Positions 1 through 64,000 of a DNA stretch of 64,000 nucleotides are shown here, in pieces. Source of the stretch: Tepidisphaeraceae bacterium (GTDB lineage Bacteria > Planctomycetota > Phycisphaerae > Tepidisphaerales > Tepidisphaeraceae); the NCBI GenBank assembly GCA_035551995.1, contig DASZME010000083.1, forward strand, positions 61,220-125,219. The letters are read 5' to 3'. The notes under the pieces were generated by a model. That model did no database searches, had not been told where the DNA came from, and saw nothing but the letters and a program-made list of their open reading frames with translations. Each line of letters opens with the position of its first letter. Positions within the stretch are counted from its first letter, which is position 1. Made by a program: the position numbers and the translations under genes.

Positions 1-3000
1 CTGGATGCCCTGACCAATACGAACATCGGCAGCACCCCGACCGGCACCGTCGAAACCTTCACTCAGACATCCGCCGCGACCTTGAACTTTGACGGGTCCG
101 CCGCGTCGGTAAACATTCCGACGGGATCAACCGCCCTGACGGTTCAGAACGCCTTGGCCGCGCTCTCCACCGTCGGCGCCGGAAACGTGCTTGTCACCAG
201 CACCGTCGCAAACACATTCGTCATCACCTTCACCGGTTCGCTCGGCACCCAGCAGCAGCCGCTGATTCTCGCGACCGGCTCAAGCAACAACATCGCCTAT
301 ACGTCCAACGCCACCCCTTCAAACATCATCGTCACCAGCCCCAATTATCTGACGGAAGGGGCGGGCGGCACATCCGCCGGCCCGTGGTACATCGAGTTTG
401 CCGGGGCGCTCGCCGGCGGCGCCGAGGGTACTTTCAGCATCGATCCAACCAACGGCGGCAGCGGTGGACTGACCTTCCCCGCCAATGTCACCGCCAGCAA
501 CGTAAGCGTAGTAACCACCGAGGCCGGCGGCGTCAGCGAACCGCAGATCGACCGCGGCGCCGGCGGGTGGTCGATCGAAATGGAAAACGGCGTGAACAGC
601 TCCGCCCAGATCGTCACCGGATCAAACCGCCTGGTGCTCAACTCCTACATCCGCGACTTCAGCTACCCCGGCGGCACCACCGCCCAGCCGGTGGTCATCA
701 GCGGTAACATCGCGCTCAACCCGACCAACGCGGTCCACGCGCCCACGACCGTCCAAACCATCTTCACCAACAACAACGACAGCCCCGCCTACAACGACGC
801 GGTCATTTCCGCGAACATCGCCGACGGCGCCCCCTATGCCGCCAGCCTGGTTTACACCGGCCTCGGCTCGGCCAACGCGCAACAATCCGCCGACCGCGTT
901 CTCGTTGACGGCAATAACACCTACTCCGGCTCAACCTCGGTCACCGCCGGCGTCTTGACCGACGGCACGAATACCGGGTTGGGCATCGGCCTGGCCAACT
1001 TCGCCGGCAACGGCGTCACCGTGAGCAATGGCGCCGCCCTGGAATTCAACGGCGGCGCCGCCACCGGCAGCGGCGCCGGTAACCTCACCGTCACCGATAA
1101 GCCCATCACCGCCAATGGCATGGGCGTGGAAATGCTCAATCCGTCTTATGTTCCCAACAACGTGAACAACGGGTTTAACACCCTCCTCGGTACCGGCAGC
1201 ATCCGCAGCGTCAGCGGAAGCAATTCACTGGTCAGTTCCCTCGGAAATCAAGCTGGCCTGGTCGTGACCGACGCTCAAGCCAATCAAAGCTCGATCGGCG
1301 TGGACGGCGCTTCGGCCCTGAATGGATCGGTCGCTTCGACGCTCAACATCAACGGCGTCGTGAACTGGACCAACAATCAGCTGGTCAGCAAAGTTGGAAG
1401 CGGCACGCTGACCATCTCCGGCGCGACTGCAAACACCTATACGACGACGATCAACCAGTTCTTCGTTGCCGAAGGCACGCTTTCGCTCAATAAGAGCGGC
1501 GCGGTGAACGCGCTTCCGCTGACCCCGGTGACCGTCGGTGCTTCGGTCAGCCGCATCGGGCAGGGGGAAAACGCAGCCGTGCTTCAGTATGGACCGGCCG
1601 CCACCGGCTTTAACGCCGAAATCCCGGCCTCCATCGAATTGTTCACGCTAACCGGCACCCCGACCGGCGGAACCTTCCAGCTCAACGTCACCATCAACGG
1701 GACACTCGCCACCACCTCCGCGATCCCCTACAACGCCACCGCCGCCCAGTTCCAGGCGGCATTGAACGGCCTGGTCGGCGGCGGGCAGGTCGCCTCGGTC
1801 ACCTCCACCAACGCCAATGGCGGGCCATGGCTGGTCTTCTGGGACGTGGTTCCCACCGCCGTCGCCCTCGTCAACAACCTCCTTTCCACGGGAGGAGGCC
1901 TTACCGTCGGCGGCTTGACGAACTCCACGATCACCGTCACCTCCAACGGCGAACTGGATCTCGCCACCAATCAGGCGTCGGCAAACTACGGCACCCTCAA
2001 CCTGTTACAAGGGACTAACTATGCCGACGTAGTCCTTGGCTTAACCAGCAACGTGGCTGTGGCCGGCAATATCGTCTCCTCGGGTAACGACGCGGCCACC
2101 GCCCCAGCCTTGATCACCGGCGGCACACTCAATCTCGGCGCCGCCGCCCACACCATCCAGGTTGGTCAGACCGTCTCAAACCCGTATGCCGCCAGCTTGG
2201 AGATCAGTTCCGCCCTCTCCGGCGGGCCGTTCACCATCACCAAGACCTACCCAGGCTTGCTGCTGGCCGCCGAAAGCGATACCAGCGCCATCACCGCGAT
2301 CAGCGAAGGCACCTTCGACGAAGACGGAACGGCGACCGGAAGCTTCACCGTCGGCGCCGGCGGCACCCTCGGCGGCGACGGAACGATCCTGGGCAGTATC
2401 TTCTATGGCGTGGCCACCGCGGCCTCCGCTTCCATCGCCGCCCAAATCGGCGGCGAAGCCACCATCCCCAACACCGGCGTGCTGAGCCTCGCCTCCAGCA
2501 TCACGTTGCCCTCGGGCGTCCCCTACACCGTCGAGCTTACCGGCACCGGCTATGATCAGCTCAACGTCACCGGCGGCACCGTCACGCTCAATAACCCGAC
2601 CCTCAACATCCTCCTGCCCTCCGGCTTCGTGGCCCCCTCGACGCCGTTCGTGATCATCAACTCGCAAAACCCGATCGTCGGCACCTTCGCCGGCCTCCCC
2701 GAAGGCCAATCATTCAACGTGAGCGATGCGCTCGGCCACATCACGACCTTCACGATCAGCTACCTGAACGGCCAAGTCGTCCTGACCGACGCCAACGTCG
2801 CTCCCACGACAACCGACCTTCAGATCACCAACGTCGCCCTGACCCCCAATGCCACGCCGGGCAATACGGTCACCTATTCGGTGGTCGTGACCAACAATGG
2901 CTCGGTCCCCGTCGCCAATGCCCTGGTGCAAGACGCCATCCCGACAACCTTGGCCAACGTCGTCTGGTCGGCGGTCGGATCAAGTGGGACGACCTATGCC

Positions 3001-6000
3001 AGCAGCGGCTCGGGCAACACGTTCTCTCAGTATGTCAGCCTGCCCGCCAACGGCACCATCACCTACACCATTACCGGAACGGTGAAAGGCAACCTCAACA
3101 GCAGCATCATCACGGTCGCCACGGTAACCGATCCGGCCAGCGTCACCGACAGCAACTACGCCAACAACTCGGCCATCGCCACGGTGACGGTCACCAACCT
3201 CCCGCAGGCTGATCTTCAGATCACCAACACCGACAACAACCCGACCGTCACGGCCGGCAGCCTGGTCACCTACACCGTCACCGTCACCAACGCCGGTCCC
3301 GCCGCCGCCAACGGCGTCACCGTCGCCGAGAACTTCACCGGCCTCGACCCCAACACCCTCGTCTTCTATACCGACCTCGGCGCCTCGGGCAACACACAAG
3401 CCCAAGGCTCCACCGGCAACATCAACGACACGCTGAACATGCCCGCCGGCAGCAGCGTCACCTACACCGTCATCGGTACCGTCAGCGCTTCGGATACCGG
3501 CATCCTGAGCAACGTCGCCACCGTCACCGCCCCGGCGGCCGTCGGCGACCCCAACTCCGCCAACAACTCCGCCACCAGCAACAGCGTCGTCCAGGTCCTG
3601 GCCGACCTGGCGATCTCGAACAGCAACAACGGCGTCTCCGCCGCCGGCGGCACCGTGGTCTACACGCTGGTGGTTTCCAACATCGGACCGAGCAACGTGG
3701 TCAACGCCGTCTTCGCCGATACCATCGACACCGGCCTCACCGGAGTCACCTGGTCGGCCACCAATGGCCATTCGGGCAGCGGCAGCGGAAACATCCTCGA
3801 CACGCTCAGCATCGCGACCGGCGCCTCGGTTACTTACACCGTCACCGGTACGATCAACGCGGCCGCCTTCACGGCCGCCGCGCCCAACAACGTGCTCAAG
3901 GCCTCGGCCAGCATCACCGCCCCCAGCGGAACGATGGACCCCAACACCAGCAATAACGTCGCGGTCAACCTAATCACCGTTACCGGCGGCACCTCAACCA
4001 CCGGCGGCGGCGCTCCCAACTATGGCGGTCCAACTGACCTGAGCATCGCCATGACCGACACCGCCGGCGGAACGTCGGCCGGCGCCGCCGGCAACGCCTA
4101 TGTCGGAACCGCGATCACTTACGCGATCACGGTCACCAACACCGGCGCCGCCGCGAACACGATCACGATCTCCGACATCATTCCGGCCGGTACGTTCGAT
4201 AGCGGCATCGGCTGGAGCTACACCGCCTCGGCCACGGGTGGCGCGACGGGCTTCACGGCATCGGCCGGACGTGACGGCAGCGGCAACCAGATTCCGGGCG
4301 CAACGCCGGAGATATTCGACACCAACGTCACCATGCCCGCCGGCAGCACCATCACCTATATGCTGACGGCCACCCCCAGCAGCAACGCCGCCAACGCGGT
4401 AACCGAAAGCGCCAGCGTCAACTTCCCCGGCACGGACAGCAATGCCACCAACAACACGGCGTCCATCAGCGATTCCCTCCCGAGCACGGTGATGACCTCG
4501 ATAAACGCCCCGAGCGACGTGACGCCGGGCCAGCAAGCCACCTATACCGTGGTGATCAGCAATGCGGGTCCGGAAGGAGTTAATGGCGTGAGCGCCTTCG
4601 ATTCCATCGAAGCCGCGACGAACGGGCTGGTCGCGAACACCATCACCTACGCCGCGTCCGCCAGTGCTTCGAACGGCGCCGGCCAGTCAGCAACCGGATT
4701 CACGCAGGGTGGCGTCGGTGATTTCAGTGACGTGCTCAATCTTCCTTCAGGCACAAGCGTGACATATTTCGTCACTGGTACCGTAAGCCCCGCCGCCACT
4801 GGAACCTTGCCGACCGGTCAGACGGTTACTGCGGTCGACCCGACTGGAATCACAAATACCGCGTCCTCGCCTGGCTATACGAATACGAACGTCTCTGCGA
4901 ACAGCGCCACCACGACGGTGGATACGCCGCAGTCTGATGTCGTCGTGTCCCTCAGCGGGAGCGATCCGCTGGCGGTCGGAAGCACCGACGTCTATACAAT
5001 CGTGGTTCGCAATCTGGGCCCCAGCAGCACGGGCGCCGGCGTCATCTTGAACGACCAATTCCCCAGCTACCTCAGCAACATCACCTACACCAGCACGATC
5101 GTCGACAAAGGTCAGCCCACCGCCGGCACCGTCACCGGCAACACGCAGGGATCCAGTGCGGTGTCGAGCCTGACGCTTAACGATTCTCTTTCGCTGCCGG
5201 CCGGTTCGGTAGTGGAGTATGTGGTAACGGGTACCGTGACGTCGCTGCCGGCATCAAGTGCTCCAATCACCGATACCGTCACCGCGACACCGCCAAGCAC
5301 GATCGTCAGCAACGCGAATGACCCGACGAATCTCACGCGGACCGTCACCGCGGCCACCACGACTGCCGCGACGACCGATGTGGTTGGTGAGTACCTGTTC
5401 TACAACAACAGTGCATGGGGCGGCGCCATCGCCACCGACAAGACCGCTCTCCAATCCGGGCAGGCAGCGAACATCAATAATTACTCCAGCTACTTTGGCG
5501 GCATAAATGGAATTTACATTGACGTCATGGGCTTGACCAACACCCTGACGGCCGCCGACTTTACGTTTAAGGCTGGACAGGCCTCCAAGGCAGTCAGCAC
5601 ATGGCAGACATGGTCAAATCCGACGGTCACGCAAACGGCAGGCGCGGGCGTCGATGGATCGACGCGAGTGACTCTCACATGGCCGGACTTCCCGTACAAT
5701 TCGTTCGCGCCAGACGGTAGTCAGCCGTATACCAGCGGTTATGGCACTGGGCAGGGTCCATTCAGCACGGCCGGCTTTGATCCGACGCAATTCGCCGTAT
5801 TTGATCGCTGGCTCCAGGTGACCGTCAACGGCGCCACCAGCGGCAACAACAATACCGGGTTAGCCGACAATGACATCTTCTACTTTGGGAGCGCCCCTGG
5901 CTCTACCGGCGTCGATACAAGCCGCACCGCCACCGTTGTGACCTCCAACGATTCGAATGCAGCTGGCCTGAATGATGCGACCCGATTCCAGACGACCATC

Positions 6001-7089
6001 GCCGACGTCTACGATGTCGATCGAAGCCGCGGAGTTGACAGTAACGACGCAACCCTGATCAACCAGTGGACCTCAACGGTCTTCCAGTCGGCAGGACTTC
6101 TTAACGCTCCCGTAGCACCGGCGGGATCCAGTCAGCAACCCAGTGGGCAGCTCACCGCCCAGACCAGTGCCGTTTCCACCCCGGCGGTCACGACAATGTC
6201 AGCGACTCCGATGACGGCGGCTTCTCCGGCGACATTCGTGGTGGATTCACAAACGGTGAGTTCGACGCTGGCGGCGCCAATTACCACTGCCACCGAGCCA
6301 GTGGTCCTGGTCGGCGATCATCTGTTGTTGCCGAACAAGGCCGGTCAGAAGATTCAAGTTTATGTTACCGGGGGTGAATTCACGGAAGATGATCGAATTG
6401 AAGTGCAAGTAGCCGACGGCGGCGTCGCTGCCGGCGGCACCGTGAACGGACCGGCAATCACCAACGTAGATACGGTTGACGGGACAATCTTTGCCGCAAA
6501 TAACCAAGGCCAAGGAGGAAAGGGATCGGTCGCTCCGCAAGTGTTCGATGCGGCGACTCAAGCTGCAGGCGGCGGAGTGGTTAGCGCTCAAGGCCTCCTT
6601 GCCACAATAACGGTGGACACGACTGGCTATAACAGCGGGTCGTTCCCATTGGTCCTCAGTAACACCGTCAACGGCTCCACGATGTTTGGCCAACTGGGCG
6701 CTCAGATTACGGATGGCCTGATTACGATTCTGGCCCCCACGCCCACGCCGCCTCCGACTCCGGCTCCGACCGCAGCTCCGAAACTCGGATCTATCTCCGG
6801 CGCCGTCGATGAAAAGACCAAGAAAGGCACCGTCGGCCTCGCCGGCTGGACCGTGTTCATCGATGAATACGGAACGGGTGCTTATCACAAGGGCGATCCA
6901 ACCGCCGTGACGGATAAGAATGGCAATTGGAGCTTCAATAACCTGGCGAAGGGCACCTATAACGTGAGCATTGAGGAGCAGCCGAAGAAGTTTACCCCCA
7001 GCGGTCTTTCGAAGACAGGTCTGCATGTGAAACTCGCGGCGGGACAGAAATCGTCCGGTAATGTGTTCGGCGAGCAGCCAATTGCTTAG
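1..7089 (+). CDS. Giant cell-surface adhesin-like protein, 5'-truncated by the window edge. It carries autotransporter-type beta-strand repeats, six DUF11 repeat domains, a dockerin-like segment, a cohesin-like segment, a PT-rich linker and a C-terminal Cna B/SdrD-like domain.
   Basis: Frame 1 is open from base 1, with no stop before the track ORF at 82, so the gene continues upstream of the window. Its composition is rich in Thr, Gly, Asn, Ser, Val and Ala. Autotransporter-associated beta-strand repeats are present, e.g. TLTISGATANTYTTTINQFFVAEGTLSLNKSG. Six DUF11-type units are present: DLQITNVALTPNATPGNTVTYSVVVTNNG, DLQITNTDNNPTVTAGSLVTYTVTVTNAGP, DLAISNSNNGVSAAGGTVVYTLVVSNIGP, DLSIAMTDTAGG...ITYAITVTNTG, VMTSINAPSDVTPGQQATYTVVISNAGP and DVVVSLSGSDPLAVGSTDVYTIVVRNLGP. 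A dockerin-like motif (DVYDVDRSRGVDSNDATLINQW) is present. A PT linker (PTPTPPPTPAPTAAPK) precedes a Cna B-like tail (KNGNWSFNNLAKGTYNVS). Confidence 0.8.
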   Translation: MDALTNTNIGSTPTGTVETFTQTSAATLNFDGSAASVNIPTGSTALTVQNALAALSTVGAGNVLVTSTVANTFVITFTGSLGTQQQPLILATGSSNNIAYTSNATPSNIIVTSPNYLTEGAGGTSAGPWYIEFAGALAGGAEGTFSIDPTNGGSGGLTFPANVTASNVSVVTTEAGGVSEPQIDRGAGGWSIEMENGVNSSAQIVTGSNRLVLNSYIRDFSYPGGTTAQPVVISGNIALNPTNAVHAPTTVQTIFTNNNDSPAYNDAVISANIADGAPYAASLVYTGLGSANAQQSADRVLVDGNNTYSGSTSVTAGVLTDGTNTGLGIGLANFAGNGVTVSNGAALEFNGGAATGSGAGNLTVTDKPITANGMGVEMLNPSYVPNNVNNGFNTLLGTGSIRSVSGSNSLVSSLGNQAGLVVTDAQANQSSIGVDGASALNGSVASTLNINGVVNWTNNQLVSKVGSGTLTISGATANTYTTTINQFFVAEGTLSLNKSGAVNALPLTPVTVGASVSRIGQGENAAVLQYGPAATGFNAEIPASIELFTLTGTPTGGTFQLNVTINGTLATTSAIPYNATAAQFQAALNGLVGGGQVASVTSTNANGGPWLVFWDVVPTAVALVNNLLSTGGGLTVGGLTNSTITVTSNGELDLATNQASANYGTLNLLQGTNYADVVLGLTSNVAVAGNIVSSGNDAATAPALITGGTLNLGAAAHTIQVGQTVSNPYAASLEISSALSGGPFTITKTYPGLLLAAESDTSAITAISEGTFDEDGTATGSFTVGAGGTLGGDGTILGSIFYGVATAASASIAAQIGGEATIPNTGVLSLASSITLPSGVPYTVELTGTGYDQLNVTGGTVTLNNPTLNILLPSGFVAPSTPFVIINSQNPIVGTFAGLPEGQSFNVSDALGHITTFTISYLNGQVVLTDANVAPTTTDLQITNVALTPNATPGNTVTYSVVVTNNGSVPVANALVQDAIPTTLANVVWSAVGSSGTTYASSGSGNTFSQYVSLPANGTITYTITGTVKGNLNSSIITVATVTDPASVTDSNYANNSAIATVTVTNLPQADLQITNTDNNPTVTAGSLVTYTVTVTNAGPAAANGVTVAENFTGLDPNTLVFYTDLGASGNTQAQGSTGNINDTLNMPAGSSVTYTVIGTVSASDTGILSNVATVTAPAAVGDPNSANNSATSNSVVQVLADLAISNSNNGVSAAGGTVVYTLVVSNIGPSNVVNAVFADTIDTGLTGVTWSATNGHSGSGSGNILDTLSIATGASVTYTVTGTINAAAFTAAAPNNVLKASASITAPSGTMDPNTSNNVAVNLITVTGGTSTTGGGAPNYGGPTDLSIAMTDTAGGTSAGAAGNAYVGTAITYAITVTNTGAAANTITISDIIPAGTFDSGIGWSYTASATGGATGFTASAGRDGSGNQIPGATPEIFDTNVTMPAGSTITYMLTATPSSNAANAVTESASVNFPGTDSNATNNTASISDSLPSTVMTSINAPSDVTPGQQATYTVVISNAGPEGVNGVSAFDSIEAATNGLVANTITYAASASASNGAGQSATGFTQGGVGDFSDVLNLPSGTSVTYFVTGTVSPAATGTLPTGQTVTAVDPTGITNTASSPGYTNTNVSANSATTTVDTPQSDVVVSLSGSDPLAVGSTDVYTIVVRNLGPSSTGAGVILNDQFPSYLSNITYTSTIVDKGQPTAGTVTGNTQGSSAVSSLTLNDSLSLPAGSVVEYVVTGTVTSLPASSAPITDTVTATPPSTIVSNANDPTNLTRTVTAATTTAATTDVVGEYLFYNNSAWGGAIATDKTALQSGQAANINNYSSYFGGINGIYIDVMGLTNTLTAADFTFKAGQASKAVSTWQTWSNPTVTQTAGAGVDGSTRVTLTWPDFPYNSFAPDGSQPYTSGYGTGQGPFSTAGFDPTQFAVFDRWLQVTVNGATSGNNNTGLADNDIFYFGSAPGSTGVDTSRTATVVTSNDSNAAGLNDATRFQTTIADVYDVDRSRGVDSNDATLINQWTSTVFQSAGLLNAPVAPAGSSQQPSGQLTAQTSAVSTPAVTTMSATPMTAASPATFVVDSQTVSSTLAAPITTATEPVVLVGDHLLLPNKAGQKIQVYVTGGEFTEDDRIEVQVADGGVAAGGTVNGPAITNVDTVDGTIFAANNQGQGGKGSVAPQVFDAATQAAGGGVVSAQGLLATITVDTTGYNSGSFPLVLSNTVNGSTMFGQLGAQITDGLITILAPTPTPPPTPAPTAAPKLGSISGAVDEKTKKGTVGLAGWTVFIDEYGTGAYHKGDPTAVTDKNGNWSFNNLAKGTYNVSIEEQPKKFTPSGLSKTGLHVKLAAGQKSSGNVFGEQPIA

Positions 7090-7153
7090 AATTTGTTTGA
7101 ATTTGAGTGCCGATTGTGTATATTTATCTGCATCAGGTCTGCCGGCGGTTGGA

Positions 7154-7924
7154 ATGGATAATCGTATGAATGCAAAAACGTCTACACGCCCGTGGTGGAA
7201 GTGTGTTGGAGCCGGGATGTTTTTCTTGACATTGGCTTCGAGTTCGTACGGTTCCGGAATTATCACGCTCACTGTTTCGCCGACGACGCTGAGCTCCAAT
7301 TCCAAGACCGGCACCGTTAGCATTTATGTTCAGGATACATCACCCTCTGATAATGTCTCGAACATGGTGTTGAATATCGAAATTGCAAATGGGGGCCAGT
7401 ACGGGCAGAACCCCAACGGAGACGCTGCATCCAGCGGTAATACAGGTCCTCTCATGTCTGCCGTGAATTTTCAGCCAGCGGGTGGTGTTTTTAACCAGAT
7501 TGCACTTACGATGAACGGGCAGACGCTTACATCGCAGACAAATGAACCTGTTAACAATCAGACGGGCGTGAACTCCGGCGAATCCCAGCTCTGGCTCACG
7601 AGTTTTACCGTGTCCGGCATTAACAATAAGGTAAACCTTCCGACGACGAAAACGCTTTTAGCAGTTGTAACGATCGATACGAGCACCAATTTGAACTTTC
7701 CGACCGGACCTTGGGCCATTCAATTTAATGGAGATCAATACGCCAACGGAAAGACGTCATTTGGCAGTGCATTCCAAACAACCGAGGCGGCCACAAACCT
7801 AAGTATGACGCCCGAACCCGCCAGCATGGCTCTATTCGGGATTATGTTGCCGGTCTTGTTTCTTCGTCGGCGTCGTCGGTTAGTGGACACAATCCGCTCC
7901 GACTTCGACCAGCTGTCGTTTTAA
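7154..7924 (+). CDS. PEP-CTERM sorting-domain secreted protein
   Basis: The track ORF 7061..7924 has in-frame ATGs at 7154 and 7166. The N-terminus reads as a signal peptide (MNAKTSTRPWWKCVGAGMFFLTLASSSYGSG). The C-terminus is a canonical PEP-CTERM motif (TPEPASMALFGIMLPVLFLRRRRRL): a PEP motif, a hydrophobic helix and an Arg cluster. The start codon choice is uncertain, 7154 or 7166. Confidence 0.75.
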   Translation: MDNRMNAKTSTRPWWKCVGAGMFFLTLASSSYGSGIITLTVSPTTLSSNSKTGTVSIYVQDTSPSDNVSNMVLNIEIANGGQYGQNPNGDAASSGNTGPLMSAVNFQPAGGVFNQIALTMNGQTLTSQTNEPVNNQTGVNSGESQLWLTSFTVSGINNKVNLPTTKTLLAVVTIDTSTNLNFPTGPWAIQFNGDQYANGKTSFGSAFQTTEAATNLSMTPEPASMALFGIMLPVLFLRRRRRLVDTIRSDFDQLSF

Positions 7925-7956
7925 CGATCACTGTCAATTTACAATCGCATGTTCAG

Positions 7957-7991
7957 AAGGCACACGAGCGATCTCGTGTGCCTTCATTTTG
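7957..7991 (+). terminator. Probable intrinsic terminator after the PEP-CTERM gene
   Basis: There is a perfect 11-bp stem, aggcacacgag-cgat-ctcgtgtgcct, followed by tcatttt, about 30 nt after the stop at 7924. Confidence 0.5.
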
Positions 7992-8264
7992 GTGCGACGA
8001 ATGTCTAGATGGTGGAATGTTCTTCAGGCGAAAGGGGCGGGGGATCGGCCGTCCCAGGCGACGGGATCATCCGCTAAGGCGAATCCTAAGGCTTTTTCTA
8101 CGTCGTTGTAATGTTCCTGCAATTTAAGGGCTAAGGAAAAACCCCCTTGCTGCCGCTTTCGGCTGAGCGAACGCAAGCATGGTCGAAGTCGTAGAATCGG
8201 GTATTTTCGAAACCGAACACAAAGCAGTACCCTCGGTGGGTTCGGGAATTTCTTTACCGAGACC

Positions 8265-8305
8265 TTAGCGGCTCCGCTTGCGGGGCATGTTTCGTAAGCG
8301 AACCC
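8265..8305. repeat. Family-B REP-like repeat, partial copy B1
   Basis: The sequence ttagcggctccgcttgcggggcatgtttcg shares the tagcggcCSCgcttgcggggcrt core with the copies at 22673, 24647 and 38764 (inverted). Confidence 0.4.
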
Positions 8306-8473
8306 TCCTTCCCTCATCTTCCCACCGCCATTTGTCTGTCACGCAACATGGTGGTATAGTCCAGTGTTACAACGATTTGCGACTTCCGACGGCCGCCGTT
8401 GGATGTATCGGCAGCTGTTGGGACGCAGTGCAAATTTTGGCTCGGAAACCGTCCAGCGATATTGTGGCGCCCG

Positions 8474-10348
8474 ATGGCTTTGGAATTGAAAGCTCCCAGT
8501 CTGGACTTTGGCGCCTTTCGGACGCAGGTGCTGGGGTCTATCGATATCGTCGAACTGATCGGCCGAACCGTCACGCTCAAACGGCGTGGAAAAAACTACG
8601 TCGGCCTATGCCCGTTCCATCAGGAAAAGACCGGCTCGTTCAACGTCGATTCCACCCGGCAGTTCTTTCACTGCTTTGGATGTAAAGCCAGCGGAAACGC
8701 CATCGATTTCGTGATGAAGCGCGACCGGCTGGAATTCATCGACGCGCTTCGGATGCTCGGCGAATCGCTCGGACTGGAATTGCCGCGCGGCGGAGGATCG
8801 AAACAAAAATCGGGCGAACGACAAGCCCTTTTCGAGATGCAATCGGCGGCGGGCGCGTACTTCGCCAGATCGCTGGAACATCCGCAGGCGGGCCAGGCGG
8901 CAAGGGAATATCTCAAAGAACGCGGGATCGAAGACGGATCGATCAAACGATTTCAGATTGGGTTTGCGGCTGACGGATGGGACGGATTGCTTCGCGGCGC
9001 GGTCGGCAGGAAATATCCGCCGGAACAGCTTGCGCTCGGCGGCCTTGTTAAAATGCGCGAGAGCGGACAGGGCGCCTATGACACGTTTCGCAATCGGCTG
9101 ATGTTCCCGATCCGCGACGACAGCGGGCGCGTAATCGCGTTTGGCGGCCGGGTGATGCCCGGATCGGCCGACCCGGCCAAGTATCTGAACAGCCCCGAAA
9201 CGCCGTTGTTTTCCAAAAGCCGATGTGTCTTTGGACTGGACCTGGCGAAACAAAAAATCGTCGAGAGCCGAACCGCGGTGGTCGTCGAGGGGTATACGGA
9301 TGTTGTCATGGCGCATCAGTTCGGCGCCAGCAACGTCGTCTCGATCCTCGGGACGGCCATGACCGAGCAGCATGTGCAGATGCTTCGGCGGTTTGCGGAT
9401 CGGATCGTGCTGCTGTTTGACGCCGACACGGCCGGCGATACCGCGGTCGACCGGGCGGTTGGGTTGTTCCTGACGCAGGAAGTGGATATTGCGGTGGCGT
9501 CGATGCCGGACGGAGTCGATCCGGACGAATATCTGCTGGCGCACGGCGCCGAAAGTTTCAACCAGTTGATCGCGGCGGGGGCGGATGCGCTGCTTTATAA
9601 GTGGAAGCAGTTGCTCCGCCGATTCAACGCCAGCGGCGACAGCCTGACCGGGCAGCAGAAGGTGGTGGAGGAATATCTGAACGTGCTGGCGGCGGCGCGC
9701 GGAAGCGGCCCGGTGGATGGGATCCGGTGGGGGATGGCTCTGACGCAGGTGAGCCGCCTGACCGAAATTCCGGTCGATCAGCTGAACCGGCGATTCAAGG
9801 CGCCAAAACAGGCGGGTCGTCGCTTATCGGCCCCCGCGTCGTCGGCTCCCGCTCAAGCGGAGTCGGCCGGCGAGCCGAATATGGGATACCCGGCGCCGCC
9901 GATGCCTCCGATACGGCGGCAGTTGACGGCGCAGGAACGGGCCGAGCGGCGGCTTTTGGGCGTGCTCTTGGTCGAGCCGGCGCGATGGCAGAATGTGCAG
10001 AAGCATGTGCATCTGGACGACTTTTTCGATCCGTTGCATCGACGGCTGGCCGAAACATACTGGACGCATCAACAGGATGAGGGCGAGCCGGTATTTAACG
10101 AGTTCCTCGGTTTGCTGAATGACGAAAATTTGCGGGAATTGGCCGTTGTCGCCGTTGAGGAAGTCGAAGCGCTGGCCGACCCGCAGGGCTTAGTTGACGC
10201 CTCGATCGGCTACTTTCAGGAGACCCGCAGGGCTTTGGAAGATCGGAAACTTCTGTCCGAAGTCCAGCGTAAGAAGCCTGGACAGGACGAAGACTTACTG
10301 AAAAAATTGCAGGAGCAAGCAAGTAAACCCAATTTGCGGCGTACTTAA
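8474..10348 (+). CDS. dnaG: DNA primase DnaG
   Basis: A CHC2 zinc finger is present (GLCPFHQEKTGSFNVDSTRQFFHCFGCKASGNAIDFV). A TOPRIM region is present (VVVEGYTDVVMAHQFG ... LLFDADTAGD). The start is placed at the in-frame ATG at 8474 (MALELKAPSLDFGAFRT), which is residue 26 of the track ORF. Confidence 0.9.
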   Translation: MALELKAPSLDFGAFRTQVLGSIDIVELIGRTVTLKRRGKNYVGLCPFHQEKTGSFNVDSTRQFFHCFGCKASGNAIDFVMKRDRLEFIDALRMLGESLGLELPRGGGSKQKSGERQALFEMQSAAGAYFARSLEHPQAGQAAREYLKERGIEDGSIKRFQIGFAADGWDGLLRGAVGRKYPPEQLALGGLVKMRESGQGAYDTFRNRLMFPIRDDSGRVIAFGGRVMPGSADPAKYLNSPETPLFSKSRCVFGLDLAKQKIVESRTAVVVEGYTDVVMAHQFGASNVVSILGTAMTEQHVQMLRRFADRIVLLFDADTAGDTAVDRAVGLFLTQEVDIAVASMPDGVDPDEYLLAHGAESFNQLIAAGADALLYKWKQLLRRFNASGDSLTGQQKVVEEYLNVLAAARGSGPVDGIRWGMALTQVSRLTEIPVDQLNRRFKAPKQAGRRLSAPASSAPAQAESAGEPNMGYPAPPMPPIRRQLTAQERAERRLLGVLLVEPARWQNVQKHVHLDDFFDPLHRRLAETYWTHQQDEGEPVFNEFLGLLNDENLRELAVVAVEEVEALADPQGLVDASIGYFQETRRALEDRKLLSEVQRKKPGQDEDLLKKLQEQASKPNLRRT

Positions 10349-10896
10349 TAGTGGTAGTTGTCGCCAATTCAATATACGAATCGTTATTGGGATCGAGCTT
10401 TGAATCAGATGTAGCATTGTCGTGCGGCCTCGTTTCCGGGCAAGTGAAAAAAACACAATTGAAGAACGGCTGTGCTACTGGTTTTTCATCGATCTTTTGG
10501 AATTGATTTGGATCTTGGGGATTCGGCTTCGCGAATTTTGACGACCCGGTTCACGGATCGAACCGGGAATTTTTCTCGATATTTTGGGGATTCGGTCACA
10601 TTGTCGCTGGCGTAGGAACGCCGCACGAGGGTTGGCTGGCCTACAATTGGCTTTGGTCGGCGTAATGCGTTAGCGCCCCCGGCGTGCTTGGCCGCCGCCG
10701 GACGGCGTTGCGAGAGCGCTCGTTGCAGGGATCGGGAATGGCCCCGAGTTCCTTGGCCCGCCTCCGCTACGCTGCCTTGGGCGGACGACAATTTCGTCCG
10801 CCGCCACCGGTTCGCTTTCATTGCGAATGCCGCTGGCAAACCCGCGGGAGTTCCGCGGTTGGCCCGCCCAGGCGCGGGAGATGGTTGCAACAGGAC

Positions 10897-12669
10897 ATGA
10901 TTAAGGAAATGACTTTGACCGCTGTTCTCGAAACGCCTCTGCTTATTGGCTCGGGGTCTCAGGAAGAAGCCGACGCCCGCGTCAAGATCCTTCTGAACCT
11001 TGGCACGTCGCGCGGCTACCTCACCTACGAAGAGCTTAACGAACGGCTTCCCGACGAAGTGGTTTCGCCCGACAAGCTCGACTCATTGCTGATGATGATC
11101 GACGAGATGGGCATCAAGCTGATCGACGAAGGGGACATTCACGAATACGTAAAAGGTCCCAAGCCCCGCCCCAAAAAAGCCCCCCCGGCCCCCGCGCCCG
11201 ACGCCGAGCCCACGATCATCACCGATGACGAAGGCGAAGTGATCGACCTGAACCTCGAAGCGGAATTGGCCGAGGCTTCGACCAAGCGCATCGACGATCC
11301 GGTGCGGATGTATCTGACGCAGATGGGCGAGATTCCCCTGCTCACCCGCGAGCAGGAGATCGCCCTGGCCAAGAAAATCGAAATCACCCGCAAGATTTTC
11401 CGATCCAAGGTTTTGGAAAGCGATTATTGCCTTCAGAGCGCCGTCGAGATTCTTCAGCAGGTGGACGACGGCGATCTACCCTTCGACCGGACGATGAAGA
11501 TCTCGACCGCCGAGGACAACCCCGACAAGAGCACGATCGGCCAGCGCATTCCGTTGAACCTTGATTCGGTGCGCAAGATGCTGGGCCGCAATCGCGACGA
11601 TTGGGACAATCTGCGCGAGGCGCGGATCAAGAAGGACCAGGAAGAAGTGCGGATGGCGATCCGCCGACGTCGGCGCCGTTGCGTAAAATTGCTGGAAGAG
11701 CTTTCGTTGCGGACCAGCAAGGTGACGCCGCTGATGAAAAAGCTGTCGAGCATCTCCTTCAAGATGGTCGAGCTGGAAAACCGCATCGTCGAGCTGAAGA
11801 AAATAAAAGAGCCCGGCGAGGATCTGGAAGTGTGCGAGGAAGAACTTCGCGGCCTGGAAGACCTGGTGCTCGAAAACGCCCAGGATCTTCACAAGCGCGT
11901 GGTACAGGTCCGCAAGATCTACAACAAGTACGAAGACGCCAAGCGAAAACTCTCCGGCGGAAATCTCCGCCTGGTCGTCTCGATCGCCAAGAAATATCGC
12001 AACCGCGGATTGAGCTTCCTGGACATCATCCAGGAAGGAAACACCGGCTTGATGCGCGCGGTGGACAAATATGAATATCGCCGCGGCTTTAAGTTCAGCA
12101 CCTACGCGACGTGGTGGATTCGCCAGGCGATTACGCGGGCGATCGCCGATCATGCCCGGACGATTCGCATTCCGGTTCACATGATCGAGACGATGAGCAA
12201 ACTGCGGAACATCAGCAAGGTGTTGATGCAGGAATGCGGGCGCGAGCCGACGATCGAAGAGATCGCCAAGCGGGCGAAGATGTCGGTCAGCGAAACCCGG
12301 CGGGTATTGAAAATCAGCCGTCATCCGATCTCGCTGGACCGTCCCGTCGGCGAAAGCGAAGACAGCTATTTCGGCGATTTCATCGAAGACGAAAAAGCCG
12401 ACAATCCCGTTGAGTCGGCGACGCAGGAAATGCTCAAGGACAAGATCGAGCAGGTCCTCAAGACGCTCACTTATCGCGAGCGCGAGATCATCAAGCTCCG
12501 CTACGGGATCGGCGACGGCTACACCTACACGTTGGAAGAAGTGGGCCGAATCTTCAAGGTGACTCGCGAGCGCGTGAGGCAGGTTGAAGCCAAGGCGATC
12601 CGCAAGCTTCAGCATCCGGTGCGGGCGAGGAAACTGGAAGGTTTTCTGCCGGGAAGCGTGGCGCGGTAA
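10897..12669 (+). CDS. rpoD: RNA polymerase primary sigma factor (sigma-70, RpoD)
   Basis: Region 1.2/2 is present ([15 protein letters not shown]). Region 2.x is present ([79 protein letters not shown]). Region 4 is present ([27 protein letters not shown]). The start is placed at the ATG at 10897 ([12 protein letters not shown]). The track ORF from 10684 begins in an Arg-rich, non-protein-like stretch. Confidence 0.9.
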
Positions 12670-12747
12670 TTTCGATTCGACGTTCCGTGTCCGCGCCGTC
12701 CGGCATCTGCGTCCTGCAGCGCGGGGCTCATCTTTTCGGCGCCGACG

Positions 12748-12786
12748 GCGATTGAAGGCCGACGCCACGATGGCCTTCAATCGCCC
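12748..12786 (+). terminator. Perfect 14-bp inverted repeat (stem-loop) about 80 nt downstream of rpoD; candidate terminator or regulatory hairpin
   Basis: ggcgattgaaggcc - gacgccacgat - ggccttcaatcgcc. No U-tract follows, so it is not a canonical intrinsic terminator. Confidence 0.35.
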
Positions 12787-12935
12787 TTTGAAGCGCCAGG
12801 GCACTCGATTGTCAAGGCGTTTGGTTCCAAGTCCGCGCCCAACGTCCGCCCAAACCGCAATTTCAAAAAATCCAATCTTGGATTTTTCAACTACAGTCGA
12901 TTAAAAGTTCGGCAAAAATGAAGACCTGGGATTAA

Positions 12936-13023
12936 CGGAGAGGGAGAGATTCGAACTCTCGAATGGGTTTAAGCCCATTACAGCATTTCCAGTGCTGCTC
13001 CTTCGGCCACTCGGACACCTCTC
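12936..13023 (-). tRNA. tRNA-Ser (anticodon GGA), class II with long variable arm
   Basis: The minus-strand read is GGAGAGG-TG-TCC-GAGTGGCCGAA-GGA-G-CAGCA-CTGGAAA-TGCTG-TAATGGGCTTAAACCCATTC-GAGAG-TTCGAAT-CTCTC-CCTCTCC-G. The acceptor stem is 7 bp. The anticodon stem is CAGCA/TGCTG with loop CTGGAAA, giving anticodon GGA. The long extra arm and the T-arm GAGAG/CTCTC with TTCGAAT loop fit a class II tRNA. No CCA is encoded. Confidence 0.85.
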
Positions 13024-13240
13024 CAGGTCTGCCTTTTGGGCAGCGCCAGCCACTTTAATCGAGGTCGAGTCCGGATTCCACCTCGCCTCGACTGGAACTT
13101 CTATCAGATTCTGTCGAGGGGCAGAACGGCGGTGGGGCGAGCTGGCATGACGATAAGTGGGCAAAAGACGCTTTGGTTTTGGCAGCCCATGGCGCCGAGA
13201 GATTTTTTCGTTCGGAGTTTTTCCACTGACGGTGGCGATT

Positions 13241-14269
13241 TTGATAAACCTGACCACCTTTTTTCGCGACATCCTTCTCAAACTCTGTCGCCGTGAAGAC
13301 CTCACGCGAGCCGAGTCTCGCGAAGCCTTCCTTCACATCATGTCGGGCGACGCTTCCGAAGCCCAGATCGGCGGACTGCTGGTCGGTCTCGCGGCCAAAG
13401 GAACGACGGTCGAGGAACTGGTCGGCGCCGCTGCGGTCATGCGCGAACAGGTGATTCCGATCGGTTGCGACGACGTCGGCGTTGTCGTCGATACCTGCGG
13501 GACCGGCGGAACCGTTCGCGGCACGTTCAATATCTCCACCGCCGCCGCGCTGATCGCCGCCGGCGCGGGGGTCAAGGTCGTCAAGCACGGCAACCGATCC
13601 GCCTCAAGCCGAACAGGCTCGGCCGACGTGCTGGAAAAACTCGGCGTGAAACTTGAGACGACTCCCGCCCAGCTCCGCCGATGCCTGGACGAAGCCAATA
13701 TCTGTTTCGCCTTTGCCCGCCTGCATCACCCCGCCATGAAGCACGTCGCATCGGCACGCACCGCGCTCGGAATTCCGACCATTTTCAACCTGCTCGGCCC
13801 ACTGACCAATCCAGGCCGGGCGCGACATCAACTGCTCGGCGTGTTCGCATCTGAATTGACCGACCGCCTGGCCAACGTTCTTCGCGAAATGGGGAGCGAG
13901 CGGGCCTGGGTCGTTCACGCCGATGACGGCCTGGACGAACTCTCCACGCTCGGCCCCACGCGCGTGAGCGAACTAAAATCCGGCGAGGTTCAGACCTGGC
14001 GCCTCGACCCACGGGAACTGGGGCTTGCATATGCGCGCCTGTCCGATCTGCAAGTCGCCGACGCCGACGAATCCGCCCAGGTGATTCGTCGCGTGCTGGC
14101 CGGTGAACGAGGTCCCGCGCGCGACATCGCGCTGCTAAACGCCGCCGGCGCGATGGTTGTGGCGGGCGTGCGTCCGGCGATTGACGCGGCCCTGGCGCTG
14201 GCGGCTCATTCCATCGACAGCGGCGCGGCCGGCAGGGCGTTGGAAGCGCTTTCGCGATGTTCGCGGTAG
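13241..14269 (+). CDS. trpD: Anthranilate phosphoribosyltransferase TrpD
   Basis: The glycosyl-transferase family 3 signature is present (GTGGTVRGTFNISTAAALIAAGAGVKVVKHGNRSASSRTGSADVLEKLGV). The N-terminal helix pattern matches TrpD (DLTRAESREAFLHIMSGDASEAQIGGLLVGLAAKG). The start is uncertain: TTG at 13241, GTG at 13232, or the track ATG at 13157. Confidence 0.85.
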   Translation: MINLTTFFRDILLKLCRREDLTRAESREAFLHIMSGDASEAQIGGLLVGLAAKGTTVEELVGAAAVMREQVIPIGCDDVGVVVDTCGTGGTVRGTFNISTAAALIAAGAGVKVVKHGNRSASSRTGSADVLEKLGVKLETTPAQLRRCLDEANICFAFARLHHPAMKHVASARTALGIPTIFNLLGPLTNPGRARHQLLGVFASELTDRLANVLREMGSERAWVVHADDGLDELSTLGPTRVSELKSGEVQTWRLDPRELGLAYARLSDLQVADADESAQVIRRVLAGERGPARDIALLNAAGAMVVAGVRPAIDAALALAAHSIDSGAAGRALEALSRCSR

Positions 14270-14437
14270 AAACAGGGCTCAACGTGGCATGATTCGGCGC
14301 CTCGTCCGGGCCATCCGCGGCCCTCCCCACCGGCTATTGCATTGGCGGCGAAGTAACGGACGCTCGCGGCCCCACACGATCGATTCCAAACTCCGCCCGG
14401 AATTATTGTCGTTTACCCGCCGCGATATGAGTATCAT

Positions 14438-15967
14438 ATGGCTATGCGTGTGACGAGCCGATTTACGTTGGCCGCTCTCTCGGCAATGTTGCTGTTGCTC
14501 GCGGCCGCATCCCCTGCCCCTTGGTCTCCGGCGGCGCCCGATAAATCGGTGGCCGTGATCCGGCTCTCCGGCGAGGTGGATGACTTCAGCCGCGATACCC
14601 TCTTTCGTCATTTCCGCGAAGCCGAGTCGGCCGGCGCCAAAACCGTCATTCTCGAAATCGACACCTACGGCGGCTTGGTCACCAGCGGGCTGGATATAAG
14701 CCGGTTCCTTCGCGGACAGAGCGAAATTCACGTCATTGCGTTTATCGACAACAAAGCCATCTCGGCCGGTGCGCTCGTCGCCCTGGCATGCGATGAAATC
14801 GTCATGGCGCCCGGGGCGGTTCTTGGCGATTGCGCGCCGATCGTGCTGGATCAGACCGGCAATCTCGCCCCGCTGCCCGCCGCCGAGCGGGCGAAGATGC
14901 AATCGCCGATCTTGCGCGATTTTGAAGATAGCGCTCGCCGCGACGGGTACAACCCGCTGCTGGTCGATGCGATGGTGAAGGTGGAGACATCGGTGTATTT
15001 GATCGCCGACGCGCAGGGGCATGAGCGAATTGTCGACGAAGCGGACTATAAAAAATTGACCGCCGCCGGCGAATGGAAAGACGCTTCGGGCGTGACCAAT
15101 CCGATCGATGGGCCGGAAACGTTGCTGACCGTCGGGCCCGACCTGGCCCATCGTCTGGGCCTTTCCAAGAGCATCGCGCGAAACGCGCAGGAATTAGCCG
15201 CCGCCCGCGGGCTGACGATCGTCGCGGACCTGCGGCCGGGTTTCGGCGATCATCTGGTCGAATCGCTCAACAGCCATGGCGGGCGTTTCCTGTTGATGGT
15301 CGTCTTCATGCTGAGTCTGTACATTTGCCTGCACGCCCCCGGCCACGGGGCGGCCGAGGCGGTGGCGGTGGTATCGCTCGGATTGTTGGCGGGGGTGCCG
15401 ATGCTGACGGGGTATGCGCAATGGTGGGAACTGGGAATCATCTTCGTCGGACTGGGATTGTGCGCCTTTGAGCTGCTGGTTTTTCCCGGTCATGGACTAT
15501 CGCTTGGCGTTGGACTGGTGATGGTGCTGTTTGGATTGCTGATGACTTTTGTCACCAAGGACGCCGGGCCGGGATGGTTCCCGACGTCTCATCAAGCGTG
15601 GCATCAGATGCGCACCGGCCTTGCGATCATGATCGGCGCGGGCGTGGTGTCGGTGGTCGGCGCGGCGATCCTTCGGCCATTTCTCCCGAAGTTGCCGTTG
15701 TTTCGCAGATTTATTTTGACTGAAACCAACGATGGCCCGGTGCGTACCGCCGGCACGCCGTTGCTGGCCGGGGAAGACGTATGGCCTTTCGTGGGTACCG
15801 TCGGCGTCGCGGTGACCGATCTTAAGCCGGGAGGAATGGTGCGATTTCCGTTCGCCGACGACACCCGAAACGCTCCGGTGGTCAGCGCCAGCGGCTTTGC
15901 CGGCGAAGGCGCGAAAGTGGTCGTGCAGGAGGCACGGGGAAATCATATTGTGGTTCGCGCGGTCTAA
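14438..15967 (+). CDS. nfeD: NfeD-family membrane-bound ClpP-class serine protease (long form). It has an N-terminal protease domain, transmembrane helices and a C-terminal OB-fold.
   Basis: A signal or anchor is present (MAMRVTSRFTLAALSAMLLLLAAA). The ClpP-like fold is present (VILEIDTYGGLVTSGLDISRFLRG...NKAISAGALVALACDEIVMAPGAVLG). Multiple transmembrane helices lie in the middle of the protein. The C-terminal beta-barrel region reads GTVGVAVTDLKPGGMVRF. The gene lies immediately upstream of floA, which is the conserved nfeD-flotillin operon arrangement. Confidence 0.8.
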   Translation: MAMRVTSRFTLAALSAMLLLLAAASPAPWSPAAPDKSVAVIRLSGEVDDFSRDTLFRHFREAESAGAKTVILEIDTYGGLVTSGLDISRFLRGQSEIHVIAFIDNKAISAGALVALACDEIVMAPGAVLGDCAPIVLDQTGNLAPLPAAERAKMQSPILRDFEDSARRDGYNPLLVDAMVKVETSVYLIADAQGHERIVDEADYKKLTAAGEWKDASGVTNPIDGPETLLTVGPDLAHRLGLSKSIARNAQELAAARGLTIVADLRPGFGDHLVESLNSHGGRFLLMVVFMLSLYICLHAPGHGAAEAVAVVSLGLLAGVPMLTGYAQWWELGIIFVGLGLCAFELLVFPGHGLSLGVGLVMVLFGLLMTFVTKDAGPGWFPTSHQAWHQMRTGLAIMIGAGVVSVVGAAILRPFLPKLPLFRRFILTETNDGPVRTAGTPLLAGEDVWPFVGTVGVAVTDLKPGGMVRFPFADDTRNAPVVSASGFAGEGAKVVVQEARGNHIVVRAV

Positions 15968-15970
15968 AGA

Positions 15971-16150
15971 ACCTTGCGCGATCATCGGCGTTTTTTTTCA
16001 TACCCTCGCCCGGTACGCCGGGAGAGGGAAGGGTGAGGGTTTCTTGGAAGGGCCGGATTTTATCGTGACTTGCATCTTTCCAAAAAACGCTCTCCGCAAC
16101 CCTCTCGCGGATTACCGGACGAGGGAGCAGAACGCGTAATCGCGCAAGGT
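15971..16150. mobile_element. Family-A MITE-like element, copy A1. It has terminal inverted repeats (ccttgcgcgatYRYcg) and two internal G/C hairpins.
   Basis: The left end is accttgcgcgatcatcggcg+T8. The first hairpin is ccctcgcccgg-tac-gccgggagaggg, followed by gtgagggtttctt. The second hairpin is ccctctcgcgg-attac-cggacgaggg. The right end is cgcgtaatcgcgcaaggt. The same architecture recurs at 51757 (inverted) and 53229. The element starts 4 nt after the nfeD stop. Confidence 0.55.
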
Positions 16151-16293
16151 TAATTGGCGCCGAAAGAGCGGTGAGCGCCCGAACGAAGACGCGCTTGTGC
16201 GCCCTCCGTCATCAACCGTGTTTCTCGACGGCCTGATAGCCGCGGGCGCAAGCCCGATCGCCCGGTATTTTTCGATACAATAAAGGAACTCAC

Positions 16294-17292
16294 ATGCCTG
16301 ATTTCAGCACGATCCTCCTTATCATCGTCGGCGTGGCGATCGTAGTGTTTCTCGCCATCACATTGCCCTTTGCGACCCTGTACGTCCGGGCGGCGGCGAG
16401 CGGGGCGGCCGTCGGACTATCCGATTTGGTGGGCATGCGCCTGCGGAAAGTGAATCCGATCGCCATCGTCACCGCTCGCATTCAGGCGATGCGAGCCGGG
16501 CTTCCGATCACCACGCAGGAGATGGAAACCCACTACCTTGCCGGCGGCAATGTCCAGCGCGTCATCAGCGCGATGATCGCGGCTCACAAGGCAGGCATCG
16601 ATCTCTCATGGCGAACCGCCACCGCGATCGATCTGGCGGGTCGCGATATTCTCGATGCGGTGCAGACGAGCGTGAACCCCAAGGTGATCGACGTCCCCAA
16701 CCCCACCTTTGGCCAGCCGACGATCGACGGCGTCGCCCAGGACGGCATTCAGCTTCGCGTCAAGGCCCGCGTAACGGTTCGCACCGCCATCGCGCGCCTG
16801 GTCGGCGGAGCGACGGAGGAAACGGTCATCGCCCGCGTCGGCGAAGGGATCGTCAACGCCATCGGATCGGCCGAGGATTACAAGCATGTGTTGAAAAATC
16901 CCGACTCGATTTCAAAAACCGTGCTGCACAAAGGTCTCGACGCCAACACGGCGTTCGAGATTCTTTCGATCGACATCGCCGAGATCACCGTCGGCGAAAA
17001 CGTCGGCGCCAAGCTCGCGGCCGATCGCGCCGAGTCGGACAAACGGCGTTTCCAGGCGGAAGCCGAGCAACGCCGCGCGATGGCGGTGGCGCAGGAGCAG
17101 GAAAACGTCGCCAAGCAGGCGGAAAACCGGGCGGCGGTCGTGCTGGCCGAGGCGGAGGTGCCGCGCGCGATCGCCGAGGCGTTTCGCAGCGGAAATCTGG
17201 GCGTGATGGATTACTACAAAATGAAAAACGTGCTGGCCGACACGCAGATGCGCGAAGCGGTCGCCGGCGGCGACGGCGGGACCAAGTCGTAA
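16294..17292 (+). CDS. floA: Flotillin-like protein FloA (YqfA/UPF0365 family, SPFH domain)
   Basis: The protein is near-colinear with the FloA family. It has an N-terminal transmembrane helix ([26 protein letters not shown]). Matching segments include [76 protein letters not shown] and [10 protein letters not shown], with a C-terminal coiled coil. Confidence 0.85.
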
Positions 17293-17374
17293 CCATGGTC
17301 GATTGTCGCGTCGTTGTCCATTCGACGCGCCCGTGAATCCTTCCTGCGGGACCTGGCTCAAAGAAAGTTAGACC

Positions 17375-17917
17375 ATGCGATTTGGATCATGGACCATCCT
17401 CGCCGACGAGAGTATCGGGAAAGTGGTCATCGGCATTCTCGTCTTCGTCGTCTGGGGCATCGGCTCGCTGGCGTCGATGGTAAAAAAAGCCAACGAGCAA
17501 GCCCGGCGTCGCGCGATCGCAAAGCCGAAGGGACCGATCGCCCCGGCCGTCGCGACCGACGACCGCATGACCGTCGGCACATTCGCCGTGACCGGAGCGC
17601 GGCGTCCACCCCCCATGCGGACGTCAATGCTTCAACGATCGCCGGCGGCGGTTCAAAAAAAGCAGCCGGCGAGGCAACCCGCCAGAATCATCGCTCAACC
17701 CGTTCGCCAAGCGGCGCCGAAACCGCAAGCGGGCGCTTCGTCGCGGCCTGTGGTCGAGAAGGTTGCTTCGATCGCCCAGACAAACGCCGCGCAAACCAAT
17801 CTCGCCGGCGCGAAAGCCCCCGCGATACGCCGGTGGCTCGTGCCCGCGACATTGCGGAAACAGTTTATTCTGACGGAGCTCTTGCGTCCGCCGATGGCGC
17901 TGCGGGATGAAGGATGA
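17375..17917 (+). CDS. Hypothetical small membrane-anchored protein with a Pro/Ala/Gln-rich disordered tail, possibly the third gene of the nfeD-floA operon
   Basis: The ATG at 17375 is followed by a transmembrane helix (KVVIGILVFVVWGIGSLASMV), then a basic, low-complexity tail. Codon usage is plausible. The stop abuts the convergent galK stop. No family was recognised. Confidence 0.4.
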   Translation: MRFGSWTILADESIGKVVIGILVFVVWGIGSLASMVKKANEQARRRAIAKPKGPIAPAVATDDRMTVGTFAVTGARRPPPMRTSMLQRSPAAVQKKQPARQPARIIAQPVRQAAPKPQAGASSRPVVEKVASIAQTNAAQTNLAGAKAPAIRRWLVPATLRKQFILTELLRPPMALRDEG

Positions 17918-19102
17918 TTATTCCGAAACAACTCCTGCTCCGCCGGTTGCGGCGGTCACATAGATATCCGGATTTTTCGCGTATTTGCGGCCGAAAACCT
18001 CTTTGATGTGTTGTATCAAACCATCGACCGACCGTGGCTGAGCCAGGGCGACGATGCAGCCGCCGAACCCGCCGCCGGTCATTCGGGCGCCGTAAACGCC
18101 TTTGATTTTCGTCGCCTGCTCGGTCAGAAAATCCAATTCCGGCGTGCTGACTTCGTAATCGTCGCGCAAGGATTCATGACTCTCGACCATCAGGAGCCCG
18201 GCTTCCTCATACCGGCGTTGTTCGAGCTTTGAAGCCGCGTCGACGGTCCGCGCGTTTTCGCCGACGACGTGGCGACAGCGCCGAAAAACCTCGTCGGGAA
18301 GGACGTTTTCCGCGGCGTCGACCTGCGCCATCGTCACGTCCCGCAGCGCGCGGATCGAACGGTCCTGCGTTCGGAAAAACTCGACGCCTTCTTCGCATTG
18401 GGCTTTGCGCTGGGCATATTCGCCGCCGGTCAACTCATGCTTCGTCATGCTGTTGATGATCACCACGCGCAATTCGTTGGCGTCTATCGTGACGTATTTT
18501 TTTTCGAGCGATCGGCAGTCCAGCAGCATCGCGCTGCCGGCTTTAGCCGACGCGACTATCATCTGATCCATAATCCCCACCGGAACGCCGGCGAACGCAT
18601 GCTCGGCCCGCTGGCAGAGCAGCGCCAGACGATCGCCGTCCATCGGCCGGCTCGCCAGGGCGAGCAGCGCCCGGCCGGTGGCGACTTCAACCGCCGCGCT
18701 GCTGGACAATCCGCCGCCGACGGGGAGCGTGTTGGCCAGCAGCGCGTCCATGCCGACCAGCGGGATTCCCGCCGCCAGTAATTCCGCGGCGACGCCTCGG
18801 CTATAGTTGGCCCATTTCGGCTCGCCGCGTTCGATCTTTTTCTGAACGGAAAATTCGACGATCTGGCCGGGGAACGCCGTCGACGCCAGGCGAACCAAGC
18901 CGTCGGTTCGCGCCCGGCAGGCGAGTCGCACTTCAGGCTCGATCGCCATGGGAAAGACAAAACCATCGTTGTAATCGGTGTGTTCGCCGATCAAATTGAC
19001 CCGCCCCGGCGCCCGGATGACCTGCACGTCCGCCACCTCGGCCAGGGCGGCGCCGAACGTCTGTTGAAATTGCTCGCGAAGCTCGGCGTAGACGGTCTGC
19101 AT
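17918..19102 (-). CDS. galK: Galactokinase GalK (GHMP kinase)
   Basis: The galactokinase signature is present (PGRVNLIGEHTDYNDGFVFPMAI). The GHMP ATP-binding motif is present (PVGGGLSSSAAVEVA). The C-terminal motif is GARMTGGGFGGCIVAL. Confidence 0.9.
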   Translation of the reverse strand: MQTVYAELREQFQQTFGAALAEVADVQVIRAPGRVNLIGEHTDYNDGFVFPMAIEPEVRLACRARTDGLVRLASTAFPGQIVEFSVQKKIERGEPKWANYSRGVAAELLAAGIPLVGMDALLANTLPVGGGLSSSAAVEVATGRALLALASRPMDGDRLALLCQRAEHAFAGVPVGIMDQMIVASAKAGSAMLLDCRSLEKKYVTIDANELRVVIINSMTKHELTGGEYAQRKAQCEEGVEFFRTQDRSIRALRDVTMAQVDAAENVLPDEVFRRCRHVVGENARTVDAASKLEQRRYEEAGLLMVESHESLRDDYEVSTPELDFLTEQATKIKGVYGARMTGGGFGGCIVALAQPRSVDGLIQHIKEVFGRKYAKNPDIYVTAATGGAGVVSE

Positions 19103-19158
19103 AACCGCGACTGTAGAGGGACGAGAAGCCGGCGGTCAAGGTGAGAACAAATGGAAAT

Positions 19159-19196
19159 CAATGGATAATGGACAATTGACAATGGATAATGGACAA
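19159..19196. promoter_or_regulatory. Tandem direct repeat (2 x 17 bp, caatggataatggacaa) in the galK/tmk divergent intergenic region; candidate operator site
   Basis: caatggataatggacaa-ttga-caatggataatggacaa. It lies between the divergent starts of galK (19102, minus) and tmk (19297, plus). Confidence 0.45.
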
Positions 19197-19296
19197 CGCT
19201 GAACGAATCGTTCGCCGTTGGTAATGCCATGAGTTCTCGTCTTCGTCTTCACTCACAGCCGGCAAACGACGACTAACGACTTATTCGACGTCCACT

Positions 19297-19932
19297 ATGC
19301 ATTCCTACTTGCGCGGCAAATTCATCGTCCTCGACGGCAACGAAGGTTGCGGCAAGAGCACGCAATCGCAATTGCTCCGCGAGGTGCTGCTCGGCGCCGG
19401 GCTGGATGTCGTGGCCGTGCGCGATCCGGGCGCCACCCGGCTCGGCGAGAAAATTCGCGGCGTGCTGCTCGATCCCGATCACACCGACATGTCCATGCGC
19501 TGCGAAATGCTCCTTTACATGGCCGCCCGCGCACAGATGATGACGGAAATAATCCTGCCCGCCCTGGCGGCGAAAAAAACAGTCGTCTGCGACCGCTTTG
19601 TCTCCAGCACGCTGGCGTATCAACTTGGCGGAGAGGGATTGACCGCCGACGAAATTAGACGGGTCGCCGATGTCGCGATCCAGGGACGGTGGCCCGATCT
19701 GACGATCCTGCTGGACATGCCGCCGGACGCGGGGTTGGCGCGCGTGCGCCGGGCAAGGGACCGGATCGAACAACGGCCGATGGACTATCACGAGCAAGTG
19801 CGGAAGAATTACCTCGCTCAAGCCCAGGCCGACCCGTTGCGGTTTCGGCGTGTGCCGGCCGAACGCAGCCGCGAAGACGTCCACGCCGAGATTATGGATT
19901 GCTTGAAATCGCTCGAGGCGGTATCGGGTTAA
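19297..19932 (+). CDS. tmk: Thymidylate kinase Tmk
   Basis: The P-loop is present (FIVLDGNEGCGKSTQSQLL). The DRY-like motif is present (DRFVSSTLAYQ). A lid region is present. The length is 211 aa. Confidence 0.9.
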   Translation: MHSYLRGKFIVLDGNEGCGKSTQSQLLREVLLGAGLDVVAVRDPGATRLGEKIRGVLLDPDHTDMSMRCEMLLYMAARAQMMTEIILPALAAKKTVVCDRFVSSTLAYQLGGEGLTADEIRRVADVAIQGRWPDLTILLDMPPDAGLARVRRARDRIEQRPMDYHEQVRKNYLAQAQADPLRFRRVPAERSREDVHAEIMDCLKSLEAVSG

Positions 19933-19934
19933 AT

Positions 19935-20117
19935 ATGGATATCATCGATCCCCAAGAGCCGGCGGAGCAATCGCGCGTGGTTGGAGAAGCACATCCCGCG
20001 GCAAGCGATACGCCGAAATGGTTTGGATATATCGCGGTGGGAATTACGCTCGCGTCGACGCTGATCGGCTTGGCGCTGCTGGCGTGGGCGATCCTTTGGC
20101 TCTATCGGCGGTTATAG
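19935..20117 (+). CDS. Hypothetical 60-aa protein with a C-terminal transmembrane helix, between tmk and holB
   Basis: The ATG at 19935 lies 3 nt after the tmk stop. The protein reads MDIIDPQEPAEQSR...WFGYIAVGITLASTLIGLALLAWAILWLYRRL. It fills the tmk-holB gap exactly and ends 4 nt before holB. The ORF is small and no family was recognised. Confidence 0.3.
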   Translation: MDIIDPQEPAEQSRVVGEAHPAASDTPKWFGYIAVGITLASTLIGLALLAWAILWLYRRL

Positions 20118-20121
20118 TTTT

Positions 20122-21150
20122 ATGCCCGGCGTCTTTTTGTTGAGTGACATCTTCGGCCAAACTGACGCCGTCAATTGGCTCCGGCAATCTTACCTTGCCG
20201 ATCGCTTGCCTCACGCGATGGTCTTCGCCGGCCCCGTCGGCGTCGGAAAAGCCGCCACCGCCCGCGCGCTGGCCCGGCTGTTTCTCTGCGAACATCCGAC
20301 AGAGGACCGATCGTGCGGCGTGTGCGATAGCTGCCGGGTGCTGGACGCGGGAAATCATCCGGATTTTCACGTCATCACCAAGGAACTCATTCGCTATCAC
20401 GACAAAACCGGAAAATCCAAGGGAATTTCCCTGTCGATTAACGTCATTCGTCCCGAGGTCATCGAACCCGCGGGGCGCAAGGCGGTCATGGGCCGAGGGA
20501 AGGTTTTTGTGATCGAGCAGGCCGAGTTGATGAATCAGCCGGCGCAAAACGCCCTGCTGAAAACGCTCGAAGAACCGGCCGGCCGGACGCTGATTATCCT
20601 TCTGACCGATCAGCCCACCTCTCTTCTGGCGACCATACGAAGCCGTTGTCAGACGGTGCAATTCGCCACGCTGGACGAGAACCGGGTGAGGAAAGAACTT
20701 GTCGCCCGCGGCATCGACCCGGCGATTGCCGCCGACGCGGCGGCATTGTCGCGCGGATCGCTTGGCATAGCGGTGAAATGGATCGAAGACGACGTGATCG
20801 CGCCCGCTCGCCAGTTGATCGCGATGATTGATCAGCTTTTTTCCGGCCGCCCTCCGGGTGATCTGCCGGCGTGGTTCAAGGCCGCCGCCGATGCGTACGC
20901 GGCCAAGCAGCTCGAGCGCGACGCGCTTTCGAGCAAGGATCAGGCGACCCGCGAGGGCCTGACGCTTTATCTGCTTCTCGCCGGGGAACACATTCGCCGG
21001 CGCATGGCGGAAGGTCCGCCGGAAGATGATTTGGAAGCCGCCTGCTCAGCCATCGACGCCCTCGTGCAGGCGGAGACATTTCTGGATTCGAACGTGAACG
21101 TGTCGCTGATCTTTCAGCAGTTGTCGATGAAACTGGAACGGGCGCATTAG
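20122..21150 (+). CDS. holB: DNA polymerase III delta-prime subunit HolB (AAA+ clamp-loader subunit)
   Basis: The Walker A-like motif is present (HAMVFAGPVGVGKAATARALARLFLCE). A zinc module is present (CGVCDSCRVLDAGNHPDFHVI). The SRC-like motif is present (TIRSRCQTVQF). The tmk-holB linkage is classical. Confidence 0.85.
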   Translation: MPGVFLLSDIFGQTDAVNWLRQSYLADRLPHAMVFAGPVGVGKAATARALARLFLCEHPTEDRSCGVCDSCRVLDAGNHPDFHVITKELIRYHDKTGKSKGISLSINVIRPEVIEPAGRKAVMGRGKVFVIEQAELMNQPAQNALLKTLEEPAGRTLIILLTDQPTSLLATIRSRCQTVQFATLDENRVRKELVARGIDPAIAADAAALSRGSLGIAVKWIEDDVIAPARQLIAMIDQLFSGRPPGDLPAWFKAAADAYAAKQLERDALSSKDQATREGLTLYLLLAGEHIRRRMAEGPPEDDLEAACSAIDALVQAETFLDSNVNVSLIFQQLSMKLERAH

Positions 21151-21201
21151 TGAATTCGACTGGAAGTTGTTCAATTGATGGAAATACCCGGCGACATTTA
21201 G

Positions 21202-22284
21202 TTACAAAACCGAATGTTCCATCGACCGATCTCGCAGAATTTGTGCGATCTTCACATGAGGACGCGGCAGCGGGATATGATCCATTTCATTCAACGTCAT
21301 CCAACGGCGCGAAGGCACGCCGGTGACCGTGGTGGCTTCACGCCAATCGCAAATGAAGACCTCGAATTGATAGCGGCGATGTGTCAGAGTGTGCGAGATC
21401 GACATGACCTTCTCCGGCGTTGTCGTTGATGCAAGAGGCCCAATCGATTTCGTTAGATCGGCTTCCGCCGGAATCGTGATGAACTGCCACATGCCGGCCC
21501 AGCGTCCTGTCGGCGGGCGTTGTTCAATGAGCCAGCGGTCGCCGTGACGGATGCAGTAGGTGCGTCGCAGAAGCAGGGGCGTTTGCTTTGCCGTCCGGGG
21601 CGCGGGAATTTTTTCCTGTAAGCCCGCCGCGAATGCCCGGCAATGTTCACGGACCGGGCAGAGCAAACATTGCGGACTGCGCGGTGTGCATACGGTGGCG
21701 CCGAGTTCCATCAGCGCGGAATTGAAATCGCCAAGCCGTTTATGCGGGAGGATTTCTTCGGCTCGTTTCCAGAGTTGTTCGCGCGTTTTCGGATCGCGCG
21801 GATCGGTTTGGATTAAATCGAGTCGGCAAAGGACGCGCTGGACATTGCCGTCGAGGATCGGCGCGCGCCGGTCGTAGGCGAGGGATGATATCGCCCCGGC
21901 GGTGTATCGGCCGACGCCGGGCAGGGTTTGGAGAATGTCGATCGATCGCGGAAGCTCGCCGCCGTGGTCGCGGAGGATGAGTTTCGCCGCCGCCTGCAGA
22001 TTGCGGGCGCGCGAGTAGTATCCCAGGCCTTGCCACGATCGCAGCACCTGCTGTTCGTCGGCTTGCGCCAACGCGGCAAGTGTCGGAAACTGAAGCAGGA
22101 AGCGATGGAAATAGGGAATGACCGTGGCGACCTGCGTCTGCTGAAGCATCGTTTCGCTGATGAGCACGAGGTACGGATCGGGAAGCGATCGCGAGCCGAT
22201 TTCGACACGCCAGGGCAGCGATCGGCGGGCGCGGTCGTACCAGCGAAGAAGACGTCGCGTAAAGGTTGGATCGGGGGCCGGCAT
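21202..22284 (-). CDS. mutY: A/G-specific adenine DNA glycosylase MutY
   Basis: The HhH-GPD motifs are present (DPYLVLISETMLQQTQVATVIPYFHRF ... LPGVGRYTAGAI). The 4Fe-4S cluster loop is present (CTPRSPQCLLCPVREHC). A C-terminal NUDIX-like domain is present. Confidence 0.9.
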   Translation of the reverse strand: MPAPDPTFTRRLLRWYDRARRSLPWRVEIGSRSLPDPYLVLISETMLQQTQVATVIPYFHRFLLQFPTLAALAQADEQQVLRSWQGLGYYSRARNLQAAAKLILRDHGGELPRSIDILQTLPGVGRYTAGAISSLAYDRRAPILDGNVQRVLCRLDLIQTDPRDPKTREQLWKRAEEILPHKRLGDFNSALMELGATVCTPRSPQCLLCPVREHCRAFAAGLQEKIPAPRTAKQTPLLLRRTYCIRHGDRWLIEQRPPTGRWAGMWQFITIPAEADLTKSIGPLASTTTPEKVMSISHTLTHRRYQFEVFICDWREATTVTGVPSRRWMTLNEMDHIPLPRPHVKIAQILRDRSMEHSVL

Positions 22285-22372
22285 GGTTGAAATCTTATCC
22301 TTGCATGTCGTTTGAAGGTCGTTAAAATAATTGCTCGCATTACAAAACGATTGAAGTTGACATGGAGGTCAA

Positions 22373-22618
22373 TTGGAGAAACTGCATTTCATGGAGGATC
22401 CAATGCGCCGTCCACACGTCGATGATGTCGTGCGTCTCATTCGCGATATACCCGAATTGTCGCTGACGCGCGGCGACCTGGGAATCGTGCGAAGCACGTG
22501 GTTCGCCCCCACGGTCGCTTACGAAGTGGAATTTAACCGGCCTGGCCTTAGCTACCAGACCCGTGCATTGCTGCTGGAAGAGCAGGTTCAGATCGACGCA
22601 AGGCCCGCTCCCGAATGA
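22373..22618 (+). CDS. DUF4926-family small protein
   Basis: The sequence VVRLIRDIPELSLTRGDLGIVRSTWFAPTVAYEVEFNRPG matches the DUF4926 pattern, a hydrophobic beta-hairpin around RGDxGTVV...YEVEF. The start may be the ATG at 22391 (MEDPMRR). Confidence 0.55.
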   Translation: MEKLHFMEDPMRRPHVDDVVRLIRDIPELSLTRGDLGIVRSTWFAPTVAYEVEFNRPGLSYQTRALLLEEQVQIDARPAPE

Positions 22619-22672
22619 ACTGATCGAGCGCGTAAATTTTGAGAGCGACGTTGAGGTCGCCAGAGCGTTCCC

Positions 22673-22742
22673 GCGTTTAGCGGCCGCGCTTGCGGGGCGT
22701 GTGTCGCGATCGAAGTTCGCGCCACCAACATGGAAAATGCGC
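22673..22742. repeat. Family-B REP-like repeat, copy B2 (about 70 bp)
   Basis: The sequence is gcgtttagcggccgcgcttgcggggcgtgtgtcgcgatcgaagttcgcgccaccaacatggaaaatgcgc. It aligns nearly base-for-base with B3 at 24647 and with inverted B4 at 38764. Confidence 0.5.
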
Positions 22743-22991
22743 CCGGGTTCGTAATCGGACGAGCATTCCACTCAGTCGAGTCGGCAAATGCGTCGATAAC
22801 TCATGAGACCGGCGTTTTCGCGCTTGAGAAAATTGCGTTCCTCGTGAACGCAATTCATTAGCCGCGGGCGAAAGTCCCGGTTTTTTCGTGATCGCACAGC
22901 GCCGAACATCTGTCGCTCCGCGGCTGTAATATCATTTGCATCGTCCGTCGCTCCTTGTTTGGGCGTCGTTTTCTGACCTTCCGGCAAACGT

Positions 22992-24302
22992 ATGCACCTT
23001 GGATTGCTCTGCCAAATCCCAACGCGCGTCTTCTCGGCTGACCAAGTCCTGGCCAACTATATTTACGTTTTTTTCACGGCCTTTCTGGTGTCGTTCTTCT
23101 GTACGCCGGCCATGCGTGTCGTGGCGATCCATTTCGGGATGGTCGATCGCCCCGATCTGGTTCGCAAAATACATCGGGCGCCGGTGGCGTATCTGGGCGG
23201 AGTGGCGGTGTTCTTCGCGTGGCTCTGCGGGTTGTTCGTGAGCCAGTTCATGATGCTGCATCGCATCGATCCCGGCTGGCCAGTCGATCGTGGCGTCGCT
23301 CATCCGATTGTACCGTTCAGCATCGTGATGGGAGCGGTCGTCATCGTCACCCTCGGTTTGGTGGACGATGCACGCGGCCTCAAACCCGGCGTGAAAATCT
23401 CCGGGCAGATCCTGGCGGCTATTTTTCTTCTTGGCGACGGCATCGGCATCGACGCCACCCGCCCGCTGCTTCAAGCCTTCAGCGGCCATGTAACCCACTT
23501 CGTCGGCTACGCTGGAAACCCGAGTTTGCTGAGTCCCGACTGGCTGGTATACGTCACCAGCGGGTTGGTGGTGATCGCCATCGTGGTCGGATGCTGCAAC
23601 GCGTCCAACCTCATGGACGGTCTTGACGGACTTTGCGGCGGAGTGACCGCCATTATCGCCCTGGGATTTTTGATCGTCGCCACCCAATTGGCCATGGTCG
23701 GCGGCGGTATCAACACCAATCGCGACGCCATTCGCGTGATAATGGCGCTGGCGCTTCTCGGCGCCGTTCTCGGATTTATCCCGTATAACTTCAATCCCGC
23801 CAGCATCTTTATGGGCGATACCGGAAGCATGTTTCTAGGGTTCGCCTGTGCCGCGATGATGATCGAAATGTCCCACGAGCATTCCAAATGGTTCCTGGCG
23901 TCGATGGTGATGTTCGCGTTGCCGATTCTAGATACGTCGCTAGCGTTCGCGCGCCGATATCTTAACGGACGGCCCCTGTTCAGCGCCGATCGGCAACATA
24001 TTCACCACCAGCTACTGGCCCGCGGGCTAACGATCAATCAAGCCGTGCTGGCGAGCTATGCGCTGGCCATCGTTTTTGGCGTGCTCGGAACATCCATGCT
24101 GTTTATGCGGACGCGCTATGCCATCGCGTTATATCTGGTGATCTTCGGTTACCTGATCGTGATGGCCTATAAGATCGGCATGGTTCACGAACGCGTTCAG
24201 AAGTCCGACGCATCGAGCATAAAAGACCAGTCGGCCGAGTCGTTCAGGCCCGACATTCGCCCGGCGACCACGCTGGAAGTCGGCGCACTGAAATTGAACT
24301 GA
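22992..24302 (+). CDS. Polyprenyl-phosphate sugar-1-phosphate transferase of the MraY/WecA family (GT4 phospho-N-acetylhexosamine transferase)
   Basis: The protein is polytopic. Family motifs are present: NASNLMDGLDGLCGG and IFMGDTGSMFLGF. The cytoplasmic loop reads ILDTSLAFARRYLNGRPLFSADRQHIHHQL. Whether it is a wecA or an mraY paralogue cannot be decided from sequence alone. Confidence 0.8.
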   Translation: MHLGLLCQIPTRVFSADQVLANYIYVFFTAFLVSFFCTPAMRVVAIHFGMVDRPDLVRKIHRAPVAYLGGVAVFFAWLCGLFVSQFMMLHRIDPGWPVDRGVAHPIVPFSIVMGAVVIVTLGLVDDARGLKPGVKISGQILAAIFLLGDGIGIDATRPLLQAFSGHVTHFVGYAGNPSLLSPDWLVYVTSGLVVIAIVVGCCNASNLMDGLDGLCGGVTAIIALGFLIVATQLAMVGGGINTNRDAIRVIMALALLGAVLGFIPYNFNPASIFMGDTGSMFLGFACAAMMIEMSHEHSKWFLASMVMFALPILDTSLAFARRYLNGRPLFSADRQHIHHQLLARGLTINQAVLASYALAIVFGVLGTSMLFMRTRYAIALYLVIFGYLIVMAYKIGMVHERVQKSDASSIKDQSAESFRPDIRPATTLEVGALKLN

Positions 24303-24646
24303 AGAACGGATATCCCCAGCGCGGCCTCCGACCGCAACCAAGGGCCCGAACCACGGATTACACGGATTGACATGGATGGGAAAGAAAGTTCGTCCTTTTC
24401 ACCATGAAATTCACTGCAATCCGAGGGCACTGTTCCAAGGCCTGAAAAAATCTTGTCGCCACACAAGGAAATGAGCGGATTGTATTACGAAGGGCACGAA
24501 GAAGAGGTGATTTTGAAAAAGCGCGTCTCTTGATGTATCCTGTCGTTCTTCCATTCTTTCAAGGACGTAACCTCTTGCGACTGCCAAATGGGCAATAATT
24601 GTGGTGGGCTCATCGAACGTTCTTCGGGTTGCCGGAGCGTTTGTGC

Positions 24647-24714
24647 GTTTAGCGGCCCCGCTTGCGGGGCGTCTTTCGCGACCCAAGTTCGCGACGCCCA
24701 CATGAAAAATACGT
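24647..24714. repeat. Family-B REP-like repeat, copy B3
   Basis: The sequence is gcgtttgtgcgtttagcggccccgcttgcggggcgtctttcgcgacccaagttcgcgacgcccacatgaaaaatacg. It has the same orientation as B2, so the wecA-like gene is flanked by direct copies. Confidence 0.5.
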
Positions 24715-24959
24715 TGAAACCCGATCGGTCGATTCTATTGCCCGGCCTTCGGCGAACCGATTCTACATTCAGGCGGCGTCGTTAAATCGTGCGCCGCTAA
24801 AATTCAGCGTCGTAAAATGGCGCTAGACGGCACAATCGCCGTACCCGCGACTTTCGGCGTCGATGCCGCTATTTTATGGGACAGTGAATTGGAACCGTTG
24901 GCTCGGCGAGTAAATTCGCCATTGCCCCGCCAACCTCGACCGAACGGAGATGTAATTAC

Positions 24960-26315
24960 ATGGACGTGACAGTGATCGGCTGCGGCTACGTTGGACTCGT
25001 CACCGGCACCTGCCTGGCCAGCATCGGCCATACGGTCCGCGGCGTGGAAAAAGACCTCAAGAAACTCAAGACGCTTCAAGACGGCCATTGCCCCATCTTC
25101 GAGCCCGGCTTGCAGGAGTTGATGCAGGAGCATTATGCCGCCGGACAATTGCAATTCACCGACAACGTGAAGATGGCCGTCAAGGACGCCGAGGTGGTTT
25201 ATCTCGCCGTCGGCACCCCCTCCAAGGCCGACGGCACGGTCGATATGAGCTATCTCGAAGCGGCCGGCAAGGAAGTGTGCGACGCCCTGGCCGCCAATGA
25301 GAGCGATTACCTGGTGACGATCGTCGTCAAATCGACCGTTCCCGCCGGGACCAATCGCAAGCTTTATAAATTCCTGAAGGAGCAGACCAAGGCGCACGTG
25401 CAGGTCGTTTCCAACCCCGAGTTTTTGCGCGAAGGGTCGGCGGTCCAGGATTTCCTCGAGCCCGACCGCATCGTCATCGGCGGCGAAAGTCCCGAAGCCT
25501 TCCGCATGATGCGCCGCCTGTACGATCCGATCGTGAAGCGAGAAGAAGCCTTCATGACGATGAACTGGGAATCGGCCGAGCTGACCAAGTACGCCGCCAA
25601 TTCGATGCTGGCCGCCCGCATTTCGTTCATGAACGAAATGACGATCCTGTGCGAATATTACAACGCCGACGTCGAGGACATCCGCAAAGGCATCGGCTCG
25701 GATTTCCGAATCGGCCCGGCCTTCCTGAAAGCCGGCTGCGGCTACGGCGGATCGTGCTTCCCCAAAGACGTGGCCGCGATGGAGCACATCTCCAAAACCG
25801 CCGGCCACGAAAGCCTTTTCGTGCATGCTATTCAGGAAACCAACCGCAATCAGAAGCGACGTTTCGCCGAAAAGATCGCCGCGAAACTCGGCCGTCCGAT
25901 CAATGGCGCCACGATTGCCGTCTGGGGCCTGGCGTTCAAAGCCGACACGGATGACGTTCGTGAATCCGCCGCCATCGACGTGATCCGCTATCTGGTCGAT
26001 CATGGCGCCCGCGTCCGCGCCCACGATTTCAAGGCGACGGAGAACATGAAGATGTTGTTCAACGACGACAGCATCGAATGGTGCCAAGACCCGGTGTCGG
26101 CGGCCGTCGGTTCCGATGCGGTGGCGTTGATTACCGATTGGCCGCAGTACACGACGCTGCCGTTCCGCAAGATCGCGGCGACGATGAATCAGCCCTTGAT
26201 TTTCGACGGGCGGAACTGTCTGCATCGCGACGTGATGCGGGAGAGCGGGTTTCAGTATTATCCGATCGGAAGGCCGTGCGTGGAGAATGCGCTGAGGCTA
26301 AAGACGCGGATTTGA
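24960..26315 (+). CDS. ugd: UDP-glucose 6-dehydrogenase (UDP-glucose/GDP-mannose dehydrogenase family)
   Basis: The N-terminal Rossmann fold is present (MDVTVIGCGYVGLVTGTCLA). The catalytic Cys region is present (GYGGSCFPKDVAAM). The family length is typical at 451 aa. Confidence 0.9.
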   Translation: MDVTVIGCGYVGLVTGTCLASIGHTVRGVEKDLKKLKTLQDGHCPIFEPGLQELMQEHYAAGQLQFTDNVKMAVKDAEVVYLAVGTPSKADGTVDMSYLEAAGKEVCDALAANESDYLVTIVVKSTVPAGTNRKLYKFLKEQTKAHVQVVSNPEFLREGSAVQDFLEPDRIVIGGESPEAFRMMRRLYDPIVKREEAFMTMNWESAELTKYAANSMLAARISFMNEMTILCEYYNADVEDIRKGIGSDFRIGPAFLKAGCGYGGSCFPKDVAAMEHISKTAGHESLFVHAIQETNRNQKRRFAEKIAAKLGRPINGATIAVWGLAFKADTDDVRESAAIDVIRYLVDHGARVRAHDFKATENMKMLFNDDSIEWCQDPVSAAVGSDAVALITDWPQYTTLPFRKIAATMNQPLIFDGRNCLHRDVMRESGFQYYPIGRPCVENALRLKTRI

Positions 26316-26412
26316 TTTTGGCGATCGATCGACCGCCCATCCATATTGAACATCTGCCAAACGGCGTGCCGGCCGTCCCGCTTTTTCTTTTGAAAAAGTG
26401 CCCTGTCTGACT

Positions 26413-26830
26413 AGTTCACGCGAAGAACGGCTTCCGTGTGGTCAGGATTGGCGCCAATGGTGAACCGGTTTTGTGCTCGTTTTGGAACGATATACCCTCT
26501 GATAAAATTCGTCTGCAGCAATTAGGCGGAGTATGCCCGAGTCGTTTCACGGATCCTTTAGGTCTTCAAAATGTCCAGTAAGCACCCGAAGGAATTCCTT
26601 TCTCCGCAAAATTTCATCAAGATCTTTCTTAGCGATTGTGAATTCTTTCCAACACGCAACCGTCCAGCGCGGCCGGTCTCGGACTAATTTCGATTTTTCT
26701 TACGCTCTTCGGAAGCGGATTGCTCAATACGCCTTCGAAATTATTTGACCACGCTTGGGCGACCATTTCATCCACTTGGCTTCGTCGATAAGTCGGGTAA
26801 ACCAATATTGGGAAAATGCAGAGCGCCGCC
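26413..26830 (-). pseudogene. Possible degraded gene remnant (frameshift plus in-frame TGA) inside an AT-rich island upstream of rnr
   Basis: The GC content drops clearly between about 26520 and 26830. On the minus strand, one frame reads ...YPTYRRSQVDEMVAQAWSNNFEGVLSNPLPKSVRKIEISPRPAALDGCVLERIHNR* and stops at 26629. The +1 frame continues protein-like as WKEFTIAKKDLDEILRRKEFLRVLTGHFEDLKDP*NDSGILRLIAADEFYQRVYRSKTSTKPVHHWRQS*. That is 81 codons with one internal TGA in AT-rich DNA. No start codon or family was recognised. Confidence 0.25.
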
Positions 26831-27293
26831 GATCCTACGTTAAACGAATTTCGGCTGGACCGAACCAGCAAACCCACGGTTAACGCTGTCGGCGCCCGCA
26901 ACACCAGCGGTACACGCCTGCCCGCACGAGCCGGTGAAACGACGGCCACGGTTAGGCGTGTGCCCATTCGGCCAGCCCGTGCGTGATCGGGTTGTAGTCC
27001 AGACCGCGTGGAGATGATCGGGGCGGCACAACAGCATCAATCTCCAACAGCGCCACCGCCCGGCACGAGTCGATCGGGCCGCGAGTCCCAGCAGCGAGAG
27101 CGACGTAAATCTCACGATCTCTTGCTTTTGGTCGGGGCGCAGCTTAAGCTGCATGTCAAGAACGCCGAATCATCATCTGGGATCGTGAATCTCTAAGCTC
27201 ACATCAGACGTTGACAGTATTCCCGAAATTTACTCACGCTCGCCCGATGGATTCGGGCCGCAAACACGCACTTTGTTGCGTTGAAGAATTGTT

Positions 27294-29684
27294 ATGGTCG
27301 AACCTATCCAACACAAAATCCTTTCACATCTCCAATCCGAAGAATATCGCCCCAAGCGTCCTCGCCTCCTGGCCAAGGAACTTGATCTGGGCGGCGAGGA
27401 ACATTATCCGACGTTTCGCGACGCGCTACGGCAACTCATGCACGAAGGCCGCGTGGTGCTTGGGGCGGCGGGAACGCTGATGCTGCCGGGCGCGGGGGCG
27501 CGGGACGAATTTGTCGGCGCCTACCGCCATAACAAGCGCGGGTTTGGCTTTGTCGTGCCGAGCGATCCGGGGAGCCATGAAGATTTGTTCGTACCCGAGG
27601 GGCAGAACGGCGGCGCCATTACCGGCGACGTCGTGCGGGCGAAGATCGTCAACCGCAGCCAAAAGGGCGGGAAAACGCTTTACAACGGGCGCATCGTCGA
27701 CATCCTTCAGCGAACGCAAAAGCGATTCTGCGGGACGCTCATCAAAAAGGGGGTCGAGTGGATGGTGTTGCCGGACGGCAATACGTTCACGGAGCCGATC
27801 ATGACGCCCGACGCCGCCGCCCGGCATATTAAGCCGGGGACGAAGGTGGTTGTCGAGCTGACAAGCTTTCCGGTGAATTTCGAGCCGGCCGTCGGCGTTA
27901 TCACCGAGGCGCTGGGCGAAGCGGGAGAAAAAGACGTCGATCTTAGGGCCGTGATCGTTCAGCACAATCTGCCCGAGCAGTTCCCGGAGGAGGTGCTCGA
28001 CCAGGCCCGCCAATCGATCGATCAATTTAATCCCGAAGAAGAGCGTAATCGGCGGGTCGATCTCACCGAAGAAGTCATCTGCACCATCGATCCCGACGAC
28101 GCCAAAGACTACGACGACGCCATCAGTCTTCGACAACTTCCCAGCGGCTTGTGGGAACTTGGCGTGCATATCGCCGACGTGTCTTACTTTGTTCCGGCCG
28201 GCACGAAATTGGATGAAGAAGCCTATGAACGCGCGAACAGTTGTTACTTCCCCGGCTTTGTCATTCCGATGCTGCCGGAGATTTTGAGCAATGGCGTTTG
28301 CTCGTTGCAGGAAGGCGTGCCGCGGCTGTGCAAGAGCGCCTTCATTACCTACGACGACAATGCGATGCCGGTCTCGAGCCGATTTGAAAACACGATCATC
28401 AAGAGCCGGCGTCGGCTGCGATACAAGGAAGCCCAGGCGATCCTCGACAACGAAACGACAATCCCGCATCCGGACGGCCCGAAGAATGTCGCGGAATATC
28501 CGCCGGAGGTGGTCGAGCATCTGCATCAGATGAACGCGCTGGCAAAACGATTGCAAAAACGCCGGCATCATCAGGGTCAGATCGTGCTGGGTTTGCCGGA
28601 GGTTGATCTGGTTTTGGACGAGAACGGAAAGGTGATCGATGCGGTGAAGGAAGACGAAAGCTTCACGCATACGCTGATCGAGATGTTCATGGTGGAAGCC
28701 AATGAGGCCGTCGCCCGGCTGTTGGATTCGCTCGATGTTCCTTTCATACGACGAACGCATCCGGAGCCGGAGATGCTCGACTCGGAAAAGCTGCGATCGT
28801 TCGTTCACGTCAGCGGCTTTAAGCTGCCCAAGCAACTGGATCGCAAGGCGATTCAGACGTTGCTTGCGGCGGTGAAAGGAAAGCCCGAATCGTTCGCGAT
28901 CAACCTGGCCGTGTTAAAGAGCCTGACGCGGGCGGAATATTCGCCGCAGCCGCTGGGGCATTACGCGCTGGCCAGCGAGCATTATTGCCATTTCACCTCG
29001 CCGATCCGCAGGTACGCGGATTTGACGGTGCATCGTCTGCTCGACGCCTACTTCGCCGCCCGTGAATCCGGCCCAAATCCCGGCGGCCGAAAGAAAACTA
29101 AAATCGATCCGGAGTCGATCCCAAGCTTCGACAAGCTGGTCGAGATCGGCCGGCATCTGTCGTTCAACGAACGCCGCGCCGACGACGCCGAGCGCGAGCT
29201 TCGGCAAGTGAAGCTGCTCGAGCTTCTCAAAAATCAAATTGGCGAAGAATTCACCGGCGTGGTCACCAGCATCGCCAACTTCGGCATCTTCGTGCAGATC
29301 GAGAAATATCTCGTCGATGGCCTGATCCGCTACGAAAATCTCATGGACGACTGGTGGGAGGTAGACGTTAAGACCGGCGTAGTCCGCGGCCAGCGCACCG
29401 GCACAAAAATCGGCATCGGGGATCAGGTGATGGTCTACATCGTCCGCGTAGACGTCGCCCGGCGCGAGCTGGATCTTGCCATCTCAAAAGTTCTCGGCCG
29501 GGCAAGGAAGGGCGCGACGGGAGAATCGACGGAGGCTACTCCTCCGCCGTCCGGCAAGAAGGGGAAAGGGAAGAAGGATCATCGGACAGGTCCGCGCGGG
29601 CAGAAGTCTGGTGGGCGGGAAAAGCCACAAACGGGTAGTGGGAAGCCGCGGAAGGGTGGGCCGGGAAAACGGCGCGGACGCTAA
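27294..29684 (+). CDS. rnr: Ribonuclease R (RNB-family 3'-5' exoribonuclease) with S1 domain and Lys/Arg/Gly-rich C-terminal tail
   Basis: Cold-shock-like N-terminal domains are present. The RNB catalytic region is present (HYALASEHYCHFTSPIRRYADLTVHRLL). The S1 domain is present (FTGVVTSIANFGIFVQIEKYLVDGLIRYENL). The basic tail is present (KKGKGKKDHRTGPRGQKSGGREKPQTGSGKPRKGGPGKRRGR). Confidence 0.9.
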   Translation: MVEPIQHKILSHLQSEEYRPKRPRLLAKELDLGGEEHYPTFRDALRQLMHEGRVVLGAAGTLMLPGAGARDEFVGAYRHNKRGFGFVVPSDPGSHEDLFVPEGQNGGAITGDVVRAKIVNRSQKGGKTLYNGRIVDILQRTQKRFCGTLIKKGVEWMVLPDGNTFTEPIMTPDAAARHIKPGTKVVVELTSFPVNFEPAVGVITEALGEAGEKDVDLRAVIVQHNLPEQFPEEVLDQARQSIDQFNPEEERNRRVDLTEEVICTIDPDDAKDYDDAISLRQLPSGLWELGVHIADVSYFVPAGTKLDEEAYERANSCYFPGFVIPMLPEILSNGVCSLQEGVPRLCKSAFITYDDNAMPVSSRFENTIIKSRRRLRYKEAQAILDNETTIPHPDGPKNVAEYPPEVVEHLHQMNALAKRLQKRRHHQGQIVLGLPEVDLVLDENGKVIDAVKEDESFTHTLIEMFMVEANEAVARLLDSLDVPFIRRTHPEPEMLDSEKLRSFVHVSGFKLPKQLDRKAIQTLLAAVKGKPESFAINLAVLKSLTRAEYSPQPLGHYALASEHYCHFTSPIRRYADLTVHRLLDAYFAARESGPNPGGRKKTKIDPESIPSFDKLVEIGRHLSFNERRADDAERELRQVKLLELLKNQIGEEFTGVVTSIANFGIFVQIEKYLVDGLIRYENLMDDWWEVDVKTGVVRGQRTGTKIGIGDQVMVYIVRVDVARRELDLAISKVLGRARKGATGESTEATPPPSGKKGKGKKDHRTGPRGQKSGGREKPQTGSGKPRKGGPGKRRGR

Positions 29685-30017
29685 GTTGGGGTCGAAAAAG
29701 CTTCTCGGTCTGGGCCAAAAATTCGACCTCGAATCTCGTCTGCCTGTGCCCGGCGCTGGCCTTGGGTTCCACGAGATCGACCGCGCGGCCGTTGATCGCT
29801 TGCCAGTCGCTGATCTTCTGAGCGTCGCGGCGTCAATCTTGCGGAGTTGTGACAACGCTTCGGCTTTCGAAACGTGTTGATACACGGCTACGGTCAAGTC
29901 GATCACGCCAAGACGCGGGATATCGTCCAGAGTGAGTTGCCGATCCTTCGCGGCGAACTGGGTGAGTTGCTTCGGTGAGGAAGCCGCTCGCGGGGAATGC
30001 AAGGGAGAGCGAGGCGA

Positions 30018-30086
30018 CCGGCATAGTCCGCGGCCAGCGCACTGGTACAAGAATCGGCATCGGCGATCAGGTGATGGTCTACATCG
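30018..30086. repeat. 69-bp duplicate of the rnr 3' coding segment (29374..29442), about 85% identical, lying in the downstream intergenic region
   Basis: The copy inside the gene is ccggcgtagtccgcggccagcgcaccggcacaaaaatcggcatcggggatcaggtgatggtctacatcg. The downstream copy is ccggcatagtccgcggccagcgcactggtacaagaatcggcatcggcgatcaggtgatggtctacatcg. Confidence 0.6.
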
Positions 30087-30286
30087 GGGCCATACGAGGT
30101 GATGGAAAGACCTGACGGGGGCGACATAATCGCCGCGACGGGCGGCGTCAAAAGATAAAAAAGTCACCCTCACGCGAACCGTTCGGCTAAAGACTTCCTT
30201 GCACGTTTGTGTCGCGTTGACCAATTTTTCCAATCGTTCTCCAACCGGCTATCCGAAGCCAACGGGGTCCCCGGCGCCGGCGCCAT

Positions 30287-31372
30287 TTAACTCTGTGCCG
30301 ATGCGGGGCTGGCCCCGGATTGACGTTCGGCTGGCGTTTCCCGCAGAGTCAGCCGATTGATGATGGTGTTGACGCCAGGAACGTCGTGCAGATGCGTCAG
30401 CAGCCGCTCGAGTTCATCGCGTACGACATGGCCGGTCACGGTGACGCTTCCGTCGGCGTCAGTCAAAAACTGCACGTCATTGGGTTTGGCGATCCAGCCG
30501 CCGACGCGGGCGCGAATTTCGTTGATCAACTCACGGCTGTCGATCTTCAATTGGCGGGCGCCGCCCCGGCTGCCATAAAAGCGGTTCGCCAGATCGGTCC
30601 CGGTCGCGCGCATCAAATCGCCGGCGTTGCGGACCGCTTCGGAGGTCTTATTCCAGACCTCTTCTCGACGCGACCGGCCACGCAGCGGATCCATGAAATA
30701 CATCATCCCCGCGCCCACCGCGCAGCAGCCGACCGCGGTTGAAATCACCGCCACCGCCCCGACGCCCGGATGCGGATCTTCATGACCCAGCCATGATTGC
30801 GCCTGCGAATGAGCGTCGGCGGTTCGCTTGGAAAGCCAGCCGCGCCAGTTCCTGGCGCGGCTTGCCAGATCGTCGTGTACGTCATGCGCTTGACCGGCGA
30901 CGGATTCGCCCATGTGGGTGAGGCGGGCGCCAAGGCCGCGTGCTCGTTCCCACAGCCGATGGCCGACCTCGCTGGCATGTTGGCCATATCCCTCGGCGGC
31001 GGATTGTTTGTCGCGGAGGCCGGCGGTCGCCTGCTGGGTCAGTTCGGCGGCGATGGCCCGCGCTTCGTCGGCGAGGGCGTGCGTGTCATGGGCGGCATGA
31101 TGATGCATGTCGCCGACATGGCTGCTGACGCGGTGGGCGAGGTCTTTGACGTTGCCGGAAAGGTCGTGAAGACGATCGCTCACGGCTTCGCGGGCGGCGC
31201 CATATGCTCCCTCGGCGGCGGCGGCGACGCGAGTGCGCCGGCGGCGGCCGACCTCGGGGTCCATGAAGAACATCGCGGCTGCGCCCAGCAAGGCGCCACC
31301 TACCAGAATGGCCGTATCGGTCGTCGGTCGGGCTTTCATGTGGTCTCCTCTATTGTACATACGCGCCATCAT
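30287..31372 (-). CDS. BON-domain stress protein (OsmY-like C-terminal BON domain) with repeated MxFMDPxxGRxRR motifs
   Basis: The C-terminal BON domain is present (VQFLTDADGSVTVTGHVVRDELERLLTHLHDVPGVNTIINRLTL). Two MFFMDPEVGRRRR / MMYFMDPLRGRSRR segments each sit next to a short hydrophobic helix. The start overlaps the stop of the upstream gene (ATGA). Confidence 0.7.
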   Translation of the reverse strand: MMARMYNRGDHMKARPTTDTAILVGGALLGAAAMFFMDPEVGRRRRTRVAAAAEGAYGAAREAVSDRLHDLSGNVKDLAHRVSSHVGDMHHHAAHDTHALADEARAIAAELTQQATAGLRDKQSAAEGYGQHASEVGHRLWERARGLGARLTHMGESVAGQAHDVHDDLASRARNWRGWLSKRTADAHSQAQSWLGHEDPHPGVGAVAVISTAVGCCAVGAGMMYFMDPLRGRSRREEVWNKTSEAVRNAGDLMRATGTDLANRFYGSRGGARQLKIDSRELINEIRARVGGWIAKPNDVQFLTDADGSVTVTGHVVRDELERLLTHLHDVPGVNTIINRLTLRETPAERQSGASPASAQS

Positions 31373-31959
31373 GGGGCGTGGAATAAACCAGTCGTTGGAA
31401 TGGGGCTTGCGATTTCGTTGTGCACGTGAAGGCCGCCGTGCTGGGCAAGAATGTGGGCGGCTTCGGCCGCGCGTCCACCCGCTTTGACGGCGACGATCGC
31501 CTTGCCTTCGTGGAATTTTTGTTCATAGAAGCGCGCTTCGTCTTCGCTGACGCCCAGGCCCTGCAGCGCGCCCAGAATTCCGCCAATCGCCATACCGGCG
31601 ACGGTGCCGCCGAAGAAACTCGCCAGCACGCCCGCGGCGATCACTGGGCCGATGGGTGGGATGAGAATCGCCGCCGCAGTCGCCAGGACGCCGCCGACAA
31701 TCCCGCCGGTGACAATTCCGGCGGCCGCCCCGCGAACGTCTTTTGCCCCGTCCGAACTGCTAAGCATACCACCCGCCACCACATCGGACCCGCGAATGAC
31801 GTATCCAATATGGTCATGCGTAAAGCCCACCTGCTCCAGAGCATCGACGGCGTATTCAGCGTCGATCCGATCATCAAATACCGCGACCACCGCGCGCTCA
31901 ATATCGTCCGTCGGCGATGCGCCGCTGACACTCGACGAATTTTTAGTTGTTGGGTTCAT
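31369..31959 (-). CDS. General stress protein 17M / YflT-family protein
   Basis: The protein is colinear with B. subtilis YflT. Matching segments are VAVFDDRIDAEYAVDALEQVGFTHDHIGYV, a Gly-rich membrane segment IPPIGPVIAAGVLASFFGGTVAGMAIGG, GVSEDEARFYEQKFHEGKAIVAVK and a C-terminal AAEAAHILAQHGG. Confidence 0.8.
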   Translation of the reverse strand: MNPTTKNSSSVSGASPTDDIERAVVAVFDDRIDAEYAVDALEQVGFTHDHIGYVIRGSDVVAGGMLSSSDGAKDVRGAAAGIVTGGIVGGVLATAAAILIPPIGPVIAAGVLASFFGGTVAGMAIGGILGALQGLGVSEDEARFYEQKFHEGKAIVAVKAGGRAAEAAHILAQHGGLHVHNEIASPIPTTGLFHAP

Positions 31960-32243
31960 ATGCCACTTCCATTGGCTGATACGATAGACCGCAACAAATT
32001 GTCGCGGTCGCCAGCTACGTCCGACTTGATTGCAAAGGCGGCGCCGAAAAGGTACGGCGGATGGACTGGAGCCGATAAAAGCGTACGATTCTCAACACAA
32101 ACCAAACGTGTTGGAATTGGGATTTAGAATAACCCATCGCACTGCAGCCTCGGCTCGCGCTTGAACGCGGGATGCACGCCCGGGCGAACTTGTTCTTTTC
32201 CTGGTCGAAAACCTCCCACTTCTCTTTTGTGGAGTCCGTGCCA

Positions 32244-33218
32244 ATGGCCAAACTCATCGCGATGCTTCTTTTTTCTCTCGCCCTTGGCGCCGGCTCCGCT
32301 CGGGCACAGGCGCCTGACGCGGGCGCGGTTCGTCGCCAAATCGACGCTCGGATTCACTCGTTCCAGAATCAGAAGAAAAAAGCCACCCTCGGATTTATTC
32401 AGCAGGCGATCGCCCTGTCGATCGGCTACGGCGCCGAGGCGTATAACGCGGGGGACCGGGCCGGATGCTTTCAGTTTTACGCGGCCACCGCCGACTCGCT
32501 GATCGCCGCTTTCCCCGACGAAAAATCCGCCACCGAATCGGCCCGGCGGGCGCTGGGCGATCTGAAAGCCGCGCGCGAGCGCACCCTCAAAAATACCGAC
32601 CCCGACCGCAACGCCTGGACCATGCGCTACGCCTTCGACAAAACGCAAATCGCCTGGGAACTCCAAGTCGGCTCATCCCAGGGATTGATGCGCCTCGGCG
32701 CGGAGAATTTCGCCAAGTCGCAATTCGAAGAAGCGCAGGACGCGTACGAATCGGCGATTCAATCCCTGGCTGAACTGGACGGCCAGACCCTTCGGCAGAT
32801 TCCGATCGCGTGTCGCTTTGCGCCGTTGGCGCTGGCCAATACGCTGTTCGCACAAAAGCAATACAAGGCGGCGGCGGAAGCCGTCACCCCCGGATTGCGC
32901 TACTTGCCCGAATGGCCGGCGATAACGATCGATCTTCGGAGTTTGCATCACGATCCGGCGGAATACGAAAGCCTGATGGAAGACCTGCAAGCCAAGGCCA
33001 ACGCCGCCCCGCAGGACGCAAACCTTCAGTTTTTGCTGGGCTATGAATTATATTTCACCGGCAAAAAAGCGGCCGCAAACGAACAATTTCAGCGGACGCT
33101 GAAGATCGACCCGAATCACGCCGGCGCAAAAACACTGCTTCATCCGGGACAAAGGCCCGATGACGACGAGCCGGCGGCGCCGCCGGCGAAGGAGCCCAAG
33201 GGGACGCTGAAGACGTGA
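32244..33218 (+). CDS. Secreted TPR-like repeat protein (hypothetical)
   Basis: The ATG at 32244 gives a signal peptide (MAKLIAMLLFSLALGAGSARAQA). The protein is helical and repeat-like (AEAYNAGDRAGCFQFYAATADSLIAAF ... AVTPGLRYLPEW ... QFLLGYELYFTGKKAAANEQFQRTLKIDPNHAGA). Confidence 0.5.
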   Translation: MAKLIAMLLFSLALGAGSARAQAPDAGAVRRQIDARIHSFQNQKKKATLGFIQQAIALSIGYGAEAYNAGDRAGCFQFYAATADSLIAAFPDEKSATESARRALGDLKAARERTLKNTDPDRNAWTMRYAFDKTQIAWELQVGSSQGLMRLGAENFAKSQFEEAQDAYESAIQSLAELDGQTLRQIPIACRFAPLALANTLFAQKQYKAAAEAVTPGLRYLPEWPAITIDLRSLHHDPAEYESLMEDLQAKANAAPQDANLQFLLGYELYFTGKKAAANEQFQRTLKIDPNHAGAKTLLHPGQRPDDDEPAAPPAKEPKGTLKT

Positions 33219-33251
33219 TGAATCAATACGAGCCGCGAACCGCCAATTTTT

Positions 33252-34487
33252 TCACGCTCGAATCGGCGCCCGCATGGAGAGGATGCGGATGACGAAGCCG
33301 ATCAAGACAAGCCAGGCGACCATGCCGACCATCCCGGCGCCGACGGAAAGCTGATCGGTATAAAACGCATAGATCGGGAATTTGCCGTTCCAGAACAAGT
33401 TGTATCCGACGGCAAGAAAAACGCCCGCCGAACACGCGTACGCCATGGCCCATCCAGGCGCGGTCGCAAAGAGAAGGGGACCGATCATGGCGGTGTATTG
33501 CGCGCCGAAGCCGGGCGACATGATGAGAAAAACGGCGAGCGTGACCGCGCTGATCTGATAGCGATTCCATCGATTGTACCGGCGGGCGAGAATGGCCCAG
33601 ACAAGAACGATCACGGGAATCAGGAGCCGGCCAAATCTGCTGTAATAGAGCGTGAGCGCGCCGCCGGGAGTGGTTGGATCAAAGCTTCGATTTCGCCAAC
33701 CCATTAGAAAAAACGGAATTCCCCACCGGTCGATGACCGAGCCGTAGTTCAATACGTTTTGAGTGAATCCCAGCCGATTGACATAAATCGCCGGGATAAA
33801 TGGAATGACGCCGACCGACAACCCCAGCAGAAATCGCCACGCGTCGCGCCCGTTTCGGCAGCTTAGCAAAAGGGGCGGGATCAGGAGCACGGGAATCAGC
33901 TTGACGTTGATCGCCGCCGCAAGCGCCAGGCCGGCCCAGCAAAATCGGCGATGGCGCTCCATCAGATACACCGACAGTAAACAGAGCATCGCGTAGCACG
34001 GATCGGTATTGCAGTGAAAGCCGGTGACGAGAACGGAAGCGAGACTGAGGGCGAAGCCCGCCGCGGCCACCACCGCCGCTCCGCAAACGGCGGAAGATTT
34101 CCATATTTTCCAGATCAGGTAAATGGAAATGGCGTCGGCGCCGATCGGCGCCAGCTTGAAAATAAAACTGAACAAGTGAACGCCGCCGCCGGCGATTTTA
34201 CGGGCGAGCAGCGCCCATAGCGCCGGCAGGGGAGGATGATTGAAATCAGGATCGACGCTGTAGGTTCTGAGCAAACCGGATCGGTGAATTTCCGTGGTGA
34301 AGCGATAGAACGTGGTGGCGTCGTTTGTGCCGATGGAGATGGACGCCAGCGCCAGCCGCAAAAGAATTCCAACGGTGATCCACACCCATACCGCCGTCGG
34401 CGCGCGAGCGGTCGCATTGATGACCGGAACATCTTCCATAGGTCGCGCGTTCGCTGTCGCTTTGGGCGCGAAGGGGTCGTGATTCAT
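33252..34487 (-). CDS. Polytopic integral membrane protein, GT-C-type (DUF2029/GT87-like) glycosyltransferase candidate
   Basis: It has 10 or more predicted transmembrane helices. The N-proximal loop reads ISIGTNDATTFYRFTTEIHRSGLLRTYSVDPDFNHPPLP, followed by WKIWK, which resembles the DUF2029 mannosyltransferase family. The start is taken at the internal ATG at 34487 (MNHDPFAPK), because the first 62 codons of the track ORF are Arg-rich. Confidence 0.45.
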   Translation of the reverse strand: MNHDPFAPKATANARPMEDVPVINATARAPTAVWVWITVGILLRLALASISIGTNDATTFYRFTTEIHRSGLLRTYSVDPDFNHPPLPALWALLARKIAGGGVHLFSFIFKLAPIGADAISIYLIWKIWKSSAVCGAAVVAAAGFALSLASVLVTGFHCNTDPCYAMLCLLSVYLMERHRRFCWAGLALAAAINVKLIPVLLIPPLLLSCRNGRDAWRFLLGLSVGVIPFIPAIYVNRLGFTQNVLNYGSVIDRWGIPFFLMGWRNRSFDPTTPGGALTLYYSRFGRLLIPVIVLVWAILARRYNRWNRYQISAVTLAVFLIMSPGFGAQYTAMIGPLLFATAPGWAMAYACSAGVFLAVGYNLFWNGKFPIYAFYTDQLSVGAGMVGMVAWLVLIGFVIRILSMRAPIRA

Positions 34488-34749
34488 CGTCGAACAATTA
34501 CCTTTCCGACGCGCCGGCAAGCGGGGCGGCGCGTGAATCACGCGCGCTTCGCGCGCGTCGTATCGATGCCCACGCGTCGCTCCCGCGATCGCGCCGCCGG
34601 AGGGTACCGTCCGCGTGGCGTCGAAGATAGTCACGCGATGCGATCCCGTTCGCTTTGACGTCCATTTTCGCATATAATTTCACGCTCTGGCAATGGGCCC
34701 GGCGACTGTCACGAAAACAGCGCGGCGGGCCGTTTTTCGCGGAATTATT

Positions 34750-37467
34750 ATGGCTGAACCAACGCCGACTCCACCCTTTCAGGAACGCATCGAAGACCTC
34801 AGCATCGAACAGGAGCTTGGGGATTCTTATCTGACCTATGCCATGAGCACCATTATGGACCGGGCGCTGCCCGACGTTCGCGATGGGCTGAAGCCGTCCC
34901 AGCGCCGAATATTGGTGGCGATGAACGATCTGAATCTGCGGCCGGGCTCGAAGCACCTCAAGTGCGCCAAGATCGCGGGCAATACCTCCGGCGATTATCA
35001 CCCGCACGGCGAATCGATCGTCTACCCGACGCTCGTGCGTCTCGTGCAGCCGTGGAGCTTGCGCTATCCGCTCATCGACGGCCAGGGCAACTTCGGCAGC
35101 ACCGACGGCGATCCACCCGCCGCCATGCGTTATACCGAGGCCCGCCCAACGAGCGTCGAGCAGGAAATGATGGTCGACTTGAATCTCGACACGGTCGATT
35201 ATCAACCCAACTACGATGATCGCCTGCTCGAGCCGACCGTGCTGCCCGGCAAGTTCCCCAACCTGCTGGTGAACGGATCGACCGGCATCGCCGTCGGCAT
35301 GGCGTGCAATCTGCTTCCGCATAATCTGCGGGAAATTTGCGACGCCATCGTCAAGGTGATCGACAATCCGGACGTCTCGCTGATGGACTTGATGGAAAGC
35401 GTTCCCGGTCCCGATTTCCCCACCGGCGGCATTATCTGCGGCCGCGACGGCATCCTCGAAGGCTACAAATCCGGCCGCGGGCGCATTACCCTTCGCGCCA
35501 AAATTCACGTCGAAGAACAAAAGGGAACCAAGACGCTGGTCGTCATCGACGAGATTCCGTACGGCGTCATTCGTAAATCGATTCAGATCGCCGTCGCCGA
35601 GTGGAAGAACAAGGACCAGTTCAAGGAAGTATCGGCAATCAACGATGAATCGGGCCGGCATCATGCCGTCCGCATCGTGCTCGATTTAAAGCGCGACGCC
35701 GACCCGGACGTGGTGATCGCGCAGCTCTATCAATACACGCAATGCCAGATCACGGTGCCGATGATCAACATCGCGCTGGTGAATCGCCAGCCGCGAACGA
35801 TGGGATTGAAGGAATTGATCCAGCACTTCATCGCCCATCGCGAGGTCGTGATCACCCGGCGGACCAAGTTCCTGCTGCGCCGGGCGCAGCAGCGCGAGCA
35901 TATCCTGGAAGGGTTGATCTTCGCCGTCTGCGATATCGACGAAGTCATTCGGCTCATTCGCTCGAGCAAGACTCGCGAAGAGGCGATCGAAAAACTGATC
36001 CAGCAGGGATTCCGGATCGATCCCAACAGCGCGCTTCGGGAAAAACTGCCGGAACGGATCATCTTTCGGCATCCAAAGATTTTCGCGGTCGAGCCGGGCG
36101 AACCGATTTCGCCGTTCCGCGTCTCGCGCGCGCAGGCCGAGGCGATCGGAAGATTGCAGCTGATTCAGTTGGTCGGCCTGGAGATCGATAAACTCGTCAA
36201 CGAATACAAGACGGTGGCGGAAGAAATTGAAGAGTACGAAAAAATTCTCGGCGATCATGCTTACCTGATGGATCTGATCCGCGAAGACGTTTTCGAGATG
36301 AAGGAAAAATACGGCGACGCCCGCCGAACCGAAATCTCCGGCTCCGTCACCGACATGAACATGGAAGACCTGATCGCCAAGGAAGACGTGGTGGTCACGG
36401 TAAGTCACGGCGGATACGTCAAGCGCCTCACGACCGACACCTACCGCAGCCAGGGCCGGGGCGGTCGCGGCATCAAGGGAACCGAATCAAAGGAAGGGGA
36501 TTTCGTCGAGCATCTTTTCATCGCCAATACGCACGATTACCTGCTGTTCTTCACCAACCAGGGCCGGGTGTACGAACGGCGGGTTTATCATGTGCCGGAA
36601 ATGAGCCGGACAAGCCAGGGCCGATCGATCGCCAACCTGCTTTCGTTTCAGCCCAATGAAAAAGTGGCCAACGTGCTGGCGATCAAGGATTTCACCAGCG
36701 GCGAACATTTCCTTTTGTTCGCGACGGCCAAGGGCACCGTGAAGAAAACAGCCCTCAGCGCCTACGCCAACATCCGCCAGAACGGCATCATCGCCATCGG
36801 CATGGAAGAGGGGGACACACTGATCGACGTCGCCGTCACCAGCGGCAAGGACCACGTGATCCTCGGCACCAAGAGCGGCCTTGCGATCCGTTTCGAGGAA
36901 TCCGACGTCCGCGCCATGGGCCGCCCCGCGGGCGGCGTCACCGGCGCCCGCTTCAAGCGCGAGGGCGACGCCGTCGTCTCCATGCTCATCGTTCATCAGG
37001 GCGACAACGAAATGTACAAGGTTTTAACCGCCTGCGTGAACGGTTACGGCAAGCGCACGCCGCTCGACGCATACCCGGTCAAAGGCCGCGGCACCCGCGG
37101 CGTCATCGATATCCTCACCACCGAACGTAACGGCGACGTGGTCGGCATGAAGTTGATCAAGGATTCCGATGAAGTCATGTTCATCACGGAAAAGGGAATC
37201 CTGATGCGCACGCCCGTCGGCGAAATCCGCGAGACCGACCGCAACACCCAAGGCGTCCGCCTGATGCGGCTGGATGAAGGCGATCGCCTGGTTGCGATGG
37301 CCTGCGTGGCGGCCGAAGAACCCAAGCCCGCCGAGGGCGGCGACGGCCAAGCCCCGACGGTGGTCAGCACCGAGCAGACGCTGATTGAAGAACCGCAAAT
37401 TCCGGAGGATGCCGAGCGCGGAGCCGATGGGGAAGATTCCAACGATGACGAGGCGGCGCCGGATTGA
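34750..37467 (+). CDS. gyrA: DNA gyrase subunit A
   Basis: The N-terminus reads [42 protein letters not shown]. The active-site Tyr region is present (AAMRYTEAR). The GyrA box is present ([10 protein letters not shown]). Six C-terminal beta-pinwheel blades are present, with an acidic tail. The start is the ATG at 34750 (MAEPTPTPP). Confidence 0.9.
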
Positions 37468-37605
37468 GGTCAAGGCGTCTCCAGGAATTAACCAGGGTTC
37501 GGCGGGCTTGGGCTCGCGGCCAGCAAAGGTCGGGCAAACGAAGGCGTATGGTGGCCAAGAACCGGCGCCCAAGGATCGGGGTTTGCCGAAGCGGATAATC
37601 CAATC

Positions 37606-38742
37606 ATGTCAGACCCGCGGCGCATCGTCGAAAACATCCGCGTCTTCATGACGTCCGGGGCCGGCGCGGCGGCCGCGCCGATCGCGGCGGTGGCGGTCGA
37701 TTATGCGGAACTCTGCCGCGACGCCAACCTGCGCCTTCAACGCTGCGCCGAATTTCTTCATGAAGGATTGGTCGGCGAAGCGGTCGAATTCGCGGCGGTT
37801 AGGCCGCCGCTGCTGGAGCTAATCGCGACGCTTGATTTTCAGGAGGTTCCCGCCTGGGAGCAAGCCTGCGCTCAGATGGGCATGGCGCGGGCCGCGCGAT
37901 TGGAGCTGAATACCGCGATCATGTTAAACGCCGCCCGCGAGCGCCACGAGCCCATTAAGGAACTGCTCGGAAGGTATCGCTATCTTGCTTTGGCCCGGGC
38001 GCCGCTGACCGAACGTCTTACGACGGCTTGGCGCCTCGCCGCGGCCGATCCGTCCAGCGTCATCTGGCGCCAGGAAGCCGAGGAGCTTGAAAAATCCCGC
38101 CTGATCCAGCTTCGCGTCGAAGCGTCGGCCGCCATGGAAGCCAACGACGTGCAGCAGATGGATAAGCTTCTGCTGGAGCTTGGCGTGGGGCGCTGGCAGG
38201 CGTTTGCCGCCTTGGAATTGAAGGAGACTTTGCATCGCGCCGTGACGGGCGTGCGCTACGCCGGCGCCATTTCGCGGCTGAACGCGACCGTGCCGAAAGT
38301 TCGCGAGGCATTCGCGGCCAAGTCCCTGGAACAGTGCCAGGCCGTTTTCGCGCAGTGGGGAAAAATCGTCAAGGAATCGCGCGTCGTCGTGCCGGTCGAT
38401 CTGCGCCAGCACATCCTGCCGCTGGCGCATTGGATCGACGAGGAGGAGGAACGACGCGCCCACGAACGCAAATTCCGCTCGGCATGCAGCCAGCTTCTCG
38501 ACGCGGTCAAGCGGCAGGCGCCCGTCGAGGAAATAAAGGAATGTTATCGCGCGGTCGCCGCGTTTGAATCGCCGATACCCCAGGACGTCGCCGCGGCCTA
38601 CGACCACGGCGTCGAGACGGCGCGCCTGGCGAAAGCAAAGGAACAAAAAAAACAATACGCGTTGGCCGCCGCGCTGGTGGGAGCCATCGTGGCGGCGCTG
38701 GGCACGCTGACCTTCGTTATTTTCAACGGCGGAAAGCGGTAA
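37606..38742 (+). CDS. Hypothetical alpha-helical protein with a C-terminal transmembrane anchor
   Basis: The ORF is 378 aa. It is helical and Ala/Leu/Arg-rich but compositionally protein-like. The C-terminal transmembrane helix reads YALAAALVGAIVAALGTLTFVIF. No family was recognised. Confidence 0.45.
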   Translation: MSDPRRIVENIRVFMTSGAGAAAAPIAAVAVDYAELCRDANLRLQRCAEFLHEGLVGEAVEFAAVRPPLLELIATLDFQEVPAWEQACAQMGMARAARLELNTAIMLNAARERHEPIKELLGRYRYLALARAPLTERLTTAWRLAAADPSSVIWRQEAEELEKSRLIQLRVEASAAMEANDVQQMDKLLLELGVGRWQAFAALELKETLHRAVTGVRYAGAISRLNATVPKVREAFAAKSLEQCQAVFAQWGKIVKESRVVVPVDLRQHILPLAHWIDEEEERRAHERKFRSACSQLLDAVKRQAPVEEIKECYRAVAAFESPIPQDVAAAYDHGVETARLAKAKEQKKQYALAAALVGAIVAALGTLTFVIFNGGKR

Positions 38743-38763
38743 GCGCCGGACGGCCGAGACCTA

Positions 38764-38843
38764 GAGCGTTTCTCATGCTGGTGAAGCGACCTTGCGTCGC
38801 GAAAAACGCCCCGCAAGCGGGGCCGCTAAACACAGAAACGCGC
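38764..38843. repeat. Family-B REP-like repeat, copy B4 (inverted orientation)
   Basis: The reverse complement reads gcgtttctgtgtttagcggccccgcttgcggggcgtttttcgcgacgcaaggtcgcttcaccagcatgagaaacgc. It matches B2 and B3 including the distal CAtg[ar]aaa motif. Confidence 0.45.
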
Positions 38844-38949
38844 GAGCAACCTGACAACCGCTCTAATAAAAACGATTCACCTGTGGATTAGGTAGCGATG
38901 CTCGCCGCGTGACTATTTTTATGACCCGCCACGTCTTAGAATTGCGACG

Positions 38950-40602
38950 GTGATAAATGTGAAAGCCGATCTCTCCGTTGCTTTTCTGAAAGCCGCGTCC
39001 TTCTTATTCATACTGTCGTTCGGGATCGCTCTGCCCGCCGTCGCCGACGATCAGCCCAGGTCACTTCTTTCCAACGGCGATTTTCAAAGCGTCTCTTCCG
39101 ATTCCAACTGGCCTCAGGATTGGCCGCGGGCCGATGGAGTGACCTTCGAGCAGGAGGAGGGGCAGCGTTTCCTGCGCCTGCATTCGAGTAAGCCGGGGCA
39201 GATGATCCTCGTCTATCGGCAGATGCCGATCCCTTCGCCTCGACCGGCGGCTCTGGAGGTTTGTTTCCGCGTTCGCTATGCGGACATTAAGCCCGGCGAG
39301 AAATCCTGGTATGACGGCCGGATCATCTGCCATTTCAAGAATCGCGACAACGACGTCGTCAAACCCGAACCGCCCACGCCGTCCTTTCATGGCGGTTCGG
39401 ATAAGTGGGTCGAGCGGGACTACTTTGTAAAAGTGCCGGGCGGCGCGAAGTTTTTGGAAGTGATGCCGTGCCTGTTCCATCCCGCGAGCGGGACGCTGGA
39501 GATCGCAAAATTCGCGGTGTTCGCGGCCACCGCGGACAAACTGCCAAAGCCGCCGCCTGTTATACCTTCCGCTTTGGTCGCTTCGACGATCCCGGCGGAT
39601 CGAGTGCCGCCGGAACTCCACGTGGTCGGCAATGAACTCCAGTCGGCGGCAGGAAAAACAGTTTGGCTTCAGGGGCTGTGCGTCGACAGCATGGAATGGT
39701 CGGGAGCGGGGGAGCACATCGAGCAGTCGATCGTCGTCGCCATCGATCAGTGGAAGGCGAATGTCATTCGTCTGCCCGTGACCGAGGAGTTCTGGTTCGG
39801 CCGTAATCAGTGGCAGCACGACGGCGGCATCGCTTATCGAAAGCTGGTGGACGCGGCGATCGATACCGCCGCCGCGCGCGGAGGCTACCTTGCGCTGGAC
39901 CTTCATCGATTTGGAGCGCCGATGCCGGCGCATAAGGAGTTCTGGACCGACGCCGCCACGCGATACAAAAATCGTCCCGAGGTGATCTTCGAGCTTTTCA
40001 ACGAGGCGCACGGCGTCTCATGGAAAACCTGGCGCGACGGCGGTTCGCTGAAAGACCCCGCCGCCGCCGGGAAAGACGCCAACGCCGCGGAAAACAGCGA
40101 AACCGAAGAGGGCGAAACATCCGTCGGCATGCAAGCGCTGCTCGGCGCCATCCGCGCCGCCGGCGCCCGCAATCCAGTCATCGCCGGCGGATTGGACTGG
40201 GGCTATGACCTTTCAGGCGTCACAAACGGCTTCGCCCTGAAAGACGACGACCGCGCCGACGGCGTGATTTATTCCAGCCATATCTATCCTTGGAAAAAAG
40301 ACTGGCGCGGGAAGGTTCTTTTGGCCGCTGAAAAGTATCCGATTTTTGTCGGGGAAATCGGGTGTCCGCTGGAGCGTATGCCGTTCATTCCGCCCGCGCA
40401 GCACGAAGATCCTTATACCTGGGCGCCCGACGCGCTTGGCTTCATACAGAAGTACAAGTTGAATTGGACCGGCTTCAGCTTTCATCCCAAGTGCGCGCCG
40501 ATGGTCATCAGCGATTGGCGGTATACGCCCACGCCATATTGGGGCGCGTTCGTCAAGGATGCGCTATCGGGAAAGGCGTTTCTGTCGGACAAGATGCGGT
40601 GA
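38950..40602 (+). CDS. Secreted glycoside hydrolase family 5 protein (cellulase-like) with an N-terminal carbohydrate-binding-like domain
   Basis: A signal peptide is present (FLKAASFLFILSFGIALPAVA). The GH5 catalytic acid region is present (VIFELFNEAHG). The nucleophile region is present (PIFVGEIGCP). The TIM-barrel spacing is conserved. The start is a GTG at 38950. Confidence 0.75.
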   Translation: MINVKADLSVAFLKAASFLFILSFGIALPAVADDQPRSLLSNGDFQSVSSDSNWPQDWPRADGVTFEQEEGQRFLRLHSSKPGQMILVYRQMPIPSPRPAALEVCFRVRYADIKPGEKSWYDGRIICHFKNRDNDVVKPEPPTPSFHGGSDKWVERDYFVKVPGGAKFLEVMPCLFHPASGTLEIAKFAVFAATADKLPKPPPVIPSALVASTIPADRVPPELHVVGNELQSAAGKTVWLQGLCVDSMEWSGAGEHIEQSIVVAIDQWKANVIRLPVTEEFWFGRNQWQHDGGIAYRKLVDAAIDTAAARGGYLALDLHRFGAPMPAHKEFWTDAATRYKNRPEVIFELFNEAHGVSWKTWRDGGSLKDPAAAGKDANAAENSETEEGETSVGMQALLGAIRAAGARNPVIAGGLDWGYDLSGVTNGFALKDDDRADGVIYSSHIYPWKKDWRGKVLLAAEKYPIFVGEIGCPLERMPFIPPAQHEDPYTWAPDALGFIQKYKLNWTGFSFHPKCAPMVISDWRYTPTPYWGAFVKDALSGKAFLSDKMR

Positions 40603-40690
40603 TGAAGTCACCGTCGCAAACACTCTGAGGCCGGGCGCACTTGCGCCATAATTTTGAATCTCGCCGCGCGGTGGAACGCCCGCCGCGGCT

Positions 40691-41950
40691 TCATGGCGGA
40701 TCATCCCCGTGCAAGACCCAATTCCACGTCGGAACATTCCGGCAAGGCGGAAGGTTCATGCGCCGGCGAAGGCCGGCCGTCCATTGGTTTTTGAAATTCT
40801 CGGCCGATGAGAAGCGAATCAACCTTTTGCCGGCTTCGCTGACCCGCCATGTAGCCGCCCGGTCCAGACTGGCGCCAAGCGCATCGGAGAAAGCGGCGGA
40901 GTCCAACACGTTAACGGTCCAGCCCATCTTGAATTTCGGGATCATCCGCCCGAGCCAGGCGGTATCGGAAGCCAGCGTGGGTCGTCCGCACGCGAGCGCT
41001 TTGAGGGCGATGCTCGCCGGGTGTGGCTGATGCGGGTAGGTGCAAACCACCACGTCGGCCGCCCACAAGGCCGCAGCAATTTCCCGCTCGGACAATACAC
41101 GGTCGATGACGATCAGCCGGCCCGCGGCGCAAAGAGCAACGCACGGATCGCGCTTGAGCGTCGCGGCGACGTCCGGCGCCGCCGGGCCGGCGAGCACCAG
41201 CCGATCCGTCGGCAAAAGCGATGCGCTCGACAACGCGCCGATCAACAACGGTATTCCTTTGCGATTGTCGAGCAAGCCGGGGCAGACGAGGTATCGGCCA
41301 TCTTCGGGAATCCCAAGGACCTTGCGAGCCTCTGCACGCGATATCGGAGCATATTCTTCGACGGGATCGGGAATCATATCGACGCGATCGCGCAGGCCGC
41401 CGCCGTGCGTTTGAATCCATTGCCAGGCAAGGGCGTCGATCAAATGAATCCTGGCGAAGGGTGACTTTCGCAAAGCCAAAAGGGAGAGCGCGGTGGACGC
41501 GGAACGGGCGCGACGGACATTGGGATCGGACAACCGGGCCGTTGAGTTTGGGTAGGCGAACGCGAGTCGGTTGATCGAGCATTCACAATAGACGTTTCGG
41601 GGAATCGACAGCAATCCCGCCATCTCCGCGAGCCCCGCCGCCTGAGCGATACCGTCGGCGGTGACGACATACACCACATCGGGGCGAATTTCCTTCACCG
41701 CCCGATTTAGATTGGCGACGGCGTCGCGAATTCCGTTGAACGTTCCGCCTCGGCCGGGGCGCAGGATCGGCCGCGCGTCCAGCCCGCCGGGAATGGAGGA
41801 GAGATGAACGCGAAATTCCGGCGACGCGAATCCCTCGGGCGTAATCGCCATGACCGTCTCCGCGCCAAGCGCGCCGACGGCGCCGATCAAAAGCCGATCG
41901 TAATTGTAATAGTGTCCGAGATGATTTTGTTCGACGATGAGCACACGCAT
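40691..41950 (-). CDS. GT-B fold glycosyltransferase (GT1/GT4-like)
   Basis: The N-terminus reads MRVLIVEQNHLGHYYNYDRLLIG, which resembles a sugar-acceptor domain. A C-terminal Rossmann-like domain is present (LVLAGPAAPDV...ALACGRPTLASD). The ORF is 419 aa. Confidence 0.65.
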   Translation of the reverse strand: MRVLIVEQNHLGHYYNYDRLLIGAVGALGAETVMAITPEGFASPEFRVHLSSIPGGLDARPILRPGRGGTFNGIRDAVANLNRAVKEIRPDVVYVVTADGIAQAAGLAEMAGLLSIPRNVYCECSINRLAFAYPNSTARLSDPNVRRARSASTALSLLALRKSPFARIHLIDALAWQWIQTHGGGLRDRVDMIPDPVEEYAPISRAEARKVLGIPEDGRYLVCPGLLDNRKGIPLLIGALSSASLLPTDRLVLAGPAAPDVAATLKRDPCVALCAAGRLIVIDRVLSEREIAAALWAADVVVCTYPHQPHPASIALKALACGRPTLASDTAWLGRMIPKFKMGWTVNVLDSAAFSDALGASLDRAATWRVSEAGKRLIRFSSAENFKNQWTAGLRRRMNLPPCRNVPTWNWVLHGDDPP

Positions 41951-42046
41951 GAGTTGCCGAAACGGTGACCTTAAAGAGAACCCGAAAAATCAAAAAAACC
42001 GCCGCCGGAGTATATCACACGTCGATGCTTTACATCGGCTCCGACA

Positions 42047-43885
42047 GTGGGGCCAACCGGAACGGCGGCGAGCGTTTTCGCCGCGACCGACACTCCGGAA
42101 ATTGCGCTATTATACGGCGATTCCGATACACTCGTGCGCGTGAGATCGCGCTCCGTGTACCTGATCGCCGCGATGCTTGTCGCGCTGGCCGGCTATGCCT
42201 GCCGGTGTCAGGCGCCCTTGATCTGGGACGGCGCCTATCAGTTTAACGCAACGCTGATCATGCAGCGGCCCTACATGTACGAGACGCGGTTTCATACGCT
42301 TTTATTCTGGTGGCCAACCGTCTGGGCCAGTCGGCATTGCGCGTCGGTCGCGGTTCTGCAATCGCTGTTCGGGCTGCCTTTTCTATTGGCCGCGCCGGCG
42401 AGCCTTTTGATGTCGTGGTGGATCGTGCGGTCGCACGCGCCGCGCCTGATCTTCTGGGCCATTTTCGGCATGGCCGCTTGCCTGCCGGGCCAGATTTTCG
42501 TCATCAACGACAGCACCGTTCTGGTCTACCTGTTTTGGCCGGTTTTTCTGGGGCTGTTTGTGCCGCTGTCAGGCCTCAAGAAATGCGCGCTCGGATTTCT
42601 ATGCCTGTTTCAATTCATTCATCCGCTGGGCGTTCTTTTACTTGCGGGAGCGACGGGAACCGCATTGGCGATGAGTGTGATCGATCCGGCTCATCGTCGG
42701 CGCCTGCTGCTTCGGGCGTCGGTGATGGGCGCCGTTTTTTCGGTCGCGGTGTTCAAGATCGCGATAGTGGCCGAGATGCGGCAATTCGACGACCCGTACG
42801 CCGTTCGCGAGGCGACGCTCGGAATCTCGGTTCGGCGGTGGGAATGCGGGGTGGCGGGATGGCCGTTAAGGGGATTGTGTTTTATCTGGGCGGCCGGCGC
42901 GCTCGCGCTCCTGGCGCAAATGCCCCAGCGTCGATTCACACGGCGTTTGGTCGTGAACGTGAGCGTGGCGTTTGTGCTCGTCGTTGTTTTCATCGTCCGG
43001 ACATTCGGATTTGACGAGCCGGATCGAGCGGATGAATTCACCGCATTGGCGATCGTTTACCTCGGCATACTGCTCGTCGGCCGGGCCCGGCGAACTGCAA
43101 TAATCGCGGCGTCGGTTTTGCTGGGCGCCGGTTGCGTCGGCGCCGCCCTGGAGTTGCGTCAAGGCTCCATCCATGGCGCCGATCTGGCGGCGGCCGTCGC
43201 GGACTGCGCCATCCTTTTCTTCTCATGGCTCTGCATGCGACGCTTGCGGGAGCATGCGAAAACCCTTGGCGCCATCGCGGTATTCAGCGCGCTCATCGGC
43301 GCCGCCTTTTGGATCTACTGGGCCGCCGACGCCACGCGCTGGGGTTACGCGCTGGATTACCGCAGATGGATCGGTCCGCTCGCTTTGCCATTTTTCGCTT
43401 TCGCGGCCATCGACGTGTTCTTGAGCGCGCGGACGCGTTTGCGAAGCACGGCGCCGTCGGTTATGGGCGTGCCCGAATGGCTGGCGGCGACTGTGATCAC
43501 CGCGTTCGTCATCGTCCTGTCGCTTCAATATACCCAGTGGCGCCAAATGACAAATCGGCTCATGAGCAGCGTTCGGCAATATCCATCGGCAATCGTGCCG
43601 ATATCTTCCATGCCCTGGATAGGCCATACCGCTCTGGATCACTGGAGCACATTTGATTTCGTGATGAGCCAGCAAGGCAAGGCGCCGGCGAAATTTCTCC
43701 TGAACGATCACTCGTTGGAAATGCTGCGCCAAACGCCGCCGAAACTCCCGCATTGGGATTTATGTCCCTACTTGTCGAATGATTCGCCGTCGCCCGCCCC
43801 GGGGCCGATGGGTTGGTATGACATGCGGCCCTTGCTGGCGAATCCCCGGAAAGACTCCCGCGCCGGACCCGCCTCCAAAACCTAA
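42047..43885 (+). CDS. Large polytopic membrane protein of unknown function (612 aa, more than 12 transmembrane segments); candidate polymerase or translocase of a glycan pathway
   Basis: The protein is a continuous run of hydrophobic helices with short Arg-rich cytoplasmic loops and a soluble C-terminal domain. The start is uncertain. No motif was recognised. Confidence 0.45.
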   Translation: MGPTGTAASVFAATDTPEIALLYGDSDTLVRVRSRSVYLIAAMLVALAGYACRCQAPLIWDGAYQFNATLIMQRPYMYETRFHTLLFWWPTVWASRHCASVAVLQSLFGLPFLLAAPASLLMSWWIVRSHAPRLIFWAIFGMAACLPGQIFVINDSTVLVYLFWPVFLGLFVPLSGLKKCALGFLCLFQFIHPLGVLLLAGATGTALAMSVIDPAHRRRLLLRASVMGAVFSVAVFKIAIVAEMRQFDDPYAVREATLGISVRRWECGVAGWPLRGLCFIWAAGALALLAQMPQRRFTRRLVVNVSVAFVLVVVFIVRTFGFDEPDRADEFTALAIVYLGILLVGRARRTAIIAASVLLGAGCVGAALELRQGSIHGADLAAAVADCAILFFSWLCMRRLREHAKTLGAIAVFSALIGAAFWIYWAADATRWGYALDYRRWIGPLALPFFAFAAIDVFLSARTRLRSTAPSVMGVPEWLAATVITAFVIVLSLQYTQWRQMTNRLMSSVRQYPSAIVPISSMPWIGHTALDHWSTFDFVMSQQGKAPAKFLLNDHSLEMLRQTPPKLPHWDLCPYLSNDSPSPAPGPMGWYDMRPLLANPRKDSRAGPASKT

Positions 43886-44067
43886 TAATGTCTCACGCCG
43901 ATGCCATCTGATCAGTGCGGCTGCGCTTCACTTTCCCCAGAGCTTTCCCGTCCGGACCGATGGCCTCGTTCGGAGGATCGAAAGTCACGACAGTTTCGCA
44001 AACAACCCATTCAAATCGAGCGTGAATCCCGGCAGAACCGCGCCGCCGGTGAGGATACGACCGGGCG

Positions 44068-44307
44068 TCAATCGAGTCGATCGGCTTCAAGCGGCGCAGC
44101 ATCAGGCACTGCCGCCAAAAATTTATCGAAATCCTCTTGACGGCCAGCTTGTGATTCGCGGCGCAGGTAATCGACCGTCGTCATGACCGCCAGTTTTTCG
44201 CCGGCGGCGCTGGCAAAGAATTGGCTGATCGAGTAACCCTCCTGCGCGGCAAGGGCTTCGATTTGCTTAGTAAGTGAATCGGGAAGTTCGATCGTAAGCG
44301 TGGTCAT
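44068..44307 (-). CDS. Putative antitoxin (small DNA-binding protein) paired with the upstream PIN toxin
   Basis: The protein is 79 aa (MTTLTIELPDSLTKQIEALAAQEGYSISQFFASAAGEKLA...). Its start overlaps the PIN-gene stop by 4 bp (ATGA). Whether the fold is RHH or Phd-like cannot be decided by eye. Confidence 0.5.
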   Translation of the reverse strand: MTTLTIELPDSLTKQIEALAAQEGYSISQFFASAAGEKLAVMTTVDYLRRESQAGRQEDFDKFLAAVPDAAPLEADRLD

Positions 44308-44726
44308 GTTTTCTTCCGCAAAAGGCCCAGGAAATCGCAAGGGCGCACCGCTACGATGCCCAATTCCTCCGCGCGCCTGAAGTGCCTTCTATAGTGCGAA
44401 ATAATATGCCTGCAACCGGCGGCGAAAGCCAGTTCCAGGACCATATCGTCAATTCGATCCGGCAGGAAAGGCCGCCAAAGGAAATGAATCTCCTGCAGGT
44501 GCGATTGGCCGGCGAGATAGCGAACGAACTGAACCGCGTCTTCGGGCATAAGGCCCGAAGGAAGATTTTCCGGGCGGGAGAGAACCTCTCGCCATTCGGC
44601 GTAAAGGGCGACGGAGAGGCATGGCTGAAATAACGACGATGGAATAGAGCTTATCAGCGCAAAACTCGCGCCACGCCTGGAGCGTGCCGCGGCGACAAGC
44701 ACGCTGGTGTCAAAGACTACACGCAT
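44304..44726 (-). CDS. PIN-domain toxin (TIGR00305-type putative toxin-antitoxin toxin component)
   Basis: The N-terminus MRVVFDTSVLVAAARSRRG carries the first acidic residue of PIN. The region LPDRIDDMVLELAFAAGCRHIIS carries the central acidic residues. The C-terminus reads AVRPCDFLGLL. Confidence 0.7.
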   Translation of the reverse strand: MRVVFDTSVLVAAARSRRGASFALISSIPSSLFQPCLSVALYAEWREVLSRPENLPSGLMPEDAVQFVRYLAGQSHLQEIHFLWRPFLPDRIDDMVLELAFAAGCRHIISHYRRHFRRAEELGIVAVRPCDFLGLLRKKT

Positions 44727-44852
44727 CGGCGAAGATCCGATCATTTTATTCCGTTCCAGTCGCGTTGCCGTTGGGATCAACACGTTTTTGTCGTGGCGAA
44801 CTTCGTTTGCCGCGTGCGGCCCCTTCGCGTTTGTTCCGGGCTCGCGTGTTTT

Positions 44853-47081
44853 CTATTCCGCCGGCGATTTCAGATCCTTCCGCAGTTGCAAGAGCATCGC
44901 GTCGAACAGACCGTCCGCCACTTTAGTATCCGTCCCCTCCGCCGCCCGCTGCCAGACGCTGATGGCGAGGCTGGCGTAGCGTTCGGTCGCGAACGGCTGG
45001 CGATCCATCGGCGTTAACAGCTTGGCGAATTCCCCAAGCTGCCCGACGGGAAGGTCTTTGCATTGGTCGGCATACTGCCCCAACTCCTTCACCAGCGACA
45101 GCAGGGGAGCGAAACGCTTCTGGATCGCCGGCCAGCGAGATATCGGCGTGAGATTCTCTTCGGCGAAACCATCGAACGCGGCGGCGGTGGCGTCGCGATA
45201 CGGGACGATCAACGCCGTCAGCTGATCGGGACTGATTGACCAGTCGGCCCAGCGCGAAAGCGACGGCGCCTTGGCCAATCCCGCTTCGACGTCGCCGGCC
45301 ATGCGCAACGCGTCGTACAGTTGGCGCAGCGTGTCGAGCTTCAATAAGTCCGAAATTTCCATCTCCTTGCCCGAAGCCAGTTGTGACGCCAGACTGCCGA
45401 TGAGGGTGGCGCGCTGCGCGTCAACCGCCGACAGACGGCCGTGAGCGTAGGTCTTGATCGTTTCGGAGGACAACCCGGTCGGCGTCACGATCGAGTCGGC
45501 CAGTCGGGCCAGCCGCTCGACGTCGGCGAGGAATTTAGCCGCCGCGTCCCGTCCGTTGACGACGCCGGTCGAGCTGAGTTCCCCGGCCGCGGAGACCGCT
45601 CGTTTTTCCAACCCGCCGGTCGGGCGCGGGCGATACGGCGCCAGCGCCGCGATCGCGTGAGCCGACGGTTCGATGACGGACAAACTATCGAGATATTGCC
45701 GCATCGATTCGACGCGATTTACCAGCCCGCCGGGAGTGGGGGCGCCGGCGGCGAAGGGGTTGGCGCCGGCGCCGAGAGCTGCCGCGTCGTCGAGAAAGTT
45801 CGCGCGCTGCGCGGCGAATTGCTTTTGAAGGGTCTCCACCGCCTTCTTCTGGGCGAACGGAAGCGCGATCGGCTTGCGGGCGTCGAAGCGCGTGCAGAGC
45901 TGTAGATATTTTTCGATGGCGCCAAGAACTTTGCCGCCCGAATCCGGATTGGCGTTTGCCCAGGTGAACGTGGGAGACAGCTTTTGCAAAAGAGCGGCGG
46001 GAAGGCGCATGCCCTGAAGCTGCATGAGCAATTGCCGATATTGGCTCAGCGACGCGACGCGACTCTGGCCGGCCGCGCGGGTTCGCACGTCGGTGAACAA
46101 CGCCAGCCCCTCGGTCAATTGCTGCTCGATCTTCGGCCGGGCGGCGGCGTCGACGCCGGTGTTGTGCGCCAGGCCCTCGGCCAGTTCCGTCGAAGTCGAA
46201 AGCATCTCGTACAGGGCCTCGGCGTCCGGCGATGCGTTGTCTCCGGCGGCGGGCGCCTGAGCGGCGGCGGCGAGCGACTGCAATTGCTTCCTCAACGCCG
46301 GCGAGATGTCCAGCGTGCGGCCGAGCGAAGCCAGTTCCGCGATCGTCGGCGGGCGCGTGGCCGAGGGTTCGGTCGTCGGCGCGGTCGTGGCGATCACGAT
46401 GTTTCGGGGGCGCATCGGCGGAAGGTTTTTGATTTCGACGGGATTGGGATTGGAGATGAGAATCAACGCGGTCGCCACTTTTCGACTGACGTCGTCGACC
46501 GTGCCGACGGTGGCGCCGTCCGGCAATCCGTATGTGAGATCGTGAAGCGATTTGAGTCCGTGGAGTTGGCCGGGCGTGAGCGACTTGGCGAAATTTTGCA
46601 GCCGCTCGCCGACGTGGTCCGCGGCGGATTGAAGACTGATCACGCGAAGCGCGACACATGCCTGTAGCGATTCATCGACATCCTTTTGATCGCGCGGCGC
46701 CGATTGCCTGGAGGCGCTGGCTTCATTTTGCGGCCTGGTCGCCGGCCCGCCGTCGTCGGATGAAATGGGCGCCGGGGGCTCCATCGCGCCGCTCAGCATC
46801 CATCGCTCGACGAGGCGCGTATCGATTTGATAATCGATGATGGCCAGGGCCGGACCGGCGGCGTCCGTGCGGCGCTGCAGGAGATTGGCCAGCTCCGATT
46901 CGATCGTGTTGACGCGCTCCTGAAACACTTCGCCGGGCGTGGACGGCGGCGGTGGAGGCGGCGCCACCAGGGCGGGGGCGGCGAATAAGGCCGCCGCGCA
47001 AAAGACCCATGCGAGGGCGACGCCCGTCGCCCAGGCGTACGATCGGGGCTGGCGCCGCCGAGAAAAAGGCGTGGTTTGCAT
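44853..47081 (-). CDS. Hypothetical 742-aa exported or anchored protein (Ala/Leu/Gln-rich, helical), function unknown
   Basis: An N-terminal signal-anchor is present (YAWATGVALAWVFCAAALFAAPALVA). The ORF is long with consistent codon usage. It lies 42 bp downstream of a GT4 gene and directly upstream of the PIN gene on the same strand. Confidence 0.5.
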   Translation of the reverse strand: MQTTPFSRRRQPRSYAWATGVALAWVFCAAALFAAPALVAPPPPPPSTPGEVFQERVNTIESELANLLQRRTDAAGPALAIIDYQIDTRLVERWMLSGAMEPPAPISSDDGGPATRPQNEASASRQSAPRDQKDVDESLQACVALRVISLQSAADHVGERLQNFAKSLTPGQLHGLKSLHDLTYGLPDGATVGTVDDVSRKVATALILISNPNPVEIKNLPPMRPRNIVIATTAPTTEPSATRPPTIAELASLGRTLDISPALRKQLQSLAAAAQAPAAGDNASPDAEALYEMLSTSTELAEGLAHNTGVDAAARPKIEQQLTEGLALFTDVRTRAAGQSRVASLSQYRQLLMQLQGMRLPAALLQKLSPTFTWANANPDSGGKVLGAIEKYLQLCTRFDARKPIALPFAQKKAVETLQKQFAAQRANFLDDAAALGAGANPFAAGAPTPGGLVNRVESMRQYLDSLSVIEPSAHAIAALAPYRPRPTGGLEKRAVSAAGELSSTGVVNGRDAAAKFLADVERLARLADSIVTPTGLSSETIKTYAHGRLSAVDAQRATLIGSLASQLASGKEMEISDLLKLDTLRQLYDALRMAGDVEAGLAKAPSLSRWADWSISPDQLTALIVPYRDATAAAFDGFAEENLTPISRWPAIQKRFAPLLSLVKELGQYADQCKDLPVGQLGEFAKLLTPMDRQPFATERYASLAISVWQRAAEGTDTKVADGLFDAMLLQLRKDLKSPAE

Positions 47082-47123
47082 GCTTCGTCTCTCTCTGTTG
47101 TAGACGGCGATGTCCGCCGGGGC

Positions 47124-48293
47124 TTAGGCCGGCCGCATGGAATTCCGATACACGTGCTCCAGGGCCTCGACCATTACACTCGCGTCAAATCGGGCCAGGG
47201 CGAACGCGCGGCCGGTTTCCCCCATCCGGCTCCGCAGGGCCGGATCGCCCAATAATACTTCAAGCGCCGCCGAAAGTCCGGCGCCGTCGAACGGCCGAAT
47301 CGCGAATCCGCTCTGGCCGTCCAAAAGCCCTTCACGATTGCCGTCGATGTCAAAGGCGATCACCGGGCATCCCGCCAGCGCCCCTTGCGGCAACGCCCGC
47401 GCCAAGCCTTCCCGCCGGGACGGATGAACCAGGATATCCATCGCGTTCGTCAACTCCGGCACCCGCGACGGCGAAACCAGTCCCGTGAGGATAAACCGAT
47501 CCTTCAAACTCATGCGCGCGATCTCTCGCTCAAAATCAGCCCGAAGCGATCCGTCGCCGACCCAGAGAAATCGCAGGTTTGGATACTTCCGGCATAACCC
47601 CGGCGCCGCCGCGAGCAGATCGGCATGCCCCTTGAGATCGAATAGTCGAGCGATCGTCCCCACCGCCACATGCTCATCGGCAAGGCCAAGACCGCGGCGA
47701 ACTTCGGCGCGGCAAATCGGCGGATCGAGAAACGGCGCCGTCTTCATCCCGCTGTAAACGGTCACATATTGATCCGTCCGCCCCACGTTTTGCGCAAGCG
47801 ACCGCTCAGCCATGGCGTCGGCGACGCAGACGATTTTCGTGGTGATCGGCGCCGTGAATTTCTCGGCCAGCCGATACACGTCGTTGACGATTTTTCGCGT
47901 CGACGCCGTGAACGCCAATCCATGAATCGTATGAACGATCACCGGCACGCCCGCCTGATATGCCGCCCATCGGCCGATGATGCCCGCCTTGCTGCTGTGG
48001 GTATGAACGACGTGGGGCTTGATCTGTCGCAGGCGGCGGATGAGCCATCGGTACGTCCGCCAATCCTGCGTGGGCAAAACGCTCCGACGCATGGCGTCGA
48101 TCGTCTCGACGCGATACCCATAAGACGCCGCTCGCTCCATCAACGACCCCTCGGGCCCCAGCGCCGGGCCGGCGATCAGCGTGACGTCGTGGCCGCGATC
48201 GTGCTGGCCTTCGCAGGAAAGCAGCGTATTTTCCTGCGCGCCGCCGACGATCAGACGGGTGATGACGTGGACGATTGTCATAGCGAAAGTCAT
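47124..48293 (-). CDS. Glycosyltransferase family 4 (GT-B fold)
   Basis: The N-terminus reads IVHVITRLIVGGAQENTLL. The C-terminal EX7E-type region reads HPSRREGLARALPQGALAGCPVIAFDIDGNREGL. Confidence 0.8.
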   Translation of the reverse strand: MTFAMTIVHVITRLIVGGAQENTLLSCEGQHDRGHDVTLIAGPALGPEGSLMERAASYGYRVETIDAMRRSVLPTQDWRTYRWLIRRLRQIKPHVVHTHSSKAGIIGRWAAYQAGVPVIVHTIHGLAFTASTRKIVNDVYRLAEKFTAPITTKIVCVADAMAERSLAQNVGRTDQYVTVYSGMKTAPFLDPPICRAEVRRGLGLADEHVAVGTIARLFDLKGHADLLAAAPGLCRKYPNLRFLWVGDGSLRADFEREIARMSLKDRFILTGLVSPSRVPELTNAMDILVHPSRREGLARALPQGALAGCPVIAFDIDGNREGLLDGQSGFAIRPFDGAGLSAALEVLLGDPALRSRMGETGRAFALARFDASVMVEALEHVYRNSMRPA

Positions 48294-48345
48294 TGTCCCC
48301 GGCGGGGCTGCGGCGCCGGATCGTCTCGATTCGCCAAAGGCCGCT

Positions 48346-49959
48346 TCAGTCGAACAATCTCGGCTGCCTGGGATCGTCGGCGATGGATTCGATCTGTCCG
48401 TCGGCCAGGCGCGTTTGCAATCGGTCGCCCGGTTTAACTTGTTCGACGCTTCGGATAAGCGACCCGTCTTTTTTGCGGAAGGTCATGCTGTAGCCGCGCT
48501 GCAATACGTTGCTGGGATTGAGGGCCTGGAGTTGGCGCTCAAGGGCGTCGAGGCGCCGGCGCCGTTCCAGAAAACCGGACTGCGCCGCTCGATTGAATCG
48601 ATCGATCGACGCCTTGAGCCGCTGGCTTTGCAGGCGGACGCCGAACTTCGGATGGCAATCGCCCAAGCGGCTTGCGGCGCGGTTGACCCGGTCGTTCGCC
48701 TGACGAACGCGCCGGCTCAGGGCCAGCAGGAGATTGCGCTGTAACGTGGCAAGCCGATCGCCCAGACGATTGATCGCCGCGGGCATCTGACGATCGAGCC
48801 GGCCGTGAATTTCCTGCACGCGCCATTGCGTCTGATGCAGGCGATGGACGACGGCGGTCGTCATCGTGCGCTGCCGGTCGTCAAGAACTTGCCGAAGCGA
48901 ATTGATCCGCTCCATCGGCCGGCGGAAAACTTCGTGGCGTTCGATATTCTTGAGGCGCTCGCGGCATTCGGTCAACCGTTTTGAAAAGCCGCGGCCAAGC
49001 CGCAGCGCCGTCACGTCAAGCTCGTCGCGCACATCGCGCCAATGTCCCGACACGATTTGGGCGGCTTCGGTCGGCGTATGCGCGTGATAATCGGCCGCGA
49101 GGTCGGCGATCGTCACATCCACCTCATGGCCGATCCCCGTGATCACCGCCACGCGGCTGGCCGCGATCGCGCGGGCGACCGGCTCTTCGTTGAACGCCCA
49201 TAGGTCTTCCAGCGATCCGCCGCCGCGCGCCAGCAGAATGATGTCGGCCGATATCTCGTGCGCGCAACGGCTGACGTGCGCAATGGCAGCCGCGATTCGC
49301 CCCGCCGCCGCGTCCCCCTGAACCGGAACCGGGTAAACCATGAGCCGCAGCCACGCATACCGGCGGAGGACTTTCAAGATGTCCTGCAGCGCCGCGGTGC
49401 TCGTTCCCGTCACCAGCACGATCGTCATCGGATATCGCGGCAGCGGTTTTTTTCGCTCGGCCGCGAACAGCCCCTCGGCTTCAAGTTTCGCTCGAAGTTG
49501 CCCAAAGGCCAACTCCAGCGACCCCTTGCCCAGCGGCCGCAGGGTTGTGACATACAGTTGATAGCGCCCCTGCTTGCCGAAGACCGCGACCTTTCCGGTT
49601 GCAATCAGTTCCAGGCCGTCGGTCGGAACGAATTTCAAACGAGCCGCGTCGCTCTTCCACATCACGCAGTCGATGCAGGTAGCGGCATCTTTCAGCGTGA
49701 AGTATACATGCCCCGACGAGTGGTTTGGCCGATAGTTGCTGATCTCGCCGCGGACGTAAACAGTGTCCGGCACGCCTGCCCTGACGGCTCGATCGATTCG
49801 ATTGGTCAGTTCCGAAACGGTGATGGCATCGATTGACGTCTGCTTGCTCGCGCCGGGCGGCCCGGGCGATCCCGTCGCGGGAAGTTCACGGGGCCGAATT
49901 TCCGCGCGGGGTTTGCGCGTGGCCTGCTCGCGAAACTCGAAGAATCCTCCATGAGACAT
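48346..49959 (-). CDS. xseA: Exodeoxyribonuclease VII large subunit XseA
   Basis: The OB fold is present (VYVRGEISNYRPNHSSGHVYFTLKDAATCIDCVMWKS). The catalytic core is present (ARGGGSLEDLWAFNEE ... ITGIGHEVDVTIADL). The C-terminal coiled coil is present. Confidence 0.85.
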   Translation of the reverse strand: MSHGGFFEFREQATRKPRAEIRPRELPATGSPGPPGASKQTSIDAITVSELTNRIDRAVRAGVPDTVYVRGEISNYRPNHSSGHVYFTLKDAATCIDCVMWKSDAARLKFVPTDGLELIATGKVAVFGKQGRYQLYVTTLRPLGKGSLELAFGQLRAKLEAEGLFAAERKKPLPRYPMTIVLVTGTSTAALQDILKVLRRYAWLRLMVYPVPVQGDAAAGRIAAAIAHVSRCAHEISADIILLARGGGSLEDLWAFNEEPVARAIAASRVAVITGIGHEVDVTIADLAADYHAHTPTEAAQIVSGHWRDVRDELDVTALRLGRGFSKRLTECRERLKNIERHEVFRRPMERINSLRQVLDDRQRTMTTAVVHRLHQTQWRVQEIHGRLDRQMPAAINRLGDRLATLQRNLLLALSRRVRQANDRVNRAASRLGDCHPKFGVRLQSQRLKASIDRFNRAAQSGFLERRRRLDALERQLQALNPSNVLQRGYSMTFRKKDGSLIRSVEQVKPGDRLQTRLADGQIESIADDPRQPRLFD

Positions 49960-50147
49960 CAGTACAAGTATACGCGATGAGGGGCGCTCCTGCTTCCTTT
50001 AGCCGCCGTGATGACACTGCCGGGACCTGAACGGACACGGCCTCTTTTCCCTCGCGGCGATCGTCGCTCCAACGATCGGCCTTGCCGTGGCGTATTTACA
50101 AATGCGTCGCAGCATTTCGCCAGCGGTTTTCACGGAAAGGTCGTGCG

Positions 50148-51713
50148 ATGAACTCCTTCGTCCATCGTGCAGGACATGATACGGCGATTGGCCGTCTGAT
50201 CGTCGCAACGCTTGTTCTGTCGGCGATGACCGCCGCGCTGCATGCACGCGATCATTGCGCGCCGGGCGCCTGCGCGGCGGCCGATGCCGCTGAACCTCCC
50301 GCGGGGCCGTCGGGGAATCTTCATCCGATCCCCTCGGCGGATGCTCTAGCCGGGGCGCTTCAGGGGCTGAAGGAAATTTTCAAACCCTATCCTCCCGCCA
50401 AGGCGGAAGACAAAATCAAGGTCGCCGAAAAACTGATTTCCGACAACGAAAAGAGTCCCGGCGATCTCAATTCACAATATGTGCTCTTGCACGAGGCCGC
50501 GGAATTGTTCGCCGCCGCCGGTGACCTTCCGGCGGCGCTCAAAGCCGTGGACGATCTGGCCGGCGTTTTCGCGATCGACGTCGCCCAGGAGAAACTGTCC
50601 ATCCTCAAGCGGGCGAAAGTCGGCCGTCTTTCCCCATCCGCGGCGTCTGCATATGCCGACGCGACGCTGACGCTGGGATGGGGCGCGATGCGCCGGGGTG
50701 ATTTTGAAAGCGCCAACCGGGCGGTTTCTTTGGCGGCGGGCGCGGTGCACGAGGCGCAAGATCCAAAATTGACGTCGGCCGCCCAGGCGCTGACAGCCGA
50801 AGCCCACAGGGCGCTTGGCGAAGCGGGACAAGCAAGAGCCGCCGAAGAAAAGCTCAAAACTCAGCCAAACGATCCGTCGGCCAATCTCGGCGCCGGCCGG
50901 TTCCTCTGTTTTTATCGCGGCGATTGGACGCGGGGTTTGCCGATGTTGGCCAAAGGCTCGGACCCGACGCTCAAGGCGCTAGCGGAAAGCGACTTGGCGC
51001 CTCCGACCGACGCCGACGCGCAACTTGCGCTGGGCCAAAAATGGGGCGAATTGGCCGGCCGGGACACGACCTTTGCCCGCGCTCAACTTCGCCAACGTGC
51101 GACGTACTGGTATGCGTTGGCCGAAGCGGGACTCGGCGGACTCAAAAAGGTCCTGGCCCAGCGCCGCATCGCCGATCTCAATAGATCCGACGCATCCGAT
51201 CCCGCCTCTTTCACCTCGCGGGAACTGACACTTGCGAAGTTGCTTAATGATCCTTCGCACTGGATCGTCAAAAACGGGAAATGGGACAACGCCACCGGCC
51301 GCTTCCACGGCGAAGGCGACGCCGAGATCGACCTGGATACGCCGTTGCCGCCGGACATTGTTTTTAGTTTTCATATCAACGTCATCAGTGGCTCGCGTCC
51401 GCGAATGCATTTCGAGGGGACGGGAATGACTTTCGCCAACGAAGGGCGTGGGAGAAATCTGTATCCGCACGGCACGAAAGCGCCCGAGCCGCATTTTATG
51501 TATGAGAACAATCAGCCCCATGCGCTGAAATTCAAATTGGCCGCGAATCATTTTGAGATCGCCATCGACGGCAACACCGCGTTTACGGGAACGTATAAGG
51601 CCGCCAAGTCCATCCACCTGAGGCTGCGCGCCGGCGATAGCTGGAGCCGAGGAACGACTGAATTTTGGGGATTCGAGGTGGAGTCGCTGCCGAACGGAAT
51701 GGGCGGGAAGTAG
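50148..51713 (+). CDS. Hypothetical secreted protein with an N-terminal helical/TPR-like region and a C-terminal beta-sandwich-like domain
   Basis: The ATG at 50148 gives a signal peptide (MNSFVHRAGHDTAIGRLIVATLVLSAMTAALHA). The C-terminal segment WIVKNGKWDNATGRFHGEGDAEIDL...HFEIAIDGNTAFTG resembles LamG/3-keto-disaccharide-hydrolase-type beta-sandwich domains. Confidence 0.5.
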   Translation: MNSFVHRAGHDTAIGRLIVATLVLSAMTAALHARDHCAPGACAAADAAEPPAGPSGNLHPIPSADALAGALQGLKEIFKPYPPAKAEDKIKVAEKLISDNEKSPGDLNSQYVLLHEAAELFAAAGDLPAALKAVDDLAGVFAIDVAQEKLSILKRAKVGRLSPSAASAYADATLTLGWGAMRRGDFESANRAVSLAAGAVHEAQDPKLTSAAQALTAEAHRALGEAGQARAAEEKLKTQPNDPSANLGAGRFLCFYRGDWTRGLPMLAKGSDPTLKALAESDLAPPTDADAQLALGQKWGELAGRDTTFARAQLRQRATYWYALAEAGLGGLKKVLAQRRIADLNRSDASDPASFTSRELTLAKLLNDPSHWIVKNGKWDNATGRFHGEGDAEIDLDTPLPPDIVFSFHINVISGSRPRMHFEGTGMTFANEGRGRNLYPHGTKAPEPHFMYENNQPHALKFKLAANHFEIAIDGNTAFTGTYKAAKSIHLRLRAGDSWSRGTTEFWGFEVESLPNGMGGK

Positions 51714-51756
51714 CCTGGGCGATTCTCTTGCATGCGCTGGTCTGGATATGAATGAA

Positions 51757-51935
51757 CTTGCGCGATTACGCGCTCTACTCCCTCGCCCGGTAATCCGGGA
51801 GAGAGGGTTGGGGTGAGGGTTTTTTGAAATGATGCGAGCCGTATAAAATGCGCGAGCTATCAAAGAAACCCTCACCCTGTTCTCTCCCGGAGTGCCGGGT
51901 GAGGGTTTAAGAGAAACGCGCGTGATCGCGCAAGG
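51757..51935. mobile_element. Family-A MITE-like element, copy A2 (inverted relative to A1 and A3)
   Basis: The left end is cttgcgcgattacgcgc. The first hairpin is ctccctcgcccgg-taat-ccgggagagagg. A gtgagggtttttt...aaaccctcaccc internal palindrome follows. The second hairpin is tctcccgg-agtg-ccgggtgaggg. The right end is gcgcgtgatcgcgcaagg. Its reverse complement aligns with the A3 right half. Confidence 0.55.
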
Positions 51936-51984
51936 TTATTTTAGATTAAATGTCGATCGTCTGTCTATTAAAGGAGAAGTAAGC

Positions 51985-52971
51985 GTGCGAATTCCGGCTC
52001 TACTTGCAGTCGTGGCTCTCTGTTCGATCCATTCCGTTTTGGCCGCGGGCGCGGCGGATCAATCACAGGCGATCAAAATCGTCCAGGCCGATACGCATCT
52101 CGACGTCACCATCGGCGGCAAGCCGTTCACGTCCTACTGGTTCGGCAAACGAGATGACCGGCTCTATGTCCGTCCATTTTTCTTCCCCGTCCTCGCGCCC
52201 GGCGACGTGGCGGTGACCAGCGATCAATATTCGCTGAAGGAACGCGAACCCAAGACCGACCACCCGCATCATCAATCGCTGTGGGTGGCGCAGGGGGACG
52301 TGAATGGCGTCGATCACTGGTCGCTCGGGAAAGACGGCAAAGGAACCCTGTCGGCCAAGCAACGGCATGTTAAATTCGCCTCGGTCGGCGAGGATCGTTT
52401 CGCCGAAAATCTCTTGTGGGACGACAACGCCGGGAAACCGATGCTCGATGAAGTGCGAACGGTGAAGTTCGTCGGGTATCCCGATGGAAGCCGCGGCATC
52501 GATATTACGTCGGCCTTCACGCCGGCGGAGGGGTCGGTGACGTTTGGAGATACAAAGGAGGCTGGTTTGATGGCGGTTCGATTGGCGACCGCGATCGCCA
52601 AACATCCGACGATTACACAGTCCAGCGGAAAAGGCGGGGAAGGCGCCGCCGGCGAAAAGCAGACCTGGGGCCAGCCGGCCGACTGGTGTGATGAATCGGG
52701 CGAGATCGACGGCAAGCCGTTTGGCGTGGCGATTTTCGATTTCCCGGCCAACCCGCGTCATCCGGCCCGCTGGCATGTGCGAGCCTATGGATTGATGTCA
52801 TCCAACATTTTTGGCTTGAGCGATTTCGATAAGAAAAATCCGAAGCATTCGGGGGATCTGGTGATCGAGAAAGGGACGACGGTTACGTTTCGCCATCGAG
52901 CGGTGATCCATGCGGGGATGGCCGTGGATGCGAAACTGGGAGAGAAGTATAAGGAATTTGCCGGTGAGTAG
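51985..52971 (+). CDS. PmoA-family (DUF6807) exported protein
   Basis: The GTG at 51985 gives a signal peptide (VRIPALLAVVALCSIHSVLAAGA). The segment YVRPFFFPVLAPGDVAVTSDQYSLKEREPKTDHPHHQSLW is typical of the misnamed methane-oxygenase PmoA family common in Planctomycetota. The earlier part of the track ORF lies inside MITE A2. Confidence 0.5.
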   Translation: MRIPALLAVVALCSIHSVLAAGAADQSQAIKIVQADTHLDVTIGGKPFTSYWFGKRDDRLYVRPFFFPVLAPGDVAVTSDQYSLKEREPKTDHPHHQSLWVAQGDVNGVDHWSLGKDGKGTLSAKQRHVKFASVGEDRFAENLLWDDNAGKPMLDEVRTVKFVGYPDGSRGIDITSAFTPAEGSVTFGDTKEAGLMAVRLATAIAKHPTITQSSGKGGEGAAGEKQTWGQPADWCDESGEIDGKPFGVAIFDFPANPRHPARWHVRAYGLMSSNIFGLSDFDKKNPKHSGDLVIEKGTTVTFRHRAVIHAGMAVDAKLGEKYKEFAGE

Positions 52972-53139
52972 ATGAGGACGTAAGACTATGCGACGCCGCG
53001 GGATTCTGTGCATGGCTATCAGGCAGATGTCGCGGTCGATTGGATAGTCGCGGGGCGGAAGCGCGGTTGCGTTTGATTTCAGTTGAGTCTACCAATAACA
53101 CTACTGTTCTCATCAGAAGGATTTCTGTTGTTGATGGAG

Positions 53140-53200
53140 CGAGGCTTCAGCGCGAGAAGCGCCTCACAAGCGGGGCCGCTATTATAGACGCAGGAACGCC
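53140..53200. repeat. Degenerate family-B repeat, copy B5 (inverted), adjacent to MITE A3
   Basis: The reverse complement contains tagcggccccgcttgtgaggcgcttctcgcg, which is the B core with several substitutions. Confidence 0.3.
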
Positions 53201-53228
53201 ACGGCTATCTGGAATAGGCTCTAAAATG

Positions 53229-53456
53229 ACCTTGCGCGATCACGCGCGTTTTTTTTCATACCCTCGCCCGGTACTCCGGGAGAGGGAAGGGTGAGGGTTT
53301 CTTCGACGTGCCGGATTTTCGCTGACTTGCGCCTTTTCAAAAAGCCTTCTCCCCAACCCTCTCCCGGAATACCGGGCGAGGGAGTAGAGCGCGTAGTCAC
53401 GCAAGGCTCTCCCGGATTACCGGGCGAGGGAGAAGAGCGCGTAGTCGCGCAAGGCT
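53229..53456. mobile_element. Family-A MITE-like element, copy A3, with a tandem duplication of its approximately 48-bp right-end module
   Basis: The left end is accttgcgcgatcacgcgcg+T8, which is terminator-like: the stem gcgcg-atca-cgcgc is followed by a U-tract. The first hairpin is ccctcgcccgg-tac-tccgggagaggg, followed by gtgagggtttctt. The right module ctcccgga(at)taccgggcgagggag(t/a)agagcgcgtagtc(a/g)cgcaaggct occurs twice in tandem. The element ends 3 nt before the trkH stop. Confidence 0.55.
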
Positions 53457-53458
53457 AT

Positions 53459-54793
53459 TTAACCTACCAATATGTCCGCGTCGCGCGTTTTGGCCAGCCA
53501 CCAGAGGATGGCGATGGGCGTTAATCGTCCCAGCAGCGCAATTACGCCAAGTAGATATAGACCGGGACCGACCATTGAAATTGGATCGTGCGTGTCCTGG
53601 GTGAGTCCGACGTTGCTTAGCGCGCTAAACGTCAGAAAGATCAGCCGATCGGTGGGGATTTGCGGTTGGAGAACGCTCAGGAGCGGGAAACATATGCCGG
53701 CGATCAGAAAGTAAAGCCCGACCCACGCCCCGGCGACGCCGAACGCCCGGTTGACGGGCCTTTTCGCCAGGACGTCGGAGAAGCCGGTGAAGAGCTTCCA
53801 GAGGGTGGTGGTTTTCAATCCTCCGCCGGCGCCGGCGGGGCTGGCGCCGATGATCATCAGCAGCAGGATGAACCAATAAGCCGACTTGGGAAAGCGATGC
53901 AAATACTCGAAGGGCATGCCAAGCGTCCGGGCGTTGAGGGCGGCGGTCGAAGCGGCGACAAACGTCGATCCAACGCCGACGCCGGGATCGATCGTGTTCG
54001 GCGCGGGCTCGCTTTGCGACGCCGTCGCTCCCACAATGGCGGCTTCGTGGTGTAATAGCTGCGATAGAAAGAGCACGGCGGTTGACGCCAGATAGATGGC
54101 GGCCGTCAGCTTGATGACCGTGCGGGTGTGGAGCGAAAGTTTTTTCGTTACACGGATCGCGCGAAAATACAAATCCATCAGCACCGGCAGTCCAAGTCCG
54201 CCCATCACCGATAACGGCAACATTACCCCTTGCACGGACCACGATCGATAACTCGGAAAATAGTGGTGGCCTTTGGCGCTTAGCAGGACGGCGCCGCTGT
54301 TGCCAAAGGCGCAGGCGGATTGGTGGACGAGATCGAAAGCATAGTTGCCGCCCATCGCCGCCGCCCCTACGGCGATCGCCAAAACCTCGGCGACCAGGGC
54401 GGCGGCAATGACCTGCCGATCGTTGAACGGCATTCGCAGCGCCCGCACGCCGGCCAATCCCCCGGCCATCATCGCGAACAAGCTCCCGGCGATCGTCAGG
54501 ATCAGCACGATGGCCGGGCCTTGCGCGCTATCCAGGTTAAAGTCATTAAATCCGATCGATTGTTGAAAGCCGGTGAGCGTGGCGCAGTTGATGCAGAGGA
54601 ATAGTCCGCGATCATAAGTGATTTCCCCGCCGTTGATCATCACGCCCGGCATGCGCAGCCATAGCGAGCACCCGAAGATCAGCAGAAAAAGCGCCGCGGC
54701 CAGCCACACGGTAACGACGGCGCCGGGCTGATCCTGGCGGATCGCTAACGGCGGTACACTTGCGGCGGATTCGGTGACGGCTCCGGCGGGCAC
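53459..54793 (-). CDS. trkH: Trk/Ktr/HKT-family potassium transporter membrane subunit (TrkH-like)
   Basis: The protein has about 10 transmembrane segments and re-entrant P-loop-like segments (CINCATLTGFQQSIG, GNSGAVLL). The size and architecture match the family. Confidence 0.75.
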   Translation of the reverse strand: MPAGAVTESAASVPPLAIRQDQPGAVVTVWLAAALFLLIFGCSLWLRMPGVMINGGEITYDRGLFLCINCATLTGFQQSIGFNDFNLDSAQGPAIVLILTIAGSLFAMMAGGLAGVRALRMPFNDRQVIAAALVAEVLAIAVGAAAMGGNYAFDLVHQSACAFGNSGAVLLSAKGHHYFPSYRSWSVQGVMLPLSVMGGLGLPVLMDLYFRAIRVTKKLSLHTRTVIKLTAAIYLASTAVLFLSQLLHHEAAIVGATASQSEPAPNTIDPGVGVGSTFVAASTAALNARTLGMPFEYLHRFPKSAYWFILLLMIIGASPAGAGGGLKTTTLWKLFTGFSDVLAKRPVNRAFGVAGAWVGLYFLIAGICFPLLSVLQPQIPTDRLIFLTFSALSNVGLTQDTHDPISMVGPGLYLLGVIALLGRLTPIAILWWLAKTRDADILVG

Positions 54794-54799
54794 GTAACC

Positions 54800-55186
54800 T
54801 CACTTTTTATAAACGTCTTGCGGGTCAAACACCTTTTCGCCGACAATTTTCCAATCCGTCCCAAGCTGGTGTTCGCGATAGAAGCAGCTGTAATATCCGT
54901 CGTGGCAAGCCGCTCCTTCCTGTTCGACGTCGATCAAAATCACGTCCTTGTCGCAATCCGTGCGAATTGATTTCACGGTCTGAATATGCCCGCTGCTTTC
55001 CCCCTTGAGCCACAATTTATTACGGCTGCGGCTGAAAAAGTGGGTCTTTCCGGTGGCGACCGTCTTATCCAGCGCATCGCGATTCATCCACGCCATCATC
55101 AGCACCTGCCCGGTAAGGCCGTCTTGAATGATGGCGGGGATCAAGCCGTTTGAATCGAATTTTAAACTATCCAGTTGGGGGTCCAT
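54800..55186 (-). CDS. hisI: Phosphoribosyl-AMP cyclohydrolase HisI (stand-alone)
   Basis: The sequence LIPAIIQDGLTGQVLMMAWMNRDALDKTVATGKTHFFSRSRNKLWLKGESSGHIQTVKSIRTDCDKDVILIDVEQEGAACHDGYYSCFY is a canonical HisI core including the metal-binding Cys and His residues. The start is at the internal ATG (MDPQLDS). Confidence 0.8.
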   Translation of the reverse strand: MDPQLDSLKFDSNGLIPAIIQDGLTGQVLMMAWMNRDALDKTVATGKTHFFSRSRNKLWLKGESSGHIQTVKSIRTDCDKDVILIDVEQEGAACHDGYYSCFYREHQLGTDWKIVGEKVFDPQDVYKK

Positions 55187-55437
55187 GCGAGCATTTTTCG
55201 GGCGGGCGGGGCGGTTGTCAATGCTTGACCAATCGGCAAGCCGGAAATCGCCCCCCGCGATTCTCATCTTGGTCGCCGAAATGATTTGCTGCTCCTGACA
55301 CTCTCGTCGCTTCCTTATGCCGAGCAGGTCATTGCGACGAAACATCAGGCGGTAGCGACGCGAGAATCGCTGCGATTTGCGGCCTCAGTGCAGGGAGATC
55401 ATTTCGTGCCGTGTCCAACACAATATTCCAATCTACC

Positions 55438-55677
55438 TTAATCATGGACCATGATGTGGCGCATGCCCTCGATCCGCTTCCATGGAATGTGGCTGTTCTG
55501 ATCTTTTACGGCTCTGGAGACGGTGCAAGCCGCTTCGCCAACGATCATAACATGCCGAAAGATGTGCGACTGAAGCGGCGGGTCGCGATTGAATGCTTCG
55601 CGGTCGGCGGGCAGGTAATGCGCAACTTCGTCGATCGCGTCGAGGATGTCTTGGAGCCGAAGACGAATCGACCTCAT
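55438..55677 (-). CDS. hepT: HepT/DUF86 HEPN-domain RNase toxin
   Basis: The 79-aa protein carries the Rx4HxY motif (MRHIMVHDY). It lies immediately downstream of an MNT gene, overlapping it by 4 bp. Confidence 0.8.
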   Translation of the reverse strand: MRSIRLRLQDILDAIDEVAHYLPADREAFNRDPPLQSHIFRHVMIVGEAACTVSRAVKDQNSHIPWKRIEGMRHIMVHD

Positions 55678-55904
55678 AGTGGAATCGCCTCCTTGCGGAC
55701 GATCTGGCCAAATCGCCCGTTCAACGCGCCTTCAGAGATCACGTCCACTTCTATCCCCAGCAAGTCGCGCAGATCCATCAGCAATCCGCCCTGATCGAAT
55801 AGGGAACGGCCCGGTTCAAAGCGCACCACCAGATCAAGGTCCAACTCTTCCGTCGCGTCGCCCCTTGCCACCGATCCAAAGATACGCACATCGTGCCCTA
55901 GCAC
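55674..55904 (-). CDS. mntA: MntA minimal nucleotidyltransferase antitoxin (pol-beta superfamily)
   Basis: The GSxxRG...DxD motif is present (IFGSVARGDATEELDLDLVV). The protein is 76 aa and paired with hepT. Confidence 0.8.
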   Translation of the reverse strand: MLGHDVRIFGSVARGDATEELDLDLVVRFEPGRSLFDQGGLLMDLRDLLGIEVDVISEGALNGRFGQIVRKEAIPL

Positions 55905-56039
55905 GCGGCCAGACGGGTGATTTCGTCGCGACGTCTTCGGATGTCTTCTTTGGTAATCATGGCTGCAGACATTCTAGCGCCACCACTCCCGTTAATCACT
56001 CACGCGGGCTGACGGTAGCGGCTATAAGCTACCGCGACA

Positions 56040-58307
56040 CTACTTCTTCGTCACCACCGTCACCGTATCCCCTTTTTTTCCGTCCGTCTTCGCGGCCGAC
56101 GGGATCGGGAGCGGGAGGTCGCCGGCGGATTGCATGGCTTCCATCGCCTGGCGACTGAGCTTATCGGCCAGCTCCTTCATCACGGAATTTTCGGCGTTGC
56201 CGTCGAAGTGGAAGCCGGATTTCTCCGCGACCATCAGGCTGATCAACGTCCCCAGCACGCCGGGGGCGACGCCGGTGGAAGTGGATTCCGAGCCGACGCC
56301 ATTGCCGCCGGCCATGAACATCTGGCTGGGAACAAGCGGCTGGCTGCTCTTGCTGAGATGCTCGGCTACCAGAGCCAGCGCGTAAAGACGCGGATCGCCG
56401 TAGCTGTTTACTTTCTGCATCAACACCGACGCTTCGGAGATACCAATCTGTAAGAGACGCTGGCCTTCGCCTTTGCCGGCCAGCACGCGCTGCTGGCTCT
56501 CGGCGGTGGCGGTCACCACCATCTGCTCGGCGGCGCGACGGCTTCGCTCCAAATCCGCGTCGGCCATCACCACCTGCTGCTGCGCCTGTTTGCGGGCGCG
56601 AGCCAGATCGGCGTCGCCCTGGTTTTCCGCGATCCGAATCGCGACTTGCGACGCGGTCAGTTCCGTTTGCTTGTTGGCCAGAGCCTGCGCCTCGGACAAC
56701 GTACGCTGCTTGTCGGCGGCTTGGCGCTGGCGCTCGAAGGTTTCCAATTGCTCGATCGACAATTGCCGAATGCGAAGCTGCTCGAGCAACGTCTCGATCT
56801 TACCGGCCGCTTCGGCGGTATCGGGCTTGCCGATCAAGACGTCGACGCATTCGATATCGAACTCGCCAAAACGCCGTTGCAACTCGGCTCGGCTTTCTTT
56901 TTGAATCTCGTCGCGATGCTGCAACAGCTCGAGCATCGTTTTCTTGTGAGCCACGTCGCGGAAATAGGCGCTGAGCATTGGATCGAGCGTCTGGGTGATC
57001 AGCTTTTTGACGTCGCCGAACCGTTGGATAACGCTGGGCGCTTTCATGTAGTCGATGTGAACGACCACGGACAGCGGCAGCAAAGGTTCATAGGCGTCCT
57101 TGGTCACCAGATCGATGCTCTTGAGCGATTCATCGTAGTGATGAGACTCTGATTTTCCGGTCACCCAATGGAGCACGAAGTTGGTGGTCGGTACAAGAAT
57201 GATCTGGCCGGCATAGGTGTTGAAGGGATATTTGCCGGGGCCGAAGGGTTTGTCCCACACGCCGCGTTCGCCCCGGCTGACGCGTTCGCCGTGACGGAAG
57301 GTATCGCCGGAAAGGTCTTTGCCCGGAGGGCCGAAATAGCTGACGACGACGCCGACATAACCGATCGGCACCACCGTCTTGGGTTGCTCTTCGATACTGG
57401 CGAACCAGCGGTTGAGGAAGTAGGTTCCGTCGGTGAGGGGCACATACTGGCGGCCGCGTCGTCCGCCGGCGCGGAGGAAGGCTTCGGGGTCCTGAAAGTT
57501 GTTGTGGTAGTTGGCGTCGCCGGGGTCGTTTCCGACCGACGGCGCGATGATTTCGCCGGGGGAGATCGACGGCCCGTCCTGTACCGTGACGATGCCGATG
57601 CTGTCGACGATGAGGGTCTTGTTGGGCGTAAGCGGGTCCGGCGCCTCGATCGGGCGGCCGATGACGATCGGATCGAATCCTCTCACTTCCTGGATTTCCT
57701 TCTGCCAGCTCACGAGCTTCTGAACTTCATTGCGCACTTCGAGCAGGTGGTAGACGCTGTCTTCGGTGATGACGACAAAGAGGGCGGGATTGATGGCATA
57801 GACGCCTTCGCGCAGGATGGCGCGCTGGCGGCCGCGCTGGCCCTGTGCCATGAACTTGCGGGCGTCTTGAAAGTTATTGGAATCGACGACGCGGGCGAGC
57901 GTCTGGCTCGGTTGAAGCGATTCGCCGTCGCGGGCATAGATATAGGCGATCTTGCCCTGGGGGACGGTGACGAGCGGGGTTTTGTGGATTCGATATTTGA
58001 AGGGCCAGAGCCGGAAGTGCCATCCGCCGCGGAGCAGGTCGGCCTGGTAACCGGCCTCGCCGTTCATGGCGATGATACGCCCATCCTTGACCGATCCGCC
58101 GGCCGACCAGAGTTTTTCGATGACGCCGACGCTGTCGTTGGGAATATATCGGGCGCCGATGAGGGCGGACCCGAACAGGACGACGATCAGGACCAACAGG
58201 ACAAAAGCCCCGAGGATGACCCAGATGCCGACGTCGTCGAAAGCGAGAGAATGGTGCGAGACCGTGAATGACTGAGCCGAATCCGCCAGTAAAATTCCCC
58301 AATTCAT
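56040..58307 (-). CDS. Large SPFH/flotillin-family membrane protein (FloT/YqiK-like) with an extended C-terminal coiled coil
   Basis: An N-terminal transmembrane helix is present (IWVILGAFVLLVLIVVLFGSALIGA). The SPFH core follows. A long Ala/Gln/Arg/Glu coiled coil is present (ETFERQRQAADKQRTLSEAQALANKQTELTASQVAIRIAENQGDADLARARKQAQQQVV...). The start is at the internal ATG (MNWGILLAD). Confidence 0.8.
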   Translation of the reverse strand: MNWGILLADSAQSFTVSHHSLAFDDVGIWVILGAFVLLVLIVVLFGSALIGARYIPNDSVGVIEKLWSAGGSVKDGRIIAMNGEAGYQADLLRGGWHFRLWPFKYRIHKTPLVTVPQGKIAYIYARDGESLQPSQTLARVVDSNNFQDARKFMAQGQRGRQRAILREGVYAINPALFVVITEDSVYHLLEVRNEVQKLVSWQKEIQEVRGFDPIVIGRPIEAPDPLTPNKTLIVDSIGIVTVQDGPSISPGEIIAPSVGNDPGDANYHNNFQDPEAFLRAGGRRGRQYVPLTDGTYFLNRWFASIEEQPKTVVPIGYVGVVVSYFGPPGKDLSGDTFRHGERVSRGERGVWDKPFGPGKYPFNTYAGQIILVPTTNFVLHWVTGKSESHHYDESLKSIDLVTKDAYEPLLPLSVVVHIDYMKAPSVIQRFGDVKKLITQTLDPMLSAYFRDVAHKKTMLELLQHRDEIQKESRAELQRRFGEFDIECVDVLIGKPDTAEAAGKIETLLEQLRIRQLSIEQLETFERQRQAADKQRTLSEAQALANKQTELTASQVAIRIAENQGDADLARARKQAQQQVVMADADLERSRRAAEQMVVTATAESQQRVLAGKGEGQRLLQIGISEASVLMQKVNSYGDPRLYALALVAEHLSKSSQPLVPSQMFMAGGNGVGSESTSTGVAPGVLGTLISLMVAEKSGFHFDGNAENSVMKELADKLSRQAMEAMQSAGDLPLPIPSAAKTDGKKGDTVTVVTKK

Positions 58308-58671
58308 ATGGCACCTCGTTGAGTAGTGCCGGTTTTGGGGTCGCGTTTCCGTTGACAGGGGAAATCGGTCGACCTCAACCGACATCGACGGACAATATAA
58401 TACGTCGAATCCGCGATCGACGCGAGTATGTCGCGGTTTGCTGATCGGGATGTTAATGGTTATTTGAAAGCGACTTGCGACAGGTTATCAACGGGCCGTC
58501 GGATTATAGTCGTCGCGGACTTTCGCCTGAGTGGCTCGAATCGTCGGCAATATTTCGGCGTCGCTCCTTGTCATGCGTCCGGCGATTCGAGTCAAATGGC
58601 TCGTTCGACTCCCACCGATCGTACGTGATGGGATTGGCCACTTTGACAATATCGGCACGAAACAGAACCAA

Positions 58672-60351
58672 ATGGATACGGAAAAAACCGCGGCGATCGA
58701 AGGATTTGAAAACCTGGGACTTGATCCAAAGCTTCTCGGGACGCTGCGCGAATTGGGATATGAGGAGCCGACCCCGATCCAGCGGGAAGCCATCCCCGCG
58801 CTGCTGACCGGCAAAGACGTGATCGGCCAGGCGGCGACGGGAACGGGGAAGACCGCCGCCTTCGCATTGCCGATGTTGCAGCGCGTGGCGGAAAAGGGAA
58901 AGGGTCGGCCGCAGCCGTCGGCGCTGATTCTAACGCCGACGCGCGAACTGGCGATGCAGGTGGCCGAGGCCATTCACAAGTACGGGCAGAAGCTGAAAGT
59001 CAGCGTGATACCGGTTTACGGCGGGCATTCGTTCGGCCAGCAGCAGCGGATGCTGGAGCGCGGCGTGGACGTGGTCGTCGCCACGCCGGGCCGGGCAGTC
59101 GATCACATTAAGCGCAAGACCCTGGATCTCAGCGGCATTTCGATTCTCACGCTGGATGAAGCGGACGAGATGCTCGATCTCGGATTCGCCGACGATCTGG
59201 AGACGATACTTTCCGAGACGCCGTCGGAACGGCAGACGGTCTTATTTTCAGCGACGCTTCCGCCGCGCATCGCCGGAATGGTCAAGCGGCATTTGAAGGA
59301 TCCGATTCGGATTCAAATCGCCCGCGAGCCGCTGGCCAAGGGAACGGCGCCGAAGGTTCGCCAGACGGCGTACATCATCCCGCGGGCGCGGAAGCTGGAG
59401 GTATTGGGACGGATTCTCGATCTGGAAAATCCAAGCTCGGCGCTGGTCTTCTGCCGAACGCGCACGGAGGTGGACAATCTCACCGAGCGCCTCAGCGCCC
59501 ACGGCTATCGCGCGCAAGCGCTGCACGGCGGGATTTCGCAGGATGATCGAACGCGGGTCATCAAGCGGCTGCGCGAAGGGGCGATCGATCTGGTGATCGC
59601 GACGGACGTGGCGGCGCGGGGATTGGATATCGAGCAACTGGCGCTGGTGGTGAATTACGACGTGCCGGCCACGCCGGATTCTTACGTGCATCGCATCGGC
59701 CGCGTCGGACGGGCGGGGCGGGAGGGCGTGGCCATCACGCTGGCCGACCCGAGAGAATCGCGCCTGCTTCGGCAATTCGAGCTGCAGACCAAGGGAAAGA
59801 TCGGCATCGCGCAGGTTCCGACGGTGGCCGATCTTCGCGCCCGGCGACTGGAATTAACGCAAACGAAACTGCGCGACGCGATCGCCGCCGGCGGATTGGA
59901 CCGATATCGCAACGCGGTGGAATCGATGGCGCGGGAGCATGACCTGATGGATATCGCCATGGCCGCGATGAAATTGGCGCATCATGCGGCGGGGGGAGAT
60001 CGGGAGGATGAGGAAGAAGCCGAGCCCAAAGAATTGGCGCCGGCGCCGCGAGAAGAGCGCGTTCGCGAGCCGCACATGAAGATGGGAAAGATTTATGTGG
60101 GGGCGGGAAAGCTCGCGGGAATTCTGCCGCAGAATCTGGTGGGGGCGATCGCCGGGGGCGTGGGGATCAAGGGTACGTTGATCGGCACGATCGACGTCGC
60201 CGATAAATATTCAACCGTGGAACTTCCCGAACAGCTTATCGAGGATGTGGTCCGCGCGATGAAGAATATCCTGATCAAGGGGAAGCGCGTGGTGGTGCGG
60301 CGGTTTGTCGAAAAAGTCGCTCGGGCGGGCGAGAATTCTGTCCCGGATTAG
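58672..60351 (+). CDS. deaD: DEAD-box ATP-dependent RNA helicase (DeaD/CsdA-like) with C-terminal DbpA-type RNA-binding domain
   Basis: The Q-motif is present (PTPIQ). Motif I is present (AATGTGKTAAFALP). Motif II is present (DEADEM). Motif III is SAT. Motif VI is present (HRIGRVGRAGREG). The C-terminal domain resembles the DbpA RNA-binding domain (MKMGKIYVGAGKLAGILPQNLVGAI...). Confidence 0.9.
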   Translation: MDTEKTAAIEGFENLGLDPKLLGTLRELGYEEPTPIQREAIPALLTGKDVIGQAATGTGKTAAFALPMLQRVAEKGKGRPQPSALILTPTRELAMQVAEAIHKYGQKLKVSVIPVYGGHSFGQQQRMLERGVDVVVATPGRAVDHIKRKTLDLSGISILTLDEADEMLDLGFADDLETILSETPSERQTVLFSATLPPRIAGMVKRHLKDPIRIQIAREPLAKGTAPKVRQTAYIIPRARKLEVLGRILDLENPSSALVFCRTRTEVDNLTERLSAHGYRAQALHGGISQDDRTRVIKRLREGAIDLVIATDVAARGLDIEQLALVVNYDVPATPDSYVHRIGRVGRAGREGVAITLADPRESRLLRQFELQTKGKIGIAQVPTVADLRARRLELTQTKLRDAIAAGGLDRYRNAVESMAREHDLMDIAMAAMKLAHHAAGGDREDEEEAEPKELAPAPREERVREPHMKMGKIYVGAGKLAGILPQNLVGAIAGGVGIKGTLIGTIDVADKYSTVELPEQLIEDVVRAMKNILIKGKRVVVRRFVEKVARAGENSVPD

Positions 60352-60524
60352 CTTCTGTCGATGTGATTACCGGCGCCGCGTCACGCTTGCGTCGTCGCGG
60401 CGCGCCAATCCCCGTGGACGAAAACAGGGCGCGTTTCGTCCGTTCGTGAGGCACACGCCAGTCGCAAGATAGAGCGGTTCAAACCGAAAACCCCAACTTT
60501 TGCCGTAGGCGCTTTCCCGCGCGG

Positions 60525-61037
60525 GTGGGTAGCTTTCTTTCCATGTGGCGAGGCAAAACTCCACTGATCGTCGCGGTTACGGTTTTGGTTCACTGGATAC
60601 TTTGGCTTGCCTATACCAATAACGTCGGCTTTCGCGAGATGATCGCCGGCGCCGTCGCCGCGGTCATTTCAGCCGTGGGGGCGGCGGTATTTGCCGAGCA
60701 GGGGAACATTTGCTTTCGCTTCCGCCGGCGCGATCTGATTCAGGCCGTCTATCTGCCGTGGTATGCGCTGACGGGGACGTGGGAAGTGTTGCAATCTCTT
60801 GCCAAGCAACTCTTTACCCAGGCGGGCGCACCGAGCTTGATCGCCGCGGTTGCCTTTGACGTTGGGGATGACGATCCGATATGCGCCGGCCGGCGCGCCC
60901 TGGCCGTTTCTTACACGACGATCACGCCTAATTTCGTGGTTCTTGGGATCGTGTACGATCAGCGGCTCCTGCTCTACCACCAAATTCTGCCGGGCGAGGT
61001 TTTAACGATGACCCGGCATCTGGGAGCGCGCCCATGA
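60525..61037 (+). CDS. mrpE: Mrp/Mnh-type cation/proton antiporter subunit E
   Basis: The protein is 170 aa, with an N-terminal helix pair (LIVAVTVLVHWILWLAYTNNVGFREMIAGAVAAVISAV). It is typical of MnhE. It is the first gene of an overlapping operon: each downstream gene overlaps the previous one by 4 bp. Confidence 0.7.
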   Translation: MGSFLSMWRGKTPLIVAVTVLVHWILWLAYTNNVGFREMIAGAVAAVISAVGAAVFAEQGNICFRFRRRDLIQAVYLPWYALTGTWEVLQSLAKQLFTQAGAPSLIAAVAFDVGDDDPICAGRRALAVSYTTITPNFVVLGIVYDQRLLLYHQILPGEVLTMTRHLGARP

Positions 61038-61297
61038 CCGGCGACATGAACGTCTGGCTATGGGCGGCTTTTGCGCTGCTGTTTTCGCTCATTCCCTGCA
61101 TGGTGGTGAGTTTTCGCGGCGACGTGGCCGATCGCCTGATCGGGCTGGAACTGACCAGCGTGCTGGTTACCGTTGAACTGGTCCTCCTGGCCGAGGGGTT
61201 CCACCATCCGTCGTTTTACGATCTGCCGCTGACGCTGGTGCTTCTCAGTTTCGGGGGTGGCATGGTCTTCGCTCGGTTCGTGCAAAGGTGGCTATGA
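61034..61297 (+). CDS. mrpF: Mrp subunit F
   Basis: The protein is 87 aa with two or three transmembrane segments (WLWAAFALLFSLIPCMVVSFRGDVADRLIGLELTSVLVTVELVLLA), which matches MnhF. Confidence 0.7.
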   Translation: MTGDMNVWLWAAFALLFSLIPCMVVSFRGDVADRLIGLELTSVLVTVELVLLAEGFHHPSFYDLPLTLVLLSFGGGMVFARFVQRWL

Positions 61298-61668
61298 CGC
61301 ATCATCCGATCATCACTGGAACGCTGCTGGGCGTGGCGGTAGGGCTGGCGATTATTTGCTCCATCGGGCTGATGGCGATGCGTGAATCGTATCAGCGCAT
61401 TCACTTTTCGTCGCCGATCGTGACCCTTTCGATGTTGCTGGTCGTCGTTGCCGTCTTCGTCGAAGAATCGGATTCGCAGGCTCGGATCAAGGTCATTTTG
61501 ATCTACATCCCGATGCTGGTGATGAATTCAATCGTCAATCATGCCACCGCGCGGGCCATTCGTATCCGCCAGGCGGGCCAATGGGAACCAACGGCCCAGG
61601 AAAAGATTCCCGTCGTCGAGAATAAAGGGATCGCCGGCGTCGCTCCCTTTGCGGGAAAGAAATTATGA
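61288..61668 (+). CDS. mrpG: Mrp subunit G
   Basis: The protein is 126 aa ([51 protein letters not shown]), which matches MnhG. Confidence 0.7.
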   Translation: MAMTHHPIITGTLLGVAVGLAIICSIGLMAMRESYQRIHFSSPIVTLSMLLVVVAVFVEESDSQARIKVILIYIPMLVMNSIVNHATARAIRIRQAGQWEPTAQEKIPVVENKGIAGVAPFAGKKL

Positions 61669-61952
61669 TCCTGATCCAATTAATGCTGCTCTTGCTCGTG
61701 GCGATTTCCGGCACGGCGGTTGTCTTTGCGCGCGATCCGTCGACTCAGCCGGTCGGCATCGGATTTTTCGGTTTAATCCTGACGGTGATGTTCATGGCGT
61801 TTCGAGCGCCCGACGTCGCGCTGTCGCAGATCGTGATCGGCACGGTCGGCTTGCCGCTGATGATTTTACTCGCGCTAGCCAAGATGCGCCGCGACGCCCA
61901 ACAACGGGAAACCGCCGAAAAACGGCCGGCGAAAGAAGGGCCCGCGCGATGA
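61665..61952 (+). CDS. DUF4040-type small membrane subunit (MrpA C-terminal / MbhD-like module)
   Basis: The protein is 95 aa with three transmembrane segments (LIQLMLLLLVAISGTAVVFARD...GLILTVMFMAFRAPDVALSQIVIGTVGLPLMILLA). It sits at the position this module occupies in Mbh/Mrp-like operons. Confidence 0.55.
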   Translation: MILIQLMLLLLVAISGTAVVFARDPSTQPVGIGFFGLILTVMFMAFRAPDVALSQIVIGTVGLPLMILLALAKMRRDAQQRETAEKRPAKEGPAR

Positions 61953-62701
61953 ACTCCTCAATGCGCATGGTCTTGTTCTTTTTCGGAGCGGCGGGCATCG
62001 CGCTCTTGCTGGTCTGCGCGTTTGTGCGTCTTCCGGGTCCCCAAAACCTTCGCAGCCGATATCTGAAACGGATCAATGATGGCGCCGTTCCCGAGCGCAA
62101 CGCGACCGACGCGGTAACGGCGGTCAATTTCGATTACCGGGGCTTCGATACCGTCGGCGAAGAATTCATTTTGTTCGTGTCCGTCATGGGATCGATGGTT
62201 CTGCTGCGCCAGGCGTCGGAGAAGCGCGACCAGCCGCTTCCCGACGCGATTACGCCCGCGCGCGACGTGCCGGCCAGCGACGCCGTGCGGCTGTGGATAC
62301 TCATGATGGTGGCGCCCAAAATCCTGTTCGGGATCTATATCGTCTCCCACGGGCAACTGACTCCCGGCGGCGGTTTTCAGGGCGGAGTCATTCTCGCTTC
62401 CTCGGCGTTGATCATCTATGTCGGGGAGAATTTCGAGGTCTTCAAAAAGATACTCTCCCATCCGCTCATTGAAACCGCCGAGGGCGCCGGGGCCGGGTTG
62501 TTCGTATTGATCGGCATGATCGCCTGGTTCTGGGGACGCCCGTTCCTTACCAACACGCTGCCTCTGGGTCAAACCAATGAGCTTACCAGCGCCGGAACCA
62601 TTCCGCTTATCAGCCTCGCCACGGGGCTGGAAGTTACCGCCGGTTTTCTGCTTTTGCTCTTTGCCTTTTTGCAAGAGACGTTGACGGCCAGTTCGGAGTA
62701 A
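61949..62701 (+). CDS. mrpB: Mrp subunit B (MnhB)
   Basis: The MnhB hallmark is present (VTAVNFDYRGFDTVGEEFILFVSVMGSMVLL). The start is at the internal ATG (MNSSMRM) that overlaps the previous stop. The upstream part of the track ORF is Arg-rich and out of character. Confidence 0.75.
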   Translation: MNSSMRMVLFFFGAAGIALLLVCAFVRLPGPQNLRSRYLKRINDGAVPERNATDAVTAVNFDYRGFDTVGEEFILFVSVMGSMVLLRQASEKRDQPLPDAITPARDVPASDAVRLWILMMVAPKILFGIYIVSHGQLTPGGGFQGGVILASSALIIYVGENFEVFKKILSHPLIETAEGAGAGLFVLIGMIAWFWGRPFLTNTLPLGQTNELTSAGTIPLISLATGLEVTAGFLLLLFAFLQETLTASSE

Positions 62702-62739
62702 CTGTTGTCGATCGGTCGCTATCTTCTCCGGAGACGGAC

Positions 62740-63099
62740 GTGGAACACGTTATTTTATATAGTGGCTTTGCCGTCGCGGGCTGGCTGCTGCTGATCGGGC
62801 TGTACGGCATCGTCACCAGCACGCATCTGGTGCATCTGTGCCTGTGTCTGGCCGTGGTGCAGGCATCGACCTATGTCCTGCTGACGGTGATCGGCTATCG
62901 GCCGGGCCTCCCGGCGCCGGTCTTCGTCGATCACGTGCGTCCGGGAAGCCCCGCGGTCGATCCGGTCGTCCAGGCATTGATGCTGACCGACATCGTCGTC
63001 GAGGCGACCGTCGTGGCGCTGCTGTTGGCCATCACCGTGCAGCTTCACAAGAAAACAGGCTCGGCCGATCCGAACCACGTCAACCTGATGCGAGGATAG
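62740..63099 (+). CDS. mrpC: Mrp subunit C (NuoK/ND4L-like)
   Basis: The protein is 119 aa with three transmembrane segments (ILYSGFAVAGWLLLIGLYGIVTSTHLVHLCLCLAVVQASTYVLL). Confidence 0.8.
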   Translation: MEHVILYSGFAVAGWLLLIGLYGIVTSTHLVHLCLCLAVVQASTYVLLTVIGYRPGLPAPVFVDHVRPGSPAVDPVVQALMLTDIVVEATVVALLLAITVQLHKKTGSADPNHVNLMRG

Positions 63100-63101
63100 T
63101 C

Positions 63102-64000
63102 ATGCAGACTCCCGCATTGCCGGTCGTCATTCCGCTCTTGGTGGCCGCGATCCTCGCCGCCGCCGGGAGTCTGCTTCCGCGCCGGATGCTCGACTCCGTG
63201 GCGATTCTCACGTCCGCCGCCGTCTGCGCGATCTGCGTCGTCCTGGTAAAACTTTCCGCCGCCGGACCTATCGTCTACTGGTTCGGCAATTGGAAGCCCG
63301 ATCCCCACGGTCATTTTCCCGTCGGCGTCTGCTTGATGATCGATCCGCTCGGCGCCGGCATGGCGGCGCTGGTGGCGCTGCTGGTGCTGGCGGCATTGAT
63401 ATTCTCATGGTCTTACTTCGAATCCATCAAATCGCTCTATCACTCGCTCATGCTCGTATTTCTGGCGGCCATGTGCGGGGTTTGCCTCACCGGTGATCTG
63501 TTTAATCTCTTCGTCTGGTTCGAGCTGATGACCGCGACCGCCGTGGGTCTCAGCGGCTACAAATCCGACGAGCGGGCGCCGCTCCTGGGAGCGCTGAACT
63601 TCGCCATCAGCAACACCGTCGGCGCTTTTTTGTCGCTGACCGCCGTCGCGCTGCTGTATGCTTTTACCGGGTCGCTGAACATGAGCGAAGTGGGCCGGTC
63701 GCTCGTGGCGCACGATCCGGGGCCGGCGTTCGTGTCGGTGGCGTTTCTTTTGCTCATCAGCGGCTTTCTCGTCAAGGCGGCCGCGTTCCCGTTTCATTTC
63801 TGGCTTGCCGACGCTCATGCCGTGGCGCCCACGCCCGTCTGCATTCTCTTTTCCGGCGTGATGGTGGAACTCGGCGTCTATGCCATCGCGCGTCTTTACT
63901 GGGTCATCTTCGCTCCGCTGCTGGGAGCGGATTCTCACGCGGTGCAAGTCGTTCTGCTGACGATGGGATGTTGCGGCGCGCTGGTCGGCGGCGTCTTCTG
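63102..64000 (+). CDS. mrpD: Mrp subunit D (NuoN/ND2-like proton-pumping subunit), 3'-truncated by the window end
   Basis: The ATG at 63102 opens a frame that stays open to base 64000. Antiporter-module motifs are present (WFELMTATAVGLSGYKS, FPFHFWLADAHAVAPTPVCILFSGVMVELGVYAIARLY). The gene is not in the ORF track because no stop lies inside the window. Confidence 0.8.
   Translation, partial: MQTPALPVVIPLLVAAILAAAGSLLPRRMLDSVAILTSAAVCAICVVLVKLSAAGPIVYWFGNWKPDPHGHFPVGVCLMIDPLGAGMAALVALLVLAALIFSWSYFESIKSLYHSLMLVFLAAMCGVCLTGDLFNLFVWFELMTATAVGLSGYKSDERAPLLGALNFAISNTVGAFLSLTAVALLYAFTGSLNMSEVGRSLVAHDPGPAFVSVAFLLLISGFLVKAAAFPFHFWLADAHAVAPTPVCILFSGVMVELGVYAIARLYWVIFAPLLGADSHAVQVVLLTMGCCGALVGGVF

What the first reader, a model, noticed from the sequence alone, without database searches (positions are those of the whole stretch)
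8265..53200. Family-B approximately 70-bp REP-like repeat with a CCCCGC-TTG-CGGGG hairpin core; two copies flank the wecA-like gene as direct repeats
Copies at 22673-22742, 24647-24714 and 38764-38843 (inverted) align nearly base for base: gcgtttNtgNgtttagcggccccgcttgcggggcgtNtttcgcgacNcaagKtcgcNNcNccaNcatgRaaaaYRcg. Shorter or degenerate copies lie at 8265-8305 and 53140-53200. All are intergenic. B2 and B3 lie in the same orientation on either side of the WecA/MraY-family transferase gene (22992-24302). This could mark a recombination-prone cassette, or it could be a shared small structured RNA or regulatory motif. The conserved distal Catg(a/g)aaaat box downstream of the hairpin is not obviously explained by a simple REP function.
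Basis: seen in the sequence. Interest (0 to 1): 0.55.

Follow-up and report, generated by a model that had tools for sequence, protein, structure and literature searches.

The report
Dispersed hairpin repeat of Tepidisphaerales genomes
The repeat is real: it is a small, non-coding, REP/MITE-like repeat found between genes in a whole order of planctomycete bacteria, so it is an undescribed member of an ordinary class, not a wecA gene cassette or a demonstrable small RNA.

Summary
The window holds exactly five copies, none expected by chance, and all are intergenic. The unit is about 112 nt, not about 70.

Its anatomy is:
- a left box;
- a tag, TTAGCGG;
- a 6-bp G+C hairpin with a CTTG loop;
- a second small hairpin (TCGCGA..TCGCGA);
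- the distal ACATGAAAAATGC box.

The distal box is an imperfect complement of the left box, which explains the "unexplained" box.

The same 22–25-nt tag-plus-hairpin recurs in at least 15 Tepidisphaerales/Tepidisphaeraceae MAGs. There it occurs in three forms:
- alone;
- as inverted, REPIN-like doublets;
- inside genome-specific units of about 100–112 nt with terminal inverted repeats.

Diverged copies keep the stem through compensatory changes. Copies lie mostly between co-directional or convergent genes, near 3' ends. Short-read contigs break at the core.

Four orthologous mutY–wecA–UDP-glucose-dehydrogenase loci in relatives lack the element. B2 and B3 are therefore lineage-specific insertions. 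They are 72% identical with a longest exact run of 14 nt, so they do not form a cassette.

I found no RNA covariation, no Rfam match, no terminator tail, and no viral or plasmid copies. No RAYT or other transposase was found in the roughly 0.7 Mb available, so the mobilising enzyme is unknown.

Verdict: a new member of the REP/MITE kind, of modest interest.

The parts
8262..8302 (+). B1: truncated copy with the tag, the core hairpin (stem-loop 8271-8286, one C>T giving a T.G pair) and the second hairpin (TTCG-TAAG-CGAA). Both boxes are missing. It lies about 170 nt upstream of dnaG.
   Evidence: model positions 41-78; source gene calls: intergenic
22637..22749 (+). B2: full-length unit of about 112 nt, between a DUF4926 gene (ends 22618) and the WecA/MraY-family gene (starts 22992). 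Core hairpin at 22683-22698 with one stem mismatch (CCGCG).
   Evidence: (E=6e-32)
24610..24720 (+). B3: full-length unit between the WecA-like gene (ends 24302) and UDP-glucose dehydrogenase (starts 24960). Left box 24635-24649, tag 24650-24654, core hairpin 24655-24670 (loop CTTG at 24661-24664), second hairpin 24676-24694, distal box 24700-24713.
   Evidence: (E=6e-33)
38757..38868 (-). B4: full-length unit, antisense to both neighbouring genes (378-aa gene ending at 38742, GH5 gene starting at 38959). Core hairpin 38823-38808. It is the only window copy with a clear terminal inverted repeat: TAGAGCGGTTGTCAGGTTG against TAGAGCGTTTCTCATGCTG, 15 of 19 matching.
   Evidence: (5 of 2000 shuffles reach the score)
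53115..53226 (-). B5: full-length but decayed unit between convergent genes (DUF6807 gene ending at 52971, minus-strand gene 53459-54793). Core hairpin 53176-53161 has two uncompensated stem changes. It abuts a copy of an unrelated repeat family (53224-53460).
   Evidence: E=2e-12

Best explanation
The five sequences are old, partly decayed copies of a non-autonomous dispersed repeat. It is REP/REPIN- or MITE-like and is specific to Tepidisphaerales (Planctomycetota).

The constrained module is a 22-25-nt single-strand 'tag plus hairpin': (G)TT-TAGCGG, then a 6-bp G+C stem, then the loop CTTG. In this genome the module sits inside an imperfect palindrome of about 112 nt made of a left box, the core hairpin, a second hairpin and a right box. 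In other genomes it occurs alone, as inverted doublets, or inside other lineage-specific units with terminal inverted repeats.

Inferred mechanism (not shown): copies are spread in trans by an enzyme encoded elsewhere in the genome. That enzyme would recognise the invariant unpaired tag and the loop of the folded hairpin, as REP-associated tyrosine transposases recognise GTAG plus hairpin. Copies then survive mainly where they do little harm, downstream of genes. There the hairpin may incidentally end up in 3' untranslated regions.

The two copies around the wecA-like gene are independent insertions into an ancestral gene order. They are not a functional cassette.
For: Shown:
- Five copies in the window against none expected by chance, and all are intergenic.
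These are overwhelmingly from at least 15 Tepidisphaerales/Tepidisphaeraceae MAGs, including MAGs labelled 'Phycisphaerales'.
- In those genomes the same core sits inside several different ~100-112-nt units flanked by inverted repeats.
- It also occurs as inverted doublets that fold into long hairpins, in L007, L017, L029, L056, L071 and L074.
- Secondary copies that the search pattern did not select keep the stem through double changes. Examples are GCGTCG/CGACGC in L062, CCTCG/CGAGG in L029, CCCCAC/GTGGGG in L029, L006 and L024, and GCTTCG/CGAAGC in L017. The unpaired tag is largely retained in these copies and the loop stays close to CTTG (CCTG in L062, CTCG in one L017 arm).
- Gene context of 68 cores, using my own crude gene calls: 25 co-directional, 12 convergent, 6 divergent. 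In 21 of 25 co-directional cases the core is nearer the upstream gene's 3' end (p=0.0009). This matches the published REP distribution (PMC3733652).
- Density is about 37 extra copies per Mb in related loci and 78 per Mb in the window.
- Short-read contigs end exactly at the core in L038, L053 and L092.
- Orthologous wecA loci in four relatives lack the element. L003 and L039, from two different species, share one at the same site.
- Window copies are 63-74% identical to each other.
Against: - No transposase of any kind was found. There is no RAYT-type motif and no Y1-transposase similarity in the roughly 0.7 Mb held.
- No protein family recurs next to the cores.
- The tag is TTAG(C), not the GTAG or CGTC that defines the published REP super-families.
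- A terminal inverted repeat is statistically clear in only one of the five window-type copies.
- No target-site duplication could be shown. The TA..TA flanks in several subfamilies are ambiguous.
- No exact empty-site versus filled-site pair was obtained. The nearest ortholog is only 84% identical at the protein level, so insertion rather than loss rests on parsimony.
- The invariance of the core across L001-L065 is partly built in by the exact search pattern.
Confidence: 0.7

Rival explanations
1. The hairpin is a host-useful RNA element in 3' untranslated regions. It would protect mRNA 3' ends or attenuate or terminate transcription, and it is kept because of that role, however it first spread.
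For: Cores lie closer to the upstream gene's 3' end in 21 of 25 co-directional cases, often 20-60 nt after the stop codon. G(CUUG)C is a stable RNA tetraloop context (general knowledge). Compensatory changes keep the stem. Sense orientation is somewhat commoner than antisense, 17 against 8.
Against: No conserved T/U run follows the stem. B2 and B3 are not terminator-like, and only B4 is, on a strand with no gene upstream. The orientation bias is not significant (p=0.11). B2 follows a small gene but sits in the leader region of wecA, and six cores lie between divergent genes. The strict conservation of the unpaired tag TTAGCGG and of the loop letters is not needed for a plain stabilising hairpin. 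Close relatives manage without the element at the same loci.
Confidence: 0.2
2. The ~112-nt unit is a family of small structured RNAs, or a cis-regulatory RNA motif, expressed from many loci.
For: The unit can be drawn as a Y-shaped fold in which a closing stem encloses two hairpins. 79.5% of cells pair, against 30-54% in slid controls. Several closing-stem pairs are G.U on the given strand.
Against: Folding energies do not differ from shuffles on either strand. Rfam gives no match even at E<=5. The structure tested was derived from one of the five sequences, and only 2 pairs change on both sides. In the 16-copy subfamily RNAalifold finds no compensatory pair, and mutations simply break pairs. 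The unit occurs in either orientation relative to neighbouring genes, and no promoter-like site accompanies it. Flanks outside the core differ completely between genomes.
Confidence: 0.07
3. B2 and B3 are direct repeats that define a mobile or recombination-prone cassette carrying the wecA-like gene. The cassette would be integron- or pdif-like, or would be deleted or inverted by homologous recombination.
For: The two copies flank the gene in the same orientation, 1972 nt apart.
Against: The gene order mutY, wecA, UDP-glucose dehydrogenase is kept in relatives that lack both repeats. B2 and B3 are 72% identical with a longest exact run of 14 nt, which is too short for efficient homologous recombination (general knowledge of minimal processing segments). 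Other copies lie 14 kb apart and in both orientations. GTTTAGC and GTTAGCG do not fit the attC core GTTRRRY (read directly from the sequence).
Confidence: 0.03
4. The core is a binding site for a host DNA-binding protein, such as a nucleoid, gyrase-type or other chromosome-organising factor. That site would have been picked up by several unrelated small mobile elements.
For: The same 22-25-nt sequence, including its unpaired and loop positions, appears inside at least four differently flanked unit types and also alone. REPs in enterobacteria are known to bind gyrase, IHF and Pol I (cited in PMC2817692 abstract and general knowledge).
Against: The unit types share one architecture: 33-43 nt, then the core, then a second hairpin, then 40-50 nt. 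Common descent with fast-evolving flanks therefore explains them more simply than repeated capture. Compensatory stem changes point to a folded single strand rather than a duplex site. No candidate protein is known.
Confidence: 0.1

Closest known systems
REP / REPIN elements (GTAG- and CGTC-tagged repetitive extragenic palindromes; Nunvar 2010, Bertels & Rainey 2011, Di Nocera 2013)
   Same: A G+C-rich hairpin of 20-40 nt with a conserved short unpaired tag at its 5' foot. Intergenic, mainly between co-directional and convergent genes and downstream of coding regions. Tens to hundreds of copies per genome by extrapolation. Singletons plus inverted doublets that fold into long hairpins. Restricted to one lineage and inherited at orthologous sites in sister species. 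Compensatory stem changes.
   Different: The tag is TTAG(C), not GTAG or CGTC. No RAYT gene has been found. In this genome and several others the hairpin is not free-standing or doubled but sits off-centre inside a longer ~100-112-nt imperfect palindrome.
Bacterial MITEs and long imperfect palindromes (ERIC/IRU, Correia, Nezha, the Stenotrophomonas and Pseudomonas 'REP joined to an unrelated stem-loop' TIR repeats of Di Nocera 2013)
   Same: Non-coding units of 100-130 nt with imperfect terminal inverted repeats. They lie between genes in either orientation, and each genome has its own subfamilies. The Pseudomonas case of a degenerate REP joined to an unrelated stem-loop is the nearest architectural parallel.
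   Different: No autonomous insertion sequence with matching ends was found. No target-site duplication could be shown. Terminal repeats are clear in the JBBRYX, MFD and SPRUCE subfamilies but in only one window copy. The most conserved part is internal (the core), not the termini.
Intrinsic terminators / 3' stabilising hairpins
   Same: A stable G+C hairpin with a tetraloop, usually a few tens of nt after a stop codon.
   Different: No conserved T run follows it. It occurs in both orientations and also between divergent genes. It carries a conserved unpaired tag.

Membership tests
REP (repetitive extragenic palindrome) | Short (20-40 nt) imperfect palindrome able to form a G+C-rich stem-loop | tested here: met
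   A 6-bp stem GCCCCG/CGGGGC with loop CTTG inside a conserved 22-25-mer. The stem is kept by compensatory changes in diverged copies.
REP (repetitive extragenic palindrome) | Conserved GTAG (or CGTC) tetranucleotide at one end | tested here: not met
   The conserved tag is (G/C)(T/G/C)T-TAGCGG. The base before TAG is T in nearly all copies, giving TTAG. The 3' end is CGCG, CGTN or CGAG, which is variable (definition from PMC3733652).
REP (repetitive extragenic palindrome) | High copy number (>100 per genome), extragenic, mostly downstream of genes | tested here: inconclusive
   The extragenic position and 3'-proximal bias are met. No whole genome could be counted.
REPIN-RAYT system | Two REPs in inverted orientation separated by a short spacer | tested here: inconclusive
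   Present in six loci of other genomes: L007, L017, L029, L056, L071 and L074. Absent from the window. The right half of the window unit is not a decayed second core.
REPIN-RAYT system | A single-copy RAYT (Y1/HUH transposase) gene flanked by the repeats | not testable with these tools
MITE | Terminal inverted repeats | tested here: inconclusive
   Clear in the JBBRYX, MFD and SPRUCE subfamilies and in B4 (5 of 2000 shuffles). Not significant in B2, B3, B5 or L015. An inner left box / distal box complementarity is present in all five.
MITE | Target-site duplication | tested here: inconclusive
   TA..TA borders appear in four subfamilies, but these could equally be the first bases of the inverted repeats. 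No empty site was available.
MITE | A related autonomous insertion sequence with the same ends | tested here: inconclusive
   No autonomous insertion sequence with matching ends was seen, but only about 0.7 Mb was held and no whole genome could be searched. In SPRUCE 272 a longer repeat shares the core-to-right-end part and runs off contig ends. Its putative ORF start has no relative in the protein database. No transposase-like family recurs beside the cores.
Known RNA family (Rfam 15) | Match to a curated covariance model | tested here: not met
   No match at gathering score in the whole window. No match at E<=5 in 22300-25000.
Intrinsic terminator | G+C hairpin followed directly by a T run, oriented with the upstream gene | tested here: not met
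   B2 and B3 are not detected. Only B4 is, on the strand opposite to both neighbours. The bases after the stem vary between copies.

The most novel reading that the evidence does not exclude
The invariant unpaired tag (TTAGCGG) plus the CTTG-looped hairpin is the recognition site of a still unidentified trans-acting enzyme that is vertically inherited across Tepidisphaerales. That would make it an independent REPIN-RAYT-like partnership in Planctomycetota with a non-GTAG tag, or one based on a different enzyme class. Its substrate is modular: the same recognition hairpin is carried alone, doubled, or inside several fast-diverging palindromic carriers.
Probability: 0.25. Interest if true: 0.55.

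Novelty: new member of a known kind. Interest (0 to 1): 0.35.

Why it matters
Small dispersed repeats have mostly been characterised in Proteobacteria and Cyanobacteria. This is a well-defined family for an order of soil and peat planctomycetes known almost only from metagenome-assembled genomes.

Practical consequences:
- The 23-nt core breaks short-read assemblies at a predictable sequence.
- It could serve as a lineage marker.
- It gives a concrete handle (tag plus hairpin) for finding the enzyme that spreads it.

For annotating this window, the intergenic repeats next to wecA, dnaG, the GH5 gene and the DUF6807 gene should not be read as regulatory signals of those genes.

Tried and rejected
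- **RAYT or Y1 transposase.** This is a weak negative.
- **Recurrent neighbouring protein.** Clustering 528 ORFs within 600 nt of cores found only orthologous pairs and no transposase.
- **IS5-like transposase start in the SPRUCE 272 long repeat.** This was my guess from 'LPDEVWAAFES'. I dropped it.
- **More copies of the window subfamily.** The metagenome scan with GCTTGCGGGGCGNNTNTCGCGA returned mostly unrelated hits, plus two doublets and one core. It did not return the source contig itself. The only full-length relative is L015.
- **Extending the contig.** The window is one end of the record, and the other side is a 9252-aa gene. One look-up failed because of the start codon.
- **Window unit as a decayed inverted doublet.** The right half shows no significant similarity to a reversed core.
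- **Outer terminal inverted repeat.** It is significant only in B4.
- **Structured RNA.** Single-sequence folds, Rfam and RNAalifold on 16 copies were all negative.
- **Terminator reading.** Rejected because and the variable 3' tail.
- **Phage or plasmid origin.** No core in IMG/VR and no plasmid match.
- **Integron attC reading.** Rejected on sequence, because GTTTAGC and GTTAGCG do not fit GTTRRRY, and because the copies are scattered in both orientations. I did not look for intI.
- **Literature.** No paper in the library describes repeats of Tepidisphaerales.


Full report

Yes. The 23-mer TTAGCGGCCCCGCTTGCGGGGCG, allowing up to three mismatches, occurs five times in the window, at 8265(+), 22677(+), 24649(+), 38829(-) and 53182(-). 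None of 100 dinucleotide-preserving shuffles gave any match.

A profile built from the three best copies recovers the same five sites and nothing else in the window. That search also shows the conserved unit is longer than reported, about 112 nt:
- B2 is 22637-22749.
- B3 is 24610-24720.
- B4 is 38868-38757 on the minus strand.
- B5 is 53226-53115 on the minus strand. It is full-length but decayed.
- B1 (8262-8302) retains only the core and the next hairpin.

Over the whole unit the copies are 63-74% identical. The core is far better conserved than the rest.

**2. Where the window comes from, and gene context**

The WecA-like protein matches exactly a protein annotated 'MAG TPA: MraY family glycosyltransferase [Tepidisphaeraceae bacterium]'. 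The window is bases 1-64000, reversed, of JGI metagenome contig Ga0376674_0000128, which is 136,711 nt long.

From the source's own gene calls and Pfam:
- B1 lies about 170 nt upstream of dnaG.
- B2 lies between a small DUF4926 gene and the glycosyltransferase-4 (WecA/MraY) gene, downstream of a divergent mutY.
- B3 lies between that gene and UDP-glucose dehydrogenase.
- B4 lies antisense between a 378-aa gene and a GH5 gene.
- B5 lies between convergent genes.

All five are intergenic. There is no rule of orientation relative to the neighbouring genes.

**3. Anatomy**

Aligning the four full-length copies plus one relative (L015) gives this order:
- a left box, GAGCGTTYCYGYGTT;
- the tag TAGCGG;
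- a 6-bp stem GCCCCG/CGGGGC around the loop CTTG;
- a second hairpin built on TCGCGA..TCGCGA;
- the distal box ACATGAAAAATGC.

With that closing stem drawn, 73% of its cells pair and 79.5% of the whole structure pairs. Controls with the partner slid by 1-3 columns give 30-54%. This test has a bias, because I derived the structure from B4.

An additional outer terminal inverted repeat is clear in B4 only: TAGAGCGGTTGTCAGGTTG against TAGAGCGTTTCTCATGCTG, with 5 of 2000 shuffles reaching the score. It is not significant in the other copies.

**4. Relatives elsewhere**

About 55 of these come from at least 15 MAGs labelled Tepidisphaerales, Tepidisphaeraceae or 'Phycisphaerales'. The rest are isolated matches in unrelated bacteria.

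In the planctomycete loci, the three bases before the tag and the G after the stem were not part of the pattern, yet they are also conserved. Beyond that the flanks differ. Three arrangements occur:
- **Core alone.**
- **Inverted doublets.** Tags face outward with a 13-30-nt spacer, and the doublet folds into a hairpin of -48 to -82 kcal/mol (-47 for the variant doublet at L017 3300). These are in L007, L017, L029, L056, L071 and L074.
- **Core inside genome-specific units of about 100-112 nt flanked by inverted repeats.** One example is ATACGGATTTCACTTAATTCCTGCGCC..core..GGCGCGAGAATTAAACAGAATCCGTAT, in about 19 copies of MAG JBBRYX. Another is CTAAATAGCAGACCGCGATTC..core..GAATCACGGTCCCCCATTTAG in the MFD MAGs. 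A third is ATACGCATCGTGATTA..core..CGATCATTCACGAACCGTAT in SPRUCE 272 and MFD01188.

All these unit types share one layout: 33-43 nt, then the core, then a second hairpin, then 40-50 nt. I therefore read them as diverged descendants of one element, not as repeated captures of the core.

The window's own subfamily has one full-length relative, L015. A metagenome scan aimed at this subfamily found no more.

**5. Is the hairpin under selection?**

The exact search pattern forces the core to look invariant in the seeded copies. I therefore looked at the other copies that happen to lie in the same loci: 46 of 82 sites within 6 mismatches differ from the consensus, against 1 such site in shuffled sequence.

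Several of these keep a perfect stem through changes on both sides:
- GCGTCG/CGACGC in L062;
- CCTCG/CGAGG in L029;
- CCCCAC/GTGGGG in L029, L006 and L024;
- GCTTCG/CGAAGC in L017.

The unpaired tag and the loop are largely kept in these copies. The tag is intact in L062 and in the L017 doublet arms, and altered at one or two positions in L029 and in L006/L024. The loop is CTTG, CCTG or CTCG.

So a folded single strand with specific unpaired letters is what is conserved. That pattern is what one expects for a site read by a protein on single-stranded nucleic acid. It does not by itself say whether the strand is DNA or RNA.

**6. Signs of a multicopy, mobile-type element**

- **Density.** Excluding the seeded hit, related loci carry about 37 further copies per Mb. 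The window carries 78 per Mb. Extrapolated, that is some hundreds per genome.
- **Assembly breaks.** Short-read contigs end exactly at the core. L038 and L053 do so. So does L092, a contig from another sample that is 100% identical to the window and stops at the first base of the B4 core.
- **Gene context.** For 68 cores, with a crude GC3-based gene finder, 25 lie between co-directional genes, 12 between convergent genes and 6 between divergent genes. In 21 of 25 co-directional cases the core is nearer the upstream gene's 3' end (p=0.0009). This is the distribution reported for REPs (PMC3733652).
- **Absence from phage and plasmid collections.** The core is absent from IMG/VR, and the unit is absent from PLSDB plasmids.

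**7. The wecA 'cassette'**

I fetched orthologous loci from four relatives whose WecA-like proteins are 84, 75, 74 and 73% identical. L085 and L088 have mutY upstream. L084 and L085 have UDP-glucose dehydrogenase directly downstream.

None of them contains the element at nhmmer E<=10. Their intergenic regions are 110-380 nt, against 658 and 708 nt in the window. Alignment with the closest locus places B2 and B3 inside window-specific extra sequence.

B2 and B3 are 72% identical, with a longest exact run of 14 nt. The gene order is therefore ancestral. The two repeats are later, independent arrivals, and they are poor substrates for homologous recombination.

Conversely, L003 and L039, from two different species, share a copy at the same site. 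Copies can therefore persist through speciation.

**8. Is it a structured RNA or a terminator?**

- Folding energies of the three best copies, on either strand, are within 1.6 sd of shuffles.
- Rfam has nothing at gathering score in the window, and nothing at E<=5 around B2 and B3.
- For the 16-copy JBBRYX subfamily, RNAalifold gives a covariation term of +0.68 kcal/mol, which is unfavourable. No pair there is kept by a double change.
- No T run follows the stem except in B4, where the strand is wrong for either neighbouring gene.

I therefore do not support the small-RNA or terminator readings. The position near 3' ends leaves room for an incidental effect on mRNA 3' ends.

**9. What moves it?**

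This is unknown. No RAYT-type motif and no Y1-transposase similarity occurs in the roughly 0.7 Mb I hold. No protein family recurs beside the cores.

In SPRUCE 272, five contigs (L025, L027, L052, L062, and L039 with only 22 nt) begin or end with an identical sequence that runs, in the longest case, at least 123 nt into the core. This suggests a longer repeat that shares the core-to-right-end part. My guess that it starts an IS5-like transposase found no support.

TA..TA borders in several subfamilies could be a target duplication, or they could simply be the ends of the inverted repeats.

**10. Comparison with what is known**

The element works most like REP/REPIN sequences. It has a tag plus a G+C hairpin. 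It occurs as singlets and inverted doublets. It sits in 3'-proximal intergenic positions, is confined to one lineage, and shows compensatory stem changes.

It fails one defining feature, because the tag is TTAG rather than GTAG or CGTC (PMC3733652). A second defining feature, an associated RAYT gene, could not be tested. I therefore do not file it as a member of the published REP super-families.

Its ~100-112-nt palindromic forms resemble bacterial MITEs and ERIC-like elements. They also resemble the Pseudomonas repeats in which a degenerate REP is joined to an unrelated stem-loop (PMC3733652). However, neither a partner insertion sequence nor a target duplication was shown.

No paper in the library describes repeats of this order.

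**11. Verdict**

This is a real, lineage-wide, REP/MITE-like dispersed repeat. The window holds five old copies. The REP-like label is reasonable in the sense of how the element works. The cassette and small-RNA ideas are not supported.

It is a new member of a known kind, of modest interest. The open question is which enzyme reads the invariant tag and hairpin.

Noticed in passing
window 15966-16155, 51757-51945, 53220-53460: A second, unrelated repeat family built on CCCTCGCCCGGTAnnCCGGGAGAGGG hairpins and CTTGCGCGATnACGCGC modules. Copies are up to 96% complementary and cluster in three intergenic regions. One copy directly abuts B5, so different repeat families pile up in the same spacer.
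   Followed up: no
window 24835-24962 versus L084 2055-2185: The roughly 120 nt upstream of the UDP-glucose dehydrogenase start are nearly identical between the window and an 84%-identity relative (CCCGCGACTTTCGGCG.CGATGCCGCTATTTTATGGGACAGTGAATTGGA ... CCAACCTCGACCGAACGGAGATGTAATTACATG). The rest of the spacer is unalignable. This is a candidate conserved leader or promoter. More distant relatives keep only the GGAGATGTAA.T.CATG part.
   Followed up: partly
L063 7500-7520 (MAG MFD04434.bin.2.6): In another genome a solo core lies about 90 nt upstream of the ortholog of the same UDP-glucose dehydrogenase gene, in the same orientation as B3. Closer relatives lack a core there. This may be coincidence or a favoured landing region.
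   Followed up: partly
L025, L027, L052, L062, L039 (MAG SPRUCE 272), contig ends: Five contigs begin or end with an identical sequence that runs (86-123 nt in four of them, 22 nt in L039) into the core and then shares the right end of the local MITE-like unit. This implies a longer multicopy element that broke the assembly. Its nature is unknown.
   Followed up: partly
window 1-7089 (continues beyond the window start): This is the 3' part of a gene called as 9252 aa with no Pfam hit on record. It is internally repetitive, with periods of about 400 and 870 nt (families D4 and D6).
   Followed up: no
window 29372-29442 and 30016-30086: A 71-nt direct repeat at 93% identity, 644 nt apart, around the end of the RNase II/R-type gene (27294-29684) and the following region.
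   Followed up: no
L029 1795-1877 and 4777-4862; window 34693-37467: In MAG SMAG_U6180 two inverted doublets of the core bracket gyrA. In the window, B4 lies one gene downstream of gyrA. This is probably chance, but REPs are known gyrase-binding sites in enterobacteria.
   Followed up: no
L015 (contig CAVPKU010000024.1): The only full-length relative of the window's subfamily sits on a contig binned as 'uncultured Acidobacteriaceae'. This could be a mis-binned planctomycete contig or a transfer. I did not examine it.
   Followed up: no

Follow-up and report, generated by a model that had tools for sequence, protein, structure and literature searches.

Bacterial genomes are shaped by small palindromic repeats, which also break assemblies and give rise to spurious or altered proteins. 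To our knowledge, almost everything known about such repeats comes from Proteobacteria, Firmicutes and Rickettsia. The Correia (NEMIS) elements of Neisseria adjoin genes and can alter mRNA processing, and a TA duplication is typical of them. The palindromic elements of Rickettsia (RPE) have as their hallmark in-frame insertion into proteins that are conserved and essential, at surface loops, and short size, absence of coding capacity and terminal inverted repeats (TIRs) are among the structural criteria of prokaryotic MITEs (PMC10969869). For REPINs we follow the definition in PMC3337134 and PMC3116915. Here we describe three copies (A1, A2 and A3) of a non-coding palindromic repeat of about 190 bp that lie between genes in a 64-kb stretch of DNA from a Tepidisphaeraceae bacterium (Planctomycetota). 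This whole stretch of 64,000 nucleotides is called the window.

Three copies of a two-tier palindromic repeat

A first-pass annotation of the window had placed three elements of one family in it, and all three were found where it had put them (Table 1). A core hairpin pattern and a terminal-repeat pattern each matched in the window at these three sites only, with 0.00 and 1.5 matches, respectively, expected from window shuffles. The copies are 190-240 bp long, contain only short incidental ORFs and show pairwise identities of 81-86% over about 185 nt, spacer included. None lies inside a coding gene. The neighbours assigned earlier were also recovered: NfeD and FloA flank A1, and A3 has a DUF6807 protein on one side and a weak match to the TrkH family on the other.

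The core of the element consists of two inverted 26-nt hairpins, CCCTCGCCCGG-N4-CCGGGAGAGGG, plus a GGGTGAGGG tail. Both loops are of 4 nt, and not of 3 and 5 nt as first proposed; the stem described at the same time as an 11-bp stem is present, but has one conserved G.A mismatch inside it, at stem position 6. All three copies have the terminal repeat CCTTGCGCGAYYAYGCGC at each end, matched with 0-2 mismatches. This TIR is of 18 nt and extends to about 26 nt as TAAAWTRRCCTTGCGCGAYYAYGCGC. Each end carries an outer hairpin, CCTTGCGCG-AYYA-CGCGC, with a T8 run on one side only. The palindrome reaches outward to TAAAWTRR / YYATTTA, where it runs into two TAA stop codons, that of nfeD (15965-15967) and that of the trkH-like gene (53459-53461). 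A1 is the most decayed of the three copies. A3 is longer than the others because a 48-nt right-end unit, made of a core hairpin, the linker AGNAGA and a terminal repeat, is tandemly duplicated, with the terminal repeats at 53389-53406 and 53437-53454.

Table 1. Positions in the window of the three copies, their parts and the neighbouring genes
Feature	Positions	Strand	Remarks
A1, whole compound element, TAAAGAACCTTGCGCG ... CGCGCAAGGTTAATT	15965-16155	+	between nfeD and floA
nfeD	14438-15967	+	left neighbour of A1
floA	16294-17292	+	right neighbour of A1
A1 left outer module: CCTTGCGCGATCATCGGC, then G + T8 (15991-15998)	15972-15998	+	
A1 core hairpin 1, CCCTCGCCCGG-TACG-CCGGGAGAGGG	16003-16028	+	tail AAGGGTGAGGGTTTCTT at 16029-16045
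A1 core hairpin 2, inverted, decayed, CCCTCTCGCGG-ATTA-CCGGACGAGGG	16100-16125	+	2 mismatches to pattern
A1 right terminal repeat, ACGCGTAATCGCGCAAGG on + strand	16132-16149	-	1 mismatch
A2, whole compound element, inverted	51750-51946	-	between 521-aa gene and DUF6807 gene
Gene for a 521-aa protein	50148-51713	+	left neighbour of A2
A2 terminal repeat, end without T-run, ACTTGCGCGATTACGCGC	51756-51773	+	then core hairpin 51780-51807
A2 core hairpin 51882-51905, degenerate T-run and terminal repeat 51918-51935	51882-51935	-	
DUF6807 gene	51985-52971	+	between A2 and A3
A3, whole compound element	53222-53461	+	between DUF6807 gene (+) and trkH-like gene (-)
A3 left outer module: CCTTGCGCGATCACGCGC, then G + T8 (53249-53256)	53230-53256	+	
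A3 core hairpin 1, CCCTCGCCCGG-TACT-CCGGGAGAGGG	53261-53286	+	
A3 core hairpin 2, CCCTCTCCCGG-AATA-CCGGGCGAGGG	53357-53382	+	
A3 tandem duplication, 48-nt right-end unit	53359-53456	+	2.0 copies, 94% identical
trkH-like gene (weak TrkH-family match)	53459-54793	-	stop codon overlapped by A3 right end

The whole element had been expected to fold into a single long imperfect hairpin, and a folding run returned such a hairpin for all copies, with energies of -95.8 kcal/mol for A1 (z = -7.3), -98.9 for A2 (z = -12.0) and -136 for A3 (z = -9.6); none of 200 shuffles of each copy folded as well. Folds of this stability, and the conservation of the local hairpins, would also suit genes for small structured RNAs, in which every copy would express a functional hairpin RNA. 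We consider this extremely improbable. A search of the window against Rfam gave no match at gathering score, in line with the earlier failure to recognise a named element, and the sub-threshold matches were to eukaryotic miRNA-precursor models only, because the element is a long hairpin. Moreover, the sequence is a near-perfect palindrome and is found in both orientations, promoter-like sites are no more frequent than chance, and the spacer that forms the loop of the long hairpin is the least conserved part of the element.

The unit that was copied within this genome is the whole element of about 190 bp, including the variable spacer. The copies are old, their identity of 81-86% giving no sign of recent activity. 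A short-read contig from the same organism ends inside A2 and inside A3, and the 31-mers at these end points do not recur in the other window copies, which suggests that further copies exist elsewhere in the genome. These contig ends are also an instance of an assembly broken by palindromic repeats. The closest available relative (83% protein identity) lacks the elements, its divergence being too great for an exact empty site to be defined.

The core belongs to a widespread repeat family

The core was found at at least 118 loci in about 41 species-level genomes, against a chance expectation of about 4 matches or fewer (our estimate from base composition). Nearly all of these genomes are labelled Phycisphaerae or other Planctomycetota, and the labels are mostly Tepidisphaeraceae, Tepidisphaerales or Phycisphaerales. 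The core family is essentially absent from the plasmids and phages searched. In other genomes, nhmmer matches cover only model positions of about 36-166, that is, the core alone; about 0.9 Mb of related loci contain no terminal repeat, and the outer module was seen only in this organism. The twin-hairpin core is a repeat common to many genomes of Phycisphaerae and other Planctomycetota and not confined to this one. Since the core occurs there without the terminal repeat, the outer "TIR" is an added module and not the end that defines the family. Around the core the consensus reads CTTKYY / RRMAAG. A GTAG or CGTC tag is not consistently present beside it, and GTAG stands between the core and the outer hairpin at only two of the four right ends in the window.

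Single hairpin units outnumber doublets by 108 to 42 among 150 units from the window and related loci. The first-pass annotation had made its reading depend on structural conservation, and the hairpin pairing is indeed kept: all 18 double stem changes among 65 distinct hairpin sequences were compensatory. At variable positions of the doublets, the local hairpin was kept over the long-range pairing in 13 cases versus 3. The unit whose structure is conserved is the local 26-nt hairpin.

Core units were also found in frame within genes of other genomes. ArgRS P0138 carries a doublet that neither its 11 aligned orthologues nor the E. coli ArgRS has. In ArgRS P0176, single hairpin units occupy the same loop region as that doublet, and in ArgRS P0250 single units occupy another loop. 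A doublet is also in frame in TsaD P0130. The insertions in ArgRS and TsaD were verified at the DNA level; those in MnmE, RecO and others were seen in protein sequence. Presence or absence of core units at given sites among orthologous genes is the pattern that insertion would produce. For the annotation of MAGs, this means that the peptides PSPGTPGEG...PSPQPSPGVPGEG in ArgRS, TsaD, MnmE and others are repeat-derived insertions and not protein features.

A terminator-like module at one end

The T8 run had been proposed to form an intrinsic-terminator-like structure in A1 and A3. The run is present in both copies, and in A3 it follows a weak hairpin (5-6 pairs, -8.6 kcal/mol, then TTTTTTTT). 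In A1, however, the left terminal repeat has 2 mismatches to the pattern and the hairpin is broken; the left outer module was not called as terminator-like, and its local fold of -5 to -6 kcal/mol is no better than that of shuffles. In A2 the T-run has degenerated to AAGAGAAA on the plus strand, and the terminator-like site lies on the minus strand only, into which no gene reads. Among the terminator-like sites, the left module of A3 alone is both intact and directed at the 3' end of a gene, that for the DUF6807 protein. These features weakly suggest a role as an intrinsic terminator, and for A3 only. The conserved flank TCTAAAAT reads as AUUUUAGA on the other strand, right after the long hairpin.

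Possibly, the host itself selects the element and keeps it at gene ends for its usefulness, as a terminator and/or an mRNA-stabilising 3' hairpin, or as a site for a nucleoid protein. Every copy follows directly on the 3' end of at least one gene, and a stop codon adjoins two of the ends. The small GC hairpin and U8 of A3 are suitably placed with respect to the DUF6807 gene, and in A2, where the T-run end faces no incoming gene, the run has decayed to TTTCTCTT on the minus strand. The AUUUUAGA run of the other strand and the compensatory changes would also agree with selection by the host, and repeat families with terminator-like structure, such as SPRITE, are known. Yet the terminator stem is of only 5 bp in A3 and is broken in A1, and a terminator at A1 is not obviously useful because nfeD and floA are co-directional and functionally linked. 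In addition, the A1 hairpins are decaying, the corresponding intergenic site of the closest relative is without the elements, the core family also occurs inside coding regions, where termination would harm, and usefulness leaves the dispersal of the copies unexplained. We regard a host-selected cassette as very unlikely.

How the element may have spread

Much of the description behind the earlier reading of the family as MITEs was upheld, in that the repeats are dispersed, non-coding, intergenic and palindromic, with TIRs and twin hairpins. The absence of a transposase from the window was likewise confirmed, both among its called genes and, for Y1 homologues, among its ORFs. What did not stand is the place of the TIR, without which the core is shared, and the parent element. 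No parent transposon, for which a search had been advised, was found with these ends in the window; the element ends gave no match in two metagenome scans (since the first pattern does match the window, the window's own contig evidently lies outside that collection), and the element, as well as any sequence with the same ends, was absent from the plasmids and phages searched. Nor did the suggested search for target-site duplications reveal any around the core: for 43 core doublets in other genomes, the longest flanking direct repeat had a mean of 3.16 nt versus 3.23 ± 0.13 in controls, that is, equal to chance.

A classical MITE would be a deletion derivative of a DDE-type IS (e.g. IS630/Tc1-like, TA-duplicating), with the transposase acting on the 18-26-nt TIRs and the internal hairpins as passengers. 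The TIRs are genuine, and the size below 500 bp, the lack of coding capacity and the intergenic, A/T-rich insertion points all agree with such an origin. A TA, the possible mark of a DDE transposase, is readable by eye just outside both ends of each copy (n = 3). However, its distance to the repeat is uneven between the ends, varying from 1 to 7 nt, so that the TA may be there by chance in A/T-rich flanks. A MITE of this kind is also at odds with a window that holds neither an IS nor a transposase and with ends that are matched nowhere in the collections searched. Moreover, the doublet is no passenger, being a repeat family of its own that occurs without these TIRs and without target duplication. 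We judge this origin unlikely. Inverted doublets of imperfect hairpins, mosaic modules and tandem amplification at one end fit REPINs and BIMEs at least as well as a classical MITE.

Two Y1_Tnp ORFs were detected in 839 kb of hairpin-bearing loci, at 2-3 kb from hairpins, and one of the two has different, GTAG-type repeats of its own on its flanks. Neither ORF is flanked by core hairpins, and no link of the core to RAYT (tyrosine transposase) was found in these loci or in the window.

The element is probably a non-autonomous, two-tier palindromic repeat specific to this Tepidisphaeraceae lineage, a compound selfish DNA of REPIN/BIME-like kind. Its inner tier is an inverted doublet of the 26-nt imperfect hairpin, which is found in Phycisphaerae and other Planctomycetota and probably behaves as a miniature mobile DNA of REP/REPIN type; its outer tier is a small GC hairpin at each end, with T8 after one. 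The element may have spread by means of a hairpin-recognising enzyme supplied in trans. Because the ends are defined by hairpins and there is no target duplication, this enzyme would most likely be an HUH/Y1 (RAYT- or TIRYT-like) transposase working on single-stranded DNA, with its gene elsewhere in the genome. The A/T-rich gaps at gene ends would be where the copies survive, mainly as selfish DNA, and the decay of A1 agrees with this. For the host, side effects could arise from a very stable 3'-UTR hairpin, which may form an exonuclease barrier or an RNase III substrate; in the favourable orientation, that of A3, the small hairpin and U8 might also cause weak intrinsic termination.

It also seems possible, though doubtful, that an undescribed mobilisation system, vertically inherited across Planctomycetota, recognises the 26-nt hairpin as its unit. 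The hairpin would then insert as singles and doublets without target duplication, be tolerated in frame in essential proteins, like RPE but in free-living bacteria, and repeatedly generate lineage-specific compound elements. In the present lineage the hairpin would have fused with a terminator-like hairpin, ending transcripts both ways (small hairpin and U8 in one direction, long hairpin and AUUUUA in the other).

Comparison with known repeat systems

The combination of imperfect hairpins, inverted doublets and mosaic compounds is here seen in soil Planctomycetota, where the core is common to dozens of species. The three copies in the window are ordinary members of the family, with a terminator role that is at best weak. 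If the mobilising enzyme is found, the phylum, in which no such system has been characterised, would have one that is REPIN-like or RPE-like.

The core resembles REP/REPIN sequences in its unit, a short imperfect palindrome of 26 nt with one conserved mismatch, and in its inverted doublets, which with their spacer fold into a larger hairpin and coexist with singles. It also shares with them the lack of target-site duplication, the occurrence in many related species and the near absence from plasmids and phages. It differs from the REP/REPIN systems of Proteobacteria in that no RAYT gene flanked by the hairpins was found in the window and the 839 kb of loci, in the lack of a consistent GTAG/CGTC tag, in the planctomycete host and in the units located inside genes; the window copies have, in addition, the outer hairpin tier and the T8 run. 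Like the BIMEs of E. coli, the element is a mosaic of small palindromes with defined linkers and alternating orientation, lies at gene 3' ends and can amplify one module in tandem, as in the 48-nt duplication of A3. There is, however, no sequence relation to BIMEs, and the window mosaic was copied as a single unit.

In its insertion behaviour the core is like the RPE of Rickettsia, being found in frame in proteins that are conserved and essential (ArgRS, TsaD; MnmE, RecO), at surface loops. No sequence relation is expected, and unlike RPE the window copies are intergenic and the element is GC-rich, of 60-230 nt, and found in free-living soil Planctomycetota. Correia elements are similar in length (about 100-200 bp), in TIRs of roughly 26 nt and in transcripts that fold into long hairpins, and the pneumococcal SPRITE is similar as a repeat family that looks like a rho-independent terminator; neither is related to the present element in sequence, and the terminator-like module of the window copies is weak, with a single intact instance among the three. 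The family is new, but its design is of a known kind and does not represent a new kind of system.

Copies and architecture of the compound element

Reading and aligning the three regions bore out the claim of the first-pass annotation that they hold copies of one element (A1, A2 and A3), which are 81-86% identical in pairwise comparison. The left end is formed by an outer terminal repeat, CCTTGCGCGAYYAYGCGC, followed by a T-rich linker that is T8 in A1 and A3 and TTTCTCTT in A2. The core then opens with hairpin 1, CCCTCGCCCGG-N4-CCGGGAGAGGG, and its tail, AAGGGTGAGGGTTTCTT; a spacer of ~45 nt leads to the mirrored tail and the mirrored core hairpin, CCCTCTCCCGG-N4-CCGGGCGAGGG, and AGNAGA links this hairpin to a mirrored copy of the terminal repeat. 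A3 is longer because a 48-nt unit of its right end is tandemly duplicated. With z-scores between -7.3 and -12.0, a single long hairpin is predicted for each copy. Neither the hairpin pattern nor the terminal-repeat pattern, both far above shuffle expectation, has a site in the window (GC content ~60%) beyond A1-A3. Beyond the terminal repeats the palindrome runs on for a few bases, as TAAAWTRR at one end and as YYATTTA at the opposite one. At its left edge A1 (TAAAGAACC) takes in the TAA stop codon of nfeD (15965-15967), and at its right edge A3 (TAAATAGCC as read on the - strand) takes in the TAA stop of the trkH-like gene (53459-53461). The trkH of the closest relative ends in the same final residues (LVG), but with a TGA stop.

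Positions of the element copies, of core hairpins in other loci and of a second repeat family of the window
Feature	Location	Strand	Remark
Copy A1	15965-16155	+	sequence reading and alignment
Copy A2	51750-51946	-	sequence reading and alignment
Copy A3	53222-53461	+	sequence reading and alignment
Second repeat family (TTAGCGGCCSCGCTTGCGGGGCG core)	8265-8302, 22637-22751, 24615-24713	+	
Second repeat family (TTAGCGGCCSCGCTTGCGGGGCG core)	38755-38869, 53122-53181	-	
Core doublet in frame, ArgRS P0138 of a Tepidisphaerales MAG	L123 4474-4600		DNA level
Core doublet in frame, TsaD P0130	L124 about 3385-3500		DNA level
Long doublets of L090	2313-2507, 3613-3807, 4204-4397		
Sole viral-contig match	L125 about 3095-3150		IMG/VR contig, sample 3300036827
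Hairpin contigs with non-planctomycete labels	L006, L008, L049, L088, L093, L108		VFKP01
Hairpin contigs with non-planctomycete labels	L009, L038, L056 and others (JBLNDH01); L054; L086, L105		

A shared core and a private outer module

When one genome per species was scanned, the exact core hairpin pattern was found in at least 118 stretches, which belong to about 41 assemblies among the matches listed. Nearly all assembly labels among those matches were Tepidisphaeraceae, Tepidisphaerales, Phycisphaerales or Phycisphaerae; a few assemblies were labelled Gemmatales or Planctomycetaceae, and four had other labels, being MAGs assigned to Gammaproteobacteria, Bacillota, Steroidobacteraceae and Kapaibacterium. 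These four may represent binning or labelling errors (contaminated bins); alternatively, the core may also be present outside Planctomycetota.

In total, 42 doublets and 108 single hairpins were counted in the window and the listed loci. A profile of the three window copies matched the listed loci only at model positions of about 36-166, which cover both hairpins, their tails and the spacer, and the outer terminal repeat was not found in about 0.9 Mb of listed hairpin-bearing loci. Because the outer repeat is missing from related loci while the core is common, the window element is a lineage-specific compound of a shared core and a private outer module. Spacers vary freely between genomes, but A1, A2 and A3 have theirs in common; since they do, the unit copied within the window genome was the whole element of ~190 bp.

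Three near-identical long doublets lie within 2 kb in L090, a locus of a Planctomyces sp. MAG. They have a spacer of about 143 nt and conserved flanks of their own (GCCATTGG..GGCC / TAATTTCTGGCTTC), and this form reads as an independent lineage-specific compound of the same core.

Constraint on the core hairpin

Across 65 distinct hairpin sequences, stem positions were paired in 88-97% of cases, and double-changed positions still paired in 18 of 18. In its commonest form the hairpin has a conserved G.A mismatch at stem position 6. In 42 distinct doublets, variable positions kept the local hairpin over long-range pairing 13 times and did the reverse 3 times, and a joint change of all four bases was seen in 12 cases. 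That pairing is kept locally over long-range, and that double changes are compensated, shows that the constrained unit is the local hairpin of 26 nt, which is what recognition in hairpin form, as single-stranded DNA or as RNA, would lead one to expect.

Core units within protein-coding genes

The six-frame concatenated translation of the element was searched against the protein collection. The search returned no called ORFs from further compound copies and revealed the core doublet within real proteins, in frame in an ArgRS (P0138) and in a TsaD (P0130). An in-frame core, either the twin hairpin or a single unit, was also found in four proteins of other Phycisphaerae (P0122, P0124, P0132 and P0143), and the encoded peptide has the form ...PSPGTPGEG...PSPQPSPGVPGEG... 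Between aligned blocks, P0138 has 45 residues (494-538) where the ArgRS of E. coli has 12 (478-489), and the doublet is missing from 11 of 11 aligned orthologues. Two more ArgRS proteins carry one unit each: that of P0176 falls in the same loop region, that of P0250 (11 aa) in another loop. ArgRS units are found at two different loops across three lineages. The pattern of presence and absence in ArgRS and TsaD is what independent insertions would give. Long open frames span about a quarter of the core units in the listed loci, a figure to be taken as a maximum, since spurious ORFs are frequent in GC-rich DNA.

Flanks, empty sites and mobility

No direct repeats beyond chance flanked 43 core doublets, so that the test for target duplication was negative; the flanks have a short palindromic extension, CTTKYY / RRMAAG. 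The element is missing from the corresponding loci of the closest available relatives, whose DUF6807 proteins are 83% and 75% identical to that of the window, and the divergence of both is too great for empty sites or element boundaries to be placed. At the intergenic site between the DUF6807 gene and trkH, the closer of them (83%) has a different palindrome of ~100 nt (L121, about 7000-7100; TTGGTTAGCCGCGACGCGCAGCG...CGCTGCGCGTTGCGGCTAACCAA). The site therefore holds different palindromic repeats in different lineages.

A short-read contig of the window organism ends within A2 and within A3, breaks to be expected if the repeat has more copies elsewhere. For the compound ends, a metagenome scan with the terminal repeat and hairpin combined, a pattern that does match the window itself, gave 0 matches in a collection evidently without the window's own contig, and a second metagenome scan, with the hairpin and linker combined, also gave 0 matches.

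The window had been said to contain no transposase, and indeed no transposase domain was found among the genes called across 6.3-64 kb, nor any resemblance to Y1 transposases among the window ORFs. When the ORFs of 118 hairpin-bearing loci were clustered all against all, no transposase-like family recurred. Two Y1_Tnp ORFs were present in 839 kb of hairpin-bearing loci, 2-3 kb from hairpins and unflanked by them. One of the two has flanking repeats of its own, of the GTAG type: this Y1_Tnp-like ORF of L078 (Gemmatales), which Pfam matches only weakly (E = 0.0013), lies among inverted repeats that contain GTAG (TGATGGTAGTCATCACGCTCCGCGTGATGGT; L078 1551-1581, 2288-2318 and 2400-2430) and is a candidate REP-RAYT unit with no relation to the core hairpin.

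Spread of the element by plasmids or phages is unlikely, because BLAST gave no matches in either and only one single core hairpin was found among 2.9 million viral contigs. In that contig, L125, the hairpin is followed by GAAAGAGCGCGCAAG, which is like the right end in the window, GAGAAGAGCGCGTAGTCGCGCAAGG, minus 8 nt; the junction may hint at the origin of the outer module. As its ends are defined by hairpins and there is no target duplication, the element would have been mobilised by an HUH/Y1-type mechanism acting on single strands.

Gene context and possible effects on transcripts

In JGI metagenome 3300036800 the window corresponds to the reverse complement of the first 64 kb of a 136.7-kb contig, and the DUF6807 protein that it encodes is 100% identical to one from an NCBI MAG named Tepidisphaeraceae bacterium. 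A1 lies between nfeD and floA (both +), A2 between a gene for 521 aa and the DUF6807 gene (both +), and A3 between the DUF6807 gene (+) and the trkH-like gene (-). The 521-aa gene (50148-51713, +) matches nothing in Pfam or PDB, and its one NCBIfam match (PilW/TPR-like) falls far below threshold; a transposase assignment was rejected, as none of the three databases supported it. This gene and A2 have the exonuclease VII large-subunit gene on one side and the DUF6807 gene on the other, and because the latter two genes are direct neighbours in the two closest relatives, the stretch looks like a lineage-specific insertion. A further dispersed repeat family of the window combines the core TTAGCGGCCSCGCTTGCGGGGCG with a CCCCGC-TT-GCGGGG hairpin; its copies are at most 115 nt long and 72-83% alike, and one lies ~40 nt upstream of A3. 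Window positions 82-7089 (+) belong to a gene whose called product has 9252 aa; the gene extends past the window start and has internal repeats with a period of ~400 nt.

Of the terminator-like end ascribed to A1 and A3, only that of A3 was called terminator-like; the A1 hairpin is broken and was not called. In A3, a small outer hairpin (5-bp stem, -8.6 kcal/mol) is followed by U8 and faces the 3' end of the DUF6807 gene. The equivalent site of A2 is on a strand with no incoming gene, and its T-run is degenerate. Since in the opposite direction the conserved flank gives AUUUUAGA directly after the long hairpin, some two-way effect of the element on transcripts is conceivable. The decayed core hairpin of A1, and the position of A1 between the functionally linked nfeD and floA, argue against strong selection for termination. 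A terminator or RNA-structure side effect would be weak at most.

Comparison with known families

A known RNA family was rejected, with no Rfam match at the gathering score and only sub-threshold matches to miRNA precursors at permissive E-values. An integron attC site was rejected by eye, as the ends have no GTTRRRY / RYYYAAC boxes and the called genes include no integrase, and a CRISPR array was rejected because the repeats are not regularly spaced. Full-text literature searches on the encoded peptides and on repeats of Tepidisphaera, Phycisphaerae or Planctomycetes turned up no description of the hairpin-repeat family. For Planctomycetes (R. baltica), there are reports of REPs and of many tyrosine transposases (PMC3733652).

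The earlier MITE reading stands in part: the compound element is like MITEs in its size, terminal repeats and absence of coding capacity, but neither a target duplication nor, in the sequences searched, a parent IS was found. With REP/REPIN sequences it shares the imperfect hairpin unit, the inverted doublets and, around core doublets, the lack of duplication, but no consistent tag was seen and no associated RAYT was found in the window or the listed loci. Its mosaic build and the tandem duplication of a module are like those of BIMEs, and the in-frame insertions of the core family in conserved proteins resemble those of Rickettsia palindromic elements. The best-supported reading is that the element is a lineage-specific compound member, mainly selfish, of a widespread planctomycete family of hairpin repeats of the REPIN/BIME/RPE kind.

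Follow-up and report, generated by a model that had tools for sequence, protein, structure and literature searches.

The question raised by this locus is whether a group of Mrp-like genes at the end of a Tepidisphaeraceae (Planctomycetota) contig encodes an antiporter that stands alone, a classical Mrp antiporter whose gene order has been shuffled, or part of an energy-converting redox complex. The window (the 64-kb stretch of DNA analyzed here) closes with open reading frames on the forward strand that were assigned, in this order, to MrpE, MrpF, MrpG, MbhD/DUF4040, a fusion of MbhE with MrpB, MrpC, and MrpD. Combined with a survey of related loci, these genes are probably a self-contained seven-gene operon on the chromosome for a predicted stand-alone, MrpA-less Mrp-type (CPA3) cation/proton antiporter of group 3.

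The cluster begins with a gene for an mrpE/mbsA-like small membrane subunit (60543..61037, 164 aa); an alternative GTG start at 60525 would give 170 aa, the JGI annotation chose the ATG at 60543, and the 164-aa length also occurs in relatives. This gene is followed by an mrpF/mbhB-like gene (61034..61297, 87 aa; Pfam MrpF_PhaF, E = 4e-10), an mrpG/mbhC-like gene (61294..61668, 124 aa; PhaG_MnhG_YufB, E = 5e-13, and NCBIfam subunit G models), the MbhD/DUF4040 gene (61665..61952, 95 aa; MbhD, E = 6.5e-14), the fused gene for subunit B (61949..62701, 250 aa; MnhB, E = 1e-21), an mrpC/mbhG/nuoK-like gene with a GTG start (62740..63099, 119 aa; Oxidored_q2, E = 9e-18), and a gene for an MrpD/MbhH-type antiporter-like subunit (63102..64000, 299 codons without a stop; Proton_antipo_M, E = 2e-24). 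The cluster combines counterparts of the MrpA C-terminal domain with homologs of MrpB through MrpG; six subunits are recognized by Pfam or NCBIfam models and E by a homolog profile. The preliminary description of this DNA had named the same seven consecutive genes in the same order and had placed the window end inside mrpD, as was also found here. Its statement that every gene overlaps the previous one by 4 bp holds for four of the six junctions (ATGA at E/F, F/G, G/MbhD, and MbhD/B, the last only with the B start at 61949, the JGI call being 61961); at the other two, 38 nt separate the B stop from the C start and 2 nt separate C from D. A Tepidisphaeraceae MAG lists the same 299-aa D product (P0001) as a partial protein, and the JGI contig stops at the identical residue. 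The window end is the end of the source contig, and the downstream DNA of the cluster is therefore absent from the assembly; because this sequence is invisible, the operon end and the length of D were taken from relatives, the window covering the first 299 codons of D.

The genes stand in the mbhA-H order of the P. furiosus MBH (6CFW, MbhA-I), an order that the preliminary description had called Mbh-type, and the D, B, C, and E sequences lean toward Mbh/Mbs as well. Solved structures were used for comparison with subunits E, MbhD, B (the MbhE+MrpB fusion), C, and D; the matches of E, B, C, and D were clearly best against Pyrococcus MBH or MBS (6U8Y, MbsA-H') chains. Subunit D scored 114 bits against MbhH (6cfw_H), compared with 99 against both MbsH and MrpD, 66 against MrpA, and 53 against NuoN, and it has the TM7 motif LADAH with His239 in common with MbhH. 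The N-terminal part of B is a weak match to Pfam MbhE (E = 1.5e-4) and is joined to an MrpB/MbhF-like C-terminus, the same fusion as in MbsE, which was also its best match (6u8y_E, 68 bits; MbhF 52, MbhE 34, MrpB 31); a protein identical to B is carried on a Logan contig. For C, the scores were 58 bits against MbsG, 48 against MbhG, and 27 against MrpC. Subunit E reached only 18 bits against Pfam MNHE, which is under the threshold, and its profile of 11 homologs matched MbsA (6u8y_A, E = 3e-9) ahead of MrpE (7qru_E, E = 1e-3) and MbhA (E = 0.009). The MbhD subunit, the counterpart of MrpA TM17-19, aligned with MrpA 656-728, MbsD, and MbhD in the PDB alignments; it scored about equally against MrpA and MbsD, so that its own lean toward Mbh/Mbs is marginal.

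These similarities, together with a window that stops inside D and leaves the following genes out of sight, are what would be expected if the cluster formed the membrane arm of an Mbh, Mbx/Mbs, or formate-hydrogenlyase-like energy-converting redox complex with its catalytic module past the window end or elsewhere. That reading is extremely improbable given the surroundings of the cluster. Elsewhere in the 64-kb window, all genes are of the housekeeping kind (dnaG, rpoD, gyrA, rnr, xseA, and others), with genes for a DEAD-box helicase and an SPFH protein upstream of the cluster, and within it no respiratory genes, no MbhJ/K/L/N-like (NuoB/C/D/I-like) genes, and no gene for the docking subunit MbhM (NuoH-like) were detected.

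Approximately 70 related loci were examined, comprising five close relatives with D proteins 78-84% identical to that of the window (L082, 84%; L089, 83.6%; L090, 82.8%; L084, 82%; L091, 77.6%) and 62 further bacterial loci from many phyla. The same E-F-G-MbhD-B-C-D cluster was present in all four close loci that reach its 5' end (L090 stops short of it), with subunit sizes matching those of the window wherever the assembly was free of frameshifts. Full-length D is 609-613 aa in the five close relatives and 577-614 aa in nearly all of the 62 further loci (the outliers being L022 at 550 aa, the frameshifted L011 at 657 aa, L012 at 643 aa, and L061 with a cut N-terminus), and the cluster stops after D. 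Downstream of D in the close relatives are convergent genes, unrelated genes, or an MscS-type channel gene; in L084 and L090 the D stop codon lies in a 4-bp overlap with the MscS-like gene, and L090 has an MscL gene nearby as well. The suggestion in the preliminary description that hydrogenase, formate-hydrogenlyase, or Nuo genes might follow was not borne out, as none follows D in the five close loci and the cluster also stops after D in the approximately 62 distant ones. Among the latter the flanks are variable, a given neighbor family recurring in at most 4 loci downstream and 7 upstream, with no recurrent hydrogenase-like or Nuo-like family, and MbhM/J/K/L/N-like genes were absent from all of the relatives. 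The same cluster also occurs in Methylobacterium, Roseomonas, and Streptomyces, aerobes not known for group-4 hydrogenases.

The complete D proteins of the relatives provide a further argument against a missing catalytic arm. They have a C-terminal extension of approximately 170 residues that closes with an amphipathic helix and then a last transmembrane helix. In a confident AF2 model of the D protein of one relative, P0157 (pLDDT 91.7, pTM 0.94), a 14-TM core is accompanied by extra helices, and a hydrophobic moment of 0.62 was calculated for helix 562-582; superposition of the model covers approximately 620 columns with NuoL and approximately 530 with MrpD, with a TM-score of 0.91 normalized to MrpD. 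The conserved tail motif L(H/Q)SGxVGDYVxW resembles the end of MbhI and the ND5 HL/TM16 junction, although the alignment is weak and its E of about 1 is not significant. D appears to bring its own MbhI-like tail, whereas MbhI is encoded by a separate gene in MBH.

The tail also bears on the second reading, in which the locus is a classical Mrp with a shuffled gene order and the NuoL-like N-terminal domain of MrpA is encoded at another locus and joins the complex. All of the B-G homologs of the classical group 1/2 systems (Bacillus; Anoxybacillus, 6Z16; B. pseudofirmus, 7QRU; Dietzia, 7D3U) are found here, the core of D superposes on classical MrpD and retains its TM5 Glu/TM7 Lys pair, and the C-terminal domain of MrpA is represented by two pieces, the MbhD gene and the MbhE portion of B; therefore the only classical piece missing is the MrpA N-terminal domain, and the visible part of the genome is limited to 64 kb. 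This second reading is nevertheless very unlikely. The window holds no Proton_antipo_M gene other than the partial D, and in about 66 bacterial loci of the same type a second antiporter-like gene was likewise lacking within 10 kb; the canonical Mrp loci (L067-L081), by contrast, each contain two, A and D. Moreover, the amphipathic helix and terminal TM that MrpA supplies in classical Mrp are borne here by D, the small subunits are far nearer to Mbs/Mbh (their scores against classical Mrp being approximately half), and the order differs from the classical A-B-C-D-E-F-G. Therefore, the alternative offered in the preliminary description, a plain but rearranged Mrp operon with an mrpA gene at another site, is not the best account of a cluster that contains the C-terminal pieces of MrpA and a D with its own tail.

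A single mrpD-type gene with no mrpA was found, partly by way of the relatives since the window is truncated, and no redox module is joined to the operon in the upstream flank or in the flanks of the relatives. Because the cluster, as judged from the relatives, ends after a single D without redox genes and consists of Mbh/Mbs-like subunits, the locus is assigned to the group 3 stand-alone Mrp systems without MrpA. The literature gives the name group 3 to the order E-F-G-B-B'-C-D (PMC8415708), so that the earlier placement of this order among group-2 Mrp-like operons is to be corrected.

The closest known parallel is the stand-alone Mrp of P. furiosus (PF1147-PF1153, mrpEFGBB'CD), which likewise comprises seven genes (E-F-G, then the MrpA C-terminal pieces with B, then C-D) and likewise has one antiporter-like subunit, no MrpA, and no redox module in the operon; the existence of this system is itself an argument against an MrpA recruited from elsewhere. 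Deletion of that operon alters acid tolerance and Na+-dependent behavior (Haja & Adams 2021, PMC8415708). The two systems also share an MbhD-like segment that lacks the Glu of MbhD/MbsD (FRAPDVALSLIVVG in P. furiosus, FRAPDVALSQIVIG in the window). The P. furiosus system belongs to a hyperthermophilic archaeon and the present one to a bacterial soil lineage, and they differ in construction. In P. furiosus, MbhD and MbhE are fused (MrpB) and MbhF is separate (MrpB'), whereas in the window MbhD is separate and MbhE is joined to MrpB/MbhF as in MBS. The P. furiosus MrpD has 487 aa and the TM8 Lys, whereas D is approximately 612 aa here (as judged from the relatives), with an extra C-terminal module and a TM8 Glu; the Gln/Tyr site of C and the Gln site of MbhD are further differences.

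The predicted function is most likely cation/proton exchange for ion and pH homeostasis. Gene content and order, the homologies, the residue substitutions, and the operon end seen in relatives are observations; we infer assembly of the seven products into one complex, as well as its ion specificity, its direction of transport, and the role of the D tail. In such a complex, the single antiporter-like D would supply the proton path; MbhD and C would form a NuoJ/NuoK-like connecting module with the MbhE half of B; and E, F, and G, joined by the MrpB half, would make up the cation-translocating end. The strongly amphipathic, basic helix and last TM of the D extension would probably clamp the single antiporter-like subunit, standing in for the MbhI of MBH or for the MrpA/NuoL lateral helix elsewhere. 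Having no redox module, the complex would most likely exchange Na+ (or K+) for H+, driven by existing ion gradients.

The charged residues qualify how far this prediction can be taken. Those regarded as essential in classical Mrp (MrpA Glu706, MrpC His37/His40, and the MrpD TM8 and TM12 Lys) are absent, for TM12 as judged from close relatives. The MbhD motif APDVALSQIVIG places Gly59 at the MrpA Glu706 position and, one turn earlier, Gln55 at the position of the MbhD/MbsD Glu (MbhD Glu69 in MBH). In C, Ala42 and Tyr45 stand at the MrpC histidine positions beside Gln41, and Gln41/Tyr45 occupy the positions of MbhG Asp37/His41; His32-Gln41-Tyr45 is identical in all bacterial loci that yielded C except L056, which has Arg at 32. 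The TM8 Lys of D, present in both MrpD and MbhH, is replaced by Glu256 in the window and is missing from all bacterial members examined, and the TM12 position is unconserved, being acidic or neutral in the closest relatives. Since residues regarded as essential in classical Mrp and MBH differ in D (TM8 and TM12), MbhD, and C, classical Na+/H+ antiport is not assured. The substitutions could belong to a functionally diverged Mrp-like complex in which an altered charge network changes the cargo or the mode, for example toward K+ or another cation, toward a gradient-dissipating or pH-sensing role, or toward cooperation with an MscS-type channel, the latter being consistent with the translational coupling of an MscS-like gene to D in L084 and L090. 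Such a divergence is rather unlikely, as many classical ion-path residues are retained. Glu141 (TM5), Lys225 (TM7), and His239 are visible in the D of the window, and alignment indicates that Glu141 and Lys225 are kept together with His317, His343, and Lys347, the last three lying beyond the partial D. B retains the carboxylates of RGFDTVGE, equivalent to MrpA D792/E796, and the motif TPGGGFQGG. In F, the motif DRLIGLE places Glu39 where MrpF has its conserved Asp35, by comparison with the published D35f context; across the loci, a carboxylate occurs mostly either in F (Glu39) or in MbhD (Glu55) and rarely in both. In addition, the P. furiosus stand-alone Mrp lacks the MbhD Glu yet behaves as a Na+-linked system, and the MscS link was seen in just two of the five close loci and not in the wider family.

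On the reading preferred here, a stand-alone group 3 antiporter, the locus encodes an ion-homeostasis system of a fairly ordinary kind, apart from a handful of unusual residues. It has many relatives: more than 7,000 D homologs were found in the protein collection at E <= 1e-40, and the literature searched yielded no characterized member of this bacterial family. We suggest, tentatively and as the less probable case, that this widespread family of "minimal" Mrp complexes may be a mechanistically distinct branch, the marks of which would be one antiporter-like subunit with its own MbhI/NuoL-type lateral helix, MBS-like small subunits, no TM8 lysine, and a neutralized Gln/Tyr cation site. If so, the branch could have an ion specificity or a coupling unlike that of classical Mrp and unlike that of MBH/MBS, and it would offer a small, tractable model for the coupling of a single antiporter-like module to a Na+ module.

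The 3' end of the window (60525-64000) is occupied by seven open reading frames, all on the plus strand, in agreement with the seven genes of the preliminary description; the last of them, D, runs into the window end as had been proposed (299 codons without a stop). The cluster comprises E (60543-61037, with an alternative GTG start at 60525), F (61034-61297), G (61294-61668), the DUF4040/MbhD gene (61665-61952), B (61949-62701; an MnhB domain with a weak MbhE-like N-terminus), C (62740-63099, GTG start) and D (63102 to the window end). All but E were matched by Pfam and NCBIfam models with E-values of 4e-10 to 2e-24; the Pfam score of E fell under threshold. The 4-bp overlap that had been described for every junction is true of four of the six (ATGA at E/F, F/G, G/MbhD and MbhD/B), because B and C are separated by a gap of 38 nt, with GGAG before the GTG start of C, and C and D by a gap of 2 nt. 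Terminator-like sites numbered 11 against a shuffle mean of 5.6, and none was found at a gene boundary where it would split the operon. An Rfam search for regulatory RNA upstream of E gave no match at E <= 1, and a promoter search returned one promoter-like match, which does not exceed the level of the shuffles (mean 0.9), located on the minus strand within the cluster (61351-61378) and not upstream of E.

The public entry 'proton-conducting transporter membrane subunit, partial [Tepidisphaeraceae bacterium]' has exactly the sequence of the 299-aa D fragment, and a JGI metagenome contig of 136.7 kb carries the same fragment with the same terminal residue. Look-ups of the exact product returned two contigs only, one from Logan (1.6 kb) and the one from JGI ending at this D residue; since the JGI contig stops there, the DNA past 64000 is absent from the assembly. 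The rest of the 64-kb window contains no respiratory genes, hydrogenase genes or second antiporter-like gene and reads as ordinary chromosome, with genes for a DUF11 giant protein, dnaG, rpoD, trpD, NfeD-FloA, galK, mutY, gyrA, RNase R, xseA, glycosyltransferases, a HepT/MNT pair, a large SPFH protein and a DEAD-box helicase.

Several features of this flanking DNA were observed in passing. The giant open reading frame (82-7089, plus strand) encodes 2335 aa with three DUF11 repeats, and the first 6 kb of the window have a strongly negative GC skew (-0.10 to -0.24) with a positive AT skew. Two separate SPFH/flotillin systems share the window: the NfeD-FloA pair (14438-17292, plus strand) and, just upstream of the mrp operon and divergent from the DEAD-box helicase gene, an unusually long Band_7 protein of about 755-781 aa (56040-58385, minus strand). 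The latter gene is adjoined by a HepT-like and nucleotidyltransferase (MNT) toxin-antitoxin pair at about 55438-55889 (minus strand), as placed from the gene calls of L083 (2337-2788). Four large open reading frames (444-742 aa) had no Pfam match at E <= 1e-5 and are neighboured by glycosyltransferase genes and a DUF6807 gene: 42047-43885 (plus), 44853-47081 (minus), 50082-51713 (plus) and 53459-54793 (minus).

Related loci were used to see where the cluster ends and what adjoins it. The first homologue search, with the 299-aa fragment, recovered mostly truncated proteins, and a second search used a full-length relative. Five close relatives were found through the protein collection. In L082 (D identity 84%), D is followed by convergent glycosyltransferase genes; in L089 (83.6%) by a convergent gene of unknown function; in L090 (82.8%) and L084 (82%) by an MscS-type channel gene in 4-bp overlap with the stop codon of D, with an MscL gene nearby in the former and dehydrogenase genes beyond it in the latter; and in L091 (77.6%) by unknown genes, a Rieske protein gene and DUF892. 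The L084 subunits (164, 87, 124, 95, 250, 119 and 612 aa) have sizes as in the window. L082, the one locus inspected among those with truncated homologues, is a long-read assembly (ENA contig_19540) in which frameshifts break mrpF, mrpB and mrpD into pieces; together with the truncated homologues retrieved by the fragment, this indicates that short queries can mislead on protein length. None of the five loci contains hydrogenase-like or Nuo-like genes, and the relatives' gene neighbourhoods thus count against the reading of the module as part of a redox complex, with the hydrogenase or Nuo genes that the preliminary description thought possible next; this reading is considered extremely unlikely.

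The MscS-type genes of two of the five close relatives (L084:11836-12855 and L090:2426-3427) encode 333-339 aa (PF00924, 40 bits), and one of these two loci also carries the MscL gene (L090:4405-4842, minus strand). An MscS-type gene may also lie directly past the window end. Immediately upstream of the operon, L084 has a GAF-GerE (LuxR-type) regulator gene (6095-7138) where the window has the DEAD-box helicase gene, so the upstream context is not conserved.

A wider survey, scanning one genome per species, yielded 80 loci. The E-F-G-MbhD-B-C-D order is common to loci L002-L066 and L068, hosted by Binatia, Phycisphaerae, Acidobacteriota, Actinomycetota (including Streptomyces), Verrucomicrobiota, Bdellovibrionia, Polyangia and many Alphaproteobacteria and Gammaproteobacteria, including Roseomonas and Methylobacterium. 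The complete D has 577-614 aa in nearly all of them, the outliers being L022 (550 aa), L011 (657 aa, frameshifted), L012 (643 aa) and L061 (N-terminus cut). All-against-all clustering of open reading frames up to 4 kb away on either side showed no neighbour family recurring in more than 4 loci downstream or 7 upstream, and no second D/A-like gene was present within 10 kb in this set; the canonical A-B-C-D loci (L067-L081, mostly haloarchaea) have two such genes each. A rearranged but otherwise plain antiporter whose mrpA is encoded elsewhere is therefore very unlikely, the relatives' neighbourhoods again counting against it. The only plasmid match in annotated public records was to a Streptomyces chartreusis megaplasmid, at 39% identity. 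Combined, these results show that MrpA-less, MBS-like Mrp systems are common in soil bacteria of the Planctomycetota, Acidobacteriota, Actinomycetota and Alphaproteobacteria.

Comparison with solved structures covered D, B, C, E and MbhD. Four of these subunits (D, B, C and E) are clearly closer to the Pyrococcus furiosus membrane complexes MBH and MBS than to classical Mrp, and MbhD is about equally close to both. For D, placed by ranked bit scores against solved chains, MbhH came first (114 bits), ahead of MbsH (99), MrpD (99, 82 and 80), MrpA (66) and NuoN (53). B scored 68 bits with MbsE, itself an MbhE+MbhF fusion, and 52 with MbhF, against 31 with MrpB; C scored 58 with MbsG and 48 with MbhG, against 27 with MrpC; and the E profile matched MbsA at E = 3e-9, against 1e-3 for MrpE, with MbhA at 0.009. 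MbhD gave 28 bits with MbsD and 23 with MbhD, against 29 with MrpA residues 656-728. The gene order had been assigned to group 2, which does not hold, as group 2 in the literature is the MrpA-MrpB fusion type with canonical order and the window order is that of group 3. Group 3 comprises Mrp systems without mrpA and with mrpD only (PMC8415708). Its one characterised stand-alone member, P. furiosus PF1147-53 (mrpEFGBB'CD), gave greater acid sensitivity and less Na+ stimulation of H2 production when deleted (PMC8415708).

Full-length relatives of D (78-84% identity) have 609-613 aa, against 510 aa for MbhH, about 490 aa for MrpD and 487 aa for P. furiosus MrpD, an excess of about 100-120 residues. 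Similarity to these three ends near residue 440, and nothing recognisable in them therefore corresponds to the C-terminal 170 or so residues. For P0157, a full-length D relative, an AF2 model built from 110 homologues was confident (pLDDT 91.7, pTM 0.94) and placed helices at 474-489, 494-519, 539-555, 562-582 and 587-611 after TM14 (417-441). Helix 562-582 (PNVNRRLGQWIARGMGKLRKI) is basic and, with a hydrophobic moment of 0.62, more amphipathic than any other in the protein; after it come the motif L(H/Q)SGxVGDYVxW, shared across the family, and the last TM. Foldseek superposed the model on MrpD with a TM-score of 0.91 (normalised to MrpD; about 530 columns) and on NuoL/ND5 with a TM-score of about 0.75 (about 620 columns). 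The tail profile gave weak, non-significant matches to MbhI residues 72-113 (HTGLLPDYVSYLL; E = 1.1) and to the plant ND5 HL/TM16 junction (LQSGFVYHY; E = 0.4-1.8). This likeness agrees with the predicted secondary structure and amphipathicity and offers a lead, not proof. A lateral helix is reported to be universal in the superfamily, and in MBH it is supplied by MbhI, spanning the single antiporter-like subunit. We infer that an MbhI-type element is fused to D in the bacterial family, and for the window D by extrapolation from its relatives.

Many of the charged residues are kept. D retains TM5 Glu141, TM7 Lys225, His239 (as in MbhH), His317, His343 and Lys347; B retains the Asp and Glu of RGFDTVGE (equivalent to MrpA D792 and E796) and the TPGGGFQGG motif; and F has a carboxylate, Glu39, at the MrpF Asp35 position. 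Others differ. In D, the TM8 Lys is replaced by Glu256 in the window (GVMVELGVY) and by Glu or Ala/Ser/Pro/Gly across about 65 bacterial loci, none of which has Lys, whereas it is kept in all canonical MrpA and MrpD of L067-L081, in MbhH, in MbsH and in P. furiosus MrpD. The TM12 Lys position holds Glu, Asp, Gly or Gln in the closest relatives and Lys/Arg in some other clades. The window MbhD motif (APDVALSQIVIG) has Gln55, where MbhD of MBH and MbsD have Glu, many proteobacterial members also have Glu and the P. furiosus stand-alone MrpB has Leu; Gly59 occupies the position of the essential Glu706 of MrpA. In C, Gln41/Tyr45 replace MbhG Asp37/His41 and MbsG Glu37/Asn41, with MrpC His37 aligning one residue past Gln41 and MrpC His40 aligning with Tyr45; His32-Gln41-Tyr45 is constant in all bacterial loci with C recovered but one (Arg at 32 in L056).

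Members with F Glu39 mostly have Gln or Met at MbhD 55, and those with F Gln39 mostly have MbhD Glu55 (L002-L068), with neither carboxylate in L007, L012, L018, L025 and L037 and both in L011. Compensatory covariation was set aside for this pair: the pattern tracks clades and has exceptions, and compensation is therefore not demonstrated.

The altered charges leave genuine room for a different ion specificity or coupling, which is nonetheless judged unlikely. The best-supported reading, and a probable one, is that the cluster encodes an MBS-like Mrp antiporter that stands alone, lacks MrpA and serves cation and pH homeostasis. In such a complex D would be the only proton module, MbhD, MbhE and C would make up the connecting module, the cation end would consist of E, F and G together with the MrpB part of B, and the D tail would act as a lateral clamp. 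The occasional coupling to MscS/MscL genes fits a role in ion and osmotic homeostasis.

The kind of system is already known, and routine annotation names its genes as subunits of a Na+/H+ antiporter; when the literature was searched for a bacterial Mrp without MrpA that had been characterised, it returned the archaeal P. furiosus study only and no paper on a bacterial member. The bacterial family differs from that stand-alone example in its MBS-type fusion, the loss of the D TM8 Lys, the Gln/Tyr site in C and, as predicted here, the lateral-helix tail fused to D. For genome annotation, the locus is best read as an ion-homeostasis antiporter operon and not as evidence for a hydrogenase or respiratory complex. 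Mrp modules are taken as ancestral to the membrane arms of complex I, MBH and MBS, and the mechanism that couples an antiporter-like subunit to the cation path is under debate. Among natural forms of an Mrp/complex I-type machine, a stand-alone complex with a single antiporter-like subunit is the simplest, and the bacterial family, with a putative lateral-helix element fused to D and replacements at several charges considered essential, provides concrete residues for mutation.
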